From an uncultured delta proteobacterium (GTDB taxonomy: Bacteria > Desulfobacterota > Binatia > Binatales > Binataceae): DNA of 64,000 nucleotides. The stretch spans positions 516,722 to 580,721 of the forward strand of contig CAWDTQ010000015.1 of assembly GCA_963805315.1 (NCBI GenBank), in the 5' to 3' direction. Under the pieces are notes generated by a model. It worked only from the letters and a program-made list of their open reading frames with translations. It did no database searches and was not told the DNA's origin. Position numbers and translations under genes: made by a program. This document shows positions 1 through 64,000 of this stretch, in pieces. Positions within the stretch are counted from its first letter, which is position 1, and every line of letters starts with the position of its first letter.

Positions 1-1065
1 CGACGTGGGCGCAACCTGGAAGAGGTTCTGCGCTTTCATCTCGATGGTTTCGAAAGTACGGACGTCGGCCGGAATCTTCGCGTAGATGGGCCGGGCGAGG
101 GTCTCTTCGATGGCCTTCTCGGTCAGCGGATGCGACGGGCTGTAGCGATCGAGAATGAAGAGCGGCTCAAGGGTGGTGAGGCCGAGGCGCTCGAAGAGAT
201 CTATGAATCGCCAGGCGGATCGCGCCGCCGCGATCGACTGATTAAGGACATAAAACAGAAACTCGGAACGCTCCCACGCCGCGACGCCATTTTCGTCCAC
301 GTGGTCGCCGCAATCGACGATCACGTAGTCGAACAACTGGCGCGTGAGATCGAGCACGGTGCCGACCGTGATATCGGATACCAGTTCGCCTTCTTCGATT
401 CGTTTGGGCGCGGCCAGCAAATAGACCCCGGATGAATGCTTGGTCAAGGCTGATTCGAGCTGGATCGAATCGAGTTTACGGTCTAGCCGCACCAGCGGCA
501 TGATCGTCACTTCGGGGTCGAGATTGAGAAAGACGGCCAGCCCTCCGCTCTGAAGGTCGAGATCGATCAGCGCTACGCGCTGATGCAACGACGTGAGCGC
601 CAGCGCAAGGTTGGCCGCCAGCGAGGTCACGCCGACGCCGCCGACCAGGCTGGTGACGGAAATTACCACACCGCCGTCGCGGCGCTCGGTGCGCCAGCGC
701 GCCTCGCTTACTTTGAGCAGCGCGCGAGTGGCCTCGCCCGGGTCCAGCGGCATGAACAGAATCTCGTCGGCGCCGGAGCGCAATGCCCGCTTCATCAGTA
801 CCGGCGCGCGCGCGCTGAGCACGGCGAGCAGAGTCGGACGCGGCGAATGTTGCGACTGGCTCTGGAGAAAGGTGAGCGCAGCCTCCTCGTTGCCGTTGAC
901 CATCACGAGGGTCGCGTCCGGCGGCGTGGCGGCATTTTCGGAGAGGTTGGCGGCGGTGGCGGCCTCACCCTCGATTATCTCGAGTATCGGCTCAGTCAGC
1001 GCCGCCAGCACGGTAACGATCTGGGTCCGCTGTTCACCGGGATCGCCGACCAGCATGACCTTCAT
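1..1065 (-). CDS. cpaE: Flp/Tad pilus assembly protein CpaE/TadZ (N-terminus complete, C-terminus beyond window start)
   Basis: Minus-strand translation from ATG at 1065 gives MKVMLVGDPGEQRTQIV..., a receiver-like N-domain followed by a ParA/MinD-like core (VISVTSLVGGVGVTSLAANLALAL, IDLDLQSGG, YVIVDCG). The frame stays open to position 1. It lies directly downstream of cpaC. It is not in the ORF track because it runs off the edge; the + strand ORFs 583-1120 are shadow ORFs. Confidence 0.8.
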   Translation of the reverse strand, partial: MKVMLVGDPGEQRTQIVTVLAALTEPILEIIEGEAATAANLSENAATPPDATLVMVNGNEEAALTFLQSQSQHSPRPTLLAVLSARAPVLMKRALRSGADEILFMPLDPGEATRALLKVSEARWRTERRDGGVVISVTSLVGGVGVTSLAANLALALTSLHQRVALIDLDLQSGGLAVFLNLDPEVTIMPLVRLDRKLDSIQLESALTKHSSGVYLLAAPKRIEEGELVSDITVGTVLDLTRQLFDYVIVDCGDHVDENGVAAWERSEFLFYVLNQSIAAARSAWRFIDLFERLGLTTLEPLFILDRYSPSHPLTEKAIEETLARPIYAKIPADVRTFETIEMKAQNLFQVAPTS

Positions 1066-1130
1066 CGTGCTGCGACGGCCCTCACTCTTTGATCCGATTG
1101 GCACTCGATCTTTCTCCTGAGGGAGGAGCG

Positions 1131-3020
1131 CTAGAAGCGCGGCCGGGCCGCGTCCGGCGGTTCGACGCGCCTGGTTTCTATTTCCTCCGGGGTCAGCTCG
1201 CCGCGGCTCGTAGGCAGGTATACCTGGCCGGTTGGCGGCAGCGGCCGGACTATCTCGGGCGTCACGCTCATGACGAGGTCGCTCTCTTTGTTCGACCAAT
1301 AGGTGTTACGGAAAAGACCGCTTACGTAGGGTATGTCACCCAGGTATGGCACCTTCTGCACCTGGGAGACTTTTTCATGGAGGATGAGGCCCGCGATGAT
1401 GAGAGTCTGCCGGTCCTTGAGCCGCGCCATCGTCTCCGCCCGCCGAGTTACAAACGCCGGCACGGTGAAACCGAACAGTTGTACGCCGTGAGTGTAGTCC
1501 GGCTCCGAGACCTCGGGCTTTACCAGCAGTTCAATATCGTCGCGGCCGACGACGGTCGGAATGAACTCGATCGAGGTGCCGAAAGTCTTGAAGACGATGG
1601 TAGAGTTCAGCGCCTGCGCAATCACGATCGGTATCTCGCCGCCGGAAAGAAATTTTGCCTTTTCTCCCGAGTTCGCAAGCAGATGCGGCTCGGCAAGGAC
1701 CTTGCCGAGGTTGTGCTGCTCGAGAAACTGGAAAAATCCCTGCCATGAGACGTTCGAGTTCTGGGCGGCCAGGCCATAGGTCAGGTTCGGTGACAGCAAG
1801 AGCGGAATCATCTGGCCGGCGCCGGGCAGGATTCCGCCCGGGTTTGAGGTCCCTGCCAGAGAGCCTGCGGTGCCTGAGCTCGAAAGAGTGCTGGATGCGT
1901 TGTAAGGCGTCGCGACTGCGCCCGGCAGACCGACCAGCGAGACGCCAATCTTGGTAAGCGCGACCGACAGGTTGATTCCCTGATTTTCCAGCGCAGTGCG
2001 GTCCAGCTCGGCAACGACCGTATTGAGCATCACCTGCTGGCGGCCACTGGCGTCGATTCGGACCATCCGCTCCTGGTAGCGTCCGTCGGCGTCCCAGACC
2101 GCAAGCGTCGTGAAGCCGGGCTGACGGGCGACCAGGTTGAGCTGGAAGGGATCGATAACCTGCACGTCGGCTATCTTGGAGTCGGCGACCGAGATACGCG
2201 TGACGCGGCGCTGAAAATCGAATATTTCCGAGGTGCCCATCATGAGCGATACGACCTCGGCCGGCAGGTAGTTCTTTCCTCCGGAGTTACTATCGCTAAG
2301 GTATCCCGCGCCCGAATCCAGCACCGACGGATCGTTTCGATAAAGAGCAGCGCGCGTGGACGTCGGCGCGATCGATTGGCTCGGCTCGTAGGCTTTGGCG
2401 CCGACGCCGGGTTGAGGAGGCACATTCCACGAAGAGTCGGTCTCGTAGGCAGACGATCGCGTCTTGTCGGGTATCGTCACGCTGTACGCAGAAGCCGGCG
2501 GCGAAGACTGATGCAACGACGAGATAGTCCCCAGCTGCGGCAAAGCAGCCGGCGTCGAGGGCGACGTACCGACTCCGGACCGAGAGTTCAGTCCCTCACC
2601 GCTCATCGACGGCGGCGCCTTGCCCGGAGTCAGCGGGGCGCCAGGCTTCGCCGCAGCGAACGCATTGACGTCGTAGCTAACTGCGCGATCCGAGGTGTTC
2701 GTGACCGTTACTATCCAGCGCCCTGCTTCGGCGCTCAGAATCGTGAGCTTGCCCGGCGGCGAGTCGTAAGTGACGAAGGCGTTTGGATTCTGCGCGACCT
2801 GAATCGACGGCTTGGCCCCCGGTTTGACATCATTGATCACATAGGTCTCGCCGGCATTCATCGACACCTGGATCCAATCCGTCCCATCTTTTGCCTGGGC
2901 GCGGACGGTCGCAGCACTGACCAGCAGCATCAATCCGGCAGACGCGCCGGCAGACGCGAACAATCGAAAGATTTTTACCGGCGGTAAAATGTTTGCCTGC
3001 GTAATCTTGCACAACCTCAT
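1131..3020 (-). CDS. cpaC: Tad pilus secretin CpaC/RcpA
   Basis: 629-aa ORF with an N-terminal signal peptide (…LVSAATVRAQA). The C-terminal secretin domain reads LGKVLAEPHLLANSGEKAKFLSGGEIPI…IIAGLILHE…VPYLGDIPYVSGLFR. It sits between cpaB and cpaE. Confidence 0.9.
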   Translation of the reverse strand: MRLCKITQANILPPVKIFRLFASAGASAGLMLLVSAATVRAQAKDGTDWIQVSMNAGETYVINDVKPGAKPSIQVAQNPNAFVTYDSPPGKLTILSAEAGRWIVTVTNTSDRAVSYDVNAFAAAKPGAPLTPGKAPPSMSGEGLNSRSGVGTSPSTPAALPQLGTISSLHQSSPPASAYSVTIPDKTRSSAYETDSSWNVPPQPGVGAKAYEPSQSIAPTSTRAALYRNDPSVLDSGAGYLSDSNSGGKNYLPAEVVSLMMGTSEIFDFQRRVTRISVADSKIADVQVIDPFQLNLVARQPGFTTLAVWDADGRYQERMVRIDASGRQQVMLNTVVAELDRTALENQGINLSVALTKIGVSLVGLPGAVATPYNASSTLSSSGTAGSLAGTSNPGGILPGAGQMIPLLLSPNLTYGLAAQNSNVSWQGFFQFLEQHNLGKVLAEPHLLANSGEKAKFLSGGEIPIVIAQALNSTIVFKTFGTSIEFIPTVVGRDDIELLVKPEVSEPDYTHGVQLFGFTVPAFVTRRAETMARLKDRQTLIIAGLILHEKVSQVQKVPYLGDIPYVSGLFRNTYWSNKESDLVMSVTPEIVRPLPPTGQVYLPTSRGELTPEEIETRRVEPPDAARPRF

Positions 3021-3047
3021 GGCTTCCCCCTTGTTGCCATCTGCGGT

Positions 3048-4184
3048 TCACCTGACTTCGTAAGTCTTTGGCTCAGGCACGTAACCCGGATCGCCGGGTC
3101 TGAGCGGCGCCGCCGGATTCGTATTCGTTGGCGCGATCCCGCCGCCATCGGGCTCGGTTCGGATCGCTGCCAAGCCGCGCGCGGGCGATGCGGCGAAGCT
3201 CGCGGACACTGCCGCCCTTGCCGATGAGACTGGAGATTCCGATCCGGTGGGCGGTTCCGGAGCCGGCGGCGGTTGCGGCAGCGACGCGGTCGCGTCCTCG
3301 TGATGCACTTGAGTCAGCGAATGCGCTCCCATTCCGGAATTGATAAAGGAAATCGCTTCCGACGACTTGCCATCGCGCAGCACCTCGACCCGCAGTGGCG
3401 TTGGTCCATGCGCCGGACGTGGGCCGAGCGCCGGCTGTATCTGCATCACGGGCAAGGTCGAGCCGACCGCGGCGCCCTCGTGCAAAAGGTCGGTTAAAGC
3501 GATTCCCCTGGTCGAGACGATCTTGGCGTCGCTGTAGTTGCGCATCGCCAGCCGCAGCATTCCTTCGCGGCTCGCGAGGGTAAGTTTTTCGGCCTCGACG
3601 GGAGTCACCAGCAGGGTCACGACCTTCACTACTTGAGGCTCGTCCTTGACGCGTTCGATCTCCTGAGCAACGGCAAGAACCTCGATGTTCTGGAGAACGA
3701 TCCGCGAGAAAGACGCCTCGCCCGGCCCGGTGCCGGAGACGGCGACCAGAATATCCACGCGCGTGTGCGGCTCGACAAACCCGGCGATATCCGCGACCTC
3801 GTCCACCGGCACCGACATCGCGCGCATCCCGGGCGGAATCAGCAGCGGCATCACGCCGGAGACTTTTTCGCCCATGAACAGCATGCTTGCGACCACCGGC
3901 TCATTGGCGACGAACTGGGCTTTGGCGAACGAGCCAGCGACCGCCTGCGGATCGGTGAACGCACCCTGCGGCATGCTGTCGCGCGACCAGTGTGCGAGTT
4001 TGACGTCGGCCGGCTCGAGTTTCGCGCCCAGCGGTATATCCTTGGCCGCGACCACGACTTCGACCGTATGCGCCATCGCGCGCTGGACTTCGGTCTCGCG
4101 TTTTCTGATTGCAGAGAAGACCACGATCGCAGCCAGCACCGCGCCCATTCCTGCAAGGATTACGAACACTATCGGTCGGTTCAT
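3048..4184 (-). CDS. cpaB: Flp pilus assembly protein CpaB/RcpC
   Basis: 378 aa with an N-terminal TM anchor (MNRPIVFVILAGMGAVLAAIVVF). SAF-like segment: VVVAAKDIPLGAKLEPADV. RcpC-like segment: RAMSVPVDEVADIAGFVEPHTRVDILV…IEVLAV. The C-terminal tail is Pro/Ala-rich. Confidence 0.9.
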   Translation of the reverse strand: MNRPIVFVILAGMGAVLAAIVVFSAIRKRETEVQRAMAHTVEVVVAAKDIPLGAKLEPADVKLAHWSRDSMPQGAFTDPQAVAGSFAKAQFVANEPVVASMLFMGEKVSGVMPLLIPPGMRAMSVPVDEVADIAGFVEPHTRVDILVAVSGTGPGEASFSRIVLQNIEVLAVAQEIERVKDEPQVVKVVTLLVTPVEAEKLTLASREGMLRLAMRNYSDAKIVSTRGIALTDLLHEGAAVGSTLPVMQIQPALGPRPAHGPTPLRVEVLRDGKSSEAISFINSGMGAHSLTQVHHEDATASLPQPPPAPEPPTGSESPVSSARAAVSASFAASPARGLAAIRTEPDGGGIAPTNTNPAAPLRPGDPGYVPEPKTYEVR

Positions 4185-4365
4185 CTACGCCCCCAATATT
4201 TTCGCGACCCGCCCGCGCGGTCCCCCATCGGGCAGAGTCCAATCGCTTACACCTTCATTGCGACCCGGCGTCGCGCGCTCCTTTCGATCCGGACCAGGTC
4301 GGAACTACCTTGAGTCCAGTTTTCCTCGCATCGATCCGTCACTTCCTGCGCCACCTCTCATTTGC

Positions 4366-4391
4366 GCGGCGGGGCACTCGGTCCCCGCCGC
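4366..4391 (-). terminator. GC-rich hairpin downstream of flp (possible attenuator/terminator between pilin and machinery genes)
   Basis: 9-bp perfect stem, gcggcgggg (4366-4374) pairing with ccccgccgc (4383-4391), with an 8-nt loop. It lies 50 nt after the flp stop on the minus strand. No U-tract follows. Confidence 0.3.
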
Positions 4392-4439
4392 CTAATCCGC
4401 GCGCCTGAATCCAGCTTCGCGGAGTTTTGGGGGCTGTTC

Positions 4440-4619
4440 TTACGCTCCCGACAGAGTCGCGGTCACGTTGGCGATGATCGTGTTGATACCGCCTTCGAGG
4501 CCCTGGTATGCGAGGTATCCAGCCACCGCGATTGCCGCGATAATCAGTACGTATTCAGTCATCGTCTGGCCCGTCTGGTTCCCGCGGACGAGGACAACGA
4601 GTTTGTCGACCAGTTTCAT
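4440..4619 (-). CDS. flp: Flp/Fap family type IVb pilin (copy 1)
   Basis: 59-aa minus-strand ORF, below the ORF-track length cut-off: MKLVDKLVVLVRGNQTGQTMTEYVLIIAAIAVAGYLAYQGLEGGINTIIANVTATLSGA. It has the Flp prepilin motif G/xxxxEY followed by a hydrophobic helix. ATG at 4619, TAA at 4440-4442. Confidence 0.85.
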   Translation of the reverse strand: MKLVDKLVVLVRGNQTGQTMTEYVLIIAAIAVAGYLAYQGLEGGINTIIANVTATLSGA

Positions 4620-4678
4620 TGTTGATGTCCCTCCTCATCGTTTTTGCTCAAACGACTTGTTAGCGAAGACCAGTGGCC

Positions 4679-4858
4679 CTATGCGCCCCTCAGAGTCGCG
4701 GTCACGTTGGAGATGATCGTGTTGATACCGCCTTCGAGGCCCTGGTATGCGAGGTATCCAGCCACGGCGATTGCCGCGATGATCAGTACGTACTCAGTCA
4801 TCGTCTGGCCCGCTTTGCTTTCGCGGATTCCAACAATGAGTTTGTTGATGTAGTTCAT
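4679..4858 (-). CDS. flp: Flp/Fap family type IVb pilin (copy 2)
   Basis: 59-aa minus-strand ORF: MNYINKLIVGIRESKAGQTMTEYVLIIAAIAVAGYLAYQGLEGGINTIISNVTATLRGA. An AAGGAGG RBS lies 9 nt upstream. ATG at 4858, TAG at 4679-4681. Confidence 0.85.
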   Translation of the reverse strand: MNYINKLIVGIRESKAGQTMTEYVLIIAAIAVAGYLAYQGLEGGINTIISNVTATLRGA

Positions 4859-4919
4859 TATTGATGTCCTCCTTTGCGCGTTGTGTCAGCGCAATCGATT
4901 CGTCTCACTGAGCTTCAAG

Positions 4920-4935
4920 TGCAGCAGTCATGCCA
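4920..4935 (-). promoter_or_regulatory. Sigma-54 (-24/-12) type promoter upstream of flp copy 2
   Basis: The minus strand reads TGGCATGACTGCTGCA against the consensus TGGCACG-N4-TTGCW. The GG and GC dinucleotides have the correct 10-nt spacing, with only 2 mismatches at non-core positions. It lies about 62 nt upstream of the flp ATG. Confidence 0.5.
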
Positions 4936-5105
4936 GCGGAGGCTCCGAGCGAAAGTCGACGTAGGCCACCAGAGAGGATCGGCCACGCGAATGTGAGCCC
5001 GCCCTGTCGCATCGCGGTACATCGGATGATTCAGTCGCCGACGCAGCCCCCGTCCGTCATCTTCAAGGCTAGGCAATCGGCTGCTGCCTTTGGCATAATC
5101 GGGCC

Positions 5106-6038
5106 ATGCTTCGCTGCCGCCGCACCTCTTGCCTGCCCCTTCCTCTTATGTGGATTGCGGCGCGAGCGGCGTTCGCGATCGCCGTTGCCGTGGGACTATC
5201 GGCTTGCGCTCCGTCAGCACTCAGCGCGGCGCGTAGCCAAATAGCGGTCGGCAATTATCCGGCGGCCCGGCAAGAACTTGTCGCTCTCTCCTCACGCACC
5301 GACTTGAGCGCCAGCGAGCGACGCGAGGTGAAGGACGATCTCTGTCAGTGCGATTTCATGATCGGCCGCCCGACGTACACCTTGGCCGAGCAGCGCGGCG
5401 TCTGCATCGACGCGTCGAAGGAGCCGGGCAGCCAAAGCAGCTCGATTATCGCGCAAATCGACGAGGCCGAGCGTCGCAAGGACGCCGATGAGGTCGAAGC
5501 GGCACTTTCCGCTCATGACCTGGCCAGCGCCGAACGCGCCGCCACCGACTATCAGAGGTCGCCGGGAGGCGATCCTGCGACTGTTGCTCGATGGTCGAAG
5601 CAAATCTGGACGTTGGCAGACGCGCAGGTGTTCGCCGAGACCTCGCGCAAGCATTCGCTCGCCCCCGCAATCTCCGAGGCGCGCAAGAACCATCCCAGCG
5701 TCCGGAAAATGGACAACACCCAATTCACCCAATGGGTCGTCAAGACGGCGACGGTCTCCGGTACTGCGCTGGTGGTCAGCGTCGAGCTGAAAGACTCCAC
5801 ACTTAAGCTGTCCATCGACGACGCCAACCTGCAGCTCGCCGCGCTCAGTCTCGACAAGCTCGCCACGATAAACGACGGAATGGCCGCGCGATGCGGCTGC
5901 GACGCGCGCACCAACGTAGCAGTCGCCGAGACCGGCTTCCCCGCCTACTTCATAAGGCTGGATCCCGAGACTCGAATGTCCGAAGTGATGATCCTGCCGC
6001 GCGGCGATCGCGCAGTCCTCTCGACCGCTTCGAACTAG
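5106..6038 (+). CDS. Hypothetical lipoprotein
   Basis: 310-aa ORF with a signal peptide and lipobox (…IAVAVGLSAC). I recognise no family. Its last ~16 codons are repeated at 10310-10366. Confidence 0.6.
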   Translation: MLRCRRTSCLPLPLMWIAARAAFAIAVAVGLSACAPSALSAARSQIAVGNYPAARQELVALSSRTDLSASERREVKDDLCQCDFMIGRPTYTLAEQRGVCIDASKEPGSQSSSIIAQIDEAERRKDADEVEAALSAHDLASAERAATDYQRSPGGDPATVARWSKQIWTLADAQVFAETSRKHSLAPAISEARKNHPSVRKMDNTQFTQWVVKTATVSGTALVVSVELKDSTLKLSIDDANLQLAALSLDKLATINDGMAARCGCDARTNVAVAETGFPAYFIRLDPETRMSEVMILPRGDRAVLSTASN

Positions 6039-6046
6039 GCCGCTCG
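5990..6046. repeat. 57-bp direct repeat, copy A (3' end of lipoprotein gene)
   Basis: gatcctgccgcgcggcgatcgc…accgcttcgaac.aggccg.tcg matches 10310-10366 at 50 of 57 positions by hand count. Confidence 0.7.
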
Positions 6047-6168
6047 GCTGGTGTCGAACCGACGCTTAATCCGTTCGCGTTAGAAAACGTCCCGAAGTAA
6101 GATCGCCCATTTCTGGAAATTTGAGCGTGAGAGTCCCACGACGACTGCCATGAAGGAGAACGGAAATC

Positions 6169-6744
6169 ATGCCGACCGTAGCAGAGAGCTTGACAGCGAC
6201 GCTCGCCGCGGTCGGCGTTAAAAGAATCTACGGAATTGTCGGCGATTCGCTCAACAGGATCACCGACGCGATGCGCCGACAGAAAACCATCGAATGGATC
6301 CATGTCCGCCACTGCGTTCAGTTCGAGGATTGGGCCGGAGTCGACGCTGTACGACTGCTAGCCCGCTATCGTGAACGGATTTGCAGTTTCAATGACGATG
6401 TCCGAGGCACCGCTGCAGTTGCGCTTGCCGGAATTCTGGGAGCGTTGCGCATAACCGGCCGGAAGCTTTCCGAGCAGACTGTCTTGTTCCTCGGTGCGGG
6501 TTCAGCGGGCACCGGCATCGCGGAGCTGTTGACGCAAACCATAACGCTCGAAGGAATTTCGCCCGAAAAGGCCCGCACTCATACCTGGCTGTTCGATGTT
6601 AACGGGTTGCTGGAATCAAGCCGTAATGACCTTGCAGATTTCCAGAAGCCGTACGCACATCCACATGCTCCAGTGAAGAATTTCGTCGAAGGATACGTGG
6701 CCCACTCAAGAGACTACCACCACCCTCGTATTCAGGTTTCTTGA
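6169..6744 (+). pseudogene. Chimeric gene remnant: pyruvate oxidase/dehydrogenase (TPP enzyme) N-terminus fused to an internal NAD-malic-enzyme fragment
   Basis: The first ~48 aa (MPTVAESLTATLAAVGVKRIYGIVGDSLNRITDAMRRQKTIEWIHVRH) are PoxB-like TPP_enzyme_N. The rest (VQFEDWAGVDAVRLLARYRERICSFNDDVRGTAAVALAGILGALRITGRKLSEQTVLFLGAGSAGTGIAELL…) is the NAD-binding core of an SfcA-type malic enzyme. Neither enzyme is complete. Confidence 0.7.
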
Positions 6745-6756
6745 AGGAGTAGTCAG

Positions 6757-7522
6757 ATGGGAAATTTTGTTGTAACGGCCCGAGAGTCCCGTGCGCAGAC
6801 CAGGCAATCGGCGGGGCGGTCTGTGCCGGTGCCCACCAACAGAATAGCCATGATTTGGGACTCGGCGATCGGCAAGAAGGTCGTCATGGCGGTCACCGGC
6901 ATCGTTCTGGTCGGCTTCGTGATCGTCCACATGCTCGGCAATCTGAAGATTTTCGCCGGTCCCGACGAGATCAACGCCTACTCGCGATTCCTGCGGACGG
7001 TAGGCCAGCCCGAACTTGGCTATGGTGATGCGCTGTGGGTAGTTCGGATCGTCCTGCTCACCTGCGTGACGCTTCACATCACCGCCGCCTATCCAACTAA
7101 CGCGCATGAACTGGGCTGGCGAGCCGGTCGGATACGAAACCAAAGAGAGTATCGAGACGACTTTCGCCGCGCTCATGATGCGCTGGGGCGGCGTGCTTCT
7201 CGTCGATTTTCATTATTTTTCATATCGCGCATTTCACGCTGGGCGCGGTCGGGTTCAAGGCAGGACAGTTCAAAGACTGCCGTTTACCAAAACGTGATGG
7301 CCGGGTTCGCGGTATGGCCCGTCGCAGCTGTTCTACATCGTGGCGATGGGCGCGCTGTGCCTCCATCTCGACCACGGAATCTGGAGCATGCTGCAAACGC
7401 TCGGCTGGAGCACCGCCCGCAACACGAGGACGCTTAAGATCCTTTCACGGGTCATTGCCGTCGTCGTGTTTGTGGGATTCATATCCGTTCCGGTTGCGGT
7501 GATGACTGGTCTGGTGCACTAA
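6757..7522 (+). pseudogene. sdhC: Succinate dehydrogenase/fumarate reductase cytochrome b subunit (b558 family), frameshifted as sequenced
   Basis: Family-like segments are SAIGKKVVMAVTGIVLVGFVIVHMLGNLKIF, …PVGYETKESIETTFAALMMRWGG, VYQNVMAGFAVWP and ALCLHLDHGIWSMLQTLGW. They lie in alternating frames (1>2>1>2), which implies at least 3 frameshifts. An AGGAG RBS precedes the ATG at 6757. Confidence 0.8.
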
Positions 7523-7535
7523 CTTGGAGGCGAAC

Positions 7536-9450
7536 ATGTTGGAAGCCAGGATCCACAGGTGCCGATCGAGCAGCAGTGGGACAGATGTCGCTTCGAGATG
7601 AAACTGGTGAACCCGCTAACCGCCGCAAGCACTCGATCATAGTGGTGGGCGCAGGTCTGGCTGGCGCGGCGGCCGCCGCCACTCTCGGCCAGCAAGGCTA
7701 TCACGTCCAATGCTTTTCCTATCACGACACTCCACGCCGCGCGCACTCGATCGCCGCCCAGGGAGGGATCAACGCCGCCAAGAACTACCGCAACGACGGC
7801 GACAGCGTCTTCCGCCTCTTCTAAGGACACGGTGAAAGGCGGCGATTTTCGCGCGCGCGAAGCCAACGTCTATCGCCTCGCGCAAATCAGCCTCAACATA
7901 ATCGACCAATGCGTGGCGCAGGGCGTGCCGTTTGCGCAGCGAGTACGGCGGACTTCTCGACACGCGCTCGTTCGGCGGCGTGCAGGTCCAACGAACTTTT
8001 TACGCGCGAGGTCAGACGGGACAGCAGCTGTTGCTGGGGGCTTACCAGGCCTTGGAAGAGCAGTTGGCGGCCGGCACGCGTGACAATGCACATCCGCAGC
8101 GAACTGCTCGACGTGGTGATCGTCGATGGCAGAGCGCGCGGCATAGTGACGCGCGACCTGGTGACCGGGCAACATCGAGTGTCACGCCGCCGACGTAGTT
8201 GTGCTGGCAACGGGAGGATACTCCAACGTCTTCTATCTGTCGACCAACGCGAAGGCGTGCAACTGCACCGCCATCTGGCGCGCCCACCGCCGCGGCGCGC
8301 TGTTCGGGAATCCATGCTTCACCCAGATTCATCCGACTTGTATCCCGTTGAGCAGCGAGCATCAGTCCAAGCTGACGCTGATGTCGGAGTCGCTGCGAAA
8401 TGATGGACGCGTATGGGTGCCCAAGAAAAAGGGTGAAACGCGCGCTCCGAAGGATATCCCGGAAAACGAGCGCGACTACTATCTGGAGAGCCGGTACCCG
8501 AGCTTTCGGCAACCTCGTACCCCGCGACGTCGCATCGCGAAACGCCAAGGAAGTGTGCGATGAAGGCCGCGGCGTCGGGCCGCACGGGCAGGGCGTCTAC
8601 CTGGATTTCGCGGATGCCATTCACCGGCTCGGTCTGGAAACGGTTCGCGAGAAGTACGGCAACCTGTTCGACATTTACGAGCGGATCACAGGGGAGGATG
8701 CGTACACCGTGCCAATGCGGATCTATCCCGCTCCCCACTACACGATGGGCGGGCTGTGGGTGGACTACCACCTGATGTCGACCATCCCGGGGCTGTTCGT
8801 CGGCGGGTGAAGCGAACTTCTCCGATCACGGCGCCAACCGGCTCGGCGCCAGCGCGCTCATGCAAGGTCTCGCCGATGGCTACTTCGTTCTGCCGGCCAC
8901 CGTGCCCGACTACCTGGCAGCAACCAAATTGGATCCTGTGGATGTCTCGCATCCTGCGTTCGCGGCAGCCACGGCCGAAGTCGAGGAGCGCATCGAAAAG
9001 CTCCTTGCGATCAAGGGCAAACGCAGCCCCGATTCGTTCCATAGAGAACTCGGCAAAATTATGTGGGATGACTGCGGCATGGCCCGCTCAGATGCCGGAC
9101 TGCGCAAGGCGCTCGCCAGAATCCCGGAATTGCGCGAAGAGTTCTGGCACAACCTTCGTATCGTCGGCAGCGGGCGAGGAATTGAACCAGGCTCTCGAGA
9201 AGGCGAACCGCATTTCCGACTTTCTCGAACTCGCCGAACTCATGTGTATCGACGCGTTAGACCGCACAGAGTCGTGCGGCGGCCATTTCCGCGTGGAGAG
9301 CCAGACACCCGAGGGTGAGGCGAAACGAGACGACGCGAATTTCTCCTACACGGCGGCCTGGGAGTGGAAAGGGTTGGGTCAAGCGCCCGCCCTTCACAAG
9401 GAACCGCTCACCTTCGAGTACGTTCCCTCTCGCAAAGGAGTTACAAGTAG
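7536..9450 (+). pseudogene. sdhA: Succinate dehydrogenase/fumarate reductase flavoprotein subunit, about 10 frameshifts as sequenced
   Basis: Motifs are spread over all three frames: [87 protein letters not shown] and ESCGGHFR. Frame joins fall near 7553, 7615, 7822, 7938, 8079, 8173, 8507, 8807, 9173 and 9426. Confidence 0.85.
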
Positions 9451-9452
9451 CC

Positions 9453-10257
9453 ATGAATCTCACGCTCAGAATTTGGCGGCAGCAGAACGCAAACGCACGG
9501 CGGGCAGTTCGTCACCTATCAGGTGAAGGATGTGACGCGCGACATGTCATTCCTTGAAATGCTCGACGCACTCAACGAGGACCTGCTCGACCGCGGCAGG
9601 AGCCTCCCGTCGCCTTCGAACACGACTGCCGCGAGGGAATTTGCGGCTCGTGCGGATTTCTGATCAACGGTGTGGCCCACGGCGGCCAGCGCGGTACGAC
9701 AGTGTGCCAACTCTCGATGCGCTTTTTCAAGGATGGCGACTCGCTCACGCTCGAGCCGTGGCGCGCGCAGGCCTTCCCGGTGATCCGCGATCTGATCGTC
9801 AACCGCTCAGCATTCGACCGAATCATTCAAGCGGGAGGCTTCATCAGCGCGCCGACGGGAAGCGCTCCCGACGCCAACGCGATCCTGGTCCCAAAGGAAG
9901 CCGCAGATACGGCGTTCGACGCGGCCGCTTGTATCGGTTGTGGAGCCTGCGTCGCCGCCTGCCCGAATGCAGCCGCCATGCTTTTCACCTCAGCCAAAAT
10001 CACTCACCTCAACGCGCTTCCCCAGGGTCAGCCTCAGCGCGACCAGCGAACCGTCAGTATGGTGGCCGCGATGAAACGAACAGTTCGGCAGCTGCACGAA
10101 CCATGGCGAGTGTGAAGCGGTGTGCCCCAAGGAAATACCCCTGGAGTTCATCGGCAGGATGAACCGCGATCTGATTCGCGCAGTGACGCGTCGCCGCCGT
10201 GGGCCACTGGTTATCGCCGCCGTCGTGCAACAGCCATCTCACGAGGACATGCACTAG
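9453..10257 (+). pseudogene. sdhB: Succinate dehydrogenase/fumarate reductase iron-sulfur subunit, frameshifted as sequenced
   Basis: The segments [11 protein letters not shown]…, [36 protein letters not shown] and [18 protein letters not shown] are the 2Fe-2S, 4Fe-4S and 3Fe-4S Cys clusters. They are split over frames 0>1>0>1. An AAGGAG RBS lies upstream. Confidence 0.8.
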
Positions 10258-10309
10258 CCTGCGGTCCGCAAGTCGTATTCAGATCCCTTGAAGGCGCAAT
10301 CAGATGGCA

Positions 10310-10366
10310 GATCCTGCCGCGCGGCGATCGCTCGGCCCCCTCCACCGCTTCGAACCAGGCCGTTCG
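10310..10366. repeat. 57-bp direct repeat, copy B (orphan copy of the lipoprotein gene 3' end)
   Basis: It would encode …ILPRGDRSAPSTASNQ, compared with …ILPRGDRAVLSTASN* at 5990-6046. There is no upstream gene body. Confidence 0.7.
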
Positions 10367-10514
10367 CCGCCGAACTTCCCGCTTGCCACTGGCCGCGTAC
10401 CGCTTAGTGATAAAAAATGTTTTGTGCTAGTCATCTGGCCTGACTGAGATTCGCAATTGCGCTGCCGCGTCGGCGGCCGCGGTCTCGGGAGCTGCGAAAA
10501 TCTTGTACGCACTT

Positions 10515-11570
10515 ATGCAGCGCTGGTGGTTGACGATTGCCGTTGCCATTGCGATGGCCGGCTGCGCGCCCGTTGGAGCGCTCGCCAACGATTGGGGGAT
10601 GGGCGATTCGAATTCGAAGATTCCGCCGAGCAGCGTCTTCAACCCCGTCTCGACTCCGGCCCACGAGATCAACGTCGTCGCGTTCTTCGTCGTCGCGATC
10701 ACTGCGGTGATCTTCCTGATCGTCGCCGGTCTGCTGACTTACAGCATCGTGCGATTTCGCGCCCGTCCGGGCGACGACGGCCGCGAGCCGCCGCAGGTGT
10801 ACGGCAGCAATCCGATCGAGTTCGCGTGGACGACCGTCCCCGTCATCATTGTATTCGTCCTCATCCTCATCACCGCCCGTACCATATATACGGTGCAGTC
10901 GCCGACGCGGCCGCCCGACGCGCTCAGCGTCCACGTAATCGCGCATCAATGGTGGTGGGAGTTCCGTTATCCCGGCCTCGGCATCGTCACCGCCAACGAA
11001 CTTCACGTTCCGCTGAGCGATCCGAAGAGCCCCACGCCGACCTTTCTCGACCTCGAGTCGGCCGACGTCGCGCACAGTTTCTGGGTGCCGCGGCTGGCGG
11101 GCAAGACTGACGTCATCCCCAACAAGAAAAATTCGATGTGGATCGATCCGCACGTCGCCGGAACCTACCTCGGGCAGTGCGGCGAGTACTGCGGCACCGA
11201 GCACGCGATGATGCTGCTGCGCGTGATCGTCGAGCCGCGCGCCGACTTCGATCGATGGGTCGCGGCGCAGAAGCAGCCGCCGGCGCTCGACGCGTCAGTC
11301 GAGCACGGCCGCCAGGTCTTCGAGTCCACCGCCTGCGTCAACTGCCATACGATTCGCGGCACCGCGGCGGACGGTCGCTTCGGTCCCGACCTCACTCATC
11401 TGATGACCCGCGAGACGATAGGCGCGGGCGTCGCCATGAACACTCGCGATCACCTGAAGGTCTGGGTGAGCGATCCCAGCGTCATGAAGCCGGGCGCGCT
11501 GATGCCGGCGATGAACCTCGGCGACAAGGACCTCGACGATCTCGTCGCGTACCTGGCGACCCTGCGCTGA
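10515..11570 (+). CDS. ctaC: Cytochrome c oxidase subunit II with C-terminal cytochrome c domain (caa3-type)
   Basis: Lipoprotein-type signal (MQRWWLTIAVAIAMAGC). CuA region: HSFWVPRLAGKTDVIP…GQCGEYCGTEHAMM. C-terminal haem c motif: CVNCH. The ORF track starts at TTG 10503; the ATG at 10515 is the preferred start. Confidence 0.9.
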   Translation: MQRWWLTIAVAIAMAGCAPVGALANDWGMGDSNSKIPPSSVFNPVSTPAHEINVVAFFVVAITAVIFLIVAGLLTYSIVRFRARPGDDGREPPQVYGSNPIEFAWTTVPVIIVFVLILITARTIYTVQSPTRPPDALSVHVIAHQWWWEFRYPGLGIVTANELHVPLSDPKSPTPTFLDLESADVAHSFWVPRLAGKTDVIPNKKNSMWIDPHVAGTYLGQCGEYCGTEHAMMLLRVIVEPRADFDRWVAAQKQPPALDASVEHGRQVFESTACVNCHTIRGTAADGRFGPDLTHLMTRETIGAGVAMNTRDHLKVWVSDPSVMKPGALMPAMNLGDKDLDDLVAYLATLR

Positions 11571-11585
11571 TCGGGAGATACGGGC

Positions 11586-13270
11586 ATGGCGGGAAGTATC
11601 GACCACGAAATCGCTCTTGGCGCCGCCGACGATGTGGATTCGCTGCCGATCCTCGGCAAGCTTCACGAATGGGTCGTCACCGTCGATCACAAACGCCTCG
11701 GCATCATGTACATCGCGGGCGGCCTCTTCTTTTTCTGATCGCCGGCCTGCAAGCCGCGACGATTCGGCTTCAGCTCGCCGTTCCCGACGCCGGCATCGTG
11801 CCGCCGCAGGTATTCAATCGCCTGCTCACGATGCATGGCACGGCGATGGTCTTCCTGGTCGGGATGCCAATCCTCACCGGCTTCTTCAACTACCTGGTGC
11901 CGCTCATGATTGGCGCGCGCGACCTCGCCTTCCCGCGCCTCAACGCCTTCGGCTTCTGGCTGTGGTTCTTCGGCGCGATCCTACTCTACTTCAGCTATAT
12001 CGGCGGCGACGGTCTCTACGGCGCGGGCAGCGCGCCCGACGTCGGATGGTTCGCGTACGCACCGCTCACCGAGCTGCCGTTCTCGCGCGGCAACAGTACT
12101 GACTATTGGATACTGAGTATTTTTCTGACTAGCGTCGGCACGACTGCGACCGCCATCAACATAATCACCAGCGCATTCTGCATGCGATGCGAAGGGATGA
12201 CGCTCAGCAAGATGCCGGTGCTGGTGTGGCTGGCGGTGGTCGTCGCGTTCATGATGCTCGTCGCGTTGCCGCCGCTCTCGGCGGCGCAGGCGATGCTGCT
12301 ACTCGATCGCTTCCTCGGCGCGCACTTCTTCGACACTCAAGCGGGCGGCTCGGCAATACTGTGGCAGCACTTCTTCTGGATTTTCGGCCATCCCGAGGTT
12401 TATATCCTGGTCATTCCCGCTTTCGCTTTCGCCTCGGAGATCATCCCGGTGTTCTCGCGCAAGGTGATTTTCGGTTACAGCGTGATGGTGGCGGCGTCGT
12501 GCGCGATCGGGTTCATCAGCCTGAGCGTGTGGGCGCATCACATGTTCTCCGTCGGCATGACTCCGGCCGGCAACTCGTTTTTTGCCTTGTCCACGATGCT
12601 GGTCGGTGTCCCGACCGGCATCAAGATTTTCAACTGGCTCGGCACAATATGGGGCGGGAAACTTCGCTTCAAGGTACCGATGCTGTTCAGCCTGGGATTT
12701 CTCTTTCAGTTTCTAATCGCGGGCCTGACCGGCATCATGCTTGCCGTCGCACCCTTCGACTGGCAATTCACGGATACCTACTTCGTAGTCGCTCATTTCC
12801 ATTATGTACTAGTCGGCGCGATCGTCTTCATGGATTTCGCCGCTATCTACTATTGGTTCCCAAAGGCTACTGGCCGAATGCTCAGTGAGACTCTCGGTAA
12901 ATGGCATTTCTGGCTATTCCTGATCGGCTTCCATCTGACCTTCGATACTATGCATTTCGCGGGGCTGCGAGGGATGCCGCGGCGCATTTATACCTATCAG
13001 CCGGGGCGCGGACTGGAGACGCTCAACCTCATCGAGTCGATTGGAGCGCTGGTGCAGGGCATCGCCGTGCTCATATTAGTGATCAATGTTATACGCTCGC
13101 TCCGCTCCGGCGAAGCGGCCGGCAACGATCCCTGGGATGCGTGGACGCTCGAATGGTCCACGACTTCGCCGCCACCCGAATACAATTTCGCTGAGCCGCC
13201 AGTGGTGCGAAGTCGCCGCCCGCTGTGGGACCTGAAACATCCGGAAGATCCCGACTGGAAGTACGAATGA
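11586..13270 (+). pseudogene. ctaD: Cytochrome c oxidase subunit I, one frameshift near 11735 as sequenced
   Basis: The N-terminus (MAGSIDHEIALG…TVDHKRLGIMYIAGGLFFF*) is in frame 0. The rest (LIAGLQAATIRLQLA…WFFGHPEVYILVIPAF…HHMF…FHYVLVG) is in the frame of ORF 11138-13270. The join is at ttctttttctg. The Arg-rich first ~200 aa of the track ORF are out-of-frame read-through over ctaC and the ctaD 5' end. Confidence 0.9.
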
Positions 13271-13285
13271 ACCGGAGCACTTCTA

Positions 13286-13889
13286 ATGGCCGCCGCAGCG
13301 ACCGCAATCCCCGCACCCGCCGCAGCATGGAGCGAAACCCTCCCGCGACGAGGCCGCGTCGGCATCCTCGCACTGATCCTCACCGAGTCCGTCTTCTTCT
13401 CGATCTTCGTCGTCGCCTACATCTTCTATCTCGGCAAAAGCCTGACGCGGCCCGTTTCCCAAGGACGTCCTCTCACCTCCGATTCTCAACACGATCTGCC
13501 TGCTCTCGAGCAGCATCACGATCGTCCTCGCGATCCGAGCGCTTCGCGCCGGCTCGATTCGCACGTTTGCGATCTGGTGGTTCATCACCTTCGCGCTCGG
13601 CCTCGAATTCCTGACCGGCACTGCGCTCGAATGGCATCGACTCATCTACCACGACGGCCTTACGATTCGGACTAACCTCTTCGGAACTACCTATTACTCA
13701 CTCGTCGGTCTGCACGCGCTGCACGTTACTGTCGGCTTACTACTTATCTTGCTCGTGCTGATACTGACTATGTGCGGTTACATGAACGACCGTCACGTCG
13801 AGCGAACTGATGTTCTCTCATGGTATTGGCACTTCGTGGATGCGGTCTGGGTAGTAGTATTCCTGACCGTGTACGTGATCGGTCGATGA
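13286..13889 (+). pseudogene. ctaE: Cytochrome c oxidase subunit III, one frameshift near 13450 as sequenced
   Basis: GILALILTESVFFSIFVVAYIFYLGKS is in frame 2. …ICLLSSSITIVLAIRA…LEFLTGTALEWHRLI…TTYYSLVGLHALHVTVG…WYWHFVDAVWVVVF is in frame 0 and ends at TGA 13887-13889. Confidence 0.8.
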
Positions 13890-13898
13890 GCTAATGCA

Positions 13899-14867
13899 AT
13901 GGCTATTCAGGAAAATACCGACAGAGTAATCGAAGCTCCCGCACCGACCGCGTGGCCGATGATCATGGCGCTCGGCTTGACGCTCGCCTTCGCCGGCCTG
14001 GTCACCAGCATCGCGGTCAGCATGGTCGGCTTCGTTCTCTTTGTCGCGGGCGCCGTCGGATGGTTTCGCGAGGTGCTGCCGGTCGAGCATCGCGAGACGG
14101 TTCGCGTCGAGCCCGCCGTGGAAGCCATCATCCCCGCAAAAATCGGCGTCGACTACCTGCAGGTCGGCGAGCTGGGCAATCGCGCCGTTCTTCCGCTCGA
14201 AATTTATCCCTACTCAGCCGGAATCAAAGGTGGCATCGCGGGCGGCGTCGCGATGGCGGTCCTCGCCGTGCTGCAGGGTATCGCCCTTCACGGCAGCCCC
14301 TGGTACACCGTCAACATTCTCGCCGCGACCGCGATGGCTAATCTCGCCAACGCCGACACCGCCACGCTCTCGTCGTTCATTCCGCAGGCATTCGTCGTCG
14401 CGCTGATCATTCACGCCTCCGCTTCAATACTGGTTGGACTGCTCTACGGCGTGATGCTCCCGATGTTCCCGCGCTACCCCGCATTGTGGGCCGCGATCGT
14501 CGCGCCGCTGCTGTGGACCGGCCTGCTCTGGTCGTCGCTCAGCGTGATCAATCCGCTGCTCGACGCCCGAATCGAGTGGCGATGGTTCATCTTGTGCCAA
14601 ATCGCATTCGGCGCCGTCGCGGGGTTCGTCGTCAACCTGACCGAGCGCGTCCATACGATGCAGCATCTCCCGTTCGCCGTCCGCACCGGAATCGAGGCGC
14701 CCGGCCTCGGCGAGAAACGCGAGGACGAGGATCAAGTTGAACGCGCGCAGGCTGAAATCGCTCCTCGCGAGCGCATCGCTGGCGACAATTCTGCTCGCCG
14801 GATGCGATTCACTTCCCGGCCGTCCCACCCAGGCCGATTTTCCGCTGCGTCCTTCCGACGTGACTGA
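13899..14867 (+). CDS. Polytopic membrane protein of unknown function embedded in the oxidase operon
   Basis: 322-aa ORF with several hydrophobic helices (WPMIMALGLTLAFAGLV, MVGFVLFVAGAVGWF, GIAGGVAMAVLAVLQGIAL, ALIIHASASILVGLLYGVMLPMF, …). The 3' end is uncertain because it overlaps the next gene by ~130 nt. Confidence 0.5.
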   Translation: MAIQENTDRVIEAPAPTAWPMIMALGLTLAFAGLVTSIAVSMVGFVLFVAGAVGWFREVLPVEHRETVRVEPAVEAIIPAKIGVDYLQVGELGNRAVLPLEIYPYSAGIKGGIAGGVAMAVLAVLQGIALHGSPWYTVNILAATAMANLANADTATLSSFIPQAFVVALIIHASASILVGLLYGVMLPMFPRYPALWAAIVAPLLWTGLLWSSLSVINPLLDARIEWRWFILCQIAFGAVAGFVVNLTERVHTMQHLPFAVRTGIEAPGLGEKREDEDQVERAQAEIAPRERIAGDNSARRMRFTSRPSHPGRFSAASFRRD

Positions 14868-15449
14868 CTTCGCAACACTGTACGGCGAGAATTGCGCGGG
14901 ATGCCACGGAGCCGACGGCAAGTCCGGCGCCGCGATCGCGATGAACAATCCTGTATATCTCGCGATCGTCGACGACGCTTCGATGCGCCGCGTGATCGCC
15001 GGCGGAGTTCCGGGTACCGCGATGCCGCCGTTCGCGCAAAGCGCCGGCGGTTCGCTGACTGATCGTCAGATCGACATCTTGATTGCCGGCATCCGCAAAA
15101 CTTGGACAGGCGCTCCCGGAGCGGGTGCGGGCGCCCCGCCCTATTCCAGTTCCACTGCTGGCGATTCGAATCGGGGCGCGCAGGTGTACGCGGCGAACTG
15201 CCAATCGTGTCACGGCCCCGACGGCAAGGGAGGACGGCAGCCGGTTCTGATCGTCGATGCGTCCTACCTTGTCGCTCGTCAGCAACCAGTACCTGCGCAC
15301 GATCGTGATCGCGGGACGCCCCGATCTCGGCCATCCCGATTGGAAGAACGACGTCGCTGGACAACCGCTGACGCCTCGAACAAGTGTCCGACGTGGTCGC
15401 ATGGCTCGCTTCCAAACGTCCCGCGCCACCGCTGGCTCAGAGCAATTGA
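14737..15449 (+). pseudogene. Dihaem c-type cytochrome lipoprotein, frameshifted as sequenced
   Basis: Signal peptide and lipobox (ATILLAGC). Two CxxCH motifs (CAGCH, CQSCH). After ~15245 the family-like sequence (SLVSNQYLRTIVIAGRPDLGHPDW…, …VVAWLASKRPAPPLAQSN*) continues in other frames. Confidence 0.7.
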
Positions 15450-15450
15450 A

Positions 15451-15962
15451 ATGACGCACAACTCCCGAAAAGACTACACGCCGCAATTTCCTCTTTCGTA
15501 TCGGAATAGTCATTAACGCAATAGCTATTGCGCTTGTTCGCAATACCAATTGTCGGCTACGTACTATCGCCCGCCCGGCGCTTCACCTGGCTCGACTGGA
15601 TACCGCTCGGTCCGCTGACTGACTATCCGGAACATCAGACGCGACTGGCCGAGTATGTAAACCCGTTCAAGAAAGCATGGGACGGCGAGACGGCAAAGAT
15701 TCCATGCTGGGTGCGACGCCTCGCCGGCGACCAATTCCAGGTCTTCGCGATCAACTGCACCCATCTGGGATGCCCGGTGCGATGGTTCGCCGAATCGGAA
15801 CTGTTCATGTGCCCGTGCCACGGCGGCGTTTTCTACTCCGACGGCAGGCACGCGTCGGGACCTCCGCCGCGCCCGCTGTATCAATACAAATACAAAGTCG
15901 AGGCCGGCAAACTTTGGATTTACGCCGGCCAATTGCCGACGCTGGGCCAGCCGCACGCATGA
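15451..15962 (+). pseudogene. Rieske 2Fe-2S subunit of a bc-type complex, N-terminal frameshifts as sequenced
   Basis: CTHLGCPV…CPCHGGVF Rieske motifs lie in ORF 15528-15962. A Tat-like leader (MTHNSRKDYT-RRNFLFRIG…) is recoverable only by switching frame twice between 15451 and 15540. Confidence 0.8.
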
Positions 15963-17429
15963 TCGAAGTCCTCAAATCAGTCGGGCCGATGGCTCGACGC
16001 TCGTCTGCAACTCGGCCAGACGATCGCCGACGTCGCCGCGCATCCGGTGCCGCGCAGTTCCGCGAGCTGGTGGTACATGTTCGGCAGCGCGACGCTCGTC
16101 GTTTTCATTTTGCAAGTAGTCACTGGCATCTGCCTCGCGACTGTCTATACGCCGGCCGCCGATCGCGCCTGGGACAGCCTGATCTATTTGAATTACCAAC
16201 AGCCGCTCGGATGGTATCTGCGCGCGCTGCACGGCTGGGGCTCCAACTTCATGGTCGCCCTGATGTTCGTGCACCTGATCCAGGTGTTTCTGTTCGGCGC
16301 GTACAAGTATCCGCGCGAACTCACCTGGGTCGCAGGATGCGTACTGCTTTTGTGCACGCTCGGCATGGCGTTCACCGGCCAGGTGCTGCGCTTCGATCAG
16401 AACGCATACTGGGGTCTGGGCATCGGCGCGTCGATCGCCGGACGCACTCCGATCATCGGCTTCAAGGTCGTCGATCTGATTCTCGGCGGACCAATCATCG
16501 CCGGCGAGACCTTGTCGCGATTCTTCGCGCTGCACGTATTCGTGATTCCGGCTCTGCTGATCGCCTTCGTCGGCCTGCATCTCTTCTTGGTATTGCGACT
16601 AGGCATTAACGAATGGCCGATGCCTGGTCGAATAGTCAGACGCAATAGCTACTTGCGATGAGTATAGTGAGTTAGTACACGCCGACGGCGAGCCGTTCAT
16701 GCCATTCGCGGCGCAAAAGGATCTCGTCTTCGCCGGACTGATTATCTTGAGCCTGCTCGTAGTCGCCGCCGTCGAAGGCCCGATCGGTCCCAACGGCCAG
16801 CCCGATCCGACGATCATCCAGACCGTTCCGCGCCCCGACTTCTTCTTCCTGTGGCTATTCTCGCTGTTCGCATTGTTGCCGCCATGGACCGAGACCTTCC
16901 TGATGCTCACCGGTCCGGTCGCCGTCATCGCGCTGCTCTTCGCGCTGCCCTTCATTTCGGGAACCGGCGAGAAGAGCTGGCGTCGACGACCCATCTCAGT
17001 CGTGATCGTTATTCTCGCCGTGACGATCGTCGGAACTCTCACCTGGCTCGGGACATTCTCGCCGTGGTCGCCAGTGATGGACGCGTGGAGCGCCGCACCG
17101 ACGCCCGTCGACTACGTCAAGGGCCGCACTCCGCTGGAACTTCAAGGCGCGTTGCTCGTGCAGAGCAAGCAGTGCCGCAACTGCCACTCGCTCGGCGGCG
17201 TAGGCGGGATGCGCGGTCCCGCGCTCGACGACACCGCGACGCGGCTCACGCGCGACCAGATCGTTCGCCAGATAATTCAAGGTGGCGGCAACATGCCGGC
17301 CTACGGCAAGAATCTCACGCCCGCGGAGGTCAACGCGCTCGTCGCGTTCCTCGCCACGATGCATCCGCGCGGGCGAGCCTCCCGCGCGCGATTCGGCGCG
17401 ACCCGCCGCTCACCGAGTCATCGCAGTGA
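15959..17429 (+). pseudogene. Cytochrome b (N- and C-terminal halves) fused to a C-terminal mono-haem cytochrome c domain, about 3 frameshifts as sequenced
   Basis: WWYMFGSATLVVFILQVVTGI…LHGWGSNFMVALMFVHL is cytochrome b. The apparent stop at 16659 is bypassed by removing one c at ~16656, which gives …YLDEYSELVHADGEPFMPFAAQKDLVF… The C-terminal domain carries CRNCH…GGGNMPAY. The predicted end TGA 17427-17429 overlaps the ctaG GTG (GTGA). Confidence 0.8.
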
Positions 17430-18319
17430 ACTCTCTAATACAAACCGCCTTCGATTCGTGGACGCCGCCTGTCGCCACGATCGCGACGCTGCTCGTCACC
17501 GCCGCGATTTACGCGCGCGGGTTCCGTCGCCTGCATCGCCAGATGCCGCGACGCTTCCCCGTCTGGCGACTCGCGACGTTCATGGCCGGGATTGCGGCGC
17601 TCTTCGTCGCGATCGCCTCGCCGCTCGAGGAGCTCGACGACCTGCTGCTGCAAATTCACATGACGCAGCATCTCATTCTGATGATGGTCGCGCCGTCGCT
17701 CATGCTCGCGGGCGCTCCGGCGATTGCGCTCGTGCGCGGGCTGCCTCCGCGCATTGCCAAGGCGATCGTCGGACCGCTTCTCCGCTCAAGCGCGGTGCGA
17801 CGCCTCTTCGCATGGCTGACGCAGCCGCTGGTATGCTGGATCGCATTCGTCGCCGCGACCTGGGGATGGCATCTGCCCGCCACCTTTCAGCTCGCGCTCC
17901 GCTCCGACGGATGGCACGTCGTCGAGCACGCATGCTTCTTCACCACCGCGCTGATGTTCTGGTACCCGGTCATCCAGCCATGGCCGAGCGCCGCGCGATG
18001 GCCGCGATGGGCGATGATTCCGTATCTGCTGCTCGCCGACGGGCAGAACACCATCCTCGCCGCGCTGTTCATGTTTTCCGATCGGTTGATCTATCCTTTA
18101 TATGCGACCGCGCCGCGCGTCGCGGGTTTCACTCCGCTTGGCGACCAGATTGTCGCCGGTGCTATCATGTGGGTGCCCGGCTCGATTTTCTATCTCGTGC
18201 CCGCCACGCTCATCATGTTTCAGATGCTCGCGCCGCAAAATCTCTCGCGCCAATCCGCGCGCGAAGATGACATTCATCGCCGAGTCGCCGGCGAACTTCC
18301 AGCGGCGCCGCATCTGTAG
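17426..18319 (+). CDS. ctaG: Cytochrome c oxidase assembly factor CtaG (caa3_CtaG family membrane protein)
   Basis: [23 protein letters not shown]…[21 protein letters not shown]…[21 protein letters not shown]… is typical of the Bacillus-type CtaG family. The GTG at 17426 is in frame with ORF 17282-18319. Confidence 0.75.
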
Positions 18320-18330
18320 AAGGAGGCATC

Positions 18331-19968
<1,638 letters not shown>

Positions 19969-19989
19969 TCCCGATGCCGATCGACGCGG

Positions 19990-20499
19990 TTGTCCCATCA
20001 GCAATCGGGCAGGTGCGCAATGCCACGTGAGCTATTTCTTCTTGTTCATCAGAAACCACCGGAAGCGCAGTATCGGTTCCGTGCCGTAAGCCAGCGTTTG
20101 CAAGCCATCTTGCCGACAGCGACGGACATCCAGCATGTCGGCGCAACCGCCGTCCCCAGCTGCCTGACCAAGGGCGATCTCGATGTTTGCGTGCGCGTAG
20201 AGCAGGATGCCTTCGCCGCCTGCGACGCTGCGTTGGAGCGCCACTTCGAGCGCAACGCCGAATCAGAGCGCAGTGAGTCTTTCTCTGCATTTCTCGATAT
20301 GGCCGCCAATATAGGGATCCAACTTGTCACGATCGGTTCGCCACTCGACGTGTTCGCCACATTCCGCGACTTGCTTCTGAAAAATCCCAAACTGCTGGCG
20401 CGATACAACCAGCTCAAACAGCGCTATCACGGCAAATCCATGACACAATACCGAAAGGCAAAGGACAAATTTATCCAGAGTGCCCTGTCATCCGTCTGA
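19990..20499 (+). CDS. GrpB family protein
   Basis: IQHVGATAVPSCLTKGDLDVCVRV… plus C-terminal …YNQLKQRYHG…YRKAKDKFI match the GrpB/UPF0157 pattern. The start may be the internal ATG (MPRELF…). Confidence 0.7.
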   Translation: MSHQQSGRCAMPRELFLLVHQKPPEAQYRFRAVSQRLQAILPTATDIQHVGATAVPSCLTKGDLDVCVRVEQDAFAACDAALERHFERNAESERSESFSAFLDMAANIGIQLVTIGSPLDVFATFRDLLLKNPKLLARYNQLKQRYHGKSMTQYRKAKDKFIQSALSSV

Positions 20500-20832
20500 T
20501 TAGGTTAGTAATCACGACGCGCACTGCGGGAAACATCGCCGACCTGAACAAAACCGACTGACGCACCCGCTGCCAGCCACGACAACTCGATCAATGCGCT
20601 GATCCGGCGCTTCAGCGCCGCTCCGCAAGAACGGATGACGGCGCTCGAATTGTATGAAATTAGAAGAGCAGCGCTTATGACGATGCGGCAGAAGCCTATG
20701 CCGACCGCCTATTCGCTGAGCTCGCTCATTAGCCCTTCCATGATCTAGCAGGTCGGCGATGCGGGAGAGATATGCGACATGAGATGCGGCTTGTGCCAAA
20801 TCGCGCGCTATTTGAGGGACCACCGCGGCGGC

Positions 20833-21271
20833 TCAAGCGGCGAGGAGTTCGAGGTTCCGCAGGGCGGCGCCTTGGACTGCTTTGAGCGAGACAGTGGAGT
20901 CGAAAGTAGCCAGACGGCTCTCGTTCGAGACTGAAAGTGCAAGCAGGTAGACGTCCGTGATCTGGCGATGACCCTGAACGCGAGTCCAGCGAAATCTTCC
21001 GGGGTCGCGCATACTCACCGAAATCCGGCCAAAAAACATGCAGCCGATCGGAGCATAAGGTTCGCAGACGCGTGGCCGCATCCTCGACCGTCGTGCGACC
21101 GCCGGGATACGACGTATTGGACAGGATTCGGATCAGCGCGTTCTCCGTGAGCGGACAAGTCGCCCATCTGCTGCTGCGGTTGCGTCCGAACCACGCGTGA
21201 GCCGCTTCGTTATGCATGTGCGCGGGGTCGAACAGCGCAACCAGGACATTTGCGTCGAGCAGTGCTATCAC
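20833..21271 (-). pseudogene. vapC: PIN-domain toxin VapC, one frameshift near 21015 as sequenced
   Basis: MIALLDANVLVALFDPAHMHNEAAHAWF…TENALIRILSN… continues in a second frame as …ITDVYLLALSVSNESRLATFDSTV…. Confidence 0.75.
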
Positions 21272-21286
21272 GCGTCGGCTGATTGC

Positions 21287-21529
21287 CTAGGGTTCGTCGC
21301 GGAGCCGATTAACAATTTCCGGCGTGACCAGCAGCGTCCCTCGCTGCTTGGGCAGAACAGGCACACCGTTGCGCTTGCGCGCTGAGCGATTTCGAGGCGC
21401 CAGCGCGGCTCGGGCCAACTCCGAGAGAACTCGCCCTGCCGTAGTTCCCCGACTTGCCGCGATTTCCTTGGCGCTCTCCAGGACGTCTTCGTCGATATCC
21501 AGCGTCGTGCGCATCCGGTGATCATTCAC
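21287..21529 (-). CDS. vapB: Type II antitoxin, VapB-like
   Basis: (MNDHR)MRTTLDIDEDVLESAKEIAASRGTTAGRVLSELAR… is the typical 'MRTTLDIDD…' antitoxin N-terminus. It lies 15 nt upstream of vapC. Confidence 0.7.
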   Translation of the reverse strand: MNDHRMRTTLDIDEDVLESAKEIAASRGTTAGRVLSELARAALAPRNRSARKRNGVPVLPKQRGTLLVTPEIVNRLRDEP

Positions 21530-21595
21530 GCATCAAATCATCAGATGTCAATTGCGGTGGACGGGGCGGGCAGTCGCGCGTAGATCTTAGCTGTC

Positions 21596-22474
21596 ATGCC
21601 GATTGAATCAGCCATCGTCGGAAGCGCGGGTCCGCCAATGGTCAGCGAGATCGACTCGCGCTGGACGATGGCCTTTGCCGCCGCGCTCGGCGACTCGATT
21701 CCGTGTTACATGGACACCGTTCGCGGAGTAATCGCGCATCCGATGTTCCCGGTCTGTTTCGAATGGCCGGTGCAGGTCGCGATGCGTTCACAGTTCGAGC
21801 GATCCACCTCGCTCACGCGCGACGAGGCGATGCGCGGCGTGCATGCGACGCATGACGTGGAGATGCATCGCGCGATTCGGCCGCCCGAGCGGCTGACGAC
21901 GCAACTCACGGTTGCGGGTGTGGAGCGGCTCCCGCCCGGCGCGTACATCGTCACGCGGCTGGACACTGTCGACGGCGCGGGCAAGCCGGTTTGCACGAGC
22001 TGGTATGGCTCCATCTATCGCGGGGTCGAGGTAGTCGGACCCGATGTTCCCGCGAAGCTTGCACCCCCGCCGACGCAACCGATCGTCGAGGAAGGCGAGC
22101 CGATTTGGGAGAGCCAGGTCGATGTGCCGGCGGGGATGGCGCACGTGTACACGGAGTGCGCGCGAATCTTCAATCCGATCCACACTGACGCTGCGGTCGC
22201 GCGCGCGGCCGGGCTGCCCGAGATAATTCTGCACGGGACTGCGACGCTCGCGATGGCGGTGTCGCGGATCGTCGAGAGCGAAGCCTGGAAGGATCCGGCA
22301 CGAGTCGAGCGGGTCGCGGGGCGTTTCGGCGCGATGGTGACGATGCCCTCGACGCTGACGGTGCGAGTGCTGGCGCGCGACGACAGCGCGCACGGCGCGG
22401 TCATCTTCTTCGAGACGTTAAGCGGTGAAGGCCGCCTCGCAATCCGCGACGGCATGGTTCTGCTGCGCCGGTAG
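21596..22474 (+). CDS. MaoC-like (double hotdog) dehydratase family protein
   Basis: 292 aa. The C-terminal half carries IFNPIHTDAAVARAAGLPEIILHGTATLAMAV (MaoC dehydratase motif). Confidence 0.75.
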   Translation: MPIESAIVGSAGPPMVSEIDSRWTMAFAAALGDSIPCYMDTVRGVIAHPMFPVCFEWPVQVAMRSQFERSTSLTRDEAMRGVHATHDVEMHRAIRPPERLTTQLTVAGVERLPPGAYIVTRLDTVDGAGKPVCTSWYGSIYRGVEVVGPDVPAKLAPPPTQPIVEEGEPIWESQVDVPAGMAHVYTECARIFNPIHTDAAVARAAGLPEIILHGTATLAMAVSRIVESEAWKDPARVERVAGRFGAMVTMPSTLTVRVLARDDSAHGAVIFFETLSGEGRLAIRDGMVLLRR

Positions 22475-22484
22475 CTTCCTCAAT

Positions 22485-23717
22485 TCACGATTCATCCGAG
22501 GGTTTTACCGCGCGGAATTGAATCAAGAGCAGAATGTCGTAGATCGTTTTTAATGTACCCGCGCAAATCAGCGGCCATCCGAACGACGAATAATTCAGCA
22601 TCGCGCCCGCCGGCAACGGCGCCAGCGCGGATGCCAGGCTGCGCGGCACGTTGGTGACGGTTGCGGCTGCGGCGCGCTCCTCGGGCGGCACCACCGCCAT
22701 CACGTATGACTGGCGCGCGGGAACGTCCATCTGCGAGGTCGAAGAGCGCAGCAGCAGGAATGCCATCGTCAGCGCCGGCGTCGGCATCAATGCGGCGATG
22801 ATCAACATCGCGTTCGACGGCAGATGGGTGAATACCATCGTGTTGATCCGTCCGAACCGCGCCGCGAGCGCCGCCGAAATGAACTGTGAAAACGAGCCGA
22901 GGATTCCGGCCGCGAAGAAGAACGCACCCGCCGCCTGGACCGAGATGTTGAAGCGGCGAAAGAGCCACAGCGCCAGCAACGACTGGATTACGAATCCGCC
23001 GCCGAGCGAGTCCAGACTGAACAGCGCCGCCAGCCGGATCACGATCGTCCGCGACCTGGCCAGCGGCGCGGACTTGACCGGCTGGCGCTCGACTTCGATA
23101 TCCGGCGAAAGACGCAGATAAACCGCGAACGCGATTAGCGCGATAATCGAGTATGCGACGAAGCCCGACCGCAGCGCCGGCGCGAGCGCCCATCCATGCC
23201 GCGCCGCGAGGATCGCGGGTATTCCGCTGGCCAGCGCGCCAAATGCACCGGCCGTCGCGCCCGCAACATTATATAGCGCGAACATCGCGGTCAGATCGCG
23301 CGGCTCGGCGGCCTCCGCCAGCGCCGCCTGCTCGACGGGTAGAAACAGGCTGACGTCGCCGGCCGACGGGTTCAGCGTGCCGACGACGGCGACGACGAAC
23401 AGCGGCCAGAAGCTCGTTGTGGTGGCGAATCCAATTCCCGTTAACAGCATCAGCGCGCACGCCGCGAGCAGGACGCGTCGCCGCCCCAGCCGATCGGTGG
23501 CGAGACCCACCCACAGCGTCAGCGCCGCCGAGCCCAACAGTGTGCCGAACACGATTGCGCCGACCCGCAACGGACTGAATCCAATCGCCGTCAGGTAGCC
23601 CGGCAACAAAACGCTGACCGCACCGTCAGCCAGGCCGCGGAGCGCGCGCGTCGTCAGCAGCAGGCGCGCGTCGGTCGTAGCGCTCTGCGGGAACCATCGA
23701 TTGATCGGACTCAGCAA
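22485..23717 (-). CDS. MFS transporter
   Basis: 410 aa with about 12 hydrophobic helices and an MFS signature-like loop, TDRLGRRRVL. Confidence 0.85.
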   Translation of the reverse strand: MLSPINRWFPQSATTDARLLLTTRALRGLADGAVSVLLPGYLTAIGFSPLRVGAIVFGTLLGSAALTLWVGLATDRLGRRRVLLAACALMLLTGIGFATTTSFWPLFVVAVVGTLNPSAGDVSLFLPVEQAALAEAAEPRDLTAMFALYNVAGATAGAFGALASGIPAILAARHGWALAPALRSGFVAYSIIALIAFAVYLRLSPDIEVERQPVKSAPLARSRTIVIRLAALFSLDSLGGGFVIQSLLALWLFRRFNISVQAAGAFFFAAGILGSFSQFISAALAARFGRINTMVFTHLPSNAMLIIAALMPTPALTMAFLLLRSSTSQMDVPARQSYVMAVVPPEERAAAATVTNVPRSLASALAPLPAGAMLNYSSFGWPLICAGTLKTIYDILLLIQFRAVKPSDES

Positions 23718-23726
23718 TGAGGCAGG

Positions 23727-24239
23727 CTACCGAGATGCTCCTGCGGCGGCGTCCAGGCGCTTGCGAATTTCCGCGAGCATGTCCTCATCGATCCACGCGC
23801 CGTGACCATTCGGACAGGCCATCCCGGCCAATCCCGCCGAGCCCGGGGCGAGCGCGGCCTGGGCGGCCAGCTGGGAGCCGCAGTCAGGGCAATCGATCCT
23901 TTTGCGATGTTTGTGGTGCAGTTCTTCGACGAGATCGAAAACCTTTTCGCCCAGCGATACGGGGTGAATCGCAGCCGCATTTTCAAGGCGTACACGAAGC
24001 TGCTCGAGCGCTTCCCGATCGCCCCATGCGCCATGGCGGTTTGGACACGCCATTCCCCCGACGCCGACCGCTACCCGAGCATCGAGTTTCTGGCCGCATT
24101 GCGGACATGGGATCGCCTTGACGTACTTGCGCCGCAGCTTTTCCAAAATCTCCTCGTCGCGCTGATGAGCCCACTGATTTTCGCGGGCAGCCTCAGCCTG
24201 ATGGAGTTTGTCGCCAAGACGGTCTTTTTCGTCGCTCAT
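23727..24239 (-). CDS. Zinc-ribbon protein with two TFIIB-type (zf-TFIIB-like) repeats
   Basis: MSDEKDRLG… carries two CPxCG…ACPNxHGAW(I/G)D modules. Track ORF 23727-24611 extends upstream across the att repeat, and that extension is rejected. Confidence 0.65.
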   Translation of the reverse strand: MSDEKDRLGDKLHQAEAARENQWAHQRDEEILEKLRRKYVKAIPCPQCGQKLDARVAVGVGGMACPNRHGAWGDREALEQLRVRLENAAAIHPVSLGEKVFDLVEELHHKHRKRIDCPDCGSQLAAQAALAPGSAGLAGMACPNGHGAWIDEDMLAEIRKRLDAAAGASR

Positions 24240-24291
24240 AATTTCACCGCAAATTTTTGCCCGGTGCTGAACGTGTTTCGTGGATTCCCTG

Positions 24292-24334
24292 GTGAGCCGG
24301 CCGGGACTTGAACCCGGGACCCTGTGATTAAAAG
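24292..24334. repeat. att repeat (distal), a duplicated 3' half of tRNA-Lys
   Basis: gtgagccggccgggacttgaacccgggaccctgtgattaaaag is identical 43/43 to 38312-38354. It corresponds to the tRNA from the anticodon loop to one nt past the discriminator. Confidence 0.85.
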
Positions 24335-24444
24335 AAATATTTCGCGTTTGCGCAAGATTGCGCTCGGTTGCTTTCAGTCTGATTTTCATAGGCTTTTCGC
24401 TCTCGCGTTGCTCTCGGTATCGCTCGTTTGCTGAGCGTCTCGCG

Positions 24445-24470
24445 TCAAAAGCGTTACAATCTTTTACAGT
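24445..24470. repeat. Candidate integrase arm-type site (left)
   Basis: tcaaaagcgttacaatcttttacagt matches 38219-38244 at 22/26 positions in the same orientation. It contains two TTACA(A/G) half-sites and lies ~110 bp inside the island from the att core. Confidence 0.35.
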
Positions 24471-24635
24471 CGCGGGCGCAACCCGCGCTCGTCGTATGCT
24501 CTGAATATGCGCTGATTGCGCCGCGTTCTGCATCAATTTGAGTGAAGCACCCCGCGCTCCGCGGTCTTCAACGTGTGTTGATGAATCCCTTTCGCCACTT
24601 GAGTTCGGCATCGCTCGACTCTTATCATTTGATTC

Positions 24636-26102
24636 GTGAGTAGCTCGACAGAAATTCTGCTGGAAACCATTCAGAAAGGCGTAGAAGCACTAGAAGCGCG
24701 GCTTTTCGCCAAGCTGGAAGTCAACCACGACCTGAAGCGCACGCTGGTGAGTTTTCAAGCGAACAAGCAGGAACCAGTATATCGCTGGTTTAAATACAAA
24801 GAGGGATTTTCCGCAACACTACTAAATTACATTCTGGACGCCCTGAAGATATCGCGGGTAGAGTGCTCGATCCCTTTGCTGGCGTGGGCACGACGCTGTT
24901 CGTCGCCAGTCAGCGAGGTCTGGACGCCACCGGAATCGAATTGTTGCCTATTGGCTGCGAAGTGGTCGAGATTCGAAAAGAGATAATGAACGGCGGCCGC
25001 GCGCGCGCCGAGAAGTTGGTGAAACGGTGGCGCGAAGAGCGACCATGGAAAAACGCGACGGCCCGTCAGGCAAAACCGTTTCCGCATCTGAAAATCACGG
25101 GCGGGGCTTTCCCACCAGAGACAGAGGATAGTCTAGGACGTTATCTTGCAGCGGTCGAAGATGAGCGAAGCAAGAGTCACGGCGGTTGCTTCGACTAGCC
25201 GCCCACGCCGTGCTTGAGCAGGTCCGCGATACTCAAAAGATGGGCAGTACCTCCGTTGGGATTATCGTTCTGGGCGACTGCAGGGGGCTCGGCCCTTCAA
25301 CAAGGGTCACATCAAGCCTTTCGATGATGCAATCGAGGAAAAGCTGAGGGAGATGTATGCCGACCCAGGCGCGCGGAACGGGCTCTTCGACCTGCCTCCG
25401 CAACCAGAAGAGTTGGGCGATATCGAAGTGCTCAGGGGTTCGTGCCTCAAGATTTTGCCGACTCTCGATAGCGCTTCTTTTGATTGCCTGATTACCTCGC
25501 CGCCTTATTGCAACCGTTACGACTACACCCGCACTTACGCGCTCGAACTGGCGTTGCTCGGCGTAGACGAGGAAGGATTACGGTCGCTTCGCCAGGAAAT
25601 GATGTCCTGCACGGTGGAAAATCGAGACAAGCTCGGTTTGGAAGCGATGTTTTCGCCGGGGATTTACGCGCCCGCTGTAGCCGCATTCCAAGAGCAGCAG
25701 GAAATACAGACCATCGTGCGCTATCTCGAACAGCGCCGGGACAACAAGCAAATCAACAATTCCGGTATTCCCCGTATGGTTCGAAATTACTTCTTCGAAA
25801 TGTCGCTGATTCTCTTCGAGTGTGCGCGCGTGTTAAGACCTGGCGCGCCGTTCGTCATGGTGAATGATAACGTCCGGTACAAAGGTGCAAACATTCCCGT
25901 AGACCTGATTCTGTCGGAAATCGCTAGCAAAGCTGGCCTGGAGCTCGAAAAAATTTGGGTGTTGCCGAACGGGAAAGGAAACAGTAGCCAGCAGATGGGC
26001 GAGCATGGTCGAGAGGAGATGAGAAAGTGCGTCTACATCTGGCGCCGTTCTAGAGCCCGACAAGCCAAGCAGCGAGGTCGGCAAGCTGCTCTGGTACAGT
26101 GA
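24636..26102 (+). pseudogene. DNA methyltransferase (N6-A/N4-C type, SPPY motif), about 2 frameshifts as sequenced
   Basis: AdoMet motif I (VLDPFAGVGTTLFVASQRGLDATGIE) is in ORF 24863-25198. Catalytic motif IV ([13 protein letters not shown]) is in ORF 25353-26102. The linker …[15 protein letters not shown]… is readable upstream of 25353 in the same frame, and the N-terminus is in ORF 24636-24986. Confidence 0.75.
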
Positions 26103-26946
26103 GATTCGCAGCATACGTCAATTTCTGGCTCTGAAGTTGCTCGAAAATCTCTTTCGCCATAGCCGGCGCTATCGCAGCACCTACAAGAAACAGCGGCGGC
26201 GGAATATGGTCTTTGAAAGAGACTCGGATTCTGTCAAGCGCGCTGTTGGCGGTTTTCCAACGCTCGTCTGCGGCGGCGGGATCAATCCCTCCCTTAAGCT
26301 CGCCGCACGCTAAGTATTGATTAGGATCTGCAAAGAGTTCTGAATCTGCGAGTTCAGCCCCCAATGAATCGTCGAGCAGGATAACATCGACATTCTTTCC
26401 GATGATTTTAGGTGTTCTGTCGAACAGCAGTCGTCTTTTTCTCCACCGAATCCGCTGAACCTTGTCGTTGTCTCCCCGGAGAGGTTCAGGTTCGACCCCC
26501 ATCGCTTGAGCGCGCCCAATAACGCGCGTGTCAACTGAATGCTGGCGTGCGCACCAGTCAAGTTGCCCATGCTGCCGCCCAAAGCAGCCCCCATGGTCAA
26601 CAGATAGCGGTACACAATTTCTTCGCGGAAGTCGCTCCCGGCTGAAGCTGAAGAAAATCTTCTCGAAGACTTCGGAGACTGCCGCATCCAATTCAGCATC
26701 AGAGAGGTGGCCTCGCGCTTTTGCGGAGAAACCGGCGGCTGCAATCAGGTCACTGCGAAATTCCTTCAATTTGAGGAGTGACTCGACATTGGCAACCTTA
26801 TGTAGCGCGGCGAGCAAAAGTTTGGCTTGACCAACAACCGGCGCCGCCTTCTGCGTTTTCGCCTGCGCTTGCGATAGGAATCCCTCACAAACGGCGCGAT
26901 GCGATGTAACCAAATCCGAGGGTTTCTGAATATGCGGTGGCAGCAT
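26050..26946 (-). pseudogene. Putative type II restriction endonuclease (PD-(D/E)xK-like), internal frameshifts as sequenced
   Basis: It is convergent with the methyltransferase. A candidate catalytic region is …VDVILLDD…ACGELKGGIDPAAADERWKTA…. The middle third reads better in the frame of ORF 26310-26744 (REEIVYRYLLTMGAALGGSMGNLTG). The family assignment (XamI-like) is only a guess. Confidence 0.5.
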
Positions 26947-27061
26947 GCGGTGTGATTCTAGGCCTCGGCGAGATGACGTGCCATCTCACTTCGGCCAGGG
27001 TCAGAGAAAAGAAAGAAGTCGCCGAACTGCTATCGGCGCGTACGGTGGGCTCAGCTACTCT

Positions 27062-27640
27062 TTAGGCGATTGACGTGCCCTTCTTCTTCGGGGATTGCTT
27101 GATAGGGACAACCTTCCCAGTGCCCGCCATCTTCGCTTTCTTCCGTTCCTCGAAGCTCACTTCCTTGGATTCGCGCTGGACCTCTTGGTAAGCGGTGAGC
27201 CACTTTGAGTCTGTAATTTTTTTTGCGATGCGCAGTTGCTCGACCACCGTCGTCGGGTGCACGAGCAGGACGTAAGCGGACTTTTGTCCACCAATGCCAA
27301 CGACCTTGATGAAGCCTTGGTCCTCCAATACCTGCATATGTTCCCGCCAAGTTCGAAGAGCACGATTACTATGGTGTCCGGCGGCGTATGCGTGCTGTCC
27401 CTCGTGTTTCATTTCGATGACGCCTTGACCCCAATGTCGTGATAGCAATTCGAGATACGTCTTCGACGGCTGATGCCCGCCGCTGACGGCCTTCGAGTCC
27501 AGGAGGTCCAGTATCAGAGGCAACGTGCGGGAGGCTGAGAACCAACCGGACTTCTCCTCCGGCCCAAGCCAGGCTTCTGCGTTGGGCCAGTAATTTTTGC
27601 GAAGCTGTTGTCGACGCTGATTTATGCCGAATTTCTTCAT
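27062..27640 (-). CDS. Hypothetical protein (possible winged-helix DNA-binding protein)
   Basis: MKKFGINQRRQQLRKNYWP… is 192 aa with a basic C-terminal tail. The upstream 166 aa of track ORF 27062-28138 are not protein-like. Confidence 0.45.
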   Translation of the reverse strand: MKKFGINQRRQQLRKNYWPNAEAWLGPEEKSGWFSASRTLPLILDLLDSKAVSGGHQPSKTYLELLSRHWGQGVIEMKHEGQHAYAAGHHSNRALRTWREHMQVLEDQGFIKVVGIGGQKSAYVLLVHPTTVVEQLRIAKKITDSKWLTAYQEVQRESKEVSFEERKKAKMAGTGKVVPIKQSPKKKGTSIA

Positions 27641-28162
27641 TTCTAAAAGCCTCGAATCGGTAGGGCGACGAGCGCGCGTTCCGCCGTTCCTACCTCGCTG
27701 GCCGCCCACAACCCCATGTCGCGTTCGGTTTAGCGATAGTACGATTATCGGTGCCGTTCGGCCTCTAATCAACGTTTTCGGTGGCTCCTGGCGGGCAATT
27801 TGTTCCGCAAGCAATCGCGGTCGTTGCGGCGAGTGCCCGCGTCCACTCTCCGCGAAGGAGCGCCAAAACGCGGCTGACGAATGTGAACCGGCGCTACAAC
27901 GCCCGTTCAGAATGCACAGACCTCCGAAAGCTACGCGATTGAGGGGAAGTTTTTTCAGAAATTCGGCAGGCGGGGTGTCCCGGTGTTCTATGTGTGAAGG
28001 GTATCCCGTTTTCCCGCTTTCCATGTGTCGAGTTATCCCTTTGGGTCGCGAATCGAAATCGCTGCCGTCGTCTCGTTTCGTCGCCACCACGTTCCGGCAG
28101 AAGTGAAACCCACAGGGGAAGGTTTGCTTGAAATGCATCGTCAGTCAACGCTCAGACGAGCC

Positions 28163-29835
28163 TCAGGCGGCGCGCTCGCGTCTTTGCAGCGATTCGAGCG
28201 CTTGTGGGGAACGACGCCCTACAGGGCGGCTCAGCAGCGGGAGATGTCTATATCTCGCCGCCCTGGTCGCATGCCTCGAATTTCTCCCTGCTCGATATTC
28301 TGCGCGAGAATCTTCGATAACGGCGCTGTGCTGACGCTCTCGACGCGCACGCCCGAAATCGGGAATCTCTCTTTGCTCGCGCAAGCGCGCTTCGCCGCGA
28401 GCGCGCCACGCAGCGACAGGCGAAGCGAACGAAAACCCGAAGAGCGGACGAATCGTCGTCTTGCTGCGACCCTCTTGCTTCGCAGCGCCGAGCGCGGCTT
28501 GCGCAAGCGCGACCACCACGTCGATTTTGTGGCTGGCTTTTTCCTTGGTGATGCGCCAGCCGCGACCGCTCTCGATTCCGACCGCACGCGATATTGCGAG
28601 CCGCAGCGCAGGGTCGGGATAGACGGTGAGATTGCGACCCTGAATTAAATCGTAAAGGTTGCTCGACGCTTCTGTCAGATTGCCGACCGATTGGGGAAAT
28701 TCCACCATCGGCACGCGCGCCTTCTGCAAGCGCTGAGCCACGGCGACAAGCTGATACGGGTCGTAAAACACTTGCCGAACGTAAAACGAGCGGCACAGGT
28801 CAAGCAGCGTTCTCTCGACTGTCTGCTCGAAGTCGAGCGGGTTGTCGGGCGATGGCTGAAAGATGGAATGCTTGACGACGCGAACGCGCTTCGTACTTCG
28901 GTCATAGGCGGGCGGCAACAATCGCGGTGGAGTCGTGCTTGTACGACGCATCCACGCCGACCCATACCGACTAACCTCGGGCTGCACGACGATGGGTCGT
29001 ATCTCGGACATCGACGCACGCGCCCACTTCTCCCAATTCGATGAACGATAGACTCGGTAGTGACCCATCGATTCTCAATCATTCGCAAGAACTGATTCGT
29101 GCGCAGCGATGCGCGCATCTGCTCGCGCCACTCTTCGGTTTGCCACGGCGCGCGCAGTTCGTTTGTCCAATAGCAAAGCAATCCGTCGTCTGTCGCGAGC
29201 AAGTCAGTGCCGATTTTCCTTCCGCCTTGCCCTCGTTTGTAGAGGTCTTCGAGCAGTTCGGATTCATTCTCGAATCCGGCATACGTCACAGTGAGTCTCG
29301 CGCTCACTTTGCGCGTCGGTGGCGGGACCATTTCGTCCCACAGTCTGCGCGACCGCTCTGAGGTAAATGCCCACAATTCATCGAACACCGAGATGGTAGG
29401 ATTCGCCCCCGCTGCGCCCGCGTAGTCATTCGCGACAGCAGTAATCGAAGCCCCAGTCGAAGTGAAATCAATTCGATTGACGCCTACACGCGCTCCGGCG
29501 CGCGAGCAGAGGCGATGCCCGCACGATGCGAGCAGTCGCTTGGTACACTCTGCCCGTGCTCTGGTCGAGGTCGTTCGCGAGACAGTAGCCCTCAGCATAC
29601 GGGCCGCCGAGCGCGACGATGACGTACAAGAGCGCCATCGCGGCGAAACCTGTCTTGCCTGACTTCTCGGGCCTGCTGAACAGAAAGTTCAGGGTATGGC
29701 AGTCTCCCCATCGCTCGTCAGAGTCAGCGCGCGACGCAGAAATTCGATTTCCTCGGCGTAGAGAGCGAACGGCGCGCCAGTCTCAGGGTTTATTAAGACG
29801 CCCTCGATGGAAGCAATTGGCGTGAGCTTCGCCAT
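28163..29835 (-). pseudogene. Phage terminase large subunit (Terminase_1-like), multiply frameshifted
   Basis: The N-terminal ATPase part (…LLFS.P.KSGKTGFAAMALLYVIVALGG…) and the nuclease part (YDPYQLVAVAQRLQKARVPMVEFPQSVGNLTEASSNLYDLI…KASHKIDVVVALAQA) are spread over at least 3 frames. ATG at 29835 (MAKLTPIASIEG…). Confidence 0.7.
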
Positions 29836-29934
29836 TCAGCGAGACGCGCTGTTATTTCTTTCTGCTTCGTCACCCTACTTGCTTGCCGCCGTCTGCCCTG
29901 TCTGCCGGTCAGCCAGCAAACCCGCAGCAACTTG

Positions 29935-30649
29935 TTAAACCGATTTTGTCGCACGGCCTGACGCGATTTTCGAGCGACGAATAATCAAGTCGTACTCTGC
30001 GAGCAGAGCACTGACTTTCCTGGCGTCGCTAGGCACTGAGGCAATCAGCAGATTCAGTTCAGCTTTCACCTCACGCGATAGCGCGCGCGGGTCTGCGCTC
30101 GACAAGTCTGTGCGCGTGTTCATCTCGTCTGCGATACAACCCGCCGTTGCCGAGTCAGAAGTCTGCAACCGCGCTGCGCGCTGCTTCGACAAGCGCAGAC
30201 GCAGAGAGACGAGAGTAGTTGAGCCGTGACTGCCAGACGCGTTGAAGCGTCGCCGTCGCGAGTGCCGGCGAATTGCGCGCGCTGCAAGACACTTTGCCAT
30301 GGCGGGCAGCGTTCGTGCTTGCCTGTGCAAGAAGACCCGCGTTCTCAGTCAACTTCGCGAGCAGCGCATCCAGCTCTTCGTTCGCGTGCGCTTCGGCATT
30401 TTTTTTCAGTTGCTTGACAAGTTCGGGGTGCAAAGTCGGGCCACTGCGCGCTTTGTCGATTGCCTTGTCCCGTTTCGCGAGCGCGTCTGTGATTTGGGAT
30501 TCGACTTTGCGCGCGAGTTTAACGTTCGTCTCGATGACTGCTACGTCGAGCAGCTTCGTCACTGGCTGCGAGATGCGAGTAGTCGCGCCAATCTTTTCGC
30601 CGTCTTGTATGCGCTCGACGCCTGCCTTGATTTTGTCTGTGCTGGCCAT
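29935..30649 (-). pseudogene. Hypothetical island protein (helical/coiled-coil-like), frameshifted
   Basis: MASTDKIKAGVERIQDGEK…LDALLAKLTENAGLLAQ… is in one frame. A C-terminal part (…DPRALSREVKAELNLLIASVPSDARKVSALLAEYDLII…) is in the frame of ORF 29935-30330. Confidence 0.4.
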
Positions 30650-30669
30650 GGTTTTCTTTTCTCCCTTGG

Positions 30670-30972
30670 TTAAAGTTCGTCTTCTTCTGAGTCGAGCGGT
30701 TTTTCGAGTCTGTAAAATCTGCCTCGTTTGAAGTGCAGCACGACAGGGCCGTGAATCGCGGCAATTGCGCACAAGTGTGCGACAGCCTCGCGAAAGCCAG
30801 GCTGCTTGCGCGCTTCGCGCATGAGGTCTTCTGCGACGATTTCGTCTGCGTGGCGGTCGTACTCTTCTGAGCAAGCTGCGCAGCAGACTTCATCGCTCGC
30901 GACTTTCGTGCGGCAGATTGCGCACTTGCCCTTACGTCGCGGAGGGTGTTTGTACTCAGGTGTTGTCTTCAC
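30670..30972 (-). CDS. Small Cys-rich (zinc-ribbon-like) hypothetical protein
   Basis: 100 aa containing CAICRTKV…CCAAC. It lies in the minus-strand island operon. Confidence 0.4.
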   Translation of the reverse strand: MKTTPEYKHPPRRKGKCAICRTKVASDEVCCAACSEEYDRHADEIVAEDLMREARKQPGFREAVAHLCAIAAIHGPVVLHFKRGRFYRLEKPLDSEEDEL

Positions 30973-31289
30973 TTCGCGTTCTTGCTCCTACATGTCTTGG
31001 TTAGGTCGTTTCGGGGGCTACCCAAACGCATCGCGCAAATGGGCAGCCCCCTTGGCAGGTGCCCATCCGAGAGAAGGAGGAAGCCCGGATAGTTGTCGCG
31101 GTCAGACGACGTGCACCTCATGTTAATCGTTTTCATCTTCGATGTAGCCGCCGCTTCATCCGTTGTTGTTGATGTTGGCGACGTTGACGAAACTTCTTGT
31201 AGGGTCTTCACGCTCAAATCCCCATGCTCTTGTAGGAGTAACCAGTCCCTCTGCGCCATTTCTCGACGTTGCGAAAGCATAAGTCGAAC

Positions 31290-33153
31290 TCAGTGCCCGT
31301 TGTTGTGCTGCTTCGGGCCGCCTGACGGGAATCTTGCGGTCTCGGCGTATTTGCCCAGAAGTCTCCCAATCTCCACTGCTGGAGTGCTCTGGTCGCCGTC
31401 GTTCGCGTGCCTTGCGTTGTAGCGCGCTGCAATCGACTTGGAACTTTCTAAAAGTTGCACGGCGTTGGCTCGCCTGCGAAATGAGAACATCGCATCATAA
31501 GAAACGATGCACTCGTGACGAAGTTCGCGACTTGGGAGCGCGCGATTCGTTCAGCTTTTGCTTCGCGTCAGACATCGGCGCGATAGCGTACGGCTCGAAG
31601 CTCGCGCAATCGACTTCGTTGGCCAGGTACCACGGAATCGCGTTGCGCCCGCGCTCGCTCATGTACATTGCACCGAAAGCTTTGCTCAGCGGCGTCGATT
31701 CCAGTCATGACGTGAATGACGCCGAACCGACGGTCGTCCGCTTCTAGGGAAACAGGCACAATGTCATTCGAGACGAATAAATAGTTTGCAATTCCTCGAG
31801 CGTGTAGGTCGGCTGACTCTTTGATTGACCGTCAATTGCGCTTGCGTGATGAGGCCCTTGATGTAGTTCATCTCAGCGCGCTTGTGCGTCGAAGTAATTT
31901 CATCTGCGAGAATGAACTGTCGATGCGGCAGCCAGTCGTTGAACTGCGATTTCAAGTCCGCTTGTTTTATCTCGCTGAAATTCGCGCTCCCATACACTTC
32001 GCGCATTGCGTAGCCGAGCATCGTCTTGCCTGCGCTCGGCGCGCCGTGAATGAGCAGGGCATTGCTGAGCTTCACGCCCGGATTTTCTCAATCGATACGC
32101 GAGCCACTGCTCCACCCACGTGCGCATTTCTTTTTCAGCGTCGGCGCAAAAGTGGTCCAGCACTTCGCGAAACAGTTTTGCGTCAGCAGCGTTTCTTGCG
32201 CGGCGCTGCTGCGCCCCAGCCCTTCCAGAGATTTGACGAACCGTCGCCGAAGTCCGCGCGACGCGCCCTGAGCGCGCGCGGCTGATACACGAGCTTCGTA
32301 GTGCGCGAGTGCATGCGCCACTTGAGTCATCCGCGCTGCTGCTTCGACTTCTTTGACTTGGCGCTGATTGACGGATAAATCGGACGGGTGGCGCTTCTTG
32401 CAGTCGAAAGTCCGAGCGAAGAGCGTGTTGTCTTCAAAGCGCAGTATTGTGCTTGGCTGTTTGAGCACCGAATAGGCGTCGTTGAGCGCCCACAGTTCTT
32501 GATTCAACTCGAACGGCTTCTTTTCGAACTCCTTGAAATTGTCAACGCCGTTGACGAGATAATCGTCGAGCCCGATTTTCCGATCGACTTCTCGGCGGTA
32601 GCTCGATTTGAAAGACGCGCGCTCCCTCTTTAGTCAGTTCGCGCGCTAGGGCATGAAGCGCGCCTTGAAGAGACGCACGACCCGCGACCTCGGCATCGTA
32701 CACGATTACAACTTCGCGATTTTCCGACTTGATATTTTTGAGGTCGGGAATCAGATTGACTTGCGCCTTTCTCGACTTCCAGTTCCAGACGCCGCCGACA
32801 CCGGCGCACGTCAGACCCATGAGACAAGCCTTGGCAGACTTTTTTTCTCGCTCCTCTGTCATCCAGATTTCGAGCGTCGGGTCGTCGGCGACTTGCTGCC
32901 ATGTGAGGCTCTTCAACAGCGGCGGCATGTAAAGACGCGGGATTGAATCTTCTGGCTGCCAGTAACGAAAGCCCTTAAGCGCTTTGTTGTCCGTTGCTGT
33001 ATCGCCCTGATCAAGCTGCAAGCGACGCAGACGAAAGTAGAGCGGGTCTATCGAACCGTCGAGATTGAAGTAAGGTAGCTTGTAGCCTGGGTCGAGGATT
33101 GCCTCTTTCGACAACGCGAACATCGAGTCGGCAACGAGCGGTTGCACGCGCAT
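31290..33153 (-). pseudogene. Primase-helicase (DUF3854/Toprim-like N-domain + D5/P4-type P-loop NTPase), multiply frameshifted
   Basis: The N-terminal part is in ORF 32542-33153 (…IWMTEEREKKSAKACLMGLTCAGVGGVWNW…VVIVYDAEV…). The P-loop part is in ORF 31764-32075 (LLIHGAPSAGKTMLG…FILADEI). The C-terminal …SLEADDRRFGVIHV… is in ORF 31568-31759. Confidence 0.7.
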
Positions 33154-33255
33154 GCGAAGCGCCTCCGCACGTTTGATGCCTGAGCGTCACTAAGTCTGCA
33201 AACATCGCACGAAGCAACGGCGAATTGCTTTCGCCCGCCATCTTACTTCTTGCCG

Positions 33256-33507
33256 TTACGCAACGAGGCGCTCTGGCTCACGCTCAGGCAGACCCCGCAA
33301 GCCGGCCGTCTTCAAGAATTCGCGCAGCGAGCGCTCGGTGTAGCGCACTGCCACGCCCACCTTATAAAACGCTGGAGCCTTACCGAAGGCTCTTCGCGCT
33401 ATCAGCCCTGTAGTGGAAATGTTGTAGCCATTAGCGCGCAGGAACGCCGCCGCTCCATCTTGTATGGTCGTTGCCATCGTCGTAGTCTTCGCGAAATGGG
33501 TTTGCAT
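33256..33507 (-). CDS. Small DNA-binding (excisionase/AlpA-type HTH-like) protein
   Basis: It is 83 aa (or 73 aa from MATTIQDG…), with …AAAFLRANGYNISTTGLIARRAFGKAPAFYKVGVAVRYTERSLREFL…. It is the first gene transcribed leftwards from the AT-rich iteron region. Confidence 0.4.
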   Translation of the reverse strand: MQTHFAKTTTMATTIQDGAAAFLRANGYNISTTGLIARRAFGKAPAFYKVGVAVRYTERSLREFLKTAGLRGLPEREPERLVA

Positions 33508-33756
33508 TCACGCCTACATTGACTAGTTCTATATCCTTCATCCATCCGTTCTTGACCTCATAATGTTCTTTCATCTCACACTAAGTCTAACTGACAGACC
33601 TAGGGAGTGCGGTCAATGACACATTGAGAGACTAATCAACACGCCCTTAGCCTAGGATGTGCATAACTATCTAGTTTCGCTACGCGGAGTCCTACGAGGC
33701 ACTTATAGGTACGTCGCCATGTCTGTGCTTTTATCTTACCGACGCTCTGGTCATGT

Positions 33757-33933
33757 GTCAGATAAAGTCAAGTCAGATGCGTTTTGAACTACCTATGGAA
33801 ATACCAACACACTATTCTCTCTACCCCCATACCTTCTCACGATATACTTTAATTTATCTGACTATCTGACTATCTGACTTTTATGTAATGGAACAAAGCA
33901 CTTTCCATCAGTCAGATAAAAACCGCATCTGAC
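33757..33933. repeat. Iteron/operator cluster (GTCAGAT[A/G] 8-mers in both orientations) in an AT-rich non-coding region
   Basis: Forward copies start at 33757, 33772 and 33911. Reverse copies are a perfect 3x tandem tatctgac at 33855-33878 plus one at 33926-33933. The surrounding 33520-33960 is visibly AT-rich compared with the rest of the window. Confidence 0.6.
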
Positions 33934-34286
33934 TTGCTGACTTTGCTCGAAATGCCATAACGCAACAGTTGCACGACGCCCGCACTGCTGCTCTGCACGC
34001 TCAATCCTATGCGTTGAAATTGCCGCTCGTCGCTCTCGACAGCATGCGCAGAGCGTGAATCGGCGCGCTTCGTTGGCAAAGAACTTGTGATTTTGAATCT
34101 TACGCTCCGCTCGAAAGCTCACCGAGCGTGCGACTTGCCCATCGCTGTCACAGATTTGTTACACGGCCAGAATAAGTGATGCGTGAGCGTTCAGACTCGA
34201 CGCGTCGCGCGTCCTGCTGAACGCTTCGATTCGTGCATCGACTCAGCATCTAGCTCCATCACTCCGGAATCGATAAGACTCGACGT

Positions 34287-34769
34287 ATGAAAGTAACGCC
34301 AAAACCAAAGTCGAAAACAACGAGCGAGATTTCACATCGCTCGCAGTCATCCCGCGCGAAGCGGGCAAGCCAGGCCGCCCAAAGCGACCACCGCGACCGC
34401 TAAGCACGAAGCGGTCAGCATCGCAGTGAAACGGCACATGCGCGACGTGAAGCTCGCTGCCCCGTGGCTTGAGGTCGCTGACGCGCCACTCGTGCGTCGC
34501 TTCGCGGAGTGCAAGTCATAATCGGGAGACTATATTTCGAGATACATCTGAACGGCGCATTCGACAACAAGCGTCAACCTCGATTCGTGCTCGACACGTA
34601 CCGTCGAATGGTACTGACTCAAGCAGCAATTGCCCGCGAGCTTGGTCTGTCGCCGCTCGCTCGAAAGCAACTGTCTCTCGCCACGCAGACGGGACAACCT
34701 CGCAGCGGCCATGGCGAAGCGCGTCAGCAGCGACAGCGACAAGGAGCCCGGGCTAAGGGCGTCGGGTAG
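34287..34769 (+). pseudogene. Putative phage terminase small subunit (P27-like), frameshifted
   Basis: The segments …GKPGRPKRPPRPL…, …APWLEVADAPLVRRFAECKS… and …FVLDTYRRMVLTQAAIARELGLSPLARKQL… follow the P27 TerS pattern but lie in 3 frames. Confidence 0.45.
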
Positions 34770-34975
34770 TCATTTCGATGCTCGGCCGCCCACTGGGCGG
34801 CCAAGCATTTCTGCCTGTTTAAGCGGTCGCCGCCACGGACATTAGCTAGCTCGCGTCCCAAATGGCTAGAGACGCCCTACCGCCATCCAGCGAAAGGCCC
34901 GAATTTACTAGACAATGCAGAATTGCCGATGTGGGGTCGATGTTTTTATGTGAAAGCATTTCGGACATGAGCTAG

Positions 34976-35645
34976 CTAATGTCCGCGCGCGACGCTTGAC
35001 TCTCGTGCGGCTCTCTCTTCGAGCTTTTGCTTCGCATCCTCGCGCCGCCAACGACGCACCTCGTGCACGTCTACGTCGTATTTTTTCGCCGCGTCTTTGT
35101 TGAGCTGAGTTTTGCGCTTGAAGTCATTTTGGATGGTAGGGTCTTCGCGCAGCCGCAGTCCGATGTACCCTAGACAGTCCTTCTTCTTGCTTTTCTCCCG
35201 TCGAACCTTCGCGGAATTCAGCTCCGCCCTCCATCGGCGTTCGAAGTCTCGGCCGTCGCGTTTCGCCTGATTAAGCCACTCAGGCATTTCAAATTCTTCT
35301 GCGAGCTTCAGATGCAGGTCCTCCAGCTCGTGGTAGAGCAGCACCGCATCGAAACGCTTAGCCGCGATGGCCTTGCGGACTTGCGCAACACGGTCGAGCG
35401 CTTCCTGGGCAGAGTTCGTCGGTCACTGGTCGCGGCGGATCTTGTTTCCGCAGCCCGCCGAACCAACGCTTCAGAAAGGCGAGCCGGTCGGTCAGGTTCT
35501 TGAGATGAGCCTTTTTGCTGACAGACGTTGCGCGGCACACCGCCTCTCCTAATCTAGTGCGAGCAGCGCAGATAATCCCTACTACACTGGGTATGCTCGG
35601 CCCGCCCGGTGGGCAGTCGAGCAAAGCCGTAGCCTGTGAAATCAC
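34976..35645 (-). pseudogene. Hypothetical island protein, frameshifted
   Basis: The C-terminal 122 aa are ORF 34976-35344 (…LLYHELEDLHLKLAEEFEMPEWLNQAKRDG…). An upstream part (…KKAHLKNLTDRLAFLKRWFGG…) is in another frame. Confidence 0.35.
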
Positions 35646-35909
35646 CGTGACCGTAGCTACGATTCTAATTAACTAGCGATTGACCCGACCGTCTTAGTTC
35701 TGTTCTTATAAGTTTGTAATGAAGCTATCGACACAGCGCCGCAGCGTCTACCCAGACAATAGCCCGCCACGAGCGGGCTACTCGTCCGGAGGAGCTCGCT
35801 TGCGTAAGAACAAGCCGAACGATTAGAGTGTGGCGATTTGCTGACGACTGACGACGCGGTCCGCAGAGCGCAGACGTTCACAACGGGGTGACGCGATACG
35901 ACGGCGGGC

Positions 35910-36065
35910 ATGTTCAGCATGCGCCGCGTCGTGTGGGTTAGAACCAATTTTCGTCCAGTACGGGCGTCTGTCAGATACCGAAAGGCCGACATCGAAGAAT
36001 GGTGCAAGAAGCGCATCGCAGAGCGCGGACGGTCGGCGGCGCGCAAGAGCGCGGGGCGCGAGTAG
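35910..36065 (+). CDS. Possible AlpA-like small regulator remnant
   Basis: 51-aa ORF: MFSMRRVVWVRTNFRPVRASVRYRKADIEEWCKKRI…. The '…VR(Y/W)…D(I/V)E.W' C-terminus resembles AlpA/excisionase proteins. The HTH part is not recoverable in frame. Confidence 0.25.
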   Translation: MFSMRRVVWVRTNFRPVRASVRYRKADIEEWCKKRIAERGRSAARKSAGRE

Positions 36066-36067
36066 CG

Positions 36068-36502
36068 ATGTCAGCGACGAATCGAGCGGCCGATCACGAC
36101 AGTTTTCAAGACGGCGCTCAGAATCAGATTGCTCACTTCGATGTTTCGAGTCTTACACGCGCTGAATGCGCTGCACTGCTCGCGCAAACGAAATCTCTTG
36201 AAGGCCGCCTGCTCGCGCGCTTGCTGACGAGCGATGAAAGCACAGCGGGTGAAACAAACAGCGATGGCGACCGATTGCTGGTCGAGCAGGCGGCGCAACT
36301 CCTCTCGGTCACACGAAGCTGGCTTTATCACCACGCGAAGCGCCTCGGGCTCGCGGTCGAGCTCGGCGACGGCACGCTTCGGTTTTCCTTTCTCGCGTGT
36401 CAACGATACATCGCGCATTCGGCTGTCGCGGTTCCTCGCACGCGCGGAGCACGTTATCGCTCCAGGATTCGGTTTGAGACTCGACAAGAAGCCATTTTAT
36501 AA
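36068..36502 (+). CDS. HTH DNA-binding protein (excisionase-like), immediately upstream of the integrase
   Basis: From the ATG at 36068: MSATNRAAD…LLVEQAAQLLSVTRSWLYHHAKRLGLAVELGDGTLRFS…. The position and HTH pattern suggest Xis. Confidence 0.5.
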   Translation: MSATNRAADHDSFQDGAQNQIAHFDVSSLTRAECAALLAQTKSLEGRLLARLLTSDESTAGETNSDGDRLLVEQAAQLLSVTRSWLYHHAKRLGLAVELGDGTLRFSFLACQRYIAHSAVAVPRTRGARYRSRIRFETRQEAIL

Positions 36503-36543
36503 TGCCTCGTCGCTAATCGACAGTTCGCATAGGAGGACAGAGA

Positions 36544-37703
36544 ATGAGCAAGCAGCTTTGGGGAACTGGCAACGTTTACAAACGCGGGCGCGTTTGGTGG
36601 TTCTACTACTGTGCTCGCGGCAAAACCTACCACAAGTCCGCCAAGACGCCGAAGCGCGCAGAAGCAGTCAAAGCGCTCAAGAACGCCGTTGGCGAATCGT
36701 CGAACAGTCGCGTCGTCATCGCCCCTGTCGCAGAGCGCGTCACGCTCAAGCAGATGCTCGACGCGCTGCGCGACGATTACGTCCGCAAAGGCAACCGCAG
36801 CAAATTCGTCGCGCGCTCGCACTACTTGCTCGCCCATATCGGCGAGGATGCACGCGCAGTCAATCTGACACGCGACGCCGATTTCAGCACTACGTCGCTA
36901 TGCGTCGCGCGACGCTCATCAAGCGCGCCACCGGCAACAAAATCATCGTCAAGGGAAAACGCGTCGTAGAGCGCGTCGAGCAGCCGCCGTCGAACGGGAC
37001 AATCAACTTTGAACTCGCCCTTCTCAGGCGCGCGTTCAACATTCAAGTCGAAGCTCGCAAACTGTCGCGCGACCACGTTCCAGTGATGCCGATGCTGGAA
37101 AAATCGAAACCGCGCCAGGGGTTCCTCGACCCTGCCGAATTTGATGCGCTCGTCGTCAAGCTCCCTGAGCATCTGCGCGATGCAGTTCGCTTTCTCTACG
37201 CAAGCGGCTGGCGCAAGAACGAAGCTATGACCCTTGAATGGCGCGACGTGGATTTCCAAAACGGCGTGATTCGTCTTCGCGCCGAGCACTCGAAGAACAA
37301 GCAGACGCGCGTGCTCCCGCTCGCTGACGAAGTGCTCGAAATCATCAAGCGCGCTCGCTCGACGCGCTCGCTCGCTTGCCCGTTCGTATTTCAGCACGAC
37401 GGCGCGAAGCTCCCCACCTTCCGCAAGGTATGGGCGAATGCCTGCAAGGCGGCGGGTCTTGGCCGTCTGGTCATTCACGACCTGCGCCGCTCAGCCGTTC
37501 GCAATCTCGTTCGTGCAGGCGTCAGCGAGAGCGTGGCGATGGGTTTCACGGGGCACAAGACGCGCAGCATTTTCGACCGATACGACATCCTCGACAAGCG
37601 GGACCTCGAAGCTGCGTCAGCGAAGCTCGCGAGCTATGTGCGCGAGCGCGCTCAGGAAGAACCGAAGGTGGCCGCCCAGCTTCCGCAGCGCAAGAGCGCG
37701 TAA
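36544..37703 (+). pseudogene. Tyrosine recombinase/integrase, one frameshift near 36885 as sequenced
   Basis: The N-terminus (MSKQLWGTGNVYKRGRVWWFYY…) is ORF 36544-36969. The catalytic domain lies in the frame of ORF 36234-37703: …FLYASGWRKNEAMTLEWRDV…, HDLRRSAVRNLVRAGV…GHKTRSIFDRYDI (R…HxxR…Y). Confidence 0.85.
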
Positions 37704-37728
37704 GTAACAAGGCAGTCCCGTAGCCTCG

Positions 37729-38091
37729 CTATTCTTCCTGATGGCAAACGGCTTCTATGTTGTTGCCGTCGGGATCCTTCACGAAGCCGCCGTAGTAGTT
37801 GGCGGAATATTGGGGACGGAGACCGGGCTTGCCGTTGTCCTTGCCGCCGGCGGGCAGAGCGGCATCGTAGAACGCCTTCACGGCAGCGCGGTTCTTGGCC
37901 ACGAATGCAACATGGACAGGTCCGGTCGGTTCGCCCTTGGCCAAACACAAGGCGGGCGCGTCCTTGGGGCCAAAGACCACTATTCCGTCCGCGTCGTACT
38001 GCACGCTGAAGCCAAGCGGCGCCAGCGCGGCGCTGTAGAAGCGCTTGCTCGAGTTGAGGTCCTTCACCTTAAGCATGATGTGATCAAACAT
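37729..38091 (-). CDS. VOC/glyoxalase family protein
   Basis: MFDHIMLKVKDLNSSKRFYSAALAPLGF…VHVAFVAKN…GGFVKDPDGNNIEAV is 120 aa from the ATG at 38091. Confidence 0.8.
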   Translation of the reverse strand: MFDHIMLKVKDLNSSKRFYSAALAPLGFSVQYDADGIVVFGPKDAPALCLAKGEPTGPVHVAFVAKNRAAVKAFYDAALPAGGKDNGKPGLRPQYSANYYGGFVKDPDGNNIEAVCHQEE

Positions 38092-38218
38092 GACTCTCTC
38101 CTTCTCTGACTTTCGTTTTCTCGACCCGGACGGCTCTCGTGCCGCGCCGCCGGCGCCTAACGACACGCAAGAGCGCGCGCAGTCGTGTGAACGCTGCGCG
38201 CGCTTTTTTCGTCCGCCC

Positions 38219-38244
38219 TCAAAAGTTTTACAAACTGTTACAGT
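38219..38244. repeat. Candidate integrase arm-type site (right)
   Basis: tcaaaagttttacaaactgttacagt lies ~70 bp inside the island from the att core and matches 24445-24470 at 22/26 positions. Confidence 0.35.
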
Positions 38245-38311
38245 TTTCGCATCCTGCCAATCGCGTGGTCATTTGAAGCGCTACAAAGCATTGAATCCAA
38301 AAGGGTTTTGA

Positions 38312-38354
38312 GTGAGCCGGCCGGGACTTGAACCCGGGACCCTGTGATTAAAAG
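38312..38354. repeat. att repeat (tRNA-proximal)
   Basis: Identical 43/43 to 24292-24334. It overlaps the 3' half of tRNA-Lys. Confidence 0.85.
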
Positions 38355-38385
38355 TCACATGCTCTACCACCTGAGCTACCGGCTC
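38313..38385 (-). tRNA. tRNA-Lys (anticodon UUU)
   Basis: Hand-folded cloverleaf: GAGCCGG-TA-GCTC-AGGTGGTA-GAGC-A-TGTGA-CTTTTAA-TCACA-GGGTC-CCGGG-TTCAAGT-CCCGG-CCGGCTC-A. It is 73 nt with a perfect acceptor stem, and CCA is not encoded. Confidence 0.9.
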
Positions 38386-38639
38386 GCCGAGAGATTCCCA
38401 TGCTTACAGGGAATTCGAAGCGTTGGAAATAGACACGACTCGGAGGCCGTTCCGCAACCCTGCGCGTCTGAGATAAATTAGAGGCCGGCCGCGGGCGGAC
38501 GGAACTGGGCGGGAGGACGACGACGTGCAAGATGCGGAGCGGAGCGAAGCGGACGGCAGCCTGGCGCATGAAAATCCACCACTGAAAAGATCGAAGCGGG
38601 AAACCGCGGACGCGCCGACGCTCAAGCCGCCCGCCGTCG

Positions 38640-40170
38640 ATGTCGTTATTCCGCTATTCCCCGGGACTGATACTTATTTCCATCGCGATCGCCGATTCGA
38701 TTCGGCGGCCGGATCCGGATTTGTGGGGTCACGTTCGTTTCGGTCAGGACTGTCTTGAGCCTGCATCACCTGCTGCTGCACGATACCTTACTCCTATTCG
38801 GCCGCCGGGCATACTTGTACGACCACGAATGGCTCACCGATGTACTGTTGGCGGCAGTCTTCAACCATGCCGGCGTCTTCGGACTCATCCTGCTGAAACT
38901 CGCGTGCACTGCGGTCGTGATCCTTGCGCTCGCGGCAGCGATGGCCGAGACCGACTCGTCGACCCTGGTTCAATTTGCGGTTCTGATCGGGTCGGCGGTG
39001 GTGATCAAGCCGCAAATGCAGTTTCGTCCGCAATCATTCACGTTCGCGCTGTTGGCGGTGCTGATTTACCTGCTTACACGCGATGCTTATCGGCGGACGG
39101 GACGGCTATGGCTGGCGATTCCGATACTTGCGCTGTGGGCGAATCTGCACGGCGGATTCATCATGGGCATCGCCGCGCTCGGCACTTACAGCGCCGTGTC
39201 GGGATTGCAGGATGTCATAGCGGGGCGCGGCTACCGTCGAGCGATAAGACTCGCGGCAATCACCGGCGCGGCGATCCTCGCGACGCTGGCGACGCCGTAT
39301 GGATTCGGGACGTGGCAGGCCATCGCGCACGCGTTGCGCAATCCATACACACGCGTCGTGATCGTGGAATGGCAGCCGCTCGTATCGGCGGCGATCGAAC
39401 ATTGGCAACAGCACAGGTTTCGTGATCTCGAACTATGACATCGGGATCGCGATGATCGCGGCGACCGCCATTTCGTGGGCGTTGACGATCGAGGCCGACC
39501 GATTTGCCGCTGTTTGCGATCGCCGCGGTGATGGCGATAGCGGCGTTCATTTCGACCCGCAATCTTCCGATCGCGATGATCGCGCTGGCGGCGCCGCTTG
39601 CGCGTCATGCGCCGCGGGCGTGGCAAAAGATGGTGCCTGCGAGGGCAGCGCGCAGAGCCGCAACAGCCCTCAGGATGGCTTAACCAGGCGATTCTGATCG
39701 CGCTGTCGATCGTGATTTTCGTTCAAGGCGGATTCTTCTCGCGCTCGCTGACATCGCCCGACCCGTACCCGGCCAGCGCATGCGAATTCATGAAGCAGCA
39801 CCATCTTCGGGGCAACATCCTGAACACATTCCAATGGGGCGATTACCTGATCTGGCACACCGCGCCGGAGTCCAAGGTGTTCATCGACGGCCGTTACGAT
39901 ACGGTCTTCCCGCTCGAAAGTCATCTACAAGTTCGCTTTGTTCAATTATCAATTAGCCGGGCGGCGCCGCGATTCTGAGCGAGTATCCGTCCGACTTCGT
40001 CCTGATCAAGCCGGATTCCCGATGCGCGAGCGGTGATGGACACGCAGGCGGACTGGAAACTGATCTACCAGGATGCGGTGTCGCGGCTCTACGCGCGACA
40101 AGACTCGGCGGCGGCGCAAATAGCAGGAGTTCCGGTGACAGGCGTCGCGCAACCCGGCCGGTTCCCGTAG
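38640..40170 (+). pseudogene. Large polytopic membrane protein (possible glycosyltransferase-like), about 4 frameshifts as sequenced
   Basis: Hydrophobic segments are spread over ORFs 38640-39425, 38755-39438, 39422-39697 and 39598-39978, plus the tail …DWKLIYQDAVSRLYAR…. The motif LWANLHGGFIMGIAALG is present. The family was not recognised with confidence. Confidence 0.45.
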
Positions 40171-40190
40171 TCGCGGGTGGGCGAGTTCGG

Positions 40191-40583
40191 TCAGGCGCGG
40201 GAGCCGGTGCTGAACAGAGGGGCAAACGCCGCCCGATAGTGCCAAGCCAGGAACGCCTCGAGCGCAGCCACCACGAGCGCGATCACCAGCTGCATGGGCA
40301 CCGGCGAGAGAAAAATGTGGAAGCAGACGATGTTCACAATCTCCGGCGCGAGAATGATCAACCCAAACGGCACAGCGACGCCCAGCAGAAGCAGCGCTCC
40401 TCCTAGAACCTGGGGGCCGAAGATCAGCGTAAACATGTAGCCGGTCTGGATCAACGCGCCGAAGAATGCACCCGCGGCAGGAGTGGGCGGAGGATTCGGC
40501 ATGAAATGCAGAAAGCCGTTCAAGCCGAAGACGAAGAACACCAAGCCCAGGAGAACGCGAGCAATAATAACTGCGACCTTCAT
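40191..40583 (-). CDS. DoxX-like small membrane protein
   Basis: 130 aa with 4 TM helices: MKVAVIIARVLLGLVFFVFGLNGFLHF…. Confidence 0.65.
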   Translation of the reverse strand: MKVAVIIARVLLGLVFFVFGLNGFLHFMPNPPPTPAAGAFFGALIQTGYMFTLIFGPQVLGGALLLLGVAVPFGLIILAPEIVNIVCFHIFLSPVPMQLVIALVVAALEAFLAWHYRAAFAPLFSTGSRA

Positions 40584-40930
40584 CCTTGATTCCTCCCGCG
40601 CTATTCATAGCAAGCGTCCGCGCGCTCGACTATCCAGAATCCAGGTCCGGGGCCGTTTTATCCCTTCGAGTCTGAGAACGTTTGCGCGATCTTTTCGCCT
40701 GTTCATGACGGGAAACAATACTGTGCATAAGCCGCGGAAAGCTCAATTTTTCAGCCGGTTAGCACCCTGACAGGCGAGCTGGAGGTACGATTGAACGCTC
40801 AGGGGTAGATTTTGCAAGGTTTCCGCGTCATCATTACGCCTCGCTCGGCCGTCGAGAGTACGAGCGATGACAAGACTTAAAAGGACTCGCATATTGATAA
40901 AGCGAGGCAGTAAAATCCACGCCGAACCGC

Positions 40931-40959
40931 TTGACATACAAGCCTCTACTCGAATATAT
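40931..40959 (+). promoter_or_regulatory. Candidate sigma-70 promoter for the sigma-54 activator gene
   Basis: TTGACA (40931-40936), a 17-nt spacer, then ATATAT (40954-40959), about 80 nt upstream of the ATG at 41038. Confidence 0.3.
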
Positions 40960-41037
40960 CCAGACCCTACAAACTGATTGAGTAGGTTTAGTAACTAACT
41001 GTAGGTCAAAGATCGGCGCTGAGAGAGGGAACCAAAG

Positions 41038-42222
41038 ATGCCCGTTGAAGAGTACTCGGCGAACGGATCGCCGGTCGCGGATGCGATGAATAATCGCTCC
41101 GAGCCGGCGGTCGCCGCGCGCGAGTGGTTCAGCCTGGAGCATCTTGCGCAGGGGTCGGAACGGGTGGGCGGGATGGTGGTGCGGTCCGCGCAAGTGCGCA
41201 AGGTCCTGAAAACCATTTCGCGCTTAAGTCCTTACAAAGCAACCGTCCTGATTCACGGCGAATCGGGGACCGGCAAGGAGCTGGTCGCGCGAGCGTTGCA
41301 TACGCTCGGCTCGACTCCGGGCGGCCCCTTCGTCACCTTCAATTGCTCCAACCTGGTCGAATCGCTGGCGGAGTCCCAGCTGTTCGGCCACGTGCGCGGT
41401 GCTTTCACCGATGCCCGCGAGGATTCGCTCGGCTATTTCCGCTCCGCCAACGGCGGAACGCTTTTCCTCGACGAAATCGGCGAGCTGCCGCTGCACCTTC
41501 AGCCCAAGCTGCTGCGCGCCGTCGAGAGCCACGAGATTCAGCCGGTCGGTTCTTCCCGCACCTACTCGGTTGATATTCGGCTGGTCGCGGCCAGCAATCG
41601 CGATCTGCGGGCGATGGTCAAGGCGGGCCAATTCCGCGACGACCTCTACTATCGACTCAACGCGGCCGCCATCGTGGTGCCTCCCCTGCGCGAACGGCGC
41701 GAGGCAATCCCGGCCTTCGTTGCCCATTTCATCGAGCACTTCAACCGACTGTTCGGCAAGGACATAAAGTACGTTTCGCGCGCCGCGATGGACGCGCTGT
41801 GCGCCAACCAATGGCCCGGCAACGTCCGCGAGCTCGGCCACACTATCGAGAGCGCCGTGTTGATGGCCGACGGCGACCGCATCGGCCTCGAAGAGCTGCC
41901 GACCCCGCACGACGACGCATCCGCCGAGGCTATGGGAGCATCGGCCGATGAGCTCCTGCATGGTGGCGGGCTTGACCTGGTCGAGGCCGGCGCCACCAGC
42001 AACGCCAAGGACTGGCCCTACTCGCTCGACGCCGTGATCCGCGAGGCCTCCAAGCTCGCGCTGATGCGTGCGCTGCAGGCGACCGAAGGCAATTGCCATC
42101 GCGCCGCGGAGTTGCTGGGTGTGTCGCGTTACACGGTCTACCGGATGCTGAATCGGTATGGTCTGGCCGAAGGCCGCACGTACCGGACTTTCCGCAAGCC
42201 GCACGCCCGCCGCGCCAGTTAG
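41038..42222 (+). CDS. Sigma-54-dependent transcriptional activator (AAA+ EBP with Fis-type HTH, no receiver or sensor domain)
   Basis: VLIHGESGTGKELVARALH, GAFTDA (the GAFTGA loop variant), LFLDEIGELP, and the C-terminal HTH (…GNCHRAAELLGVSRYTVYRMLNRYGL). Only ~70 aa precede the AAA+ core. Confidence 0.9.
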   Translation: MPVEEYSANGSPVADAMNNRSEPAVAAREWFSLEHLAQGSERVGGMVVRSAQVRKVLKTISRLSPYKATVLIHGESGTGKELVARALHTLGSTPGGPFVTFNCSNLVESLAESQLFGHVRGAFTDAREDSLGYFRSANGGTLFLDEIGELPLHLQPKLLRAVESHEIQPVGSSRTYSVDIRLVAASNRDLRAMVKAGQFRDDLYYRLNAAAIVVPPLRERREAIPAFVAHFIEHFNRLFGKDIKYVSRAAMDALCANQWPGNVRELGHTIESAVLMADGDRIGLEELPTPHDDASAEAMGASADELLHGGGLDLVEAGATSNAKDWPYSLDAVIREASKLALMRALQATEGNCHRAAELLGVSRYTVYRMLNRYGLAEGRTYRTFRKPHARRAS

Positions 42223-42233
42223 TCAGTTCTGTT

Positions 42234-42266
42234 CTGTCTCCCCTTCCGAAATGGGAGGGGAGACAG
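42234..42266 (+). terminator. Hairpin after the activator gene
   Basis: ctgtctcccct (42234-42244) pairs with aggggagacag (42256-42266) around an 11-nt loop. It starts 12 nt after the stop codon, and only a weak T-tract follows. Confidence 0.4.
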
Positions 42267-42365
42267 TGATTTGCGCCCCGTTGAGCACGATCCCACAAGC
42301 CGTGTAACCTGACGCCAACGGTTCTCCGCGGCCGCTCCAACGCCGTCCCGGGAACCCAACCAACG

Positions 42366-43328
42366 GTGCCTCGCGTTTCTGTAATCATTCCCGCTTACAA
42401 CGCTGCTGCGACTATCGCCGGCACCGTTGACAGTGTCCTCGCCCAGACTTTCCAGGATTTCGAAATAATCTGCGTTGACGACGGCTCGACCGACGCGACT
42501 CTCGCGATCGTCGGGCAGTATGGCGACCGGGTGCGGCTCATCGAGCAGCCCAACAGCGGGCCGGCCGCGGCGCGCAACAACGGCGCCCGGCATTCGTCGG
42601 GTGAATATCTCGCATTTCTCGACGCCGACGACCTCTGGATGCCGGCGTTTCTCGAGCGCAGCGTGGCGGCGCTGGACGCCGACCCTGCTCTATCGCTGGT
42701 GTACTGCAACTGCGCGCTCGCCGACAGCGAGGGCGTCGCAATTGACACGTCGCTGGTCGGGCCCGGCTTCGACCATCCGCCGTCGCTTCGTGAATTGCTG
42801 ACGCGATTGTGGCCGATAATGCCGAGCGCGGCCGTCGTCCGGCGGTCTGCGTACGACGCGTGCGGCGGCTACCGCGACGCCTTGAAGGGCGCGAGCTTCC
42901 GCTTCGAGGACGTGGATTTCTGGATCAAGATGCGCGAGCAGGGGCCGTTCGGCTATATCGCCGAGCCGCTGATCACGTGGCGGTTCGCGTGGTTTCCCCG
43001 CCAACTCAAGCGGCTGCCCGACTACTCCAAAGCGCTGCACGTTTTCGAGGCGTATCTGCAGGAGCGCTACGGCGTTTCCGCGGCGCCGCTGGTCGATGCG
43101 CGCGCGCGGGCGCCGCGCAGTATACTGGCGACAATAGGGTTGAAGGCGCTGCGCGACGGCGATCGGCCGAGGGCGCGGGCGGCATTCGCGCGTGCAATCA
43201 GGGTCGATCCTTCGCGTCTCAAGAACTACCTGCGCTGGATGCGGACCTTTTTGCCGCATCGGTTGGCGCAGAGTCTTTCGGGTGGAAGTTCGCGGCGCGC
43301 TCGATCTGATCGCGCTTATCAGGAATAA
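42366..43328 (+). CDS. Family 2 glycosyltransferase
   Basis: VSVIIPAYNAAATIAGTVDSVLAQTFQDFEIICVDDGSTDAT…FLDADD. GTG start. Confidence 0.85.
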   Translation: MPRVSVIIPAYNAAATIAGTVDSVLAQTFQDFEIICVDDGSTDATLAIVGQYGDRVRLIEQPNSGPAAARNNGARHSSGEYLAFLDADDLWMPAFLERSVAALDADPALSLVYCNCALADSEGVAIDTSLVGPGFDHPPSLRELLTRLWPIMPSAAVVRRSAYDACGGYRDALKGASFRFEDVDFWIKMREQGPFGYIAEPLITWRFAWFPRQLKRLPDYSKALHVFEAYLQERYGVSAAPLVDARARAPRSILATIGLKALRDGDRPRARAAFARAIRVDPSRLKNYLRWMRTFLPHRLAQSLSGGSSRRARSDRAYQE

Positions 43329-43339
43329 ATATTCGGTAA

Positions 43340-44605
<1,266 letters not shown>

Positions 44606-44607
44606 TT

Positions 44608-44689
44608 TAATTGTAGTACTGGGTGCAGGGGTCACCCCTGCCCAAGGAAGCGTGAAACCCACGGAGGGTTTCACATTCAATAAAGTGAT
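44608..44689. repeat. Two-hairpin REP-like element, copy A (inverted relative to copies B and C)
   Basis: aattgtagtactgggtgcaggggtcacccctgcccaaggaagcgtgaaacccacggagggtttcacattcaataaagtgat. Its hairpins are gcaggggtcacccctgc and gtgaaaccc-N6-gggtttcac. Confidence 0.7.
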
Positions 44690-44701
44690 CTACCCTTCCA
44701 A

Positions 44702-45001
44702 TCACCGACCCATCTGATCGAGCAAATGCAAAATCACCCCAATCCCCGGGAGATTGACCTCGAGTTCCTCGCCAAGCGTGCGAATAACGCGCACGCGCCG
44801 CAATGCATCCCGATCGTACAGCCCCTCGACGCGTCCCCGCACGCGCTCGACCCGCACGGGAGCAATTAAATCCTCGCGCTCCCATGACTTAAGCTCGCGC
44901 TCGCTGATTCCGCCTATCGCGCAGAACACACTGCGGCTCATCAACACTACTTCGCCGCGTGTCGAGCGTCGGGATGAGGTTCGCCGCGCCATCGCATTCA
45001 A
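44702..45001 (-). CDS. MerR-family chaperone modulator (CbpM/HspR-like)
   Basis: …FCAIGGISERELKSWEREDLIAPVR…YDRDALRRVRVIRTL…EVNLPGIGVILHLLD. It lies directly downstream of the DnaJ-like gene. Confidence 0.65.
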   Translation of the reverse strand: MNAMARRTSSRRSTRGEVVLMSRSVFCAIGGISERELKSWEREDLIAPVRVERVRGRVEGLYDRDALRRVRVIRTLGEELEVNLPGIGVILHLLDQMGR

Positions 45002-45008
45002 CTCCCGA

Positions 45009-46136
45009 TCACTTCGACGCCATCAACTCGGCGCGCGGGTCGGCAATCCCGCGCTCCTTCAGGCTATCGGCCAACTGCTGCATCAGCGCGCGCTCTTTGG
45101 CGGTCAAATCGGTCGGTGCGAGCACCTTCAGTTCGTACAGCAGGTCTCCGGCCGGCTCCTTGCCGCGCGCAGGCAGTCCGCGCCCGCGCAGCCGCATCAC
45201 GCGTCCGGTCTGGCTGCCGGCGGGAATCTTGAGCGACACCCGCCCGTCGACAGTCGGCGCCGTAATTTCGCCGCCCAGCACCGCTTCGTAGTCCCACACC
45301 GGCAGACTGACGCGCAGGTCGCGGCCTGCAATCGCGAACACCGGGTTCGGTTCGAGTCTGATGGTCAGAAACAGATCGCCATTCTGATCGGGTCGCGGTG
45401 CGCGGCCGCCCTGCCCCTTCAGTCGCAACTGCGTGCCGTCCGAGACGCCCGCCGGGATTGTTACTTCGAGCGTGCGCCGCGCCGCGACCACGCCGCTTCC
45501 GCCGCAGGTCGGGCATTGTTCCGCGGAGCGAATCACGCGCGCCTTACCCTGCTTCTCCTCGCGCGCGATCATCCCGCTGCCGCCGCAGGTCGCGCATTCG
45601 TCCTCGGCGACCAGATCGAGCCGCCGCTTCGCGCCCTTGATTGCATCGACCAGCGTGATTCCGACCTCGGCGCGCAAGTCGGGCGCGCGCGCCGGCTCCG
45701 TTCCGAAGTCGAACCTGGAAAAGCCCCGCGACGCGCCGCCGCGACTTCGTCCGCCGGCGCGCTCAAATCCGCCGCCACCGCCGCCGCCGAAGAATTGTGA
45801 AAAGAAATCGCTGAAGTCGCCGCCGCCAAAATCCGCACCCGCGCCGCGGCCCGCGCCGGCCGCCGACTGTTGCCGCGCATAGCGGCGCATCATCTCTTCC
45901 TGCGACACGCCATGCTCCCAGTCCGCGCCCAGCTCGTCGTACTTCTTGCGCTTCTCGGGATCGCTGATGACCTGGTAGGCCTCGTTCAGTTCCTTGAACT
46001 TCGCCTCGGCCTCCTTGTTGTTCGGATTGACGTCGGGATGGAACTTGCGGGCGAGCTTGCGATACGCACTTTTGATTTCCGCGTCGCTCGCCTTGCGTTC
46101 CACGCCGAGCACTTTGTAGTAATCGCGAAATTCCAT
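45009..46136 (-). CDS. DnaJ-class co-chaperone (CbpA-like; only two CxxCxGxG motifs)
   Basis: J domain ([33 protein letters not shown]), a G/F-rich linker, and the motifs CATCGGSG and CPTCGGSG. Confidence 0.9.
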
Positions 46137-46168
46137 CCAGGATACTCAGTTAGCTATAATCCAGATAC

Positions 46169-46399
46169 TCAGTGGCTATAGTTACTTACTATGCTCGAAT
46201 AGCCACTCACGCATCGGAAGGCGGCCGCGGCTGCGTTGAGTGCCGTCGACGCCTGCGTCAGCGCCGCCATCCGCGCCTCCATCGCGCGAAGTTCCGCTTC
46301 GAGCGCCGCCTGGCGGCGCCAGATGAACACGACATAAAGGAAGATCGCCGCGAAGATGATGCTGTAGGCGGCGAACAGGTAGCCGAGATTTTCCATCAA
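46169..46399 (-). CDS. ccmD: Haem exporter protein CcmD
   Basis: (M)MENLGYLFAAYSIIFAAIFLYVVFIWRRQAALEAEL…. It lies directly downstream of ccmC. The C-terminal tail is unusually long. Confidence 0.6.
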   Translation of the reverse strand: MMENLGYLFAAYSIIFAAIFLYVVFIWRRQAALEAELRAMEARMAALTQASTALNAAAAAFRCVSGYSSIVSNYSH

Positions 46400-46408
46400 T
46401 CAATTCCA

Positions 46409-47124
46409 TTATTTGTTATCGGACGCGGCCGCGATCGCGAACGCGATCCTCACCGCCAATTCGCCCATCCGGCTGCGCGTCCGCAACTGCGTGAATCGAA
46501 GCATCAGCAGCCAGGCCCACAACGCCGTGAACGCGGCCATCGACACCAGCAGCGTCGCGACCATCCGCGGGTCTTCCAGGCCGTGTCCGCCCTGCTTCGT
46601 CACCAGCACCGCGGGATGAATCGTGCGCCAAAGCCGCACGGACGCAATGACTATCGGCACATCGAGCACCGCGATGATTCCGATCACCGCCGCGAAGCGC
46701 GCGGTCTGCGGCGTGTCGTCGGCGATCGCGCGCAGCATCAGGTAGCCGCCGTACATCAGCCACAGGATGAAGGTGGTCGTGAGCCGCGAGTCCCACGTCC
46801 ACCACGTGCCCCAAATCGGCTTGGCCCACATCGAACCGGCGACAATCATCAGCGTGCAGAAGACCATTCCGGTTTCCGCCGCGGCGTAGCCGAGGTCGTC
46901 CCACATTTGATCGCCGAGCCACAGGTAAAATATTCCCGCGATCGCGACCAGCCCGAACGCCGCAAACGCGACCCATGCGCAGCGGCACATGAAAATAGAA
47001 AATCCGCTGCGCGATTCCCTGGTTCGGCTTCGGGCGGTACATAGTCGAAGACCATGAACAGCGCCGCGATCATCAGCGCCAGCGTCATGTAATCCCAGCC
47101 AGTTGCGAATTGCGTGTTGTTCAT
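46409..47124 (-). pseudogene. ccmC: Haem exporter CcmC, about 2 frameshifts as sequenced
   Basis: The WGTWWTWDSRLT (WGxxWxWD) motif is in ORF 46409-47149. N-terminal parts (MNNTQFATGWDYMTLALMIAALF…, …RIFYFHVP…) lie in two other frames. Confidence 0.85.
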
Positions 47125-47145
47125 GCTTGCTACCAAATCGTGTCG

Positions 47146-47816
47146 TCAATCCTCACCGACCACATACTCGAACAGCAGGTAACCGGCGGTGACGAACAGC
47201 ACGTCGAACGCGATCAGGATCTTGAGCCAGTCGCCCATCGCGGCAAGCGGCGCGCCCGACAGCGCCGCCGCGCTCGCCTTGACGCCGGCAATCAACGCCG
47301 GCACGAACATCGGCACGGCGAGAATCGGCAGCAGCATATCGCCGCCGCGAGTGCGTCCGGTGATCGCGGCGAGCAGCGTCGCCAGCGCGGAGAATCCAAG
47401 CGCGCCGAGCACCAGGATCGGCGCCAGCCGCGCGACCGACGGCGTCGAAATCGAGATTGAAGAACAGCGCCATCAGGATGACGGCGGCGACCTCGGCAAT
47501 CGCCATGAAGATCAACGCGGCGGCAAGCTTCGCGGCGTAGAGCGTCGCGGGATCGAGCGGGCTGAGCAGCAGCCCGCGAATGCGCCGTTGTCGCGCTCCG
47601 CGAGCATCGCGCGAGTCGCGCCGAGCATCCCGGCGAAGACCATCGCGACCCACAGCGCGCCCGCCGCCGCGTCGACGCTGCGCACGCGCGCTGCGTCAGC
47701 GCGAACACCAGCACCACCAGCATCAGCAGCGAGAGCGCGAGCAGAGCCAGCGTGCTCTCGCCGCTGCGAAGCTCGAGGCGCAGGTCCTTGCGCAGCACTG
47801 CGGCAAATCCCGACAC
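47146..47816 (-). pseudogene. ccmB: Haem exporter permease CcmB, frameshifted as sequenced
   Basis: The segments (V/M)SGFAAVLRKDLRLELRSGES…, …LLLSPLDPATLYAAKLAA.LIFMAI… and …LPILAVPMFVPALIAGVKA… lie in 3 frames. Confidence 0.75.
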
Positions 47817-47867
47817 TGCTTTTACCTGCCGAGCAGCGAGCGTAATCGCCCGCGCCGGACCTCCTCC

Positions 47868-48525
47868 TTATGCTCGCGCGCGGCAGCAGCCGGCCGCGCG
47901 AGATTTCGAACACCGCGAAATCGACGCCGTCGATTTCGGGGACCGCATGCGCGGTTGCTATCACCGAGGCGCCGCGTTCGACCGCGCCGCGAATCAAGCC
48001 CGCGACGATTTCGGCGCCGTCATGATCGAGCGACGCAAACGGCTCGTCGAGCAGCAGCAGCGTCGGGATCCGCCAGCATCGCGCGCGCCGCTGCCAGCCG
48101 CTGCTCCATCCCGCGCGAGAACGCGCGCACGCGGGTCTTCCGCAACGTCGGCAAGTCCGACCCGGCCGAGCCATTGCTCCGCTGACGCGCGCGGGTCGCG
48201 AATTGAATAAAGCTCGGCGTAGAATTCCAGGTTCTCGCGCGCGGTCAGATTCGGGTAGAGGAAACTCCGATGCGCCATCAGTCCGATTCGGCGCCGATAG
48301 CGCGCGGCGAGCCTGCGGCGTGTCCTGTCCGAAGACGAGCGCGTGGCCGGCGCTCGGCGCCTCGAGCCCGGCAATGATTCGCACCAGCGTGGATTTCCCG
48401 GCGCCGTTGCCGCCGACGATAAATACGCCCGCGCCCGGCATCACACGCAGATCCACGTCGCGCAGCACGGGCGCCAGACCGTAAGTCTTTGCCAGCCTGT
48501 GAGTCTCGACGATCGGCGCCGCCAT
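47868..48525 (-). pseudogene. ccmA: Haem exporter ATPase CcmA, frameshifted as sequenced
   Basis: Walker A (GGNGAGKSTL), then …IGLMAHRSFLYPNLTARENLEFYA… in an alternative frame, then Walker B (LLLLDEPFASLD). The proposed stop TAA at 47868-47870 is followed by an AAGGAGGAGG RBS. Confidence 0.8.
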
Positions 48526-49097
48526 TACTCGGTCCGGGCGATGGCGCCGGGAATCGGTTTGATCGCGATACCGCATTGCGCGCAGAACTTCGAATCGACG
48601 GCGGCGCGCGTCCCGCATTGCGGACAGAAGCGCATCTTGCTCGATGCCGACGACGGCTGCGGCTGCTGCGGCGGTGGCGAGGCTGGCGGCGTCCGCGGCT
48701 GCTCGATGTGCAAAACCATAGTCGCCATTTCGGTACTGCGAGGCAGCGGCGCGGGTCGGCGCGGCGCCGGCGTCAGCGTTGTGACCGTCGCCTTCTTCGC
48801 GCTCACGGCCTTGTCGCTTGGCGCGCGAAGATTCTCGACCGCGGCCATCGCGGTCAGCGCTCGATCCTCGAGCGCTTTGTGCATCGATTCGTAGTCGGCG
48901 TCGGACAGCTTGCCCATCTCGCGATCGAACTCGAGTTCGCGCAGACCCTGCACCGCAAGCGCGCGCTCATGCTCGTGGCGCTCGACCTGCAGCTCGTCGG
49001 CCGACTTCGCGCGCGCTCCGACGAGCCCGATACCGAGCGGCGCCGCGACGAACAGCGCGACGCCGGCGATGATCAACGCTGCGGCCAGGATGAACAC
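48525..49097 (-). CDS. Membrane-anchored protein with C-terminal zinc ribbon (ccm operon member of unknown role)
   Basis: N-terminal TM helix (MFILAAALIIAGVALFVAAPLGIGLV), a charged helical region, a Pro-rich linker, and the zinc ribbon RFCPQCG…FCAQCG. Confidence 0.5.
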   Translation of the reverse strand: MFILAAALIIAGVALFVAAPLGIGLVGARAKSADELQVERHEHERALAVQGLRELEFDREMGKLSDADYESMHKALEDRALTAMAAVENLRAPSDKAVSAKKATVTTLTPAPRRPAPLPRSTEMATMVLHIEQPRTPPASPPPQQPQPSSASSKMRFCPQCGTRAAVDSKFCAQCGIAIKPIPGAIARTE

Positions 49098-49100
49098 CGG

Positions 49101-49631
49101 TTATCTGCGCTCCTTGAGTTCTTTTTCGAGTTTGCGCCTGAGCTCGGGATCGAATGCCGCCGACGCCGCGTCCGGCTTCGAGTCAGACGGCGCTGACGGT
49201 GCCCTGGAATGCCATCGCCCGACCGCCAGCGCCATCAGGCCGCCGCCGAGCGCCAGCGCGATGAACGGCATCGTCCACGCCAGCAGGTTGAAGCCCTCGG
49301 TGGTCGGCGCTGAAAGAACTTTCTCGCCGTACTCCCGCCGATAGAAGGCGATTATCTGCGCGCGAGTCTTGCCCTCGCCGATCATCCGATCGATTTCGCG
49401 GCGCATCGGCACTGAGAAACCGCAAGTCGGCATATTGCAGTTGGCGACCGTCAATCCGCAGCCGCATTGGCAGGTCAAACCCTCGGAAACCTGCGAATTC
49501 GTTGGAGTTTCGGCTGCGAATGTTTCACGTGAAACGTTTTTTAGTTCAGGAGAAAGAAAAACGAATAGCGCCGCGGCGAGGAAGATGAGCGACGACGCGA
49601 GTGTGAGTTGCGCACGCACAGCCCTAGTCAC
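49101..49631 (-). CDS. ccmH: Cytochrome c-type biogenesis protein CcmH/NrfF-like
   Basis: …LTCQCGCGLTVANC…MRREIDRMIGEGKTRAQIIAFYRREYGEKVLSAPTTEGFNLLAWTMPFIAL… follows the CcmH pattern, with a C-terminal TM helix. Confidence 0.75.
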   Translation of the reverse strand: MTRAVRAQLTLASSLIFLAAALFVFLSPELKNVSRETFAAETPTNSQVSEGLTCQCGCGLTVANCNMPTCGFSVPMRREIDRMIGEGKTRAQIIAFYRREYGEKVLSAPTTEGFNLLAWTMPFIALALGGGLMALAVGRWHSRAPSAPSDSKPDAASAAFDPELRRKLEKELKERR

Positions 49632-51650
49632 CTCCGGGCGCCGCGACGTCGGCGAGTTCCGGCATCTCGGTCGATGAGCGGCTGAGCGCGGACGCGATTG
49701 CGGCGCGCTCGCGCACGTTCGGCCACATTACTATCACCGTGCCGAGCACCATCATCAGGCCGCCCGCCCACAGCCAGAACACCAGCGGCGTCAGGAATAC
49801 TTCGAAGGTCGCGGTCTGTCCGTCGTCGTCGATTCCGGCGAGCACGACGTAGAGGTCGCTCAGCGGCGTCGAGCGGATCGCGACTTTGGTCGCGGGCTGC
49901 TGCGGACGCTTGAAGAACAGCTTCGCCGGCGACATCACGGTGATTTCGCGGCCGTCTGAGCTCAGCACCTGGACGCGCGCGGTCGCGCTCTCGAGATGCG
50001 GCGTGTCGGTCTCGTACAGACCCTGGAAGCGCAGCGTGTACGAACCGATCGTGAAGCTGTCGCCCGCGTGCACGCTCTTTTTCACTTCGGTGCGAAAGAA
50101 CGACGAGCCGACAATTCCGATGAACGCGACGATCACGCCGACGTGGATGATATAGCCGCCGTAGCGGCGGTTGTTCTTGGCCACGAGATTGACGAGCGCC
50201 TTGGCGCGCGGCTCGGCGACCATGTGGCGGCGTGCATTAACCCCGCGGCGAAACTCGACGAGCACGGTGCCGAGCACGAACGCGGCCAGTGAGAACGCAG
50301 TCAGCACATACCATTGTCGGAGGCCGGCGACGGCGGCGACGATTCCGGTCGCGACGCCGATCGTTACGGGCGCGGCGAAGCTTCGTACGAGATTGTCAGC
50401 GGTCGTGCGTCGCCACGCGATCAGCGGCCCGATCCCCATCAGGAAGACGAGGCCGAGCGCCAGCGGTCCGTTGACGCGATTGAAGAACGGAGGTCCGACG
50501 GTGATCTTAACGCCGCGCACCGCTTCCGACAGCACCGGAAAAATCGTGCCCCAGAAAACTGCGAATGCGATCCCGACCAGCATCAGGTTGTTGAACAGGA
50601 ACGCCGCTTCGCGCGACAGGTACGATTCGAATTCGGCGGGACTGCGCAGTTCGCTTCGAGCGGAAAATCAGAAGCGCGGTGTAGGCGAGGGTCACCGCTA
50701 TCAGGAAGCTGAGAAAATATGGGCCGAGGCCGGACTGCGTGAACGAATGCACCGACGAGATGACGCCGCTGCGCGTGATGAACGTGCCGAAGAGCGTTAG
50801 TCCGAACGCTAGTCCGATTAGCGAGAGGTTCCAGACCTTCAGCATGTCCTTGCGTTCCTGGATCATCACCGAATGCAGATACGCCGTCATCACCAGCCAC
50901 GGCATGAATGCTGCGTTCTCGACCGGGTCCCACGCCCAGTAACCGCCCCAGCCCAGCACCTCGTAGGCCCATCGCGCGCCGAACATATTGCCGAGCGTGA
51001 GAAAGAACCACGAAAAAATCGCCCAGCGGCGCGTCGAGCGAATCCATCCGTCGTCGAGTTTGCCGGTGATCAGCGCGGCGGCGCCGAATGCGAACGGCAC
51101 GGTCGCGCTGACGTAGCCGGTGTAGAGACGACGGCGGATGAATCGCCATCCAGTAGTTCTGCAGCAGCGGATTCAGGTCGGAGCCTTCGGCGGGAACCGC
51201 CGCGAGCAAATCGAATGGACGCGTGACGAAGTTCAGCATCAGCAGAAAAAAGATCGCGACGCCCGCGAGCACCGCGAGCGCATACGGGGCGATCTCGGGA
51301 TTACGGCGGCGATTCTGGAACGCGGCGATCGACGTGAAGATCGACAGCAGCCACGTCCAGAACAGCAGCGAGCCCTGCTGCCCGCCCCATAGCGAGGTGA
51401 TTTTGTAGACGGTGGGGAGCGTGGTGCTGGAATACGCGGCGACGTACTCGAGCGAGAAGTCGCTGCGAAGAAGCGCGACCCACAGCACGACGACCGCGAT
51501 CGTGACCATCGCGCACATCGCCCAAATCGCGTGGCGGGCGCTAACGACGAAATCGGGCGAATTGCGGCGCGCGCCGTAGATATTCGCGACGATGGAATAG
51601 ACGGCGAGAATCAGCGCGATCGCGAGCGCGAGGTTGCCAAGTTGCGGCAT
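49624..51650 (-). pseudogene. ccmF: Haem lyase CcmF, at least 2 frameshifts as sequenced
   Basis: MPQLGNLALAIALILAVYSI…SLWGGQQGSLLFWTWLL… is in the ORF 50583-52127 frame. …WAYEVLGWGGYWAWDPVENAAFMPWL… is ORF 50507-51100. The C-terminal third is ORF 49624-50583. Confidence 0.85.
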
Positions 51651-51664
51651 CAAAAAAACCCGCT

Positions 51665-52127
51665 CTATTGTGATTGCTTGGGCTTGTACTTGGAAGGGCA
51701 GCTCGTGAGCACCTGGGTCGCGGCTATGGCGCCGTCGGCGCCGAGCTTGCCTTCGACAATAACGTCGCGGCCGGGCGCGAACATGTCGGGCTTGGGCTCG
51801 CCGGCAGCATACGACGCGGAACGAGACGGGATCGGACGCGACATCGGATGCCCCTGCGGAAACGGGTTTGACGGCGGCAGCGTCGACGTCGGGAATCGGC
51901 ACGATTTCAAATTTGAGGGTGAGCGAGTTCGGGTCCCAGTTGATGGTGTCCGGCTTCACGCGGCCGGCTACGCGGATCGCCTGTCCGCCGAGCTCGCTTT
52001 GGCGCGCGGCCACCTCGGGTACGGTCAGGTAGTACTCGGAGGTGGTGCGAATCGCACTGAAGATAAGGTATCCGATGGCGGCGGCGATCAGGCCGACGCC
52101 AATGAAAAATCGCGGACGGATTCGCAT
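51665..52127 (-). pseudogene. ccmE: Haem chaperone CcmE, Cys-variant (CxxxY), one frameshift as sequenced
   Basis: MRIRPRFFIGVGLIAAAIGYLIFS…AIRVAGRVKPDTI…FRVV joins the second frame: YAAGEPKPDMFAPGRDVIVEGKLGADGAIAATQVLTSCPSKYKP. The haem-binding position reads CPSKY instead of HxxxY. Confidence 0.8.
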
Positions 52128-52135
52128 TGCAAAGT

Positions 52136-52200
52136 AATTGTAGTGAAACCCGCGGTGGGTTTCACGCTTCCTTCGGCAGGGGTGACCCCTGCACCCAGTG
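52136..52200. repeat. Two-hairpin REP-like element, copy B
   Basis: aattgtagtgaaacccgcggtgggtttcacgcttccttcggcaggggtgacccctgcacccagtg. It lies in the ccmE 5' leader region. Confidence 0.7.
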
Positions 52201-52270
52201 AAAGGAAAGATGCGGGACTTCGTCCCTGTTAGGAAGTTGGTTTAGGGAAAAGATTTCTCCGCGACCGGTT

Positions 52271-52361
52271 CCCCTTCCCACAGTGGGAAGGGGTTAGGGG
52301 TTAGGTTCCGCGCATCGACGGCCGCCGCATATTTTCCTCTCCCTGTCAGGATAGGGAGAGG
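52271..52361. repeat. Short GC-rich hairpin repeats (family 2)
   Basis: ccccttcccacagtgggaagggg (52271-52293) and cctctccctgtcaggatagggagagg (52336-52361). Relatives occur at 57812-57879 and 42234-42266. Confidence 0.5.
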
Positions 52362-52663
52362 CAAGCGCTGCTCGCGCTTTGGCTTTCGGACCAATCTGTA
52401 CTACGGCGGACGCACTAATCCGCTGCGTACTTCACCAGCAAACCTACTACCAAAACGGTGGCTGCAAGGAATATTGGCCCCCAAAACAAGAAAACGCTCG
52501 CACCGATACGGGAACGACCAGCAATTGCCACTTCGCGCTTCCACCAGTGGTTCAACTGCTTTAGCTCGCTAGGCGTTCTTCAGATTGGTTGCATTCAGAG
52601 ATTTCTAAGGCAGCCGGAGAAAATCCCGCCAGCAGAAGCACGTCGATCAAGTTCTGCCTGTAG

Positions 52664-52804
52664 TCACGGCATTGCTGATAAGAAATCGAACGTCAACCGC
52701 TTCGTCAGACCTACCATGCTGCCCCTCGCCGGAGGAGTGATGAACTTCGGCACCATCAAGTACCAGCCCACAAGGGCGATCGCGGCAGCGTGGCGGGGCT
52801 TCAT
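52664..52804 (-). CDS. Small secreted hypothetical protein (short paralogue)
   Basis: MKPRHAAAIALVGWYLMVP… shares its N-terminus with the upstream neighbour, and the remainder diverges. It may be a decayed copy. Confidence 0.3.
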   Translation of the reverse strand: MKPRHAAAIALVGWYLMVPKFITPPARGSMVGLTKRLTFDFLSAMP

Positions 52805-52805
52805 T

Positions 52806-53093
52806 CTATTTTTCCTTGAGGCGCGGATCGTCGGATGCGATGAACAGTGGGAAGCACAGAGGCCCCATAAGCTCGTAGCCTTCGCCGTTCTGAAAGGGAT
52901 GGCATCCCTCTGAGATTTTGTGGTTGCATTCAACTTCGGTGTCGAAGGTCGCGTCGCGGGTCCATTTGCTAAGCGGAGTTTCGCGGTACTGGCCATTCTT
53001 AAAAGATTGTGACGGAGGCAGAATCAGATACCAGCCGGCAAGCGCGAGCGCGGCAGCGTGGCGAGGCTTCATCAACATTGAGTTATCAGACAC
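52806..53093 (-). CDS. Small secreted hypothetical protein
   Basis: (MSDNSML)MKPRHAAALALAGWYLILPP…PLSKWTRDATFDTEVECNH…. The start codon is ambiguous (53093, 53078 or 53072). Confidence 0.4.
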   Translation of the reverse strand: MSDNSMLMKPRHAAALALAGWYLILPPSQSFKNGQYRETPLSKWTRDATFDTEVECNHKISEGCHPFQNGEGYELMGPLCFPLFIASDDPRLKEK

Positions 53094-53183
53094 GCGCGGG
53101 ACCGACAGATGGCGGACTCCCTACGCGGGCGTTGCTCGCTTCAGTCAGGATGACACAAAAGGGATCAGAAGAAGCGGATCGGG

Positions 53184-53669
53184 CTAGTCGGCTTCGAGCA
53201 TTACTATTGCTGCTGCGGCCATTCCTTCGCTGCGGCCCAGGGCGCCTATTCCTTCTGGGCTCGAGGCTTTCACGTTTATTCGCGACTCTTCTGCGCCGAG
53301 TGCTGACGCGAGCCGCTTGCGCATCGCATCGAGATGCGGCTTCAGTTTCGGCTGCTCGGCGAAGATCGTCAGGTCGGCGTTGCCGAGACGCCATCCCTGG
53401 TCGCTCGCTAGTTTCCAGACACTCGCGAGCAGAGCAATCGAGTCTGCGTTTTTGTAGCGGGGATCTGAATCGGGAAAATGCCGGCCGAGGTCGCCAGCGC
53501 CGATTGCACCGAGGATCGCGTTGGCCAGCGCATGTGCGGCGACATCGGCGTCCGAATGCCCGCGAAGTCCCTTGTCGTGCTTGATCTCGACGCCGCCGAG
53601 CACGAGCCGGCGGCCCGCCTCGAGCGGATGAAAATCAAATCCGTTACCTACGCGAAAACGCGTCGCCAT
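53184..53669 (-). CDS. ispF: 2-C-methyl-D-erythritol 2,4-cyclodiphosphate synthase
   Basis: RVGNGFDFHPL…LVLGGVEI…GLRGHSDADVAAHALANAILGA…GDLGRHFP…. Confidence 0.95.
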   Translation of the reverse strand: MATRFRVGNGFDFHPLEAGRRLVLGGVEIKHDKGLRGHSDADVAAHALANAILGAIGAGDLGRHFPDSDPRYKNADSIALLASVWKLASDQGWRLGNADLTIFAEQPKLKPHLDAMRKRLASALGAEESRINVKASSPEGIGALGRSEGMAAAAIVMLEAD

Positions 53670-53783
53670 TGCTCCAACCCCCGCCCGACGAGCGCATCAT
53701 TTGCGTTGCGCCCGAATTCGTTGACAACCGCCATTTCAGCCGCCAAGCTTTTCCTCATCGCAATCCCAGGAGGATCGTCCGCG

Positions 53784-54074
53784 ATGCCCGCATTTGCAAA
53801 GAACCCGAAATTCATCATCGGCACAATCGTCGTCCTGTGGGTGGCCTACGTCATTTACGCGAACTTTCAGATCGACATGGTCACGTTTTACCTGCTGCCC
53901 TTCAGCATCCTGACGCTGAAGCTCAGGCTTTCGGCAGTGATAATCAGCGCCGCGCTCTTCGGGTCGATCGCGACAATCGTAATTCACTGGCTATGGGTAC
54001 GACCCTCGAACAGTTCGTCGGCCGCGACCGCGCCCACGTCGCCGTCCGCTCCAAGGAGCAGCACTGTCGCCTGA
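53784..54074 (+). CDS. Small membrane protein (LapA/DUF1049-like)
   Basis: An AGGAGG RBS precedes MPAFAKNPKFIIGTIVVLWVAYVIYANFQIDMVTFYLLPF…, which has two TM helices. The 3' end overlaps convergent moeA by 91 nt, so the end is uncertain. Confidence 0.4.
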   Translation: MPAFAKNPKFIIGTIVVLWVAYVIYANFQIDMVTFYLLPFSILTLKLRLSAVIISAALFGSIATIVIHWLWVRPSNSSSAATAPTSPSAPRSSTVA

Positions 54075-55252
54075 GCGCCCGCTTTCAACATCGTTTCAGT
54101 TGACGGACCGATCAGCAGACCGTCGGCGCGCGAGAGCGAACTGAAAATCCCCGAGCCCTGGCCGCCGGTCGGAGTCGCGCGCCATCCGTCGGCGTCGCGC
54201 TCGAGCTTGACCCGTACGAACTCGGTGAGGTCACGGGAAATTTTGATGTCGACGGCGCATCGCGCCCGCACGCGCGGTAAGCCGACGCGACTCTTCCCGC
54301 TCATCTTGAGCAGCGCGGGTCGCGCGTACAGGTAAAAGCACACGAGCGTGGAGACGGGATTGCCCGGTAGGCCGAAGATCGGGCGGTAACCGACGGTGCC
54401 GAACTTGAGCGGACGCCCCGGCTTCTGCGCCACGCCGTGAAACAGCTGGCGCATCCCAAGCTCGTCGAGCGCGCCCTTAACGTGATCGAACTGACCCACC
54501 GAGACGCCGCCGGTCGAGAGCACCGCGTCGAAGGTCATCGCCTCGGCCAGGCGATCGCGAATCTCGCGCGCGTCGTCGCGCGCCACCTTGAGGATGACAG
54601 CCTCGGCTCCCGCTTCGCGCACCGCGCCGGCCAGCGCGTAGGCGCTCGAGTTGACGACCTGCGCGCCGACGGGCTGCTGATCGACGTCGACGAGTTCGTC
54701 GCCGGTGGCGACGATCGCGACGCGCGGGCGCCGAACGACCTCGACCATCGCGCGATTCACCGCCGCCAGCATCCCAAGGTCAGCCGGCGTAATCGTCTTG
54801 CCCTGCGCCATCACGAGTTCGCCGAGGCGCAAGTCCTCGCCGCGCGGCCGGATGAACGCGCCTTTTTCAGTCGCGACCAGAAATTCGACGACGTCGCCCG
54901 TGCCGCGCGTTCGTTCGACCGGGACGATCGCGTCCGCACCTTCGGCGGTCGGAGCGCCCGTCATCGTGCGAACCGCTTGACTGACGCCGACGCGGCGCGA
55001 CGGCATCTGGCCGGCGCCCACGGTCTCGACGACGGTCAGCTTGACGGGTGTTGCCTCGGACGCCTTCGCAAGGTCGGCGGCGCGGACTGCGTAACCGTCC
55101 ATCGCGGAGTTGTCGAAGCCGGGGATGTCGCGCGGCGAGGCGATTTGCTCGGCGAGCACGCGGCCGAGAGCGTTTAGAATTGGAATTCGCTCGACGCCTA
55201 GCGGAGCGACGTTTTCAAGGACGATTTGCAGGGCCTGGTCGGCGCTGATCAT
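53984..55252 (-). CDS. moeA: Molybdopterin molybdenumtransferase MoeA
   Basis: 422 aa containing …PGFDNSAMDGYAVRAADL…, …VAIVATGDELV… and …LSTGGVSVGQFD…LPGNPVS…. Confidence 0.9.
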   Translation of the reverse strand: MISADQALQIVLENVAPLGVERIPILNALGRVLAEQIASPRDIPGFDNSAMDGYAVRAADLAKASEATPVKLTVVETVGAGQMPSRRVGVSQAVRTMTGAPTAEGADAIVPVERTRGTGDVVEFLVATEKGAFIRPRGEDLRLGELVMAQGKTITPADLGMLAAVNRAMVEVVRRPRVAIVATGDELVDVDQQPVGAQVVNSSAYALAGAVREAGAEAVILKVARDDAREIRDRLAEAMTFDAVLSTGGVSVGQFDHVKGALDELGMRQLFHGVAQKPGRPLKFGTVGYRPIFGLPGNPVSTLVCFYLYARPALLKMSGKSRVGLPRVRARCAVDIKISRDLTEFVRVKLERDADGWRATPTGGQGSGIFSSLSRADGLLIGPSTETMLKAGAQATVLLLGADGDVGAVAADELFEGRTHSQ

Positions 55253-55290
55253 GCGGAGGAGAGGATACGCCGGTCTTGGGGGAAGGGTAA

Positions 55291-55386
55291 ATCACTTCAT
55301 TGAACGTGAAACCCGCCATGGGTTTCAAACTTCCTTGGGCAGGGGTGACCTCCTTCGGCTTCGCTCAGGACAGGCTCTGCACCCAC
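55291..55386. repeat. Two-hairpin REP-like element, copy C (with a 26-bp insertion in hairpin 2)
   Basis: atcacttcattgaacgtgaaacccgccatgggtttcaaacttccttgggcaggggtgacc[tccttcggcttcgctcaggacaggct]ctgcaccca. The bracketed insert resembles a third repeat family (…cgcttcgctcagg…). Confidence 0.65.
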
Positions 55387-55457
55387 CGCTTCAGGTCACG
55401 AATGAACCTGCGACAGGCTAATGCCGGTCCGGCGCAATGAGCTAAAAGAGACTGAAA

Positions 55458-56441
55458 TTAGAACTCGACGTGTTCGGCGCTAGCGTGGGTTTCTGAATCC
55501 ACGGGAACGCGGACGCTGTACGTGCGCGCATTCGGAGGAACGATGTCGCGCAGCAGGGCCGGATTGAGCTCGTGCAGGCGCTCGAGCGTCGTCCCGTGAT
55601 TGAGCGCGACCCGGCTCAGCGGAGTGCCTCCGCGCACCGGCAGCATCTGGTAGACGGGTGGGTCGTCGAGCTTGACGGGCGTGATTCCGTAACTGTCGGC
55701 ATGATGCGCGATATATGCAACGGCCATGAAGCGTCCGAGCAACCCGCGGGTTCGCCGCGGCAGCCGATTACCGAACTTCTCCATCTTGGGGCCGCGCAGC
55801 GACCAGTAGCGGTCTATCGCCCGGTCGCCGTTGTTCCACGCGACCAGGGTCATCGGCCAATCGTCGCCCGCCTTGTCGTGCAGGGTGGCCAGGTACTCGG
55901 CGGCCGCCTTCGTGGACATTACGGGGTCGCGGCGCTCGTCGACGTAGCTGTCGATGCGGAGGCCGAATTGCTTGGCGGTGCCGCTATTGAATTGCCATGG
56001 GCCCTTGCCCTGCTTGGAAAATTCGCTTTCGGCGAAAGCCAGGTAGACAAGGTCGTCGGGAAGACCGTAACTCCTCAGTACCCGGACCATATCGGGCAGG
56101 TAGGGGTGACTGCGGTCGAAGGTATCCTGTAGATGATAGGGAGAACTCAGGAAATCCGAAACGTAATGGCGAACGGCGCGATTAAGGAGAATCGGGAAGG
56201 GTGCGACCGGCTGAGGCAGTGGGAGCACGTAGGACGTCGAAATCGGCCTGGCGCCGGCCTCGGCGGGAGTCTCGAGCTCAAAGCCGGTGCTTTGGCCGGT
56301 CAGGCTGGGCGACGCCGGCCCTTGCGAAGCGTCGGGCGTGTCGAAATCCTGTGCAAGAGCGCGAGTGGACGCCCATCCGGCGACAAGCAGGACCGCCATC
56401 AGCGCAACAAGCATTCGATAGATAGACTTAGTTGTACGCAT
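55458..56441 (-). CDS. Lytic transglycosylase (SLT domain) with C-terminal LysM-like domain
   Basis: Signal peptide, then …LAFAESEFSKQGKGPWQFNSGTAKQFGL…AAAEYLATLH…AWNNG… (SLT). The C-terminus is …YQMLPVRGGTPLSRVALNHGTTLERLHELNPAL…. Confidence 0.8.
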   Translation of the reverse strand: MRTTKSIYRMLVALMAVLLVAGWASTRALAQDFDTPDASQGPASPSLTGQSTGFELETPAEAGARPISTSYVLPLPQPVAPFPILLNRAVRHYVSDFLSSPYHLQDTFDRSHPYLPDMVRVLRSYGLPDDLVYLAFAESEFSKQGKGPWQFNSGTAKQFGLRIDSYVDERRDPVMSTKAAAEYLATLHDKAGDDWPMTLVAWNNGDRAIDRYWSLRGPKMEKFGNRLPRRTRGLLGRFMAVAYIAHHADSYGITPVKLDDPPVYQMLPVRGGTPLSRVALNHGTTLERLHELNPALLRDIVPPNARTYSVRVPVDSETHASAEHVEF

Positions 56442-56587
56442 TCTCCCCCGAGAAAGATGACCCCAACCGTACCGACCGACGCGACCGGGATCAACCCATT
56501 CGAGGTGGATAAGCTATTAAAAAGTCTAATGCCAAACGGCGTATCTGTTGATAAATCGTTGCAGATGCTGACGAATATTGGCGCTGG

Positions 56588-57793
56588 ATGGCGGAAATAT
56601 TAGTTACGTCAAGTTTCAGCGGATCGGGTTCTTTGTGTTACCGTCGAGAAAACGGCACCCTGTTCCAAGGCAAAACTGACCGGACACCAATTTTGAAGCT
56701 TTGGCGCGACATTATAGATAGCCTGACCGACGCGATCGTCGTGCTCTCGTCCGCCATGGAACCCTTGGTGGTCAATCCGGCGGCGGAGACGATGCTCGGG
56801 GTTTCCCAGATGAGTGCGACGACGGTGGCAGACCTCGTCCGCCAGAACGACTGGCTGGGCCGGATGGTCGGAGCCTGCCTCGATAGCGGTCAGGATTTGG
56901 GCGATACCGAGACGGTGCTGACGACGGGCCCGCGGGAGCTGGCGGTTCGCGTCGAGGTATCCCCCCTGCTGAGCGCCGAGGGACGGCCCGGGGGCGTCAT
57001 TATATTGCTGCACGACCTGTCCCACGAAAAAGGCGCAGCCGAGGCCGCCAGCGATGGCGACCTGAACCTGCGGCTGTCGCCGGCCGGGCTGGCGCACGAG
57101 GTCAAGAATCCGCTCACGGGCATCAAGGGAGCAGCCGAGCTGATGGCCGGGATGTTTCCCGATGACGCGCGCGCGCAGCAGTATTGCGGCGTGATCCTCG
57201 ACGGCGTCAATCGGATAGCGGCTCTCGTCGAGCAGGTGCTGGTGGTCAGCGGGCCGCAACGCCTGGCGCATGAGCCGGTCAACATCCACATGGTGCTGCA
57301 TCAGGCGCTCCGGATGGCGGGGTTGTTCCCGCAACCGCCCGCGGGGGTCGTCGTGTTGCAGGATTTCGATCCCAGCCTGCCCGACGTGATCGGAGACGCG
57401 GGCGCATTGGAGCGAACGTTTCTGAATTTGATCAAGAATGCGGTCGAGGCGATCGGCGAGTCGGGCACGATTCGGCTGCATACGCGAATCGAACGGGAAT
57501 TCAGGATGACGGCCGAGGGGCGTCGTCGCCAGTTCCTGCGGGTCGAAGTCAGCGACAGCGGCGTCGGCATCCCGGAGGATCAGCTCTCGCAACTGTTCAC
57601 GCCGTTCTTCACCACGAAGCCGGCGGGCACCGGGCTGGGCCTCGTGCTATGTCAGCGAATCATCGCGCTACACGGCGGCAGACTATGGGCAAATCGCGGC
57701 GGCGTCGATCGAGTAAAGGGCACGCCCAAATCCAAGGATGGAATGACATTCAAAGTGACGCTGCCAATGATGGCATCGGAAAAACGCCCCTAA
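56588..57793 (+). CDS. PAS-containing sensor histidine kinase (NtrB-like)
   Basis: The H-box is LAHEVKNPLTGIKGAAELM. The N and G boxes are …FLNLIKNAVEA…DSGVGIPED…FTTKPAGTGLGLVLCQRII…. No cognate response regulator lies downstream. Confidence 0.85.
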   Translation: MAEILVTSSFSGSGSLCYRRENGTLFQGKTDRTPILKLWRDIIDSLTDAIVVLSSAMEPLVVNPAAETMLGVSQMSATTVADLVRQNDWLGRMVGACLDSGQDLGDTETVLTTGPRELAVRVEVSPLLSAEGRPGGVIILLHDLSHEKGAAEAASDGDLNLRLSPAGLAHEVKNPLTGIKGAAELMAGMFPDDARAQQYCGVILDGVNRIAALVEQVLVVSGPQRLAHEPVNIHMVLHQALRMAGLFPQPPAGVVVLQDFDPSLPDVIGDAGALERTFLNLIKNAVEAIGESGTIRLHTRIEREFRMTAEGRRRQFLRVEVSDSGVGIPEDQLSQLFTPFFTTKPAGTGLGLVLCQRIIALHGGRLWANRGGVDRVKGTPKSKDGMTFKVTLPMMASEKRP

Positions 57794-57815
57794 TAACCGT
57801 CGCTGTCTCCCCTCT
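57630..57815. repeat. 186-bp direct repeat, copy 1 (authentic 3' end of the kinase gene plus 22 bp)
   Basis: Hand alignment to 61392-61577 gives 167/186 identical with no gaps. Confidence 0.85.
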
Positions 57816-57879
57816 CCCTGTAAGGAGAGCTTTGCGTAACTCGGCTGGGATTTCTTCCCCTCTCCCTGTTAGGGAGAGG
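57812..57879. repeat. Short GC-rich hairpin repeats (family 2)
   Basis: ctctccctgtaaggagag (57812-57829) and cctctccctgttagggagagg (57859-57879). Confidence 0.5.
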
Positions 57880-58067
57880 ATGAAGGTGAGGGTCCGATCA
57901 CAGCGCGCAAGTTAGGGCGTCGCGTTCCGCGCAACTGATTACCCGCCTCGCCCGCTTACGGGAGAGGCCGCGCCGAAGGAGCGGGTGAGGATGCGCGCGC
58001 GATTCAAGATTCTGCCTCTGCTGTTGATGAAGCCCTCGAACAATCTTCATCGCGATACTTCTTGGGC

Positions 58068-58150
58068 TGTCATTCTGAAGGCGCGTAGCGCCGGTAGAAT
58101 CCCGGACCTCTGGGCTGCGGGACCCTACCGCTTCGCTTCAGGGCGACACA
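58068..58150. repeat. MITE-like element with imperfect terminal inverted repeats (family 3)
   Basis: tgtcattctgaaggcg…cgcttcagggcgacaca. The termini pair at about 12 of 15 positions. Related 'cgcttc(g)ctcagg' cores occur at 53139-53160 and 55355-55375. Confidence 0.45.
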
Positions 58151-58277
58151 GAGCCTGCTGGAGAGTTGCAGGAGGTGCAGACACCGTACGCGGTATGTCG
58201 TTCGGCCAGCCCGAGCATGAATGCCAAATAGTAGGTTAAAGCTACAATTCCAAACGCAAAAGGGTATTAGTTTTGCC

Positions 58278-58306
58278 TTGACATGATATTAGCAGCCGTA
58301 GAGTAT
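58278..58306 (+). promoter_or_regulatory. Candidate sigma-70 promoter of the large surface-protein gene
   Basis: TTGACA (58278-58283), a 17-nt spacer, then GAGTAT (58301-58306). A GGGGAGGA RBS lies at 58335-58342, before the ATG at 58348. Confidence 0.3.
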
Positions 58307-58347
58307 CGCGCTATTCCCGCTCGACAATCGTTTTGGGGAGGACCCAC

Positions 58348-61284
58348 ATGTTCGGATCAAATAATCCCGGACAGCTACGATGGTATCTTGCTGCTCGCAG
58401 GACTCCGTTCTCGGCCCTCTCGCGTGTACTCCTTGTTGTCCTCTTAATCTCTGTCATTCCACTCTATGCCTGGGCCGCATCGTCGTCCCCACTGACCGTG
58501 TCCGTTGCGCCGGGTTCCGCGACGGCGGGCTCGGCGACCGCTTTGATCTTCACTTTTGATTCCTCGGTTAGCTCCAAAGGAAGCGTTTCGATCAAGGTTC
58601 CGCCGTCATCGGGCGCGCCGTGGTCACCACCTCAGGCATCGAACTCTTCGCTACCGGGGTTCGTGGAGGCCAAGAGCGGCACATGCCATTCGGCAAGCGT
58701 GGCGAGCGCCTCGGGCGGCACGATGATGATCAACTTCAAATGCCGTAAGCGGGACACATTCCAGGTCATTTACGGGGGCGGGACTGCCAAGGCGAACGCA
58801 GCCACCCTGGTCGGAAACTATACCTTCATGACGACGCTCGTGGTTGGCAAAAAATCAGCGGCGGTGCCCGTTCAGCCCACCATTGCGGTGAATCCTGGTC
58901 CAGCGGCGCGTTTCACCGTTACCGGTCTCGTGAATGTTGTCGCAGGTACATCGCAGCTCGGTATGGTTACCGCATTTGATCAGTTTAACAATGTCGCGAC
59001 CGGCTACAACGGAACCGTGGACTTCGCCTCCAGCGATCCGCAGACCGGGGTGCTGTCCGACATGAGCGAGATGGCTGCGAATGGTCTGGCGTTCTTCGGC
59101 GTATCGTTCAAGACAGCGGGGTCACAGTCGGTGACTGCAAGTGATTCCGTGAACTCAGCAATCACCGGGATGGATACGGTGACCGTTAGTCCGGCTGCGG
59201 CGGCGCGCCTGGCCGTAACCGGCCTTGTGAACGCGGCTGCGGGAACACCTCAGACTGCAACCGCGACCGCTTACGATATTTTCGGTAACGTCGTGACCGG
59301 CTACGACGGAACCGTCAACTTCACCACCAGCGATGGACAGGCAGGTTTTACCCCAAACAGCGTGATGGCGTCGTTAGGCGTGGCATCGGCGCTAACGGCG
59401 CTCAGGACCGCTGGGCCACAGTCGGTGACCGCGACTGATTCCGTGAACTCGGCCATCACCGGTACAGAAGACGTGACCATCTCTGCGGCGCAGGGCGCCA
59501 GCATTCAGGTCATTGTAAGCCCCCTTCCACAGACGGCGTACGTATGGAAGGACCCGGTTGGATGCAGCGTGGGCGCCTTCCTCCTCGACGCCTACGGCAA
59601 TCACGTCACTTCGAGCGACCTGTTGCATTTCACCTCGACCGACCCTCTGGCGCACATACCGGCAACACTCACTCCGGGTCTTTTCACTGTAGGGCTCACT
59701 GGATTCACCACGCAGGGGCAACAAACAGTGACCGCCACTGACCCCTCGATCATTGTTCCCTCCACCCAAAAACCACTGACGGGCAGCACTACCGTAACCG
59801 TAATCGGGCCCGTGGCGGTTGACGACCAGTATTATTTCCTGGATCCGACTCACTCAGCCACTTCCGTGTACTCCATGAACGCACTCCAAAACGACCTGCC
59901 TGACGACGTCGGCGGCTTTCTCCTGGTGAATGGTAACGAAATCGATTTCGGATACTCAACCATTACCCAGCAACCCGAATACACGGACGCCAGTAATCAA
60001 GTGCACCAGGTCGGGTTGTTGAGCATCACCGAGAACGGTGATTATCTGGCTTGGGATCTCAATCCGGCGGTAGCGCCCGCAGTTCCGCAGGGCGTCATCT
60101 ATGATACCTGCCCGACGGCGACAACTTTAACGACGCCGGCCTGCAACATCGCCAACCCCATCACAGCGGCTTACACCGTGACCGACGGTTTCAACATCTC
60201 CTCGCCTGCTACGATAACCATGAATCTCACCACCCCTTCTACTCCGGAGGTCATCGGTACGACTCCGAATGTCACTTACCAAGGCGGCGGCGGGAATACT
60301 GAGACGGTGTCGGTAGTCGGCATGGGGAGCACCCAGATAACTGTCGAGGACCCCGCGATTAGCGCGACCGCTACTTCCGATCCGACCATCCCGGACGACG
60401 GCGCGGTGGATGTGACAATGAGCTTTAAACCGACGATCGTGTCTGGCTGCACCGCTGACTGCATGGACCTGAGCAAATGTACTATTTGCCCAGACACCGT
60501 GACCCTTATGGCGACTGCTGTGGTGCCTTCGGGCTTAGGCGTCACAAGCACCGGCAGCGCTACACCGCTTCTCGCAAGTGTCGCCACACCCCTGTTCAAC
60601 ACTCCATTGCGTGATCTTTGGAGTAGTAACGTCAATTTTTCGGGAGGCATCCCTACGCCGACTGGGTTGCTACCGGTCACGCTTATAAACCCGAACTTCG
60701 TTGGTTTGGTGCCTCCCACGTTTTTCGGAGAAATTTTTGAAGCAAGCACCATCGCAGGAGGCCCTGGTGCATCGCTCGCAATGAGCTCGCCCGGAGTGAG
60801 CTCGCCGGGTATCACCTTCAGTTGCGAATTGGCTGGAAAAAGCACCCCGTGCCCGAATGTTCTGATAAGTCTTGATGTAGCTGGTGCTACCGTAGCACCA
60901 GCTAACACACCCCCTACCTGCGACAGTGAACTCGTTTTCTGCGGCAACGGCCCACCGACTGGTCAACTAGCAATTGGCGCCAACAGTTGGTCGCTGAACG
61001 ACGCGTTGCCCGTAGATGTTATTCTCTCCCAAACCGCCGCCAATGCCACTGGCACCGTCACTATAAATGTATTTAGTGAACTTTTCACAAGTTGCGGAAC
61101 GAACTGCGCGACATATGCAGCTGGCAGCAGTTTTGTTGTGGGCACGCAGGATATAACTCAAGGAGCCCCAAACTTCTCGTTCAAGTTCCCCAGCGCCGGT
61201 TATTGGGCCGTACAAGCTGTCTATTCAGGCGACGCCAACGACAACACGAGCGGAGCAGCCACTGTTTATGACGTTACCAACTGA
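58348..61284 (+). CDS. Large secreted/surface protein with tandem Ig-like (Big_1/invasin-like) repeats, a cadherin-like domain and a C-terminal Ig-like domain
   Basis: Signal peptide (…LLVVLLISVIPLYAWAASS). Three ~100-aa repeats (…AARFTVTGLVNVVAGTSQLGMVTAFDQFNNVATGYNGTVDFASSDPQ…SVTASDSVNSAITG…). Then VAVDDQYYF…NALQNDLPDD…AAYTVTDGFN…, and the C-terminus …GYWAVQAVYSGDANDNTSG…. The track starts at TTG 58333; the ATG at 58348 is the preferred start. Confidence 0.8.
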   Translation: MFGSNNPGQLRWYLAARRTPFSALSRVLLVVLLISVIPLYAWAASSSPLTVSVAPGSATAGSATALIFTFDSSVSSKGSVSIKVPPSSGAPWSPPQASNSSLPGFVEAKSGTCHSASVASASGGTMMINFKCRKRDTFQVIYGGGTAKANAATLVGNYTFMTTLVVGKKSAAVPVQPTIAVNPGPAARFTVTGLVNVVAGTSQLGMVTAFDQFNNVATGYNGTVDFASSDPQTGVLSDMSEMAANGLAFFGVSFKTAGSQSVTASDSVNSAITGMDTVTVSPAAAARLAVTGLVNAAAGTPQTATATAYDIFGNVVTGYDGTVNFTTSDGQAGFTPNSVMASLGVASALTALRTAGPQSVTATDSVNSAITGTEDVTISAAQGASIQVIVSPLPQTAYVWKDPVGCSVGAFLLDAYGNHVTSSDLLHFTSTDPLAHIPATLTPGLFTVGLTGFTTQGQQTVTATDPSIIVPSTQKPLTGSTTVTVIGPVAVDDQYYFLDPTHSATSVYSMNALQNDLPDDVGGFLLVNGNEIDFGYSTITQQPEYTDASNQVHQVGLLSITENGDYLAWDLNPAVAPAVPQGVIYDTCPTATTLTTPACNIANPITAAYTVTDGFNISSPATITMNLTTPSTPEVIGTTPNVTYQGGGGNTETVSVVGMGSTQITVEDPAISATATSDPTIPDDGAVDVTMSFKPTIVSGCTADCMDLSKCTICPDTVTLMATAVVPSGLGVTSTGSATPLLASVATPLFNTPLRDLWSSNVNFSGGIPTPTGLLPVTLINPNFVGLVPPTFFGEIFEASTIAGGPGASLAMSSPGVSSPGITFSCELAGKSTPCPNVLISLDVAGATVAPANTPPTCDSELVFCGNGPPTGQLAIGANSWSLNDALPVDVILSQTAANATGTVTINVFSELFTSCGTNCATYAAGSSFVVGTQDITQGAPNFSFKFPSAGYWAVQAVYSGDANDNTSGAATVYDVTN

Positions 61285-61361
61285 CAATGGGTTGCCGCTA
61301 ACACCATCATACGGGCAACTCAAAGCACCCATTGAAGGTATCGCGCCTTCCCGCTTTTGTA

Positions 61362-61558
61362 TTCAGATAGGCGAACTGGTGACCTCGAAATCCGGGCTGG
61401 GCCTCGTGCTATGCCAGCGAATCATCGCGCTGCACGGCGGCAGACTATGGGCCCAGCGCGGCGGCGTCGATCGAGTAAAAGGCACGCCGACATCCAAGGA
61501 CGGAATGACATTCAAGGTGACGTTGCCAATGATGTCGTCAGAGAAACGCCCGCAATAA
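61362..61558 (+). pseudogene. Orphan 3' fragment of a histidine-kinase gene (paralogous/xenologous copy of 57600-57793)
   Basis: It encodes …QIGELVTSKSGLGLVLCQRIIALHGGRLWAQRGGVDRVKGTPTSKDGMTFKVTLPMMSSEKRPQ*, compared with …TTKPAGTGLGLVLCQRIIALHGGRLWANRGGVDRVKGTPKSKDGMTFKVTLPMMASEKRP* in the intact kinase. There is no upstream kinase body. Confidence 0.8.
61364..61392. repeat. 29-bp direct repeat, copy 1
   Basis: cagataggcgaactggtgacctcgaaatc matches 63794-63822 (cagatagccgaactggtgacctcgaagtc) at 27/29 positions. Confidence 0.7.
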
Positions 61559-61577
61559 TCGTCGCTGTTTCCCCTCT
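61392..61577. repeat. 186-bp direct repeat, copy 2
   Basis: See 57630-57815. There are 19 mismatches, and most coding-region mismatches fall at third codon positions. Confidence 0.85.
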
Positions 61578-61713
61578 GCTCGGCTCAGACGTTCCAGAGA
61601 CACATTTTCGGACAACCCGATCGTCCCCGAATGGGGATTGACACCAGACCCTCAACTCATGAGATGGTCGCGTGATTATGCTGAGGTAAAACTGGCCTCG
61701 GCATCGGTCAAAA

Positions 61714-62865
61714 GTGTCAACAGAGATCAGGCAGAGTAATTGGTTGAAGAAAGGGCTTTGTGTGCTGGCCGTCCTGATGATCGGCGCTGCCATCGCGATT
61801 CACGCCTACGCGCAGCCCTCCAGCCCCCCGGCGGCCTCGGCGCAAGGCGAGGCGCCTGAGCTCCGTGTGGTCACGATAATTGCGCCGCCGAGCGTTATGG
61901 AACAGAACGGCACCCTGACCGGATTCAGCATCGATCTTTGGAATGCGGTCGCCGCACGGCTGAAGGTAAAGACGAGGTACCAGATCGTGCCCGACGTGGG
62001 CGCTTTGGAGGAGGTGATGCGATCCAAAAATGCCGACATTACCGTCGGCCTCTTTATAACTTCGGCGCGTGATACTGATTTCGATTTTTCGATCCCAACA
62101 TTGCAAGCAGGCCTGCAAGTAATGGTCCGCGATACTGGTGAGAAAGCAGAAACTGCAAGCCCGGTTTGGGATATGCTCCGTCTGCTGTTTTCGCGAACGA
62201 CGGTAGTGTGGCTCGGCATCGCCCTGCTGCTCGTCCTAGTCCCGGCCCATCTGGTCTGGCTGTTCGAACGACGGCGCCCGAACGGAATCATTTCGAGCCC
62301 GAACTACCTTCCGGGAATCTTCGAGGCATTCTTTTGGGCCATCTCGACGCTGACGGGATCACCGGAGGGGATGCCGCATCAATGGGTGGCGCGCACGTTC
62401 GCAATCTTCTGGATATTCGCTGGTGTGGTTTTCGTTGCGTTCTATACGGCCCAGCTAACGACTACCTTAACCGTCGAGCAGATTCGCGGCTCTATCGAAG
62501 GGCCGGGCGATTTGCCTGGCAAGCAAGTGGCCACGATGGCAGGCAGCACCGCCGTCGATTATCTTCGGCAGCAGAACGCACAGGTCCAGGAGTTCACGAC
62601 GACTGATCAAGTGTATAAAGCTCTCCTCGACAAGAAAGTGGATGCGGTGGTCTTGCCCGCGCCACTGCTCCTCTACTACGCAGCTCATGCGGGAAAGGGA
62701 CGGGTGAAGACGGTCGGTCCCGAATTTAACACTGCGCCAGCCGCCATCATGGTGCAGCTGGACAGTCCGCTGCGTAGGAAGATCAATCTTGCATTGATCG
62801 CGCTTCGTGAGAACGGCACCTATCAGCAGATCTACGACAAGTGGTTCGGCACCGCCGCCCCTTAG
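61714..62865 (+). CDS. Prokaryotic ionotropic-glutamate-receptor-like channel (periplasmic-binding-protein lobes interrupted by a pore module)
   Basis: SBP_bac_3-like lobe 1: VVTIIAPPSVMEQNGTLTGFSIDLWNAVAARL…FDFSIP. TM-pore-TM module: …WLGIALLLVLVPAHLVWLFE…FEAFFWAISTLTGSPEG…IFWIFAGVVFVAFYTAQLTTTLT. Lobe 2: …VATMAGSTAVDYL…VDAVVLPAP…YDKWFG. The exact start is uncertain (GTG 61714 or TTG 61744). Confidence 0.8.
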   Translation: MSTEIRQSNWLKKGLCVLAVLMIGAAIAIHAYAQPSSPPAASAQGEAPELRVVTIIAPPSVMEQNGTLTGFSIDLWNAVAARLKVKTRYQIVPDVGALEEVMRSKNADITVGLFITSARDTDFDFSIPTLQAGLQVMVRDTGEKAETASPVWDMLRLLFSRTTVVWLGIALLLVLVPAHLVWLFERRRPNGIISSPNYLPGIFEAFFWAISTLTGSPEGMPHQWVARTFAIFWIFAGVVFVAFYTAQLTTTLTVEQIRGSIEGPGDLPGKQVATMAGSTAVDYLRQQNAQVQEFTTTDQVYKALLDKKVDAVVLPAPLLLYYAAHAGKGRVKTVGPEFNTAPAAIMVQLDSPLRRKINLALIALRENGTYQQIYDKWFGTAAP

Positions 62866-62876
62866 GAAGCGCCAAC

Positions 62877-63725
62877 TTGAAGTGGCTGCGCTTGCAACTC
62901 GTGCCCATCGCCACGGTCTTGGTCTTGCTGCGGGGTGCCGTTCTGGCGGTGTCGGCACACGCGCAACAAGCCTCGACGCCTGCACCGTCGCCGAGCGCCA
63001 TGAGTGCTCAGGAGCTGGCAATCAGCGTCCACAACCCGTTCGAGGATTTCGTTAAAGTTCCGATTCAGTCCACCACCGGATTTCAACTAGGTCCGCATCA
63101 TAAGGTTGGCGATAGTGTGAACATCGAGCCGCTAGTGCCGTTCTCGCTGAATGCGGATTGGGACCTGTTCGCACGCCCGAGCCTGACCTTCACTTATGCG
63201 CCGACTCCGCATGAACAATCCGGACTGGAGGACTTCGAGACCTCTTTTTTTCTCACGCCTGCCAAAAACTCCACCTGGATCTGGGGCTTGGGTCCGATCT
63301 TTGACTTCCCCACTGCCAGCAGCTCGGAATTGGGAAGCGGCCGCTGGTCGGCCGGACCAACTGCGGCGCTGGTGTACTCGGAGGGCCCGTGGCTCAACGC
63401 CATCCTCACAGACCAACTGCTGTCGTTTGCCGGAAATCGCGAGCGCGGAAGTGTGAATCAGACCTACATCGAGCCCATGATCAGCTACAACCTTGAGAGC
63501 GGCTGGTACGCCGACGTCGATCCCGCCATTACCTACGATTGGACCGCTGATACCGCTAACGCTTGGACTATTCCGATGGGCGCCGATATCGGTAAGGCGT
63601 TCAAGATGGGCTCCCAAGATTTGAGTCTGCAGGTTGGCGCGTACGACTTTCTAAAGCGTCCAGATGGCGCACCGCAATGGATAGCCCGGGTGAGCGTAAC
63701 GTTTCTGTTCCCTCACGTGCACTAA
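62877..63725 (+). CDS. Putative outer-membrane beta-barrel protein
   Basis: TTG start 7 nt after AGGAAG. Signal peptide (L)KWLRLQLVPIATVLVLLRGAVLAVSAHA. Alternating amphipathic strands are present, with the terminal …WIARVSVTFLFP(HVH). The track ORF starts at 62841, inside the upstream gene. Confidence 0.6.
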   Translation: MKWLRLQLVPIATVLVLLRGAVLAVSAHAQQASTPAPSPSAMSAQELAISVHNPFEDFVKVPIQSTTGFQLGPHHKVGDSVNIEPLVPFSLNADWDLFARPSLTFTYAPTPHEQSGLEDFETSFFLTPAKNSTWIWGLGPIFDFPTASSSELGSGRWSAGPTAALVYSEGPWLNAILTDQLLSFAGNRERGSVNQTYIEPMISYNLESGWYADVDPAITYDWTADTANAWTIPMGADIGKAFKMGSQDLSLQVGAYDFLKRPDGAPQWIARVSVTFLFPHVH

Positions 63726-63793
63726 GTCCCGAACCGGCTTCTCGCGCGCAATCTCGCCGTGACCGACACATCGCGCCGAATCGTTGCCGGCAC

Positions 63794-63822
63794 CAGATAG
63801 CCGAACTGGTGACCTCGAAGTC
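63794..63822. repeat. 29-bp direct repeat, copy 2
   Basis: See 61364-61392. The sequence beyond it is unrelated to the kinase gene. Confidence 0.7.
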
Positions 63823-64000
63823 GTCGCAAATCTGAGCGGATGATCCGGCGCAAGCGACGCGCTGAACGAGCGCTCCAAACACTGCGCACCCGCCGCAGCG
63901 GGTGAACTTTTCAGCCTTACGCCCGAGCGCCAGCCGTGCTTTGATCGCATTATGGTCAACCTTCAGGACGCTGACGCCGCACTCGCCCTGAAGCCCCGCG

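Follow-up and report, generated by a model that had tools for sequence, protein, structure and literature searches.

Clustered frameshifts in respiratory and cytochrome c maturation genes of a Binataceae genome assembly probably reflect residual consensus errors

In a 64,000-nucleotide stretch of the Binataceae assembly GCA_963805315.1 (4.25 Mb, 16 contigs, labelled C1, C2 and so on; the stretch, hereafter the window, is C15:516722-580721), genes for aerobic respiration and cytochrome c maturation are interrupted by many frameshifts, and so is mobile DNA. This raises the question of whether the organism has lost these functions or whether the assembled sequence is wrong. The original prediction, made from the letters of the window, offered both readings: uncorrected long-read indels, or a very recent inactivation of real genes. 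The estimated completeness of the assembly is 87.7 %, compared with 89-98 % in 11 of 12 genomes of the same genus and 85 % in the twelfth, which lies in 530 contigs.

Frameshifts in the window were counted by frameshift-aware protein-to-DNA alignment against intact orthologues from the same genus, with genome G006 as the reference for sdh and genome G009 for cta and ccm. At the DNA level, sdh was aligned to G006 and the cta region to G009; the ccm genes were compared through protein references. As a second, independent caller we ran a home-made codon-usage HMM on the window and on the whole assembly. Genome-wide, the upstream frame had to stay open for more than 45 nt beyond a switch; the resulting count is a lower bound, and the detection bias of the caller between insertions and deletions was measured. 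A metric based on short same-strand frame switches was dropped because it gave false calls in operons made up of short genes, the ribosomal-protein operon on C12 among them.

Table 1. Features of the window, in window coordinates, and the frameshifts found in them
Feature	Position	Strand	Observation
57-bp direct repeat, left copy	5990..6046	+	Repeat search; second copy 88 % identical
sdhC-sdhA-sdhB	6757..10254	+	17 one-base frameshifts: 13 insertions, 4 deletions
57-bp direct repeat, right copy	10310..10366	+	G009 synteny match begins exactly at 10310
ctaD and ctaE	11586..13886	+	Deletion at ~11735, insertion at ~13447-13449
Dihaem cytochrome c, Rieske and cytochrome b	14710..17422	+	6 net frameshifts, all insertions
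Clean stretch: downstream ORF and pgi	17423..19965	+	0 frameshifts
Integrated element, 14 kb	24292..38354		At tRNA-Lys; perfect 43-bp direct repeats at both ends
Core membrane-protein gene	38591..40173	+	85 % identical to G009; frame changes at 39396, 39498 and 39636 (HMM)
dnaJ-like gene	45012..46136	-	Clean; adjoins riddled ccmC
ccmC-like, ccmB-like and ccmA-like	46398..48528	-	11 frameshifts, 5.2 per kb
ccmH-like and ccmG-like	48528..49619	-	0 frameshifts
ccmF and ccmE	49627..52127	-	ccmF insertions at 50652 and 51127; ccmE insertion at 51808

Where about 16 frameshifts had been predicted in sdhCAB, alignment to G006 gave 17 (4 in sdhC, 10 in sdhA and 3 in sdhB), at 7094, 7203, 7279, 7328, 7553, 7618, 7823, 7941, 8080, 8174, 8505, 8803, 9173, 9427, 9499, 9603 and 10078. 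The one frameshift expected in each of ctaD and ctaE was recovered in alignment to G009 (Table 1), and the stretch also has an intergenic deletion at 13280. The dihaem cytochrome c, Rieske and cytochrome b genes are broken as predicted, with 2, 1 and 3 net frameshifts (15267, 15373, 15534, 15983, 16660 and 17371) instead of the seven or eight claimed; the DNA alignment to G009 additionally revealed a deletion and an insertion that compensate each other (15240/15250) and one insertion between genes, at 15458, and 15240-15534 holds seven indels in 300 bp. The ccm genes proved broken at 14 sites, not about 10 (ccmE 1, ccmF 2, ccmA-like 4, ccmB-like 3, ccmC-like 4), with those of ccmCBA at 46415, 46978, 47021, 47091, 47439, 47581, 47697, 47878, 48066, 48136 and 48317.

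The same alignment found no frameshift in ccmG, ccmH, pgi, the gene for a 278-aa membrane protein or the dnaJ-like gene. In the genes that had been called intact, long ORFs match Pfam domains over their full length (secretin, RcpC/CpaB, MFS, sigma-54 EBP, GT2, epimerase, MoeA, SLT, histidine kinase and iGluR-like). The HMM independently recovered the junctions listed in the prediction, at 7821, 7938, 8079, 8166, 8505, 8808, 9168, 11730, 16656 and 36885, and its three frame changes in the membrane-protein gene at 38.6-40.2 kb agree with the claim that this gene is broken. Over the 19.9 kb for which references were available, the uneven split is indeed improbable under a uniform rate (G = 44.9, df 7, p = 1.4e-7).

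Compared with G009, G007 and G012, two of the riddled blocks are insertions: the sdh block, which synteny showed to be missing from the matching locus of all three, and the tRNA-Lys island. The sdhCAB genes are an accessory second succinate dehydrogenase/fumarate reductase operon. The operon of G006 is intact and 87 % identical in DNA to the window copy, which between its shifts retains 91 % amino-acid identity to G006 and has no in-frame stop in sdhCAB; in the DNA alignment with G006, the sdhC-sdhA spacer carries an indel as well. The only other sdh/frd operon, at C15:255223-257668, is a paralogue, 36 % identical and intact. The island lies between 43-bp repeats at 24292-24334 and 38312-38354, with the tRNA-Lys at 38312-38385, and contains an integrase, TerL and a BsoBI-like restriction-modification pair, with many ORFs fragmented. 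It was predicted that nearly every island gene is broken; in the part of the island that was checked, the methylase matches its family profile only as a fragment, the better of two family-matching stretches of the endonuclease ORF covers only the last 135 of 313 profile positions, and the TerL ORFs overlap in different frames. Four HMM frame changes (32088, 32175, 32592 and 36885) were also found there.

We then asked how the window compares with the whole assembly. The HMM called at least 816 confident same-strand frame switches in 611 genes, a density of 0.19 per kb that is a lower bound. About 15 % of all genes are affected, whatever their function; the rate is alike on all large contigs, and at least 30 clusters resemble those of the window. 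The claim that the damage is confined to respiratory, ccm and mobile genes thus fails genome-wide, where identical lesions strike genes of every kind. In frr, with its junction at about 80350 on C2, positions 2-34 of NCBIfam profile TIGR00496 match in one frame and 35-176 in the next, and tsf, with a junction at about 78990 on C2, is split across frames in the same way, with contiguous NCBIfam profile coordinates. Consecutive segments of topA, at C1:86758-89025, match TIGR01051 positions 1-70, 83-358, 361-438, 440-535 and 538-630, with 5 frame changes; the rho match ends at profile position 343 of 415 and resumes in another frame; and fusA and uvrA are interrupted where contigs begin. For frr, tsf, topA and rho, the assembly has no other copy.

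The lesions are of a narrow kind. As predicted, indels far outnumber substitutions, with 39 frameshifts against 1 in-frame stop in the window genes, and constraint is unchanged: relative to G009, dN/dS is 0.07 for ctaD, 0.07 for ctaE, 0.14 for the cytochrome c, 0.03 for Rieske and 0.09 for cytochrome b among the broken genes, and 0.10 for ctaC, 0.10 for the 278-aa protein and 0.06 for pgi among the intact ones. The window has 31 one-base insertions and 9 deletions, mostly outside homopolymers. Genome-wide, 613 insertions were called against 203 deletions, on 16 of 16 contigs, a ratio of about 2:1 once detection bias is corrected. Length changes beyond single bases in the DNA alignments are short indels of 2-12 bases, mostly intergenic or near gene starts.

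The frameshift load also differs between assembled copies of the same locus, by 10- to 20-fold for duplicate loci. A duplicated locus has 1.95 per kb at C4:7986-16709 and 0.10 in its C14 counterpart; density is 2.9 per kb over the initial 1.7 kb of C12 and 0.6 in the overlapping end of C11; and it is 1.5 per kb over the final 1.3 kb of C11 and 0 in the C12 copy. Contig ends (within 5 kb) are modestly enriched, at 0.29-0.38 per kb versus 0.18 per kb. GC content was considered as a cause and set aside: density climbs with GC, from 0.03 to 0.48 per kb, but this is partly a detection bias of the codon model, and the GC content of the sdh block is average. Confinement of the clusters to accessory DNA was likewise rejected, as topA, the rho-tsf-frr region, ccmCBA and the cytochrome c/Rieske genes are core genes. 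Searches for an independent assembly of the same species gave nothing closer than a relative: with the SdhA protein of G006 the best matches were about 88-89 % identical to the window in the compared part of sdhA (8.5-9.4 kb), an exact look-up of the window Pgi returned no record, and JGI metagenome contigs scanned for Pgi relatives reached 84 % identity at most.

Taken together, the indel-only spectrum and the unchanged dN/dS back the reading of uncorrected long-read indels. The frameshifts are very probably consensus errors, mostly spurious one-base insertions, left in a metagenome assembly that was built from or scaffolded with long reads, and the affected genes are most likely intact in the organism itself. 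Raw PacBio reads carry ∼8 % insertions and ∼3 % deletions, and localized intra-population heterogeneity can render parts of metagenomic data "unpolishable" (proovframe preprint, 10.1101/2021.08.23.457338); further papers on indel errors in long-read MAGs are Sereika et al. 2022 (PMC9262707) and Cusco et al. 2021 (PMC8103633). The genome-wide background of about 0.2-0.3 per kb rises locally to about 5 per kb, where the consensus would be poorly supported, and the clusters may be stretches of low or mixed read support in which self-polishing or short-read polishing failed. Such stretches could include strain-variable insertions, for example the island at tRNA-Lys and the sdh block between its repeats, as well as contig ends and places where strains ∼94 % identical were co-assembled and would interfere. 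That two riddled blocks are repeat-bounded insertions would fit a poor consensus over strain-variable, low-coverage DNA. On the other hand, nothing obvious would make coverage poor over the core genes ccmCBA, cytochrome c/Rieske, topA and rho, and clean genes lie a few hundred bases from riddled core genes.

It is very improbable that indels truly disabled aerobic respiration and cytochrome c maturation in this lineage in the very recent past. The broken genes of the window do share a functional theme, rearrangements set the window apart from the relatives, in whose genomes the ccm block sits elsewhere, and the ccmE, ccmF, ccmB and ccmC genes are single-copy, no second copies having been found in the assembly. 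However, their functional coherence arises because the window is mostly a respiratory gene neighbourhood, a sampling effect, and frr, tsf, topA, rho and fusA carry the same insertion-biased frameshifts. Bacterial mutation is generally deletion-biased, opposite to the bias seen here. Two paralogous cta-type oxidase clusters (C11:174-177 kb and C14:350-356 kb) are also still intact; oxidases of this type require c-type cytochromes and, through them, the ccm system. Since the same damage is found in single-copy essential genes and the load is tied to the assembled copy, a loss of respiration is unsupported.

A mixed case, in which the error background is joined by real decay of the dispensable tRNA-Lys island (24292-38354) and the second sdh operon (6047-10309), is unlikely, although integrated elements often decay, both blocks are insertions, and the intact paralogous sdh/frd operon means that the window copy could be lost without harm. 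Against it, the sdh lesions share their signature with the artefacts seen in essential genes, and seventeen independent indels without a nonsense mutation or a large deletion are unlike pseudogenes. A few lesions, such as some of those in the island or the accessory sdh operon, may nevertheless be real despite the error background. Recoding, in which programmed ribosomal frameshifting or an unusual rule of decoding would carry translation across the shifts, is scarcely credible. The coding signal does carry on across every shift, and nothing else speaks for recoding. Against it, neither a slippery motif nor a shared context was seen among the 24 aligned indels, the shifts go in both directions (+1 and -1), intergenic DNA has indels too, and at the corresponding positions the orthologues of five relatives keep their frame.

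The pattern resembles the indel errors of long-read and hybrid MAGs, in which one-base indels split genes into adjacent ORFs lying in separate frames and lower the estimated completeness; the density of such errors depends on coverage and local strain heterogeneity, and they can be corrected with reference proteins (10.1101/2021.08.23.457338). It differs from older Nanopore data, where homopolymer deletions are typical, in consisting mainly of insertions outside homopolymers, and from the usual errors of long-read MAGs in its strong patchiness, with densities that range between 0 and 5 per kb within a few kb. Its many interrupted genes and intact paralogues also recall mass pseudogenisation, as in Mycobacterium leprae and recent host-restricted symbionts, but there essential genes stay intact and here they are broken. 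Genuine pseudogenisation brings a mixture of nonsense, frameshift and deletion lesions, relaxed constraint and an excess of deletions, none of which was encountered here.

Pseudogene counts, metabolic reconstructions and pangenomes that include this assembly need frameshift-aware gene calling or re-polishing, and the patchiness of the errors may mark strain-variable or poorly covered segments in long-read MAGs. The chief value of the finding is as a warning, the broken genes being in all probability not a real feature. Taken at face value, the assembly indicates an apparent loss of cytochrome c maturation along with a succinate dehydrogenase, a bc-type complex and a haem-copper oxidase, and such an annotation would wrongly suggest an anaerobic or degenerating lifestyle.

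Frameshifts in the window were counted by frameshift-aware protein-to-DNA alignment against intact orthologues from two same-genus genomes: G006, which has an intact sdhCAB operon (87 % DNA identity to the window operon), and G009, in which the cta and ccm regions are intact and collinear (86–89 % identity). As listed in the table, the frameshifts were clustered, as the original prediction had described (unevenness G = 44.9, df 7, p = 1.4e-7). The junctions it listed were recovered by a codon-usage HMM without a reference, and the genes it called intact gave full-length Pfam matches; of the genes it called broken in the island, the integrated element at tRNA-Lys, part were checked, and their fragmentary Pfam matches agreed with breakage. 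DNA alignment to G006 showed 12 small indels in the first 1.9 kb of sdh, mostly single extra bases outside homopolymers, and alignment to G009 showed further indels, with 7 packed into 300 bp.

Features, positions and frameshift counts (window coordinates unless a contig, C, is named)
Feature	Position	Frameshifts	Observation
Tandem 195-bp duplication, 86 % identical	4441-4635, 4680-4873		beside cpaB/cpaC pilus genes; may be two small pilin genes
57-bp repeats around sdhCAB	5990 and 10310 (5990-10366)		3' end of a lipoprotein gene
poxB-N-terminus/malic-enzyme chimera	6169-6741		upstream of sdhC; G006 has a poxB fragment downstream of sdhB
sdhC / sdhA / sdhB		4 / 10 / 3	closest to G006 (87 %); flanking core DNA closest to G009 (89 %), itself without the block
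ctaD / ctaE		1 / 1	
Dihaem cytochrome c / Rieske / cytochrome b		2 / 1 / 3	
ccmE / ccmF		1 / 2	
ccmA-like / ccmB-like / ccmC-like		4 / 3 / 4	
pgi, 278-aa membrane protein, dnaJ-like, ccmG, ccmH		0 each	
Further indels (alignment to G009)	15240/15250; 13280, 15458		compensating pair; intergenic
MFS gene to sigma-54 activator gene	22492-42216		inverted relative to G009:C6:1479732-1487659, collinear with G007
tRNA-Lys element	24292-38354		14 kb; perfect 43-bp repeats at both bounds
Island cargo	24636-26946		includes a restriction endonuclease of the BsoBI family (Pfam PF09194, E = 1.5e-53) adjoining an N6/N4 DNA methylase fragment
REP/MITE-like element, ~100 bp	44612-44700, 52136-52310, 55280-55390		copy number in the dozens to hundreds (85-98 % identity) in 4/4 same-genus genomes searched; found on both sides of the ccm block, whose genomic location differs in G009, G007, G012 and G006
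186-bp direct repeats, 90 % identical	57630-57815, 61392-61577		around the 983-aa ORF
983-aa ORF	58333-61284		no Pfam match
Intact sdh/frd operon	C15:255223-257668		
Intact cta-type oxidase clusters	C11:174-177 kb, C14:350-356 kb		
Redundant pieces of the bin	C11:315488-322000 / C12:1-6503; C8:18997-31912 / C14:928509-941482; C4 / C14:91-101 kb; C5 / C7:58-77 kb		strain- or species-variant copies, 80-95 % identical; C11 and C12 ends overlap, left unmerged

The assembly to which the window (C15:516722-580721) belongs (4.25 Mb in 16 contigs, 61.5 % G+C) has an estimated completeness of 87.7 % and contamination of 3.5 %; completeness is 89–98 % in 11 of 12 same-genus genomes and 85 % in the remaining one (530 contigs). 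Protein search, exact look-up and a metagenome scan turned up no second, independent assembly of this species. Run over the whole assembly, the HMM model used for the window gave 2,394 direct same-strand frame switches, past which the open length of the upstream frame was bimodally distributed. Some 1,040, with at most 12 nt open, were ordinary gene boundaries, and a confident frameshift was defined by an old frame open for >45 nt, which gene boundaries do not give. By this definition there were 816 confident frameshifts in 611 genes (123 with at least two), at 0.16–0.25 per kb on every large contig, or ~1,100 events after correction for measured detection probabilities. The events were over-dispersed (variance-to-mean ratio 2.1 in 5-kb bins), and a looser initial caller that also picks out short-gene operons found at least 30 window-like clusters. 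The same HMM finds lesions assembly-wide; contrary to the original prediction, they are not confined to genes for respiration, ccm or mobile DNA.

Essential genes are broken too, by frameshifts of the same kind as the window's. The frr gene is split, with NCBIfam TIGR00496 positions 2–34 in one frame and 35–176 in the next; tsf has the same kind of split; topA changes frame five times (TIGR01051 positions 1–70, 83–358, 361–438, 440–535 and 538–630); rho falls out of frame at position 343 of its 415-position profile; and fusA and uvrA are broken near the starts of contigs. Searching the assembly by tblastn gave no further copy of frr, tsf, topA or rho. Free-living bacteria would not be expected to live without ribosome recycling factor, EF-Ts and topoisomerase I. 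Since frr, tsf and topA are not plausibly dispensable, their frameshifts must be absent from the organism itself. The original prediction had also asked whether intact second copies of broken window genes exist: there is one for sdh, but it is only 36 % identical; the cta-type oxidase has two intact paralogous clusters; and ccmE, ccmF, ccmB and ccmC proved to be single-copy.

Redundant strain-variant pieces are present within the assembly, and the genome is a mix of related populations. Where the end of C11 overlaps the start of C12 (6.5 kb, 94 % identity), 26 indels of one or two bases and 3 longer ones separate the copies. Along the opening 1.7 kb of C12, frameshifts riddle the C12 copy (2.9 per kb versus 0.6 per kb in the C11 copy). 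Along the final 1.3 kb of C11 the loads are reversed, at 1.5 per kb in the C11 copy and 0 in the C12 copy; here rplD, rplW and rplB are intact in the C12 copy and shifted in the C11 copy. Contig C4 carries 1.95 per kb versus 0.10 per kb in its counterpart on C14. Because loads differ between copies of one locus, whether a gene is broken or whole is set by the consensus that is read.

Two readings of the clustering had been offered, assembly artefact and recent biological inactivation, and the type of lesion bears on both. As had been noted, indels far outnumber substitutions: the window has 39 frameshifts versus 1 in-frame stop codon, and sdh has 17 independent indels in 3.5 kb with no nonsense mutations. 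One-base insertions (31) exceed deletions (9) in the window; across the genome, insertions account for 613 of the 816 confident events, a ratio of ~3:1 on every one of the 16 contigs that drops to ~2:1 once their easier detection is corrected. Raw PacBio reads have about 8 % insertions versus 3 % deletions (proovframe preprint, 10.1101/2021.08.23.457338). The sdh spectrum is the residue of a consensus from insertion-prone reads, not a mutational one. Comparison with G009 gave no sign of relaxed constraint: dN/dS was 0.03–0.14 in broken genes (cta, cytochrome c, Rieske, cytochrome b) and 0.06–0.10 in the intact ctaC, 278-aa protein and pgi.

Two riddled blocks are discrete insertions: both the tRNA-Lys element and the sdh block are bounded by repeats, and the sdh block is missing from this locus in G009, G007 and G012 and occurs in only 2 of 13 same-genus genomes, the source genome counted. 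Discrete insertion segments are often present in just part of a population, and such partial carriage would lower or mix the read support there. Localized intra-population heterogeneity can make parts of metagenomic data 'unpolishable' (10.1101/2021.08.23.457338). Other clusters sit in core genes (ccmCBA, cytochrome c/Rieske, topA and the rho-frr region), and lesions are modestly enriched at contig ends. One guess that would suit the near two-state pattern (0 versus about 5 per kb) is that a long-read draft was polished unevenly with short reads. Taken together, these data strongly support the reading that the frameshifts are very probably an assembly artefact. We reject biological inactivation, apart from a slight remaining chance of it in the accessory blocks; the clustered frameshifts are not a biological feature of this organism.

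Follow-up and report, generated by a model that had tools for sequence, protein, structure and literature searches.

Known satellites without capsid genes carry no gene for the large terminase subunit (terL), and terL is a marker of the cfPICIs (PMC10085698). The closest described systems resemble the locus analyzed here in different respects. The PICIs, including the SaPIs, as modelled in SatelliteFinder, share with it a size of 10-15 kb, a terminal site-specific tyrosine integrase, AlpA/HTH regulators in a divergent control region, an ori next to the primase-replicase, a gene of the small-terminase type, accessory or defence cargo, and the lack of virion and lysis genes (PMC10085698). The cfPICIs, with a median length of about 14 kb, likewise combine their own terL and a terS-like gene with int, a regulator and a primase (PMC10085698, bioRxiv 10.1101/2022.09.08.507074). 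P4-like satellites (about 11-14 kb) resemble the locus in having an integrase beside an att site of tRNA type, together with an AlpA-like regulator, a large fused primase-helicase and a defence hotspot, but P4 itself has no terminase genes and uses the helper terminase and a cos site (PMC8628076). The marine VEIMEs and PICMIs, candidate satellites from the environment that were found by comparative metagenomics, encode an integrase, AlpA and a primase/helicase, sometimes with terS and a restriction-modification (R-M) system, but are described with the small terminase subunit only, the large one being presumed to come from the helper (PMC9618062, PMC10803314).

The window (the whole 64-kb stretch of DNA analyzed) comes from Candidatus Binatus and contains a 14.0-kb island of lower GC content enclosed by perfect 43-bp direct repeats. 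In our moderately confident reading, this island is one copy of a conserved tRNA-integrating, satellite-like family that encodes its own large terminase and is found in Candidatus Binatus and in uncultured soil bacteria related to it. Its features are listed below in window order; labels such as L082 denote relatives.

24292-24334, no strand: distal att copy, a 43/43 match to 38312-38354, corresponding to the 3' half of tRNA-Lys
24335-24501, plus: end of the element, conserved and containing a small ORF (24382-24501), 88% nucleotide identity to the final 183 bp of L102
24636-26102, plus: type II DNA methyltransferase, split over frames (PADLOC MTase_II, E=9e-91)
26050-26985, minus: BsobI-family type II restriction endonuclease (PF09194, E=1.8e-53; PADLOC REase_II, E=5e-59)
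27062-27640, minus: intact open frame of 192 aa, cargo
28137-28236, minus: conserved non-coding block directly 3' of terL, following terL in all 8 members
28237-29873, minus: TerL (PF20441), at least 5 frame changes
29890-30649, minus: 246-aa family-specific all-alpha protein, one frameshift here, 23 homologues only
30670-30972, minus: Cys-rich, Zn-ribbon-like protein of 100 aa, 74% identity to a 100-aa L082 protein
31133-33241, minus: primase-helicase, DUF3854 Toprim-like plus DUF5906/VapE-like P-loop (PF12965, PF19263)
33256-33507, minus: gene of an AlpA-like HTH_17 protein that opens the replication/packaging operon (tblastn, 54-63% identity to proteins of L082, 102 aa, and L101, 112 aa)
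33732-33933, no strand: iteron/operator cluster with the core ATCTGAC, part of an AT-rich region (33400-34000) from which genes diverge
34287-34746, plus: frameshifted gene of a putative TerS-like (P27-type) protein, heading the integrase-ward operon and recognised through homologues in relatives
34976-35344, minus: open frame of 122 aa with a coding-like GC pattern, not common to the relatives
35835-36062, plus: small conserved ORF (83-97 aa in relatives; 42-65% identity to L082, L099, L101 and L102 proteins)
35999-36502, plus: Xis, excisionase-like HTH_17, apparently intact (47-74% identity to 107-170-aa proteins of relatives)
36544-37703, plus: tyrosine integrase of about 385-392 aa, one frame change near 36870 (PF00589, E=1.6e-22)
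37729-38094, minus: intact glyoxalase/VOC gene (120-121 aa), a cargo gene that separates int from the tRNA (PF00903, E=1.9e-10)
38312-38385, minus: tRNA-Lys(UUU) (ARAGORN; Rfam tRNA, 72 bits)

The sequence-only reading assigned this architecture to satellites of the PICI/P4 type rather than to a temperate phage. The satellite-like part of this claim stands, the gene set being present in eight capsid-less relatives, but the island, which carries terL, is not a PICI or P4 as defined. A full-length large terminase is absent from PICIs (PMC10085698). Also unlike in PICIs, no cpm/rpp-like capsid-morphogenesis gene is recognised in the island, the TerS-like gene belongs to the integrase-ward operon, and the host represents an uncultured Binatota lineage. 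A cfPICI, by contrast, must also encode a major capsid protein, a portal, a prohead protease, a head-tail adaptor and a connector, usually together with HNH; the searches of the window and of the eight relatives turned up none of these. In contrast to P4-like satellites, the island has no Psu, Delta or Sid homologues (PMC8628076), and its primase has the DUF3854+DUF5906 architecture instead of that of P4 alpha. VEIMEs have been recovered from particles (PMC9618062, PMC10803314), whereas encapsidation of the island is a prediction.

Much of what had been noticed in the letters is upheld by the analysis. The two repeats match exactly, and ARAGORN and Rfam place the tRNA such that the proximal copy, 38312-38354, is its 3' 43 nt. 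GC content is 0.51-0.61 in the island vs 0.57-0.68 across most of the flanks. L102 shares the 43-nt att core and the conserved termini, both ends of its contig falling 30 nt inside the same att repeat, and the terminal ORF 24382-24501 has a 55-aa counterpart at the end of L098 (47% identity). Two expectations were not borne out: the strict form of an empty tRNA-Lys site (left flank fused directly to the tRNA) was not found in nine Binatus relatives, and the integrase does not adjoin the tRNA, the intact glyoxalase/VOC gene being located between them. L102 has no glyoxalase gene, and its int abuts the att end.

The integrase is spread over two frames and matches its L102 counterpart, an intact protein of 385 aa, at 93-95% amino acid identity. 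Both proposed Xis/AlpA-type HTH genes are recovered as HTH_17 proteins via homologues from the relatives: the Xis homologue of L082 matches PF12728 (E=5e-6) and the phrog_66 excisionase (E=1e-8), and the AlpA-like homologues of L082 and L101 weakly match PF12728. The Toprim/P-loop primase-helicase is confirmed by its Pfam matches and, once frame-corrected, is 84% identical at the amino acid level to the intact 704-aa L082 protein, which matches a PHROG DNA primase (E=1.7e-30). The AT-rich iteron region from which genes diverge is also real: its GC content is 0.40-0.47, and TATCTGAC occurs there in 8 copies (5 exact, 3 with one mismatch) within about 200 bp, the entire 64 kb containing only 6 exact copies. 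The 7-nt core is found 7 times here, and L082, which encodes the same primase type, is the only other member in which it clusters.

The packaging genes include terL, as previously recognised, with the nuclease/ATPase detected by PF20441. Searches (tblastn) with the intact 535-544-aa TerL proteins of L098-L102 align at 56-78% identity in frames -1, -2 and -3, some stretches being identical to L099, and the Walker A, Walker B and nuclease Asp motifs are kept in intact family members. A P27-like terS is present as claimed, but in the integrase-ward operon, not beside terL, and its assignment as TerS is weak: the protein is 65-93% identical to 103-146-aa proteins of L098, L100 and L101, of which that of L101 matches Terminase_4 (E=0.003) and phrog_83 terS (E=0.004), and the Terminase_4 matches, seen in 4 of 5 members, are all under the gathering score. 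The gene for the 246-aa protein is always immediately upstream of terL and, in the relatives, is translationally coupled to it; the AF2 model of this protein (pLDDT 77) is all helical, and a fold search with it gave no match. The Zn-ribbon-like protein, 51-58% identical to 65-92-aa proteins of L099-L102, has no match in family searches (Pfam, PHROGs). The block at 28137-28236 has a local identity of 86-94% vs about 71% for terL DNA, shows no covariation and no Rfam match, and is a candidate cis site (cos/pac or similar). The same TerL clade is also represented in plasmid-like and other small contexts, namely L095 (with RPA and a resolvase) and L083 and L097 (PhageMin_Tail protein).

The R-M module of the sequence-only reading is likewise present, as type II cargo (Pfam, PADLOC, tblastn). 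The methyltransferase is 38-42% identical (tblastn) to annotated DNA methyltransferases and has a legible SPPY motif; its PADLOC match spans profile positions 219-480 of 481 only. The middle part of the endonuclease (profile positions 99-150) sits in another frame. The 192-aa ORF, which is missing from the relatives, has no significant match in Pfam, PHROGs, NCBIfam or PADLOC, and the 122-aa ORF has none in family searches. Among the relatives, L098 and L100-L103 have cargo genes of the methyltransferase or restriction type, and L099 has PDC-M48, a candidate defence system.

Eight related elements from other, independent assemblies, among them L082 and L098-L103, keep the same backbone, in the order int, xis/HTH_17, TerS-like, HTH, primase, Zn-ribbon, 246-aa protein and TerL, followed by variable defence cargo. 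Boundaries measured in 4 relatives delimit elements of 13.3-14.7 kb, three of the 4 with tRNA-derived direct repeats, which in L098, L099 and L101 (13.3, 14.3 and 14.7 kb) are 40-45-nt repeats of tRNA-Arg(TCG). In most relatives, the genes are mostly intact. The dN/dS values of the backbone genes, including pieces of terL, are 0.17-0.26, and the similarity among relatives ends at one and the same place, past the conserved block 3' of terL. As in the earlier reading, no portal, capsid, tail or lysis genes were found: Pfam detects none in the window island (4 of 6 reading frames scanned whole, plus the larger ORFs) or in the eight relatives, and its matches in the island are limited to int, DUF3854/DUF5906, TerL, BsobI and glyoxalase. 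Because the relatives all lack structural genes and most of their frames are intact, a satellite-like family is favoured and a degraded prophage is unlikely. Most likely, the island represents a so far undescribed type of satellite, a parasite of phages, for which we infer dependence on a helper.

An unlikely alternative is a non-packaged integrative island, with terminase-like genes that would interfere with phage packaging or process its own replication products, and with some other mode of transfer or none. Defence systems do fill the cargo slot in every member examined, and the TerL clade also occurs in the plasmid-like and small contexts of L095, L083 and L097. However, TerL retains its ATPase and nuclease motifs and is always accompanied by an upstream partner gene and an adjacent conserved non-coding block, as in a working packaging module, and the tight size range suits a packaging limit.

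A separate issue is the condition of this copy. Most island genes are frameshifted as sequenced, as had been reported, and the frameshifts are real features of the deposited sequence; the suggestion of a dead element, in contrast, finds no support. The broken frames are most likely assembly indel errors because the same single-base insertions break conserved host genes: window-specific +1 insertions split cytochrome b (94-96% amino acid identity to the intact orthologue in L004) and ctaG in the same window, and sdhA, sdhB and malic enzyme, seen as partial ORFs only, hint at the same. The indels, in host and island alike, are mostly outside homopolymers and insertion-biased, a pattern expected neither from natural slippage nor from bacterial pseudogenes, which are biased toward deletions. 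Furthermore, frame correction yields proteins with 84-95% identity to intact relatives, no mismatch has arisen between the 43-bp repeats, the backbone genes have a dN/dS of about 0.2, and split genes occur in L082, L094 and L097, which are long-read assemblies judging by contig names, but not in L098, L099, L101 and L102, whose names indicate short reads. It is therefore doubtful that this copy is genuinely dead in a family functional elsewhere, its frameshifts being real mutations, even though the 2.1-kb primase gene has about 20 frame-breaking indels and terL at least 5, neither R-M gene is intact, and indel density in the island exceeds that of most host DNA (about 10 per kb in the primase vs about 3 per kb in the worst host stretch). 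Also in favor of real decay are at least one clean TGG-to-TGA change, with a clean nonsense change at 31292, and the residue that begins the TerL Walker A stretch, which is Arg here and G, A or C in six relatives. This copy may thus have undergone some real decay.

Against this background, it is highly improbable that the island is a degraded prophage, that is, a temperate phage decaying by frameshift after loss of the head, tail and lysis modules. The int, xis, primase, terS-like and terL genes do follow a phage-like order, many frames are broken, and the R-M module occupies the slot after terL where portal and capsid genes are expected. Nevertheless, eight independent relatives have no structural genes and lose similarity at the same point; the length is 13.3-14.7 kb wherever the element can be followed to an att repeat on each side, or to contig ends that fall within the repeat; genes are intact in most relatives with measured boundaries, under the low backbone dN/dS; and essential host genes are broken by the same type of frameshift. 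A very small autonomous virus with capsid genes too divergent to recognise is hardly credible: several conserved genes have no assignable function (those for the 246-aa protein and for the Zn protein of 65-100 aa, and the ORFs of 83-97 and 55 aa), but the only one of adequate size, the 246-aa protein, is predicted to be all alpha-helical, a fold incompatible with an HK97-fold capsid or portal, the other conserved ones are below 100 aa, the larger unknowns are not conserved between members, and no tail or lysis functions were found.

As a satellite with its own terminase, the element would reside quietly in the chromosome until infection by, or induction of, a helper tailed phage, when Int and Xis would excise it and the primase-helicase would replicate the resulting circle, starting at the iteron region. 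A cis site, for which the block 3' of terL is the candidate, would then be cut by the element's own terminase (TerL together with the P27-like TerS, the 246-aa partner or both), and the genome of about 14 kb would enter procapsids made by the helper. A satellite-encoded TerL acting on foreign procapsids would be unprecedented and would need portal compatibility. The element would spread in this manner as a satellite, and its R-M or other defence cargo may benefit the host.

The island is real and is bounded as the sequence-only reading had described it, at 24292-38354 beside a tRNA-Lys gene; its coordinates and description are correct because the tRNA, the exact repeat and the GC values (0.51-0.61 in the island, mostly 0.57-0.68 outside) agree. 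The main landmarks are the following.

22488-23717, MFS transporter gene in the left flank
24292-24334, left (distal att) copy of the exact 43-nt direct repeat
28137-28236, conserved block of about 100 nt directly after the terL stop
33400-34000, AT-rich control region
36544-37703, tyrosine integrase (PF00589)
38312-38354, right copy of the repeat
38312-38385, minus strand, tRNA-Lys(UUU)

The tRNA is the only one that ARAGORN identifies in the window, and Rfam concurs. The two copies recovered by a repeat finder in the window are spaced 14,020 bp apart, and the right one makes up the 3' half of the tRNA gene; the 3' end of that gene points into the island.

The MFS transporter shares 90-92% amino acid identity with genes of Candidatus Binatus MAGs, and both flanks align to nine Binatus genomes at 77-90% nucleotide identity. 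None of these nine relatives sharing both flanks has a DNA-level or translated match to 23717-38306. The distance from tRNA-Lys to the MFS gene in the relatives is 2.0 to 9.5 kb, or more than 10 kb, and the 43-mer is single-copy in each; no second copy was found in any of them, so that their intervals are not bounded by it. Given the differing distances and the single 43-mer of each relative, the interval is a variable region, and the proposal that the repeat bounds a region variable among related genomes is upheld by nine relatives that lack the island and differ in interval length. The companion check, for an empty tRNA-Lys site with the left flank of the window joined directly to the tRNA, was negative: this exact junction was not found in the nine relatives, and the left flank is modestly similar to the post-tRNA sequence of four of them (L003, L005, L006 and L008) over about the first 20 nt only. 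The tyrosine integrase, the duplicated tRNA segment and the presence/absence variation are those of a tRNA-integrated genomic island in the generic sense.

Two further observations concern this site. In L009 (Ca. Binatus soli UBA7539, 2750-2765), the 12 nt after tRNA-Lys, TCAAATTCCCTT, are identical to the integrase-proximal end of L102, a related element from another assembly, and also similar to the island end in the window; these nucleotides may be the scar of a related element, since no related integrase follows them. The gene that abuts the distal att copy (23727-24239, minus strand), whose 170-aa product bears two zinc-ribbon motifs, has no counterpart in the nine Binatus relatives, so that the left flank itself may be older acquired DNA.

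The Pfam search covered ORFs and four whole frames with stops masked (those other than +0 and +1). Within the island, it matched the tyrosine integrase, DUF3854, a DUF5906/VapE-like P-loop domain, the TerL nuclease, a BsobI-family endonuclease and a glyoxalase; a type II methyltransferase adjoins the endonuclease (PADLOC and tblastn). Families of portal, capsid, protease, tail and lysis proteins had no match in these ORFs and frames. Since broken genes drop below the filters of HMMER, scanning whole frames added little to the results from ORFs. A megablast comparison of the entire island with phage records returned no match. When the TerL fragment and the primase of L082, another related element, were used as queries against viral contigs, each retrieved only one distant locus; a metagenome scan with the same primase recovered relatives of only about 30% identity on short contigs, and NCBIfam gave no useful information on TerL, the primase or the unknown proteins. 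Elsewhere in the window, a 1,000-aa ORF (58282-61284) has no Pfam match and a GC pattern atypical for the genome (GC1 0.54, GC2 0.55, GC3 0.64).

The TerL fragment has more than 1,500 homologues, the full-length ones being 510-545 aa long. The closest context, L082, is 81-84% identical to the window at the nucleotide level over the xis and control regions and over the whole stretch that begins with the primase and ends with terL. It encodes an intact 704-aa primase-helicase (DUF3854+DUF5906; PHROG DNA primase, E=1.7e-30), a 100-aa Cys-rich protein and, directly upstream of terL, a 250-aa protein that has only 23 homologues in a collection of 5.8 billion proteins and therefore serves as a family marker. 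The six contexts retrieved via this marker, L098-L103, share one gene order: an integrase (385-397 aa), an HTH_17 excisionase-like protein and small ORFs including a TerS-like protein; then a divergent control region, an HTH protein and a primase module, which is either a fused DUF3854 protein or a PrimPol with a D5_N helicase; and finally a 65-92-aa protein, a 237-246-aa protein, TerL (535-544 aa) and variable cargo. L098 (13.3 kb), L099 (14.3 kb) and L101 (14.7 kb) are flanked by 40-45-nt repeats of the tRNA-Arg(TCG) 5' half. The L102 contig measures 13,845 bp and contains nothing but the element; both its ends stop 30 nt within the 43-nt tRNA-Lys repeat found in the window, as would be expected of a k=31 graph breaking at the repeat. 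Its integrase is 93-95% identical to that of the window at the amino acid level, and about 180 bp are conserved at each terminus. The search for the same element with intact reading frames yielded related elements, with several intact proteins in L082 and unsplit genes in L098, L099, L101 and L102.

The tRNA targets differ within the family, the tRNA-Lys(UUU) 3' half being used by the window island and L102, and the tRNA-Arg(TCG) 5' half by L098, L099 and L101; integrases of the two groups are 56-70% identical. L100 adjoins tRNA-Arg(ACG), and a flanking repeat looked for there was not found. In L103, a 14.9-kb contig, an RVT_1 reverse transcriptase gene (853-1785) occupies the expected place of the integrase, and the D5_N helicase is split. 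Outside the family proper, L083 (4956-18528) and L097 (385-10903) hold small integrase-bearing elements with TerL 66-68% identical to that of the island, a 613-649-aa PhageMin_Tail (tape-measure-like) protein and no recognised capsid or portal; these may represent a second kind of capsid-less terminase element.

The AT-rich stretch from which the divergent genes start has a GC content of 0.40-0.47 and holds, within about 200 bp, 8 copies of TATCTGAC (5 exact, 3 with one mismatch); exact copies in the entire 64 kb number 6. ATCTGAC is clustered only in the window and L082, the two members sharing a primase type, and members with other primases carry other repeats; because the clustering tracks primase type, the iteron repeats are tied to the replication module.

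The proteins that differ between members sit in the slot after terL, which appears to be a hotspot of defence genes.

Cargo of the slot after terL
Window: type II R-M pair
L098: methyltransferase and a weak REase_II match
L099: PDC-M48, a candidate defence system
L100: HNH_2 and DNA methylase
L101, L102 and L103: large methyltransferase-containing proteins

At 52748-53096, far outside the island, translated window sequence resembles the 294-aa cargo protein of L101 over short stretches (46-61% identity, 28-39 aa).

A temperate tailed prophage is rejected, given that portal, major capsid, tail and lysis modules are absent from the ORFs and four whole frames scanned in the window and from all relatives, those with intact frames included. 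The gene tables of eight relatives contain no match to a structural protein family in Pfam or PHROG. The claims that the island has no portal, capsid, tail or lysis gene and is not a normal prophage are therefore borne out by the ORFs and frames scanned and by the capsid-less backbone that the relatives retain, and the island belongs to a conserved family of capsid-less elements and is not a decayed prophage.

The assignment to PICI/P4-type satellites stands, as regards PICI, for layout, size, control region and cargo. The island is not a P4 element because psu, delta and sid are missing: Psu, Delta, Sid, epsilon and alpha have no match in Pfam or PHROG (four whole frames, ORFs and relatives), and the domain make-up of the primase is unlike that of P4. 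In SatelliteFinder, PICI are defined by genes for an integrase, a regulator, pri-rep, terS and the modification of capsids; cfPICI additionally have terL, HNH, a protease, a capsid protein, and a connector and adaptor associated with the portal, terL being a marker that separates the two (PMC10085698); marine VEIMEs and PICMIs have a small terminase at most (PMC9618062, PMC10803314). As in PICI, an integrase and att sites bound an island of about 10-15 kb with similar layout, control region and cargo, the HTH_17 proteins correspond to an AlpA/Stl-type regulator, the DUF3854+DUF5906 protein to the primase-helicase and the iteron cluster to the ori, and virion structural and lysis genes are absent; the full, conserved terL, however, sets the island apart from PICI. 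With cfPICI, it shares its own terL (a firm assignment) and a terS-like gene (a weak one), but it lacks the major capsid protein, portal, prohead protease, and head-tail adaptor and connector. It is not a cfPICI because there are no capsid genes, the only sizeable conserved unknown being predicted as all alpha-helical.

In intact members, TerL retains Walker A (PKKSGKT), Walker B (VFDELW) and nuclease (VGVDAS) motifs. The TerS-like protein matches Terminase_4 at E=0.003 (18 bits, below the gathering score of 24.7) and phrog_83 (terS) at E=0.004; Terminase_4 is matched in 4 of 5 members, each time below threshold, and a profile search of PDB sequences gave nothing meaningful. On these matches, it is probably the small terminase. 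The 246-aa protein is modelled as all-helical (pLDDT 77) with no Foldseek match below E=0.1 in PDB or BFVD; a terminase partner or a capsid-assembly modifier would be guesses. The block 3' of terL is conserved in all 8 members, at 86-94% local identity versus about 71% for terL DNA. An RNA was rejected, there being neither covariation nor an Rfam family, and no terminator-like site was found in the block; the most economical reading would be a cis-acting DNA site such as cos/pac. L100 carries a partial second copy about 1 kb on (12346-12420 and 13355-13393), with 61-nt repeat starts 939 bp apart and one cargo gene between the copies, a hint that the block might also be a recombination point for cargo exchange.

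The frameshifts had raised the possibility of a dead element. Relative to L082, the window has 52 gaps over 5.2 kb, 31 of them single-base and mostly outside homopolymers, and 22 being bases that the window has in excess. There are also one or two TGG-to-TGA changes, and indel density is higher in the island than in host DNA, for which a strain-variable element with reduced read depth or a mixture of variants may be the cause. After frame correction, the primase shares 84% identity with its intact L082 counterpart and has a dN/dS of 0.21; dN/dS across all backbone genes is 0.17-0.26. Host genes are broken alike. Host DNA at 15271-17369 has window-specific +1 insertions relative to two relatives; cytochrome b (15905-17376), which has an intact 499-aa orthologue with 94-96% identity in L004, a Binatus genome, is split into three frames, and ctaG is also split by a +1 insertion, near 17369. 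At 6154-10162, sdhA, sdhB (succinate dehydrogenase) and malic enzyme are present only as fragments, and frameshifts are suspected there as well. The clustering of indels in these regions (15200-17400 and 6154-10162) and their window-specific +1 character point to local assembly error in the host genes, and a free-living aerobe would hardly be expected to keep genes of this kind as pseudogenes. Among relatives, split genes occur in L082, L094 and L097, with long-read-style contig names, whereas MEGAHIT, JGI and Logan contigs are intact, sequencing technology being assigned here from contig names. Because the host genes share the signature and the relatives differ by apparent read type, most of the frameshifts are likely assembly errors, and a dead element is not supported, given the broken host genes, the dN/dS values and the intact relatives. 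For dense frameshifts in strain-variable metagenomic islands generally, pseudogenisation should not be called before host genes on the same contig are checked.

To our knowledge, satellites either use the large terminase of a helper (P4, PICI, PLE, PICMI, VEIME) or make their own capsids (cfPICI). Judged from anatomy and comparative data, a satellite lifestyle is the best-supported mechanism for the island and a reasonably likely one. More tentatively, the family could be an undescribed Binatota satellite class, intermediate between PICI and cfPICI, with a complete terminase, a cis site by terL, no capsid, a motor of its own and an exchangeable anti-phage cassette. The terminase would comprise TerL, the TerS-like protein and the family-specific 246-aa partner; this motor would load the genome of about 14 kb into the procapsids of a helper, and the element would carry the cassette with it. 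The literature searched contained no report of satellites or prophage-like islands in Binatota. If the family is such a class, its terL under purifying selection without capsid genes would constitute a third satellite strategy, raising the testable question of how a foreign terminase docks on the portal of a helper, and satellites would extend to Binatota, a soil phylum for which we know of no cultured members or described phages.

Follow-up and report, generated by a model that had tools for sequence, protein, structure and literature searches.

In the 64,000-nt stretch of Candidatus Binatus DNA analysed here (the window), a gene for a large secreted protein lies between two diverged copies of the 3' end of a sensor histidine kinase gene, and this scar is the product of recombination of a known kind, not of a new mobile element. 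The locus is the intergenic spacer between the ntrB kinase and ntrC regulator genes, and we consider it probable that homology-facilitated illegitimate recombination (HFIR) with the allelic spacer of another Binatus lineage best accounts for it.

The genes ntrB, ntrC and tenI are ancestrally contiguous in Binataceae. The spacer between the first two measures ~80–165 bp in distant Binataceae and between 226 bp and >10 kb in Ca. Binatus, where it is filled with unrelated cargo; the ntrB-ntrC operon is therefore split in this genus, and the spacer is a hotspot for variable cargo genes. Homologues of the window's kinase (82–95% identity, in Ca. Binatus and Binataceae) carry the names NtrB/GlnL, and the longest open reading frame of the gene begins at 56588, with the start lying near 56690 in relatives. 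Downstream, the channel gene listed in Table 1 was found within the same spacer in L009, L022, L026, L031, L033 and L037, and together with its constant partner (GluR+OMP) it directly precedes ntrC in L009 and L037. Positions 63900–63974 of the window match 20300–20373 of L009, where ntrC starts at 20634, and by sequence position the ntrC start is expected ~230 nt past the window end. The suggestion of the first-pass annotation that an insertion had split a two-component operon holds in part: ntrC does follow the kinase in relatives and the last stretch of the window is ntrC-upstream sequence, but the split in the genus predates the event described here.

Table 1. Features of the ntrB–ntrC spacer and its flanks, in window coordinates
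Feature	Position	Strand	Evidence or remark
ntrB/glnL-type sensor histidine kinase, intact	56588..57793	+	Pfam: PAS, HisKA, HATPase_c
Probable start of imported tract in kinase (homologous crossover), suggestive	57490..57629	+	Rise in divergence from L004
Repeat copy 1: last 54 codons of intact kinase plus 22 nt; putative imported, donor-type end	57630..57815	+	Repeat search, MAFFT, codon comparison; L004 match 145/167
Non-coding DNA with many REP-like elements	57794..58193	.	Same short elements, in both orientations, in spacers of several relatives
REP-like palindrome CCCCTCTCCCTG..AGGGAGAGG	57857-57879		Within REP-rich non-coding DNA
GCGATTCAAGATTC element	57999-58012		Within REP-rich non-coding DNA
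Promoter and 5' leader of cargo gene	58194..58347	+	Conserved with L022 15238-15442 (84%) and L065 9462-9666 (73%)
978-aa secreted protein with ~98-aa repeats, Ig-like by homology; cargo	58348..61284	+	Signal-peptide-like N-terminus and repeats
Terminator-like hairpin and T-run 3' of cargo gene	61334..61360	+	
M1: truncated copy of ntrC-upstream motif, right end of putative imported spacer; last base is illegitimate junction J2	61364..61392	+	ntrC-upstream profile match, E=2.7e-5
Repeat copy 2: displaced native kinase 3' end, without the rest of the gene	61392..61577	+	Pfam HATPase_c positions 70-109 only; L004 match 154/167
GluR0-like ligand-gated channel with periplasmic binding domain; resident cargo	61714..62865	+	Pfam: SBP_bac_3, Lig_chan, Lig_chan-Glu_bd
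294-aa protein, partner in GluR+OMP pair, no assigned family; resident cargo	62841..63725	+	Constant pairing with channel gene
Conserved ntrC-upstream region	63734..64000	+	Matches 250-500 nt upstream of ntrC in >20 relatives
M2: native copy of conserved 29-nt motif CAGATAGCCGAACTGGTGACCTCGAA(A/G)TC	63794..63822	+	

Repeat search and direct count agreed with the first-pass annotation on an ungapped 186-nt direct repeat (167 of 186 positions, 90% identity), and both of its edges were sharp in the MAFFT alignment. Inside the reading frame, whose codons were intact in both copies as had been claimed, 17 nucleotide differences were spread across 15 codons, 11 of them synonymous. Three residues changed (N/Q, K/T and A/S), and the stop was TAA in copy 1 as against CAA followed by TAA in copy 2, while the 22 nt past the stop held two further differences; this codon-by-codon tally shows that the earlier counts (about 11 synonymous changes, three residue changes and taa > caa) were correct. 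An identical run of 22 nt lay at the left edge of the repeat, and runs of 23, 20 and 17 nt occurred elsewhere in it. The left edge is a breakpoint and the right one the natural limit of alignability between alleles. The 96-aa reading frame at 61268–61558 is a kinase remnant and should not be annotated as a gene.

A second repeat, which the first-pass annotation had missed, explains the right-hand side of the insert. The motif abutting copy 2 (M1) recurs as M2 at 27 of 29 positions, with 0 matches expected in shuffles, and M was nearly invariant between variable flanks in L013, L014, L023, L035, L036 and L056. M1 mirrors the kinase repeat, with its breakpoint at the right edge and the start of the conserved motif at the left. 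Since M2 sits inside an ntrC-upstream block conserved across many relatives, the insert ends on the right in chromosomal flank and not in an element-specific arm; from the M1/M2 repeat it follows that the insert has both flanks of the ntrB–ntrC spacer, head to tail with the resident copy. At 61392, M abuts the kinase at about codon 348 with one shared base, and neither native context continues across this junction.

Several other readings of these short sequences were discarded. M is not coding sequence, given a frameshifting 1-nt indel in L013 and L014 and the lack of any conserved frame; nor did it behave as a conserved RNA structure, showing only an invariant 7-bp stem and no covariation. 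Matches to M in two viral contigs had no similarity to the window beyond ~20 nt round the motif and were taken as chance. A patch of microhomology (12 of 15 positions, 63812–63826 against 57611–57625) was not used as evidence because it lies 9 nt out of register with the joint, and REP elements were rejected as the recombination substrate at this junction because both breakpoints fall outside them.

Between the two kinase copies we found REP-like palindromes, a promoter region with a sigma-70-like match at 58221–58248, one gene for a secreted repeat protein and a terminator-like hairpin. The protein had no Pfam hit of its own, with nothing significant even at E ≤ 5, and is called Ig-like on the basis of its repeat pattern and of the Big_1, invasin or filamin domains borne by its distant homologues. 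A metagenome scan found no relatives of it, and an Rfam search of 56400–64000 at E ≤ 1 gave no hit. DNA homologues of the gene (84–86%) were present in L065, L066 and L067, in unrelated contexts and with no adjoining kinase fragments. The claim that this cassette is an insertion was borne out by L022, in which the kinase is followed by the GluR+OMP pair within ~260 bp, the arrangement predicted for an empty site. As also claimed, the insert is less GC-rich than the kinase (57.3% vs 63.9%; GC3 64% vs 79%), and the resident GluR and OMP genes are likewise low (58–59%). The Ig-like protein is the only credible reading frame between the repeats, in line with the recombinase-free interior described earlier, and Pfam detected no recombinase domain in any reading frame tested across 50583–63725. 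An integron gene cassette was rejected, there being no inverted-repeat site at 61285–61392 besides the terminator-like hairpin and no integrase nearby, as was a simple tandem duplication, given that the two units have just their flanks (186 nt and 29 nt) in common and differ in their unrelated interiors (Ig-like gene vs GluR+OMP). As a separate observation, the same window holds a true site-specific island at tRNA-Lys, with a 43-nt exact repeat and a tyrosine integrase.

The first-pass annotation had taken the second kinase copy to have evolved elsewhere, and comparison with relatives reversed this. Identity to the closest relative, L004, was 154 of 167 positions for copy 2 and 145 of 167 for copy 1, and the L004 protein has Q, T, S and a terminal Q, all four discriminating states of copy 2. 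Divergence from L004 amounted to 7.8% in copy 2, 13.2% in copy 1 and 6.3% in the upstream kinase (56824–57490). At 15 informative sites L004 agreed with copy 2 in 12 cases and with copy 1 in three, an argument on polarity that draws on one close relative with a 3.5-kb contig and on 17 sites; more widely, 48 of 55 relatives were closer to copy 2 than to copy 1. Because CAA-TAA is the most frequent kinase ending among relatives, the 'taa > caa' difference is not a lost stop. Judged by these alignments, copy 2, the leftover, is evidently native, and the foreign copy is copy 1, in the intact gene. The donor-type tract seems to begin ~140 nt upstream of the repeat: divergence from L004 was 11.7% over ~57490–57629, compared with the 6.3% further upstream (ratio to background distance 0.88 vs 0.28–0.59), and the best change point, a weak one, fell near 57490 (Fisher p = 0.046, uncorrected for scanning). 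The raised divergence at 57493–57629 is consistent with a homologous crossover that took place before the repeat begins.

From these comparisons we infer an order of events, a position for the left crossover and a route of DNA entry, as follows. The resident state would have been kinase, ~150 bp, GluR0-like channel gene, 294-aa gene, motif M, ntrC-upstream region and ntrC. Incoming DNA would have been another Binatus lineage's version of the same locus, running from the 3' part of the kinase through REP elements and the Ig-like gene, which had a promoter and terminator of its own, into the first stretch of the ntrC-upstream region as far as M. Its left end would have entered by homologous recombination within the kinase gene, probably around 57490, and its right end, with only ~30–60 nt of flank homology, would have been fused by an illegitimate join to the resident kinase where the latter corresponds to 57630, a single base being shared. 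Such an event would count as HFIR; unequal crossing-over of allelic loci is an equivalent description. The kinase reading frame would stay intact and end in donor-type sequence, the 54 codons that natively ended it would lie downstream as a leftover, and the donor spacer would be stacked ahead of the resident one, with M and the kinase 3' end meeting head to tail. Both the illegitimate join and the foreign DNA expected of HFIR were found: one base is shared at 61392, copy 1 is 10% off copy 2 and is the outlier against L004 and most relatives, and the Ig-like gene is missing from the ntrB–ntrC site in 56 related loci. The postulated donor arrangement (kinase, REP elements, Ig-like gene, M, ntrC) was found in no genome, the closest homologues of the Ig-like gene lying in other contexts.

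Comparable scars recurred in two other genomes. In L013, a copy of ntrC-upstream sequence (13129–13291) is followed by the last 56 nt of the kinase (13293–13348), and in L026 ~42 nt of the kinase gene end stand in front of GluR+OMP, within a 2.28-kb segment missing from the sister L024. Relative to the stop codon, the leftovers start at -164 nt in the window, -56 in L013 and about -42 in L026, so the breakpoints differ. Of the two copies in L013, the leftover has diverged further and resembles the sister genomes less, and the event there was either older or of reverse polarity.

The L013 leftover also lends some credit to reversing the polarity in the window, with the Ig-type spacer and copy 1 native and the block of copy 2, GluR and OMP, towards ntrC, derived from an L004-related donor. 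The homologous anchor would then lie on the ntrC side and the illegitimate left join would be to resident M. L026 is readable in the same way, as an insertion of kinase leftover plus GluR plus OMP, and the GC3 of the GluR and OMP genes is low too. We nevertheless regard this as distinctly unlikely: the distance between copy 2 and L004 equals the vertical expectation, the excess divergence of 57493–57796 from L004 would need a separate explanation, and GluR+OMP adjoins ntrC in L009 and L037 and the kinase in L022.

The first option named by the first-pass annotation was Campbell-type integration, in which a circle carrying the kinase 3' end, the Ig-like gene and M, arising in the donor or on uptake, recombines by a single crossover within the 186-bp homology. 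Direct repeats of the homologous segment do flank the insert over 186 nt, the head-to-tail joint is of circle type, and in E. coli conjugation single crossovers of truncated circles produced 109–950-bp duplications and outnumbered true HFIR (PMC3240628). We find this route possible, yet unlikely and less favoured than HFIR. From 57652 on, copy 2 has the native-like and copy 1 the donor-like states, with no switch among the 15 informative sites, and the crossover would therefore have to lie in the opening 22 nt of the 186-bp segment, whose copies are 90% identical; hybrid repeat copies, which this route predicts, were not seen. The donor-like divergence that seems to start ~140 nt upstream of the repeat is a weak argument in the same direction, and the L026 leftover is too short for such a crossover.

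An element targeting the kinase gene end and bringing a replacement end had been the other proposal; its integrase would now be lost or supplied in trans. Such an element would have a precedent in the architecture of icd/icdC round e14, in which the intact gene runs into the insert and a C-terminal fragment lies beyond it (PMC13626634), and the 22-nt identical run at the left edge of the repeat would suit it. We consider it highly improbable, however, as neither an integrase nor any other recombinase is present, the right arm of the insert duplicates the chromosomal ntrC-upstream motif, the attachment point is not constant among the window, L013 and L026, and homologues of the Ig-like gene elsewhere are not beside kinase fragments.

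An assembly artefact, with the spacer alleles of two co-occurring strains concatenated into a false tandem, appears very unlikely. The cargo protein is on record from one 635,710-bp contig only, and the junction was not found elsewhere, its exact 24-mer being absent from the JGI metagenomes scanned; the contig of the L013 MAG moreover has a similar 'contig_N' name, so the same type of pipeline may underlie both. Against this, the overlap at the joint is only 1 nt, which gives an overlap-based assembler no reason to make it; two strain switches would be needed, one of them at non-homologous positions; and each of the three cases belongs to a separate MAG record, listed under a different isolate name, and has breakpoints of its own.

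HFIR has been described in Acinetobacter, Streptococcus pneumoniae, Pseudomonas stutzeri and E. coli conjugation (PMC3240628). The present locus resembles these cases in that one end seems to be homologous, here probably inside the kinase, the other is joined non-homologously near the anchor, and genes are added without a recombinase. It differs in being read from sequence and not observed, in that the recipient lost nothing except the replaced kinase tract, and in that the donor is an allelic copy of the recipient locus, so both flanks were duplicated head to tail. HFIR joins usually show a few nucleotides of microhomology, and the single nucleotide shared at the present joint counts against this reading.

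Displaced 'orphan' 3' ends are also known from Rhs, CDI and Vibrio cholerae T6SS effector-immunity arrays, for which HFIR is the proposed mechanism (PMC5361080). There, as here, the conserved upstream part of a gene serves as anchor and new modules push the old 3' end and downstream genes back, repeated events building arrays; our case involves the gene of a housekeeping sensor kinase in place of a polymorphic toxin, with no immunity-gene logic, and the variable part is intergenic cargo instead of the gene's own C-terminal domain. According to PMC13626634, which cites Hill et al. 1989, e14 and phage 21 integrate into icd and leave icdC as a C-terminal pseudogene. In both systems the insert supplies the 3' end of the intact gene, the far end is a diverged C-terminal fragment with mostly synonymous differences, and recombination between the direct repeats could remove the insert. 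Unlike the present locus, with its variable breakpoints, chromosomal flank at the far end and no integrase, e14 encodes an integrase and uses a fixed att site.

We also considered that the ntrB–ntrC spacer might be a dedicated cassette-stacking site, with M and the kinase G2-box region as the recombination sites of an unrecognised recombinase that is not linked to the locus. Allelic spacers would form circles closed by an M-to-kinase-3' joint and then integrate again, and M (29–55 nt, nearly invariant) does contain a CACCAG-N9-CTGGTG inverted repeat. The differing breakpoints of L013 and L026 argue against this, and we attach next to no probability to it; if true, the site would be an integron-like system without a local integrase.

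Recombination hotspots between conserved core genes are a general concept, and the ntrB–ntrC spacer conforms to it in holding unrelated cargo between the same two conserved genes across species, mostly without mobile-element genes. It departs from it in that a two-component operon is split and three genomes keep scars of addition rather than replacement. For annotation, diverged direct repeats at a gene end do not by themselves imply an integrative element, and the split ntrB-ntrC operon bears on how nitrogen-regulation genes are annotated and interpreted in Ca. Binatus genomes. The locus offers a natural example, from an uncultured soil phylum, of cargo building up between two conserved genes without mobile-element machinery: a relative's allelic spacer was, on the HFIR reading, probably added rather than exchanged, and both flank copies remain as a readable scar.

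The 3′ end of ntrB (56588..57793), which encodes an NtrB/GlnL-type sensor kinase with PAS, HisKA and HATPase_c domains, was present twice in the window: within the intact gene (copy 1, 57630-57815) and as a kinase-end leftover (copy 2, 61392-61577). As the first-pass annotation had described, the two could be aligned without gaps at 167 of 186 positions and differed by 11 synonymous codons and three residue changes (N/Q, K/T, A/S). The alignment was sharp at both edges, its longest identical run was only 23 nt, and codon-by-codon comparison placed TAA in copy 1 against CAA-TAA in copy 2. This was the single instance of such a repeat in the window. Pfam searches confirmed that no tested ORF between 50583 and 63725 encoded a recombinase. 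The GC content of the insert between the copies was below that of the kinase gene, but so was that of the resident cargo downstream.

Kinase homologues with 82-95% identity came from Candidatus Binatus and Binataceae MAGs, and the locus was compared with 56 loci from related genomes and with several contigs from metagenomes (handles of the form L001). Upstream synteny (ispF, moeA, SLT, kinase) was kept among related loci. In distant Binataceae (L044, L051-L055, L057, L059), ntrC and tenI followed 80-165 bp past the kinase, while the kinase-ntrC distance in Ca. Binatus was 226 bp in L046, ~450-560 bp in L011, L017 and L030, 1-3 kb in many species, 4-9.5 kb in L045, L018, L037, L023, L022, L024, L001, L028 and L009, and >10 kb in several others. 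Spacer genes bore no relation from species to species, and this, together with the range of lengths, identifies the ntrB-ntrC spacer as a hotspot. The two-component operon is therefore split here, as had been suspected, but the split is genus-wide rather than specific to this locus. The segment 63734-64000 matched a conserved stretch that lies 250-500 nt ahead of ntrC in >20 relatives, so ntrC is expected ~230 nt beyond the window end. The spacer of L029 (11110-13106) was packed with short-repeat copies (~57-230 nt, 87-95% identical) in arrays flanking ~1.2 kb on either side.

Compared with the kinase 3′ ends of 55 relatives, copy 2 was closer in 48 cases and copy 1 in three, the others being tied. 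The closest relative, L004 (protein 95%, DNA about 91% identical), matched copy 2 at 154/167 positions and copy 1 at 145/167, sided with copy 2 at 12 of 15 discriminating sites, and encoded all four discriminating copy-2 states (Q, T, S and the terminal Q). CAA-TAA was also the most frequent ending in relatives, 39 of which have C at that position. Divergence from L004 was 7.8% for copy 2, on a level with the upstream kinase (6.3% in 56824-57490), and 13.2% for copy 1. It follows that the leftover represents the native 3′ end of the lineage, which reverses the earlier claim that the second copy had evolved elsewhere: the end now on the intact gene is the imported one.

Divergence from L004 already reached 11.7% upstream of the repeat, in 57493-57629, where its ratio to background inter-species distance was 0.88, compared with 0.28-0.59 in the five 134-nt segments just upstream (56824-57493); the best change point lay near 57490, with weak statistics (p = 0.046, uncorrected). 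In its direction, this rise agrees with a homologous crossover inside the kinase gene at a point preceding the repeat. Integration of a circle by the Campbell route, as first suggested, is a less favoured possibility; it was the commoner outcome in an E. coli study (PMC3240628), but the crossover would need to land within the repeat's first 22 nt, and the divergence in 57493-57629 is not explained by it.

A 29-nt motif, M1 (61364-61392), adjoins the left edge of copy 2 and recurs at 27/29 positions as M2 (63794-63822), within the conserved ntrC-upstream region; no such match is expected by chance. Motif M was nearly invariant between variable flanks in L013, L014, L023, L035, L036 and L056, and precedes ntrC by ~450-530 nt in several Binatus species. 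The M1/M2 repeat implies that the insert bears copies of both spacer flanks: on the left the end of the kinase gene with the following 22 nt, beyond which alleles can no longer be aligned, and on the right the start of the ntrC-upstream block. At 61392, M and the kinase 3′ end are joined head to tail with one base in common; an assembly artefact is unlikely, as the joint lacks an overlap.

The sequence of M, CAGATAGCCGAACTGGTGACCTCGAAATC, forms with a preceding CAC the inverted repeat CACCAG-N9-CTGGTG and may serve as a binding site for a regulator. As a coding sequence it was rejected for want of a conserved reading frame; it had no match in Rfam and yielded no covarying structure. The most widely conserved ntrC-upstream part (63876-63960, >20 related loci), GGGTGAACTTTT.AGCCTTACGCC...GCCGTGCTTTGATCGC.TATGGTCAAC, holds the inverted repeat TTGATC-N8-GGTCAA, probably serves as promoter or operator of ntrC, and was present twice in L013 and L035. 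A 96-aa ATG ORF (61268-61558) connects the end of the Ig-like gene with the kinase leftover, reading in frame through M1. Automated annotation would probably report this ORF as a small HATPase_c protein; it is an artefact of the junction that recombination created.

These data are best explained by a single homologous crossover inside the kinase gene combined with one illegitimate join, the partners being the resident locus and an allelic Binatus locus. The donor would be the allelic locus of another Binatus lineage, in a fragment covering only a few tens of nucleotides of the right-hand flank; this being too short for a legitimate second crossover, the donor spacer would have been placed before the resident one without replacing it. 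The scheme is that of homology-facilitated illegitimate recombination (HFIR; PMC3240628), which has been put forward to account for the displaced 3′ ends seen in Rhs/CDI/T6SS arrays (PMC5361080).

The resident cargo, a GluR0-like channel gene and its 294-aa partner (GluR+OMP, 61714-63725), occupied the same spacer in six relatives. An arrangement like the empty site anticipated in related genomes was found in L022, where GluR+OMP comes right after the kinase; in L009 and L037 it lies immediately before ntrC. These placements would be as expected of the pre-insertion arrangement. The Ig-like gene and its promoter had DNA homologues (84-86%) in unrelated contexts (L065, L066, L067), near Mu-like prophage genes in L065; no locus compared showed the layout expected of a donor, with the Ig-like gene lying between ntrB and ntrC. 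The promoter and signal-peptide region heads a 275-aa ORF in L022, and the L065 homologue is without ~850 bp of repeats (58392-59238), which suggests reuse of a promoter-leader module and alteration of Ig repeat number by deletion.

Coordinates of repeats, genes and motifs at the ntrB-ntrC spacer, in related loci and elsewhere in the window
Feature	Location	Remarks
REP-like palindromes	between copy 1 and copy 2	
Promoter region	between copy 1 and copy 2	
978-aa secreted-protein (Ig-like) gene	between copy 1 and copy 2	sole gene reported there; repeats ~98 aa each
Terminator-like hairpin	between copy 1 and copy 2	
Ig-gene promoter and signal-peptide region	window 58194-58396; L022 15238-15442; L065 9462-9666	in the spacer in L022
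Motif M	window 63794-63850; L013 14610; L014 13269; L023 9208; L035 12044; L036 12304	
Extra kinase 3′ end, L013	13292-13363	profile match
Extra kinase 3′ end, L026	12190-12231	profile match, E=3.7e-4
tRNA-Lys(UUU) gene	38312-38385	minus strand
Tyrosine integrase	36234-37703	within tRNA-Lys island
BsoBI-like restriction endonuclease	26050-26946	within tRNA-Lys island
Second palindromic repeat family	44618-44699, 52143-52199, 55281-55350	
Direct repeat, 190 nt	4441-4630 / 4680-4869	86% identity, 239-nt spacing

Searching with a profile built on the kinase 3′ end gave extra copies in three loci only: the window, L013 and L026. In L013, an ntrC-upstream copy (13129-13291) was followed within ~20 nt by the final 56 nt of a kinase gene and then by REP elements resembling those behind window copy 1; this locus follows the same head-to-tail logic with other breakpoints. 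In L026, the final ~42 nt of a kinase gene lay ahead of GluR+OMP, inside a 2.28-kb segment missing from its otherwise colinear sister L024. The varying breakpoints argue for illegitimate joining and against a site-specific enzyme. An e14/icd-like site-specific element (PMC13626634), although identical in outward architecture, fails as an explanation, with neither integrase, fixed site nor element-specific arms here. By contrast, the ~14 kb at tRNA-Lys (24292-38385) is a classical integrative island, bounded by a 43-nt exact direct repeat of the tRNA 3′ end (24292-24334 / 38312-38354). A second dispersed, REP-like palindromic family, GTGAAACCC....GGGTTTCAC...CAGGGGTGACCCCTG, occurs intergenically in both orientations.

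The first-pass observation was correct and has biological meaning: the locus is a known kind of recombination scar in a hotspot, not a new element type. The event would have kept the kinase intact, with three substitutions and loss of the terminal Gln, while adding a secreted-protein gene that brought its own promoter, and would have separated ntrB from ntrC by at least 6.2 kb. By analogy with icd/icdC, the insert could be deleted by homologous recombination of the 186-bp repeats.
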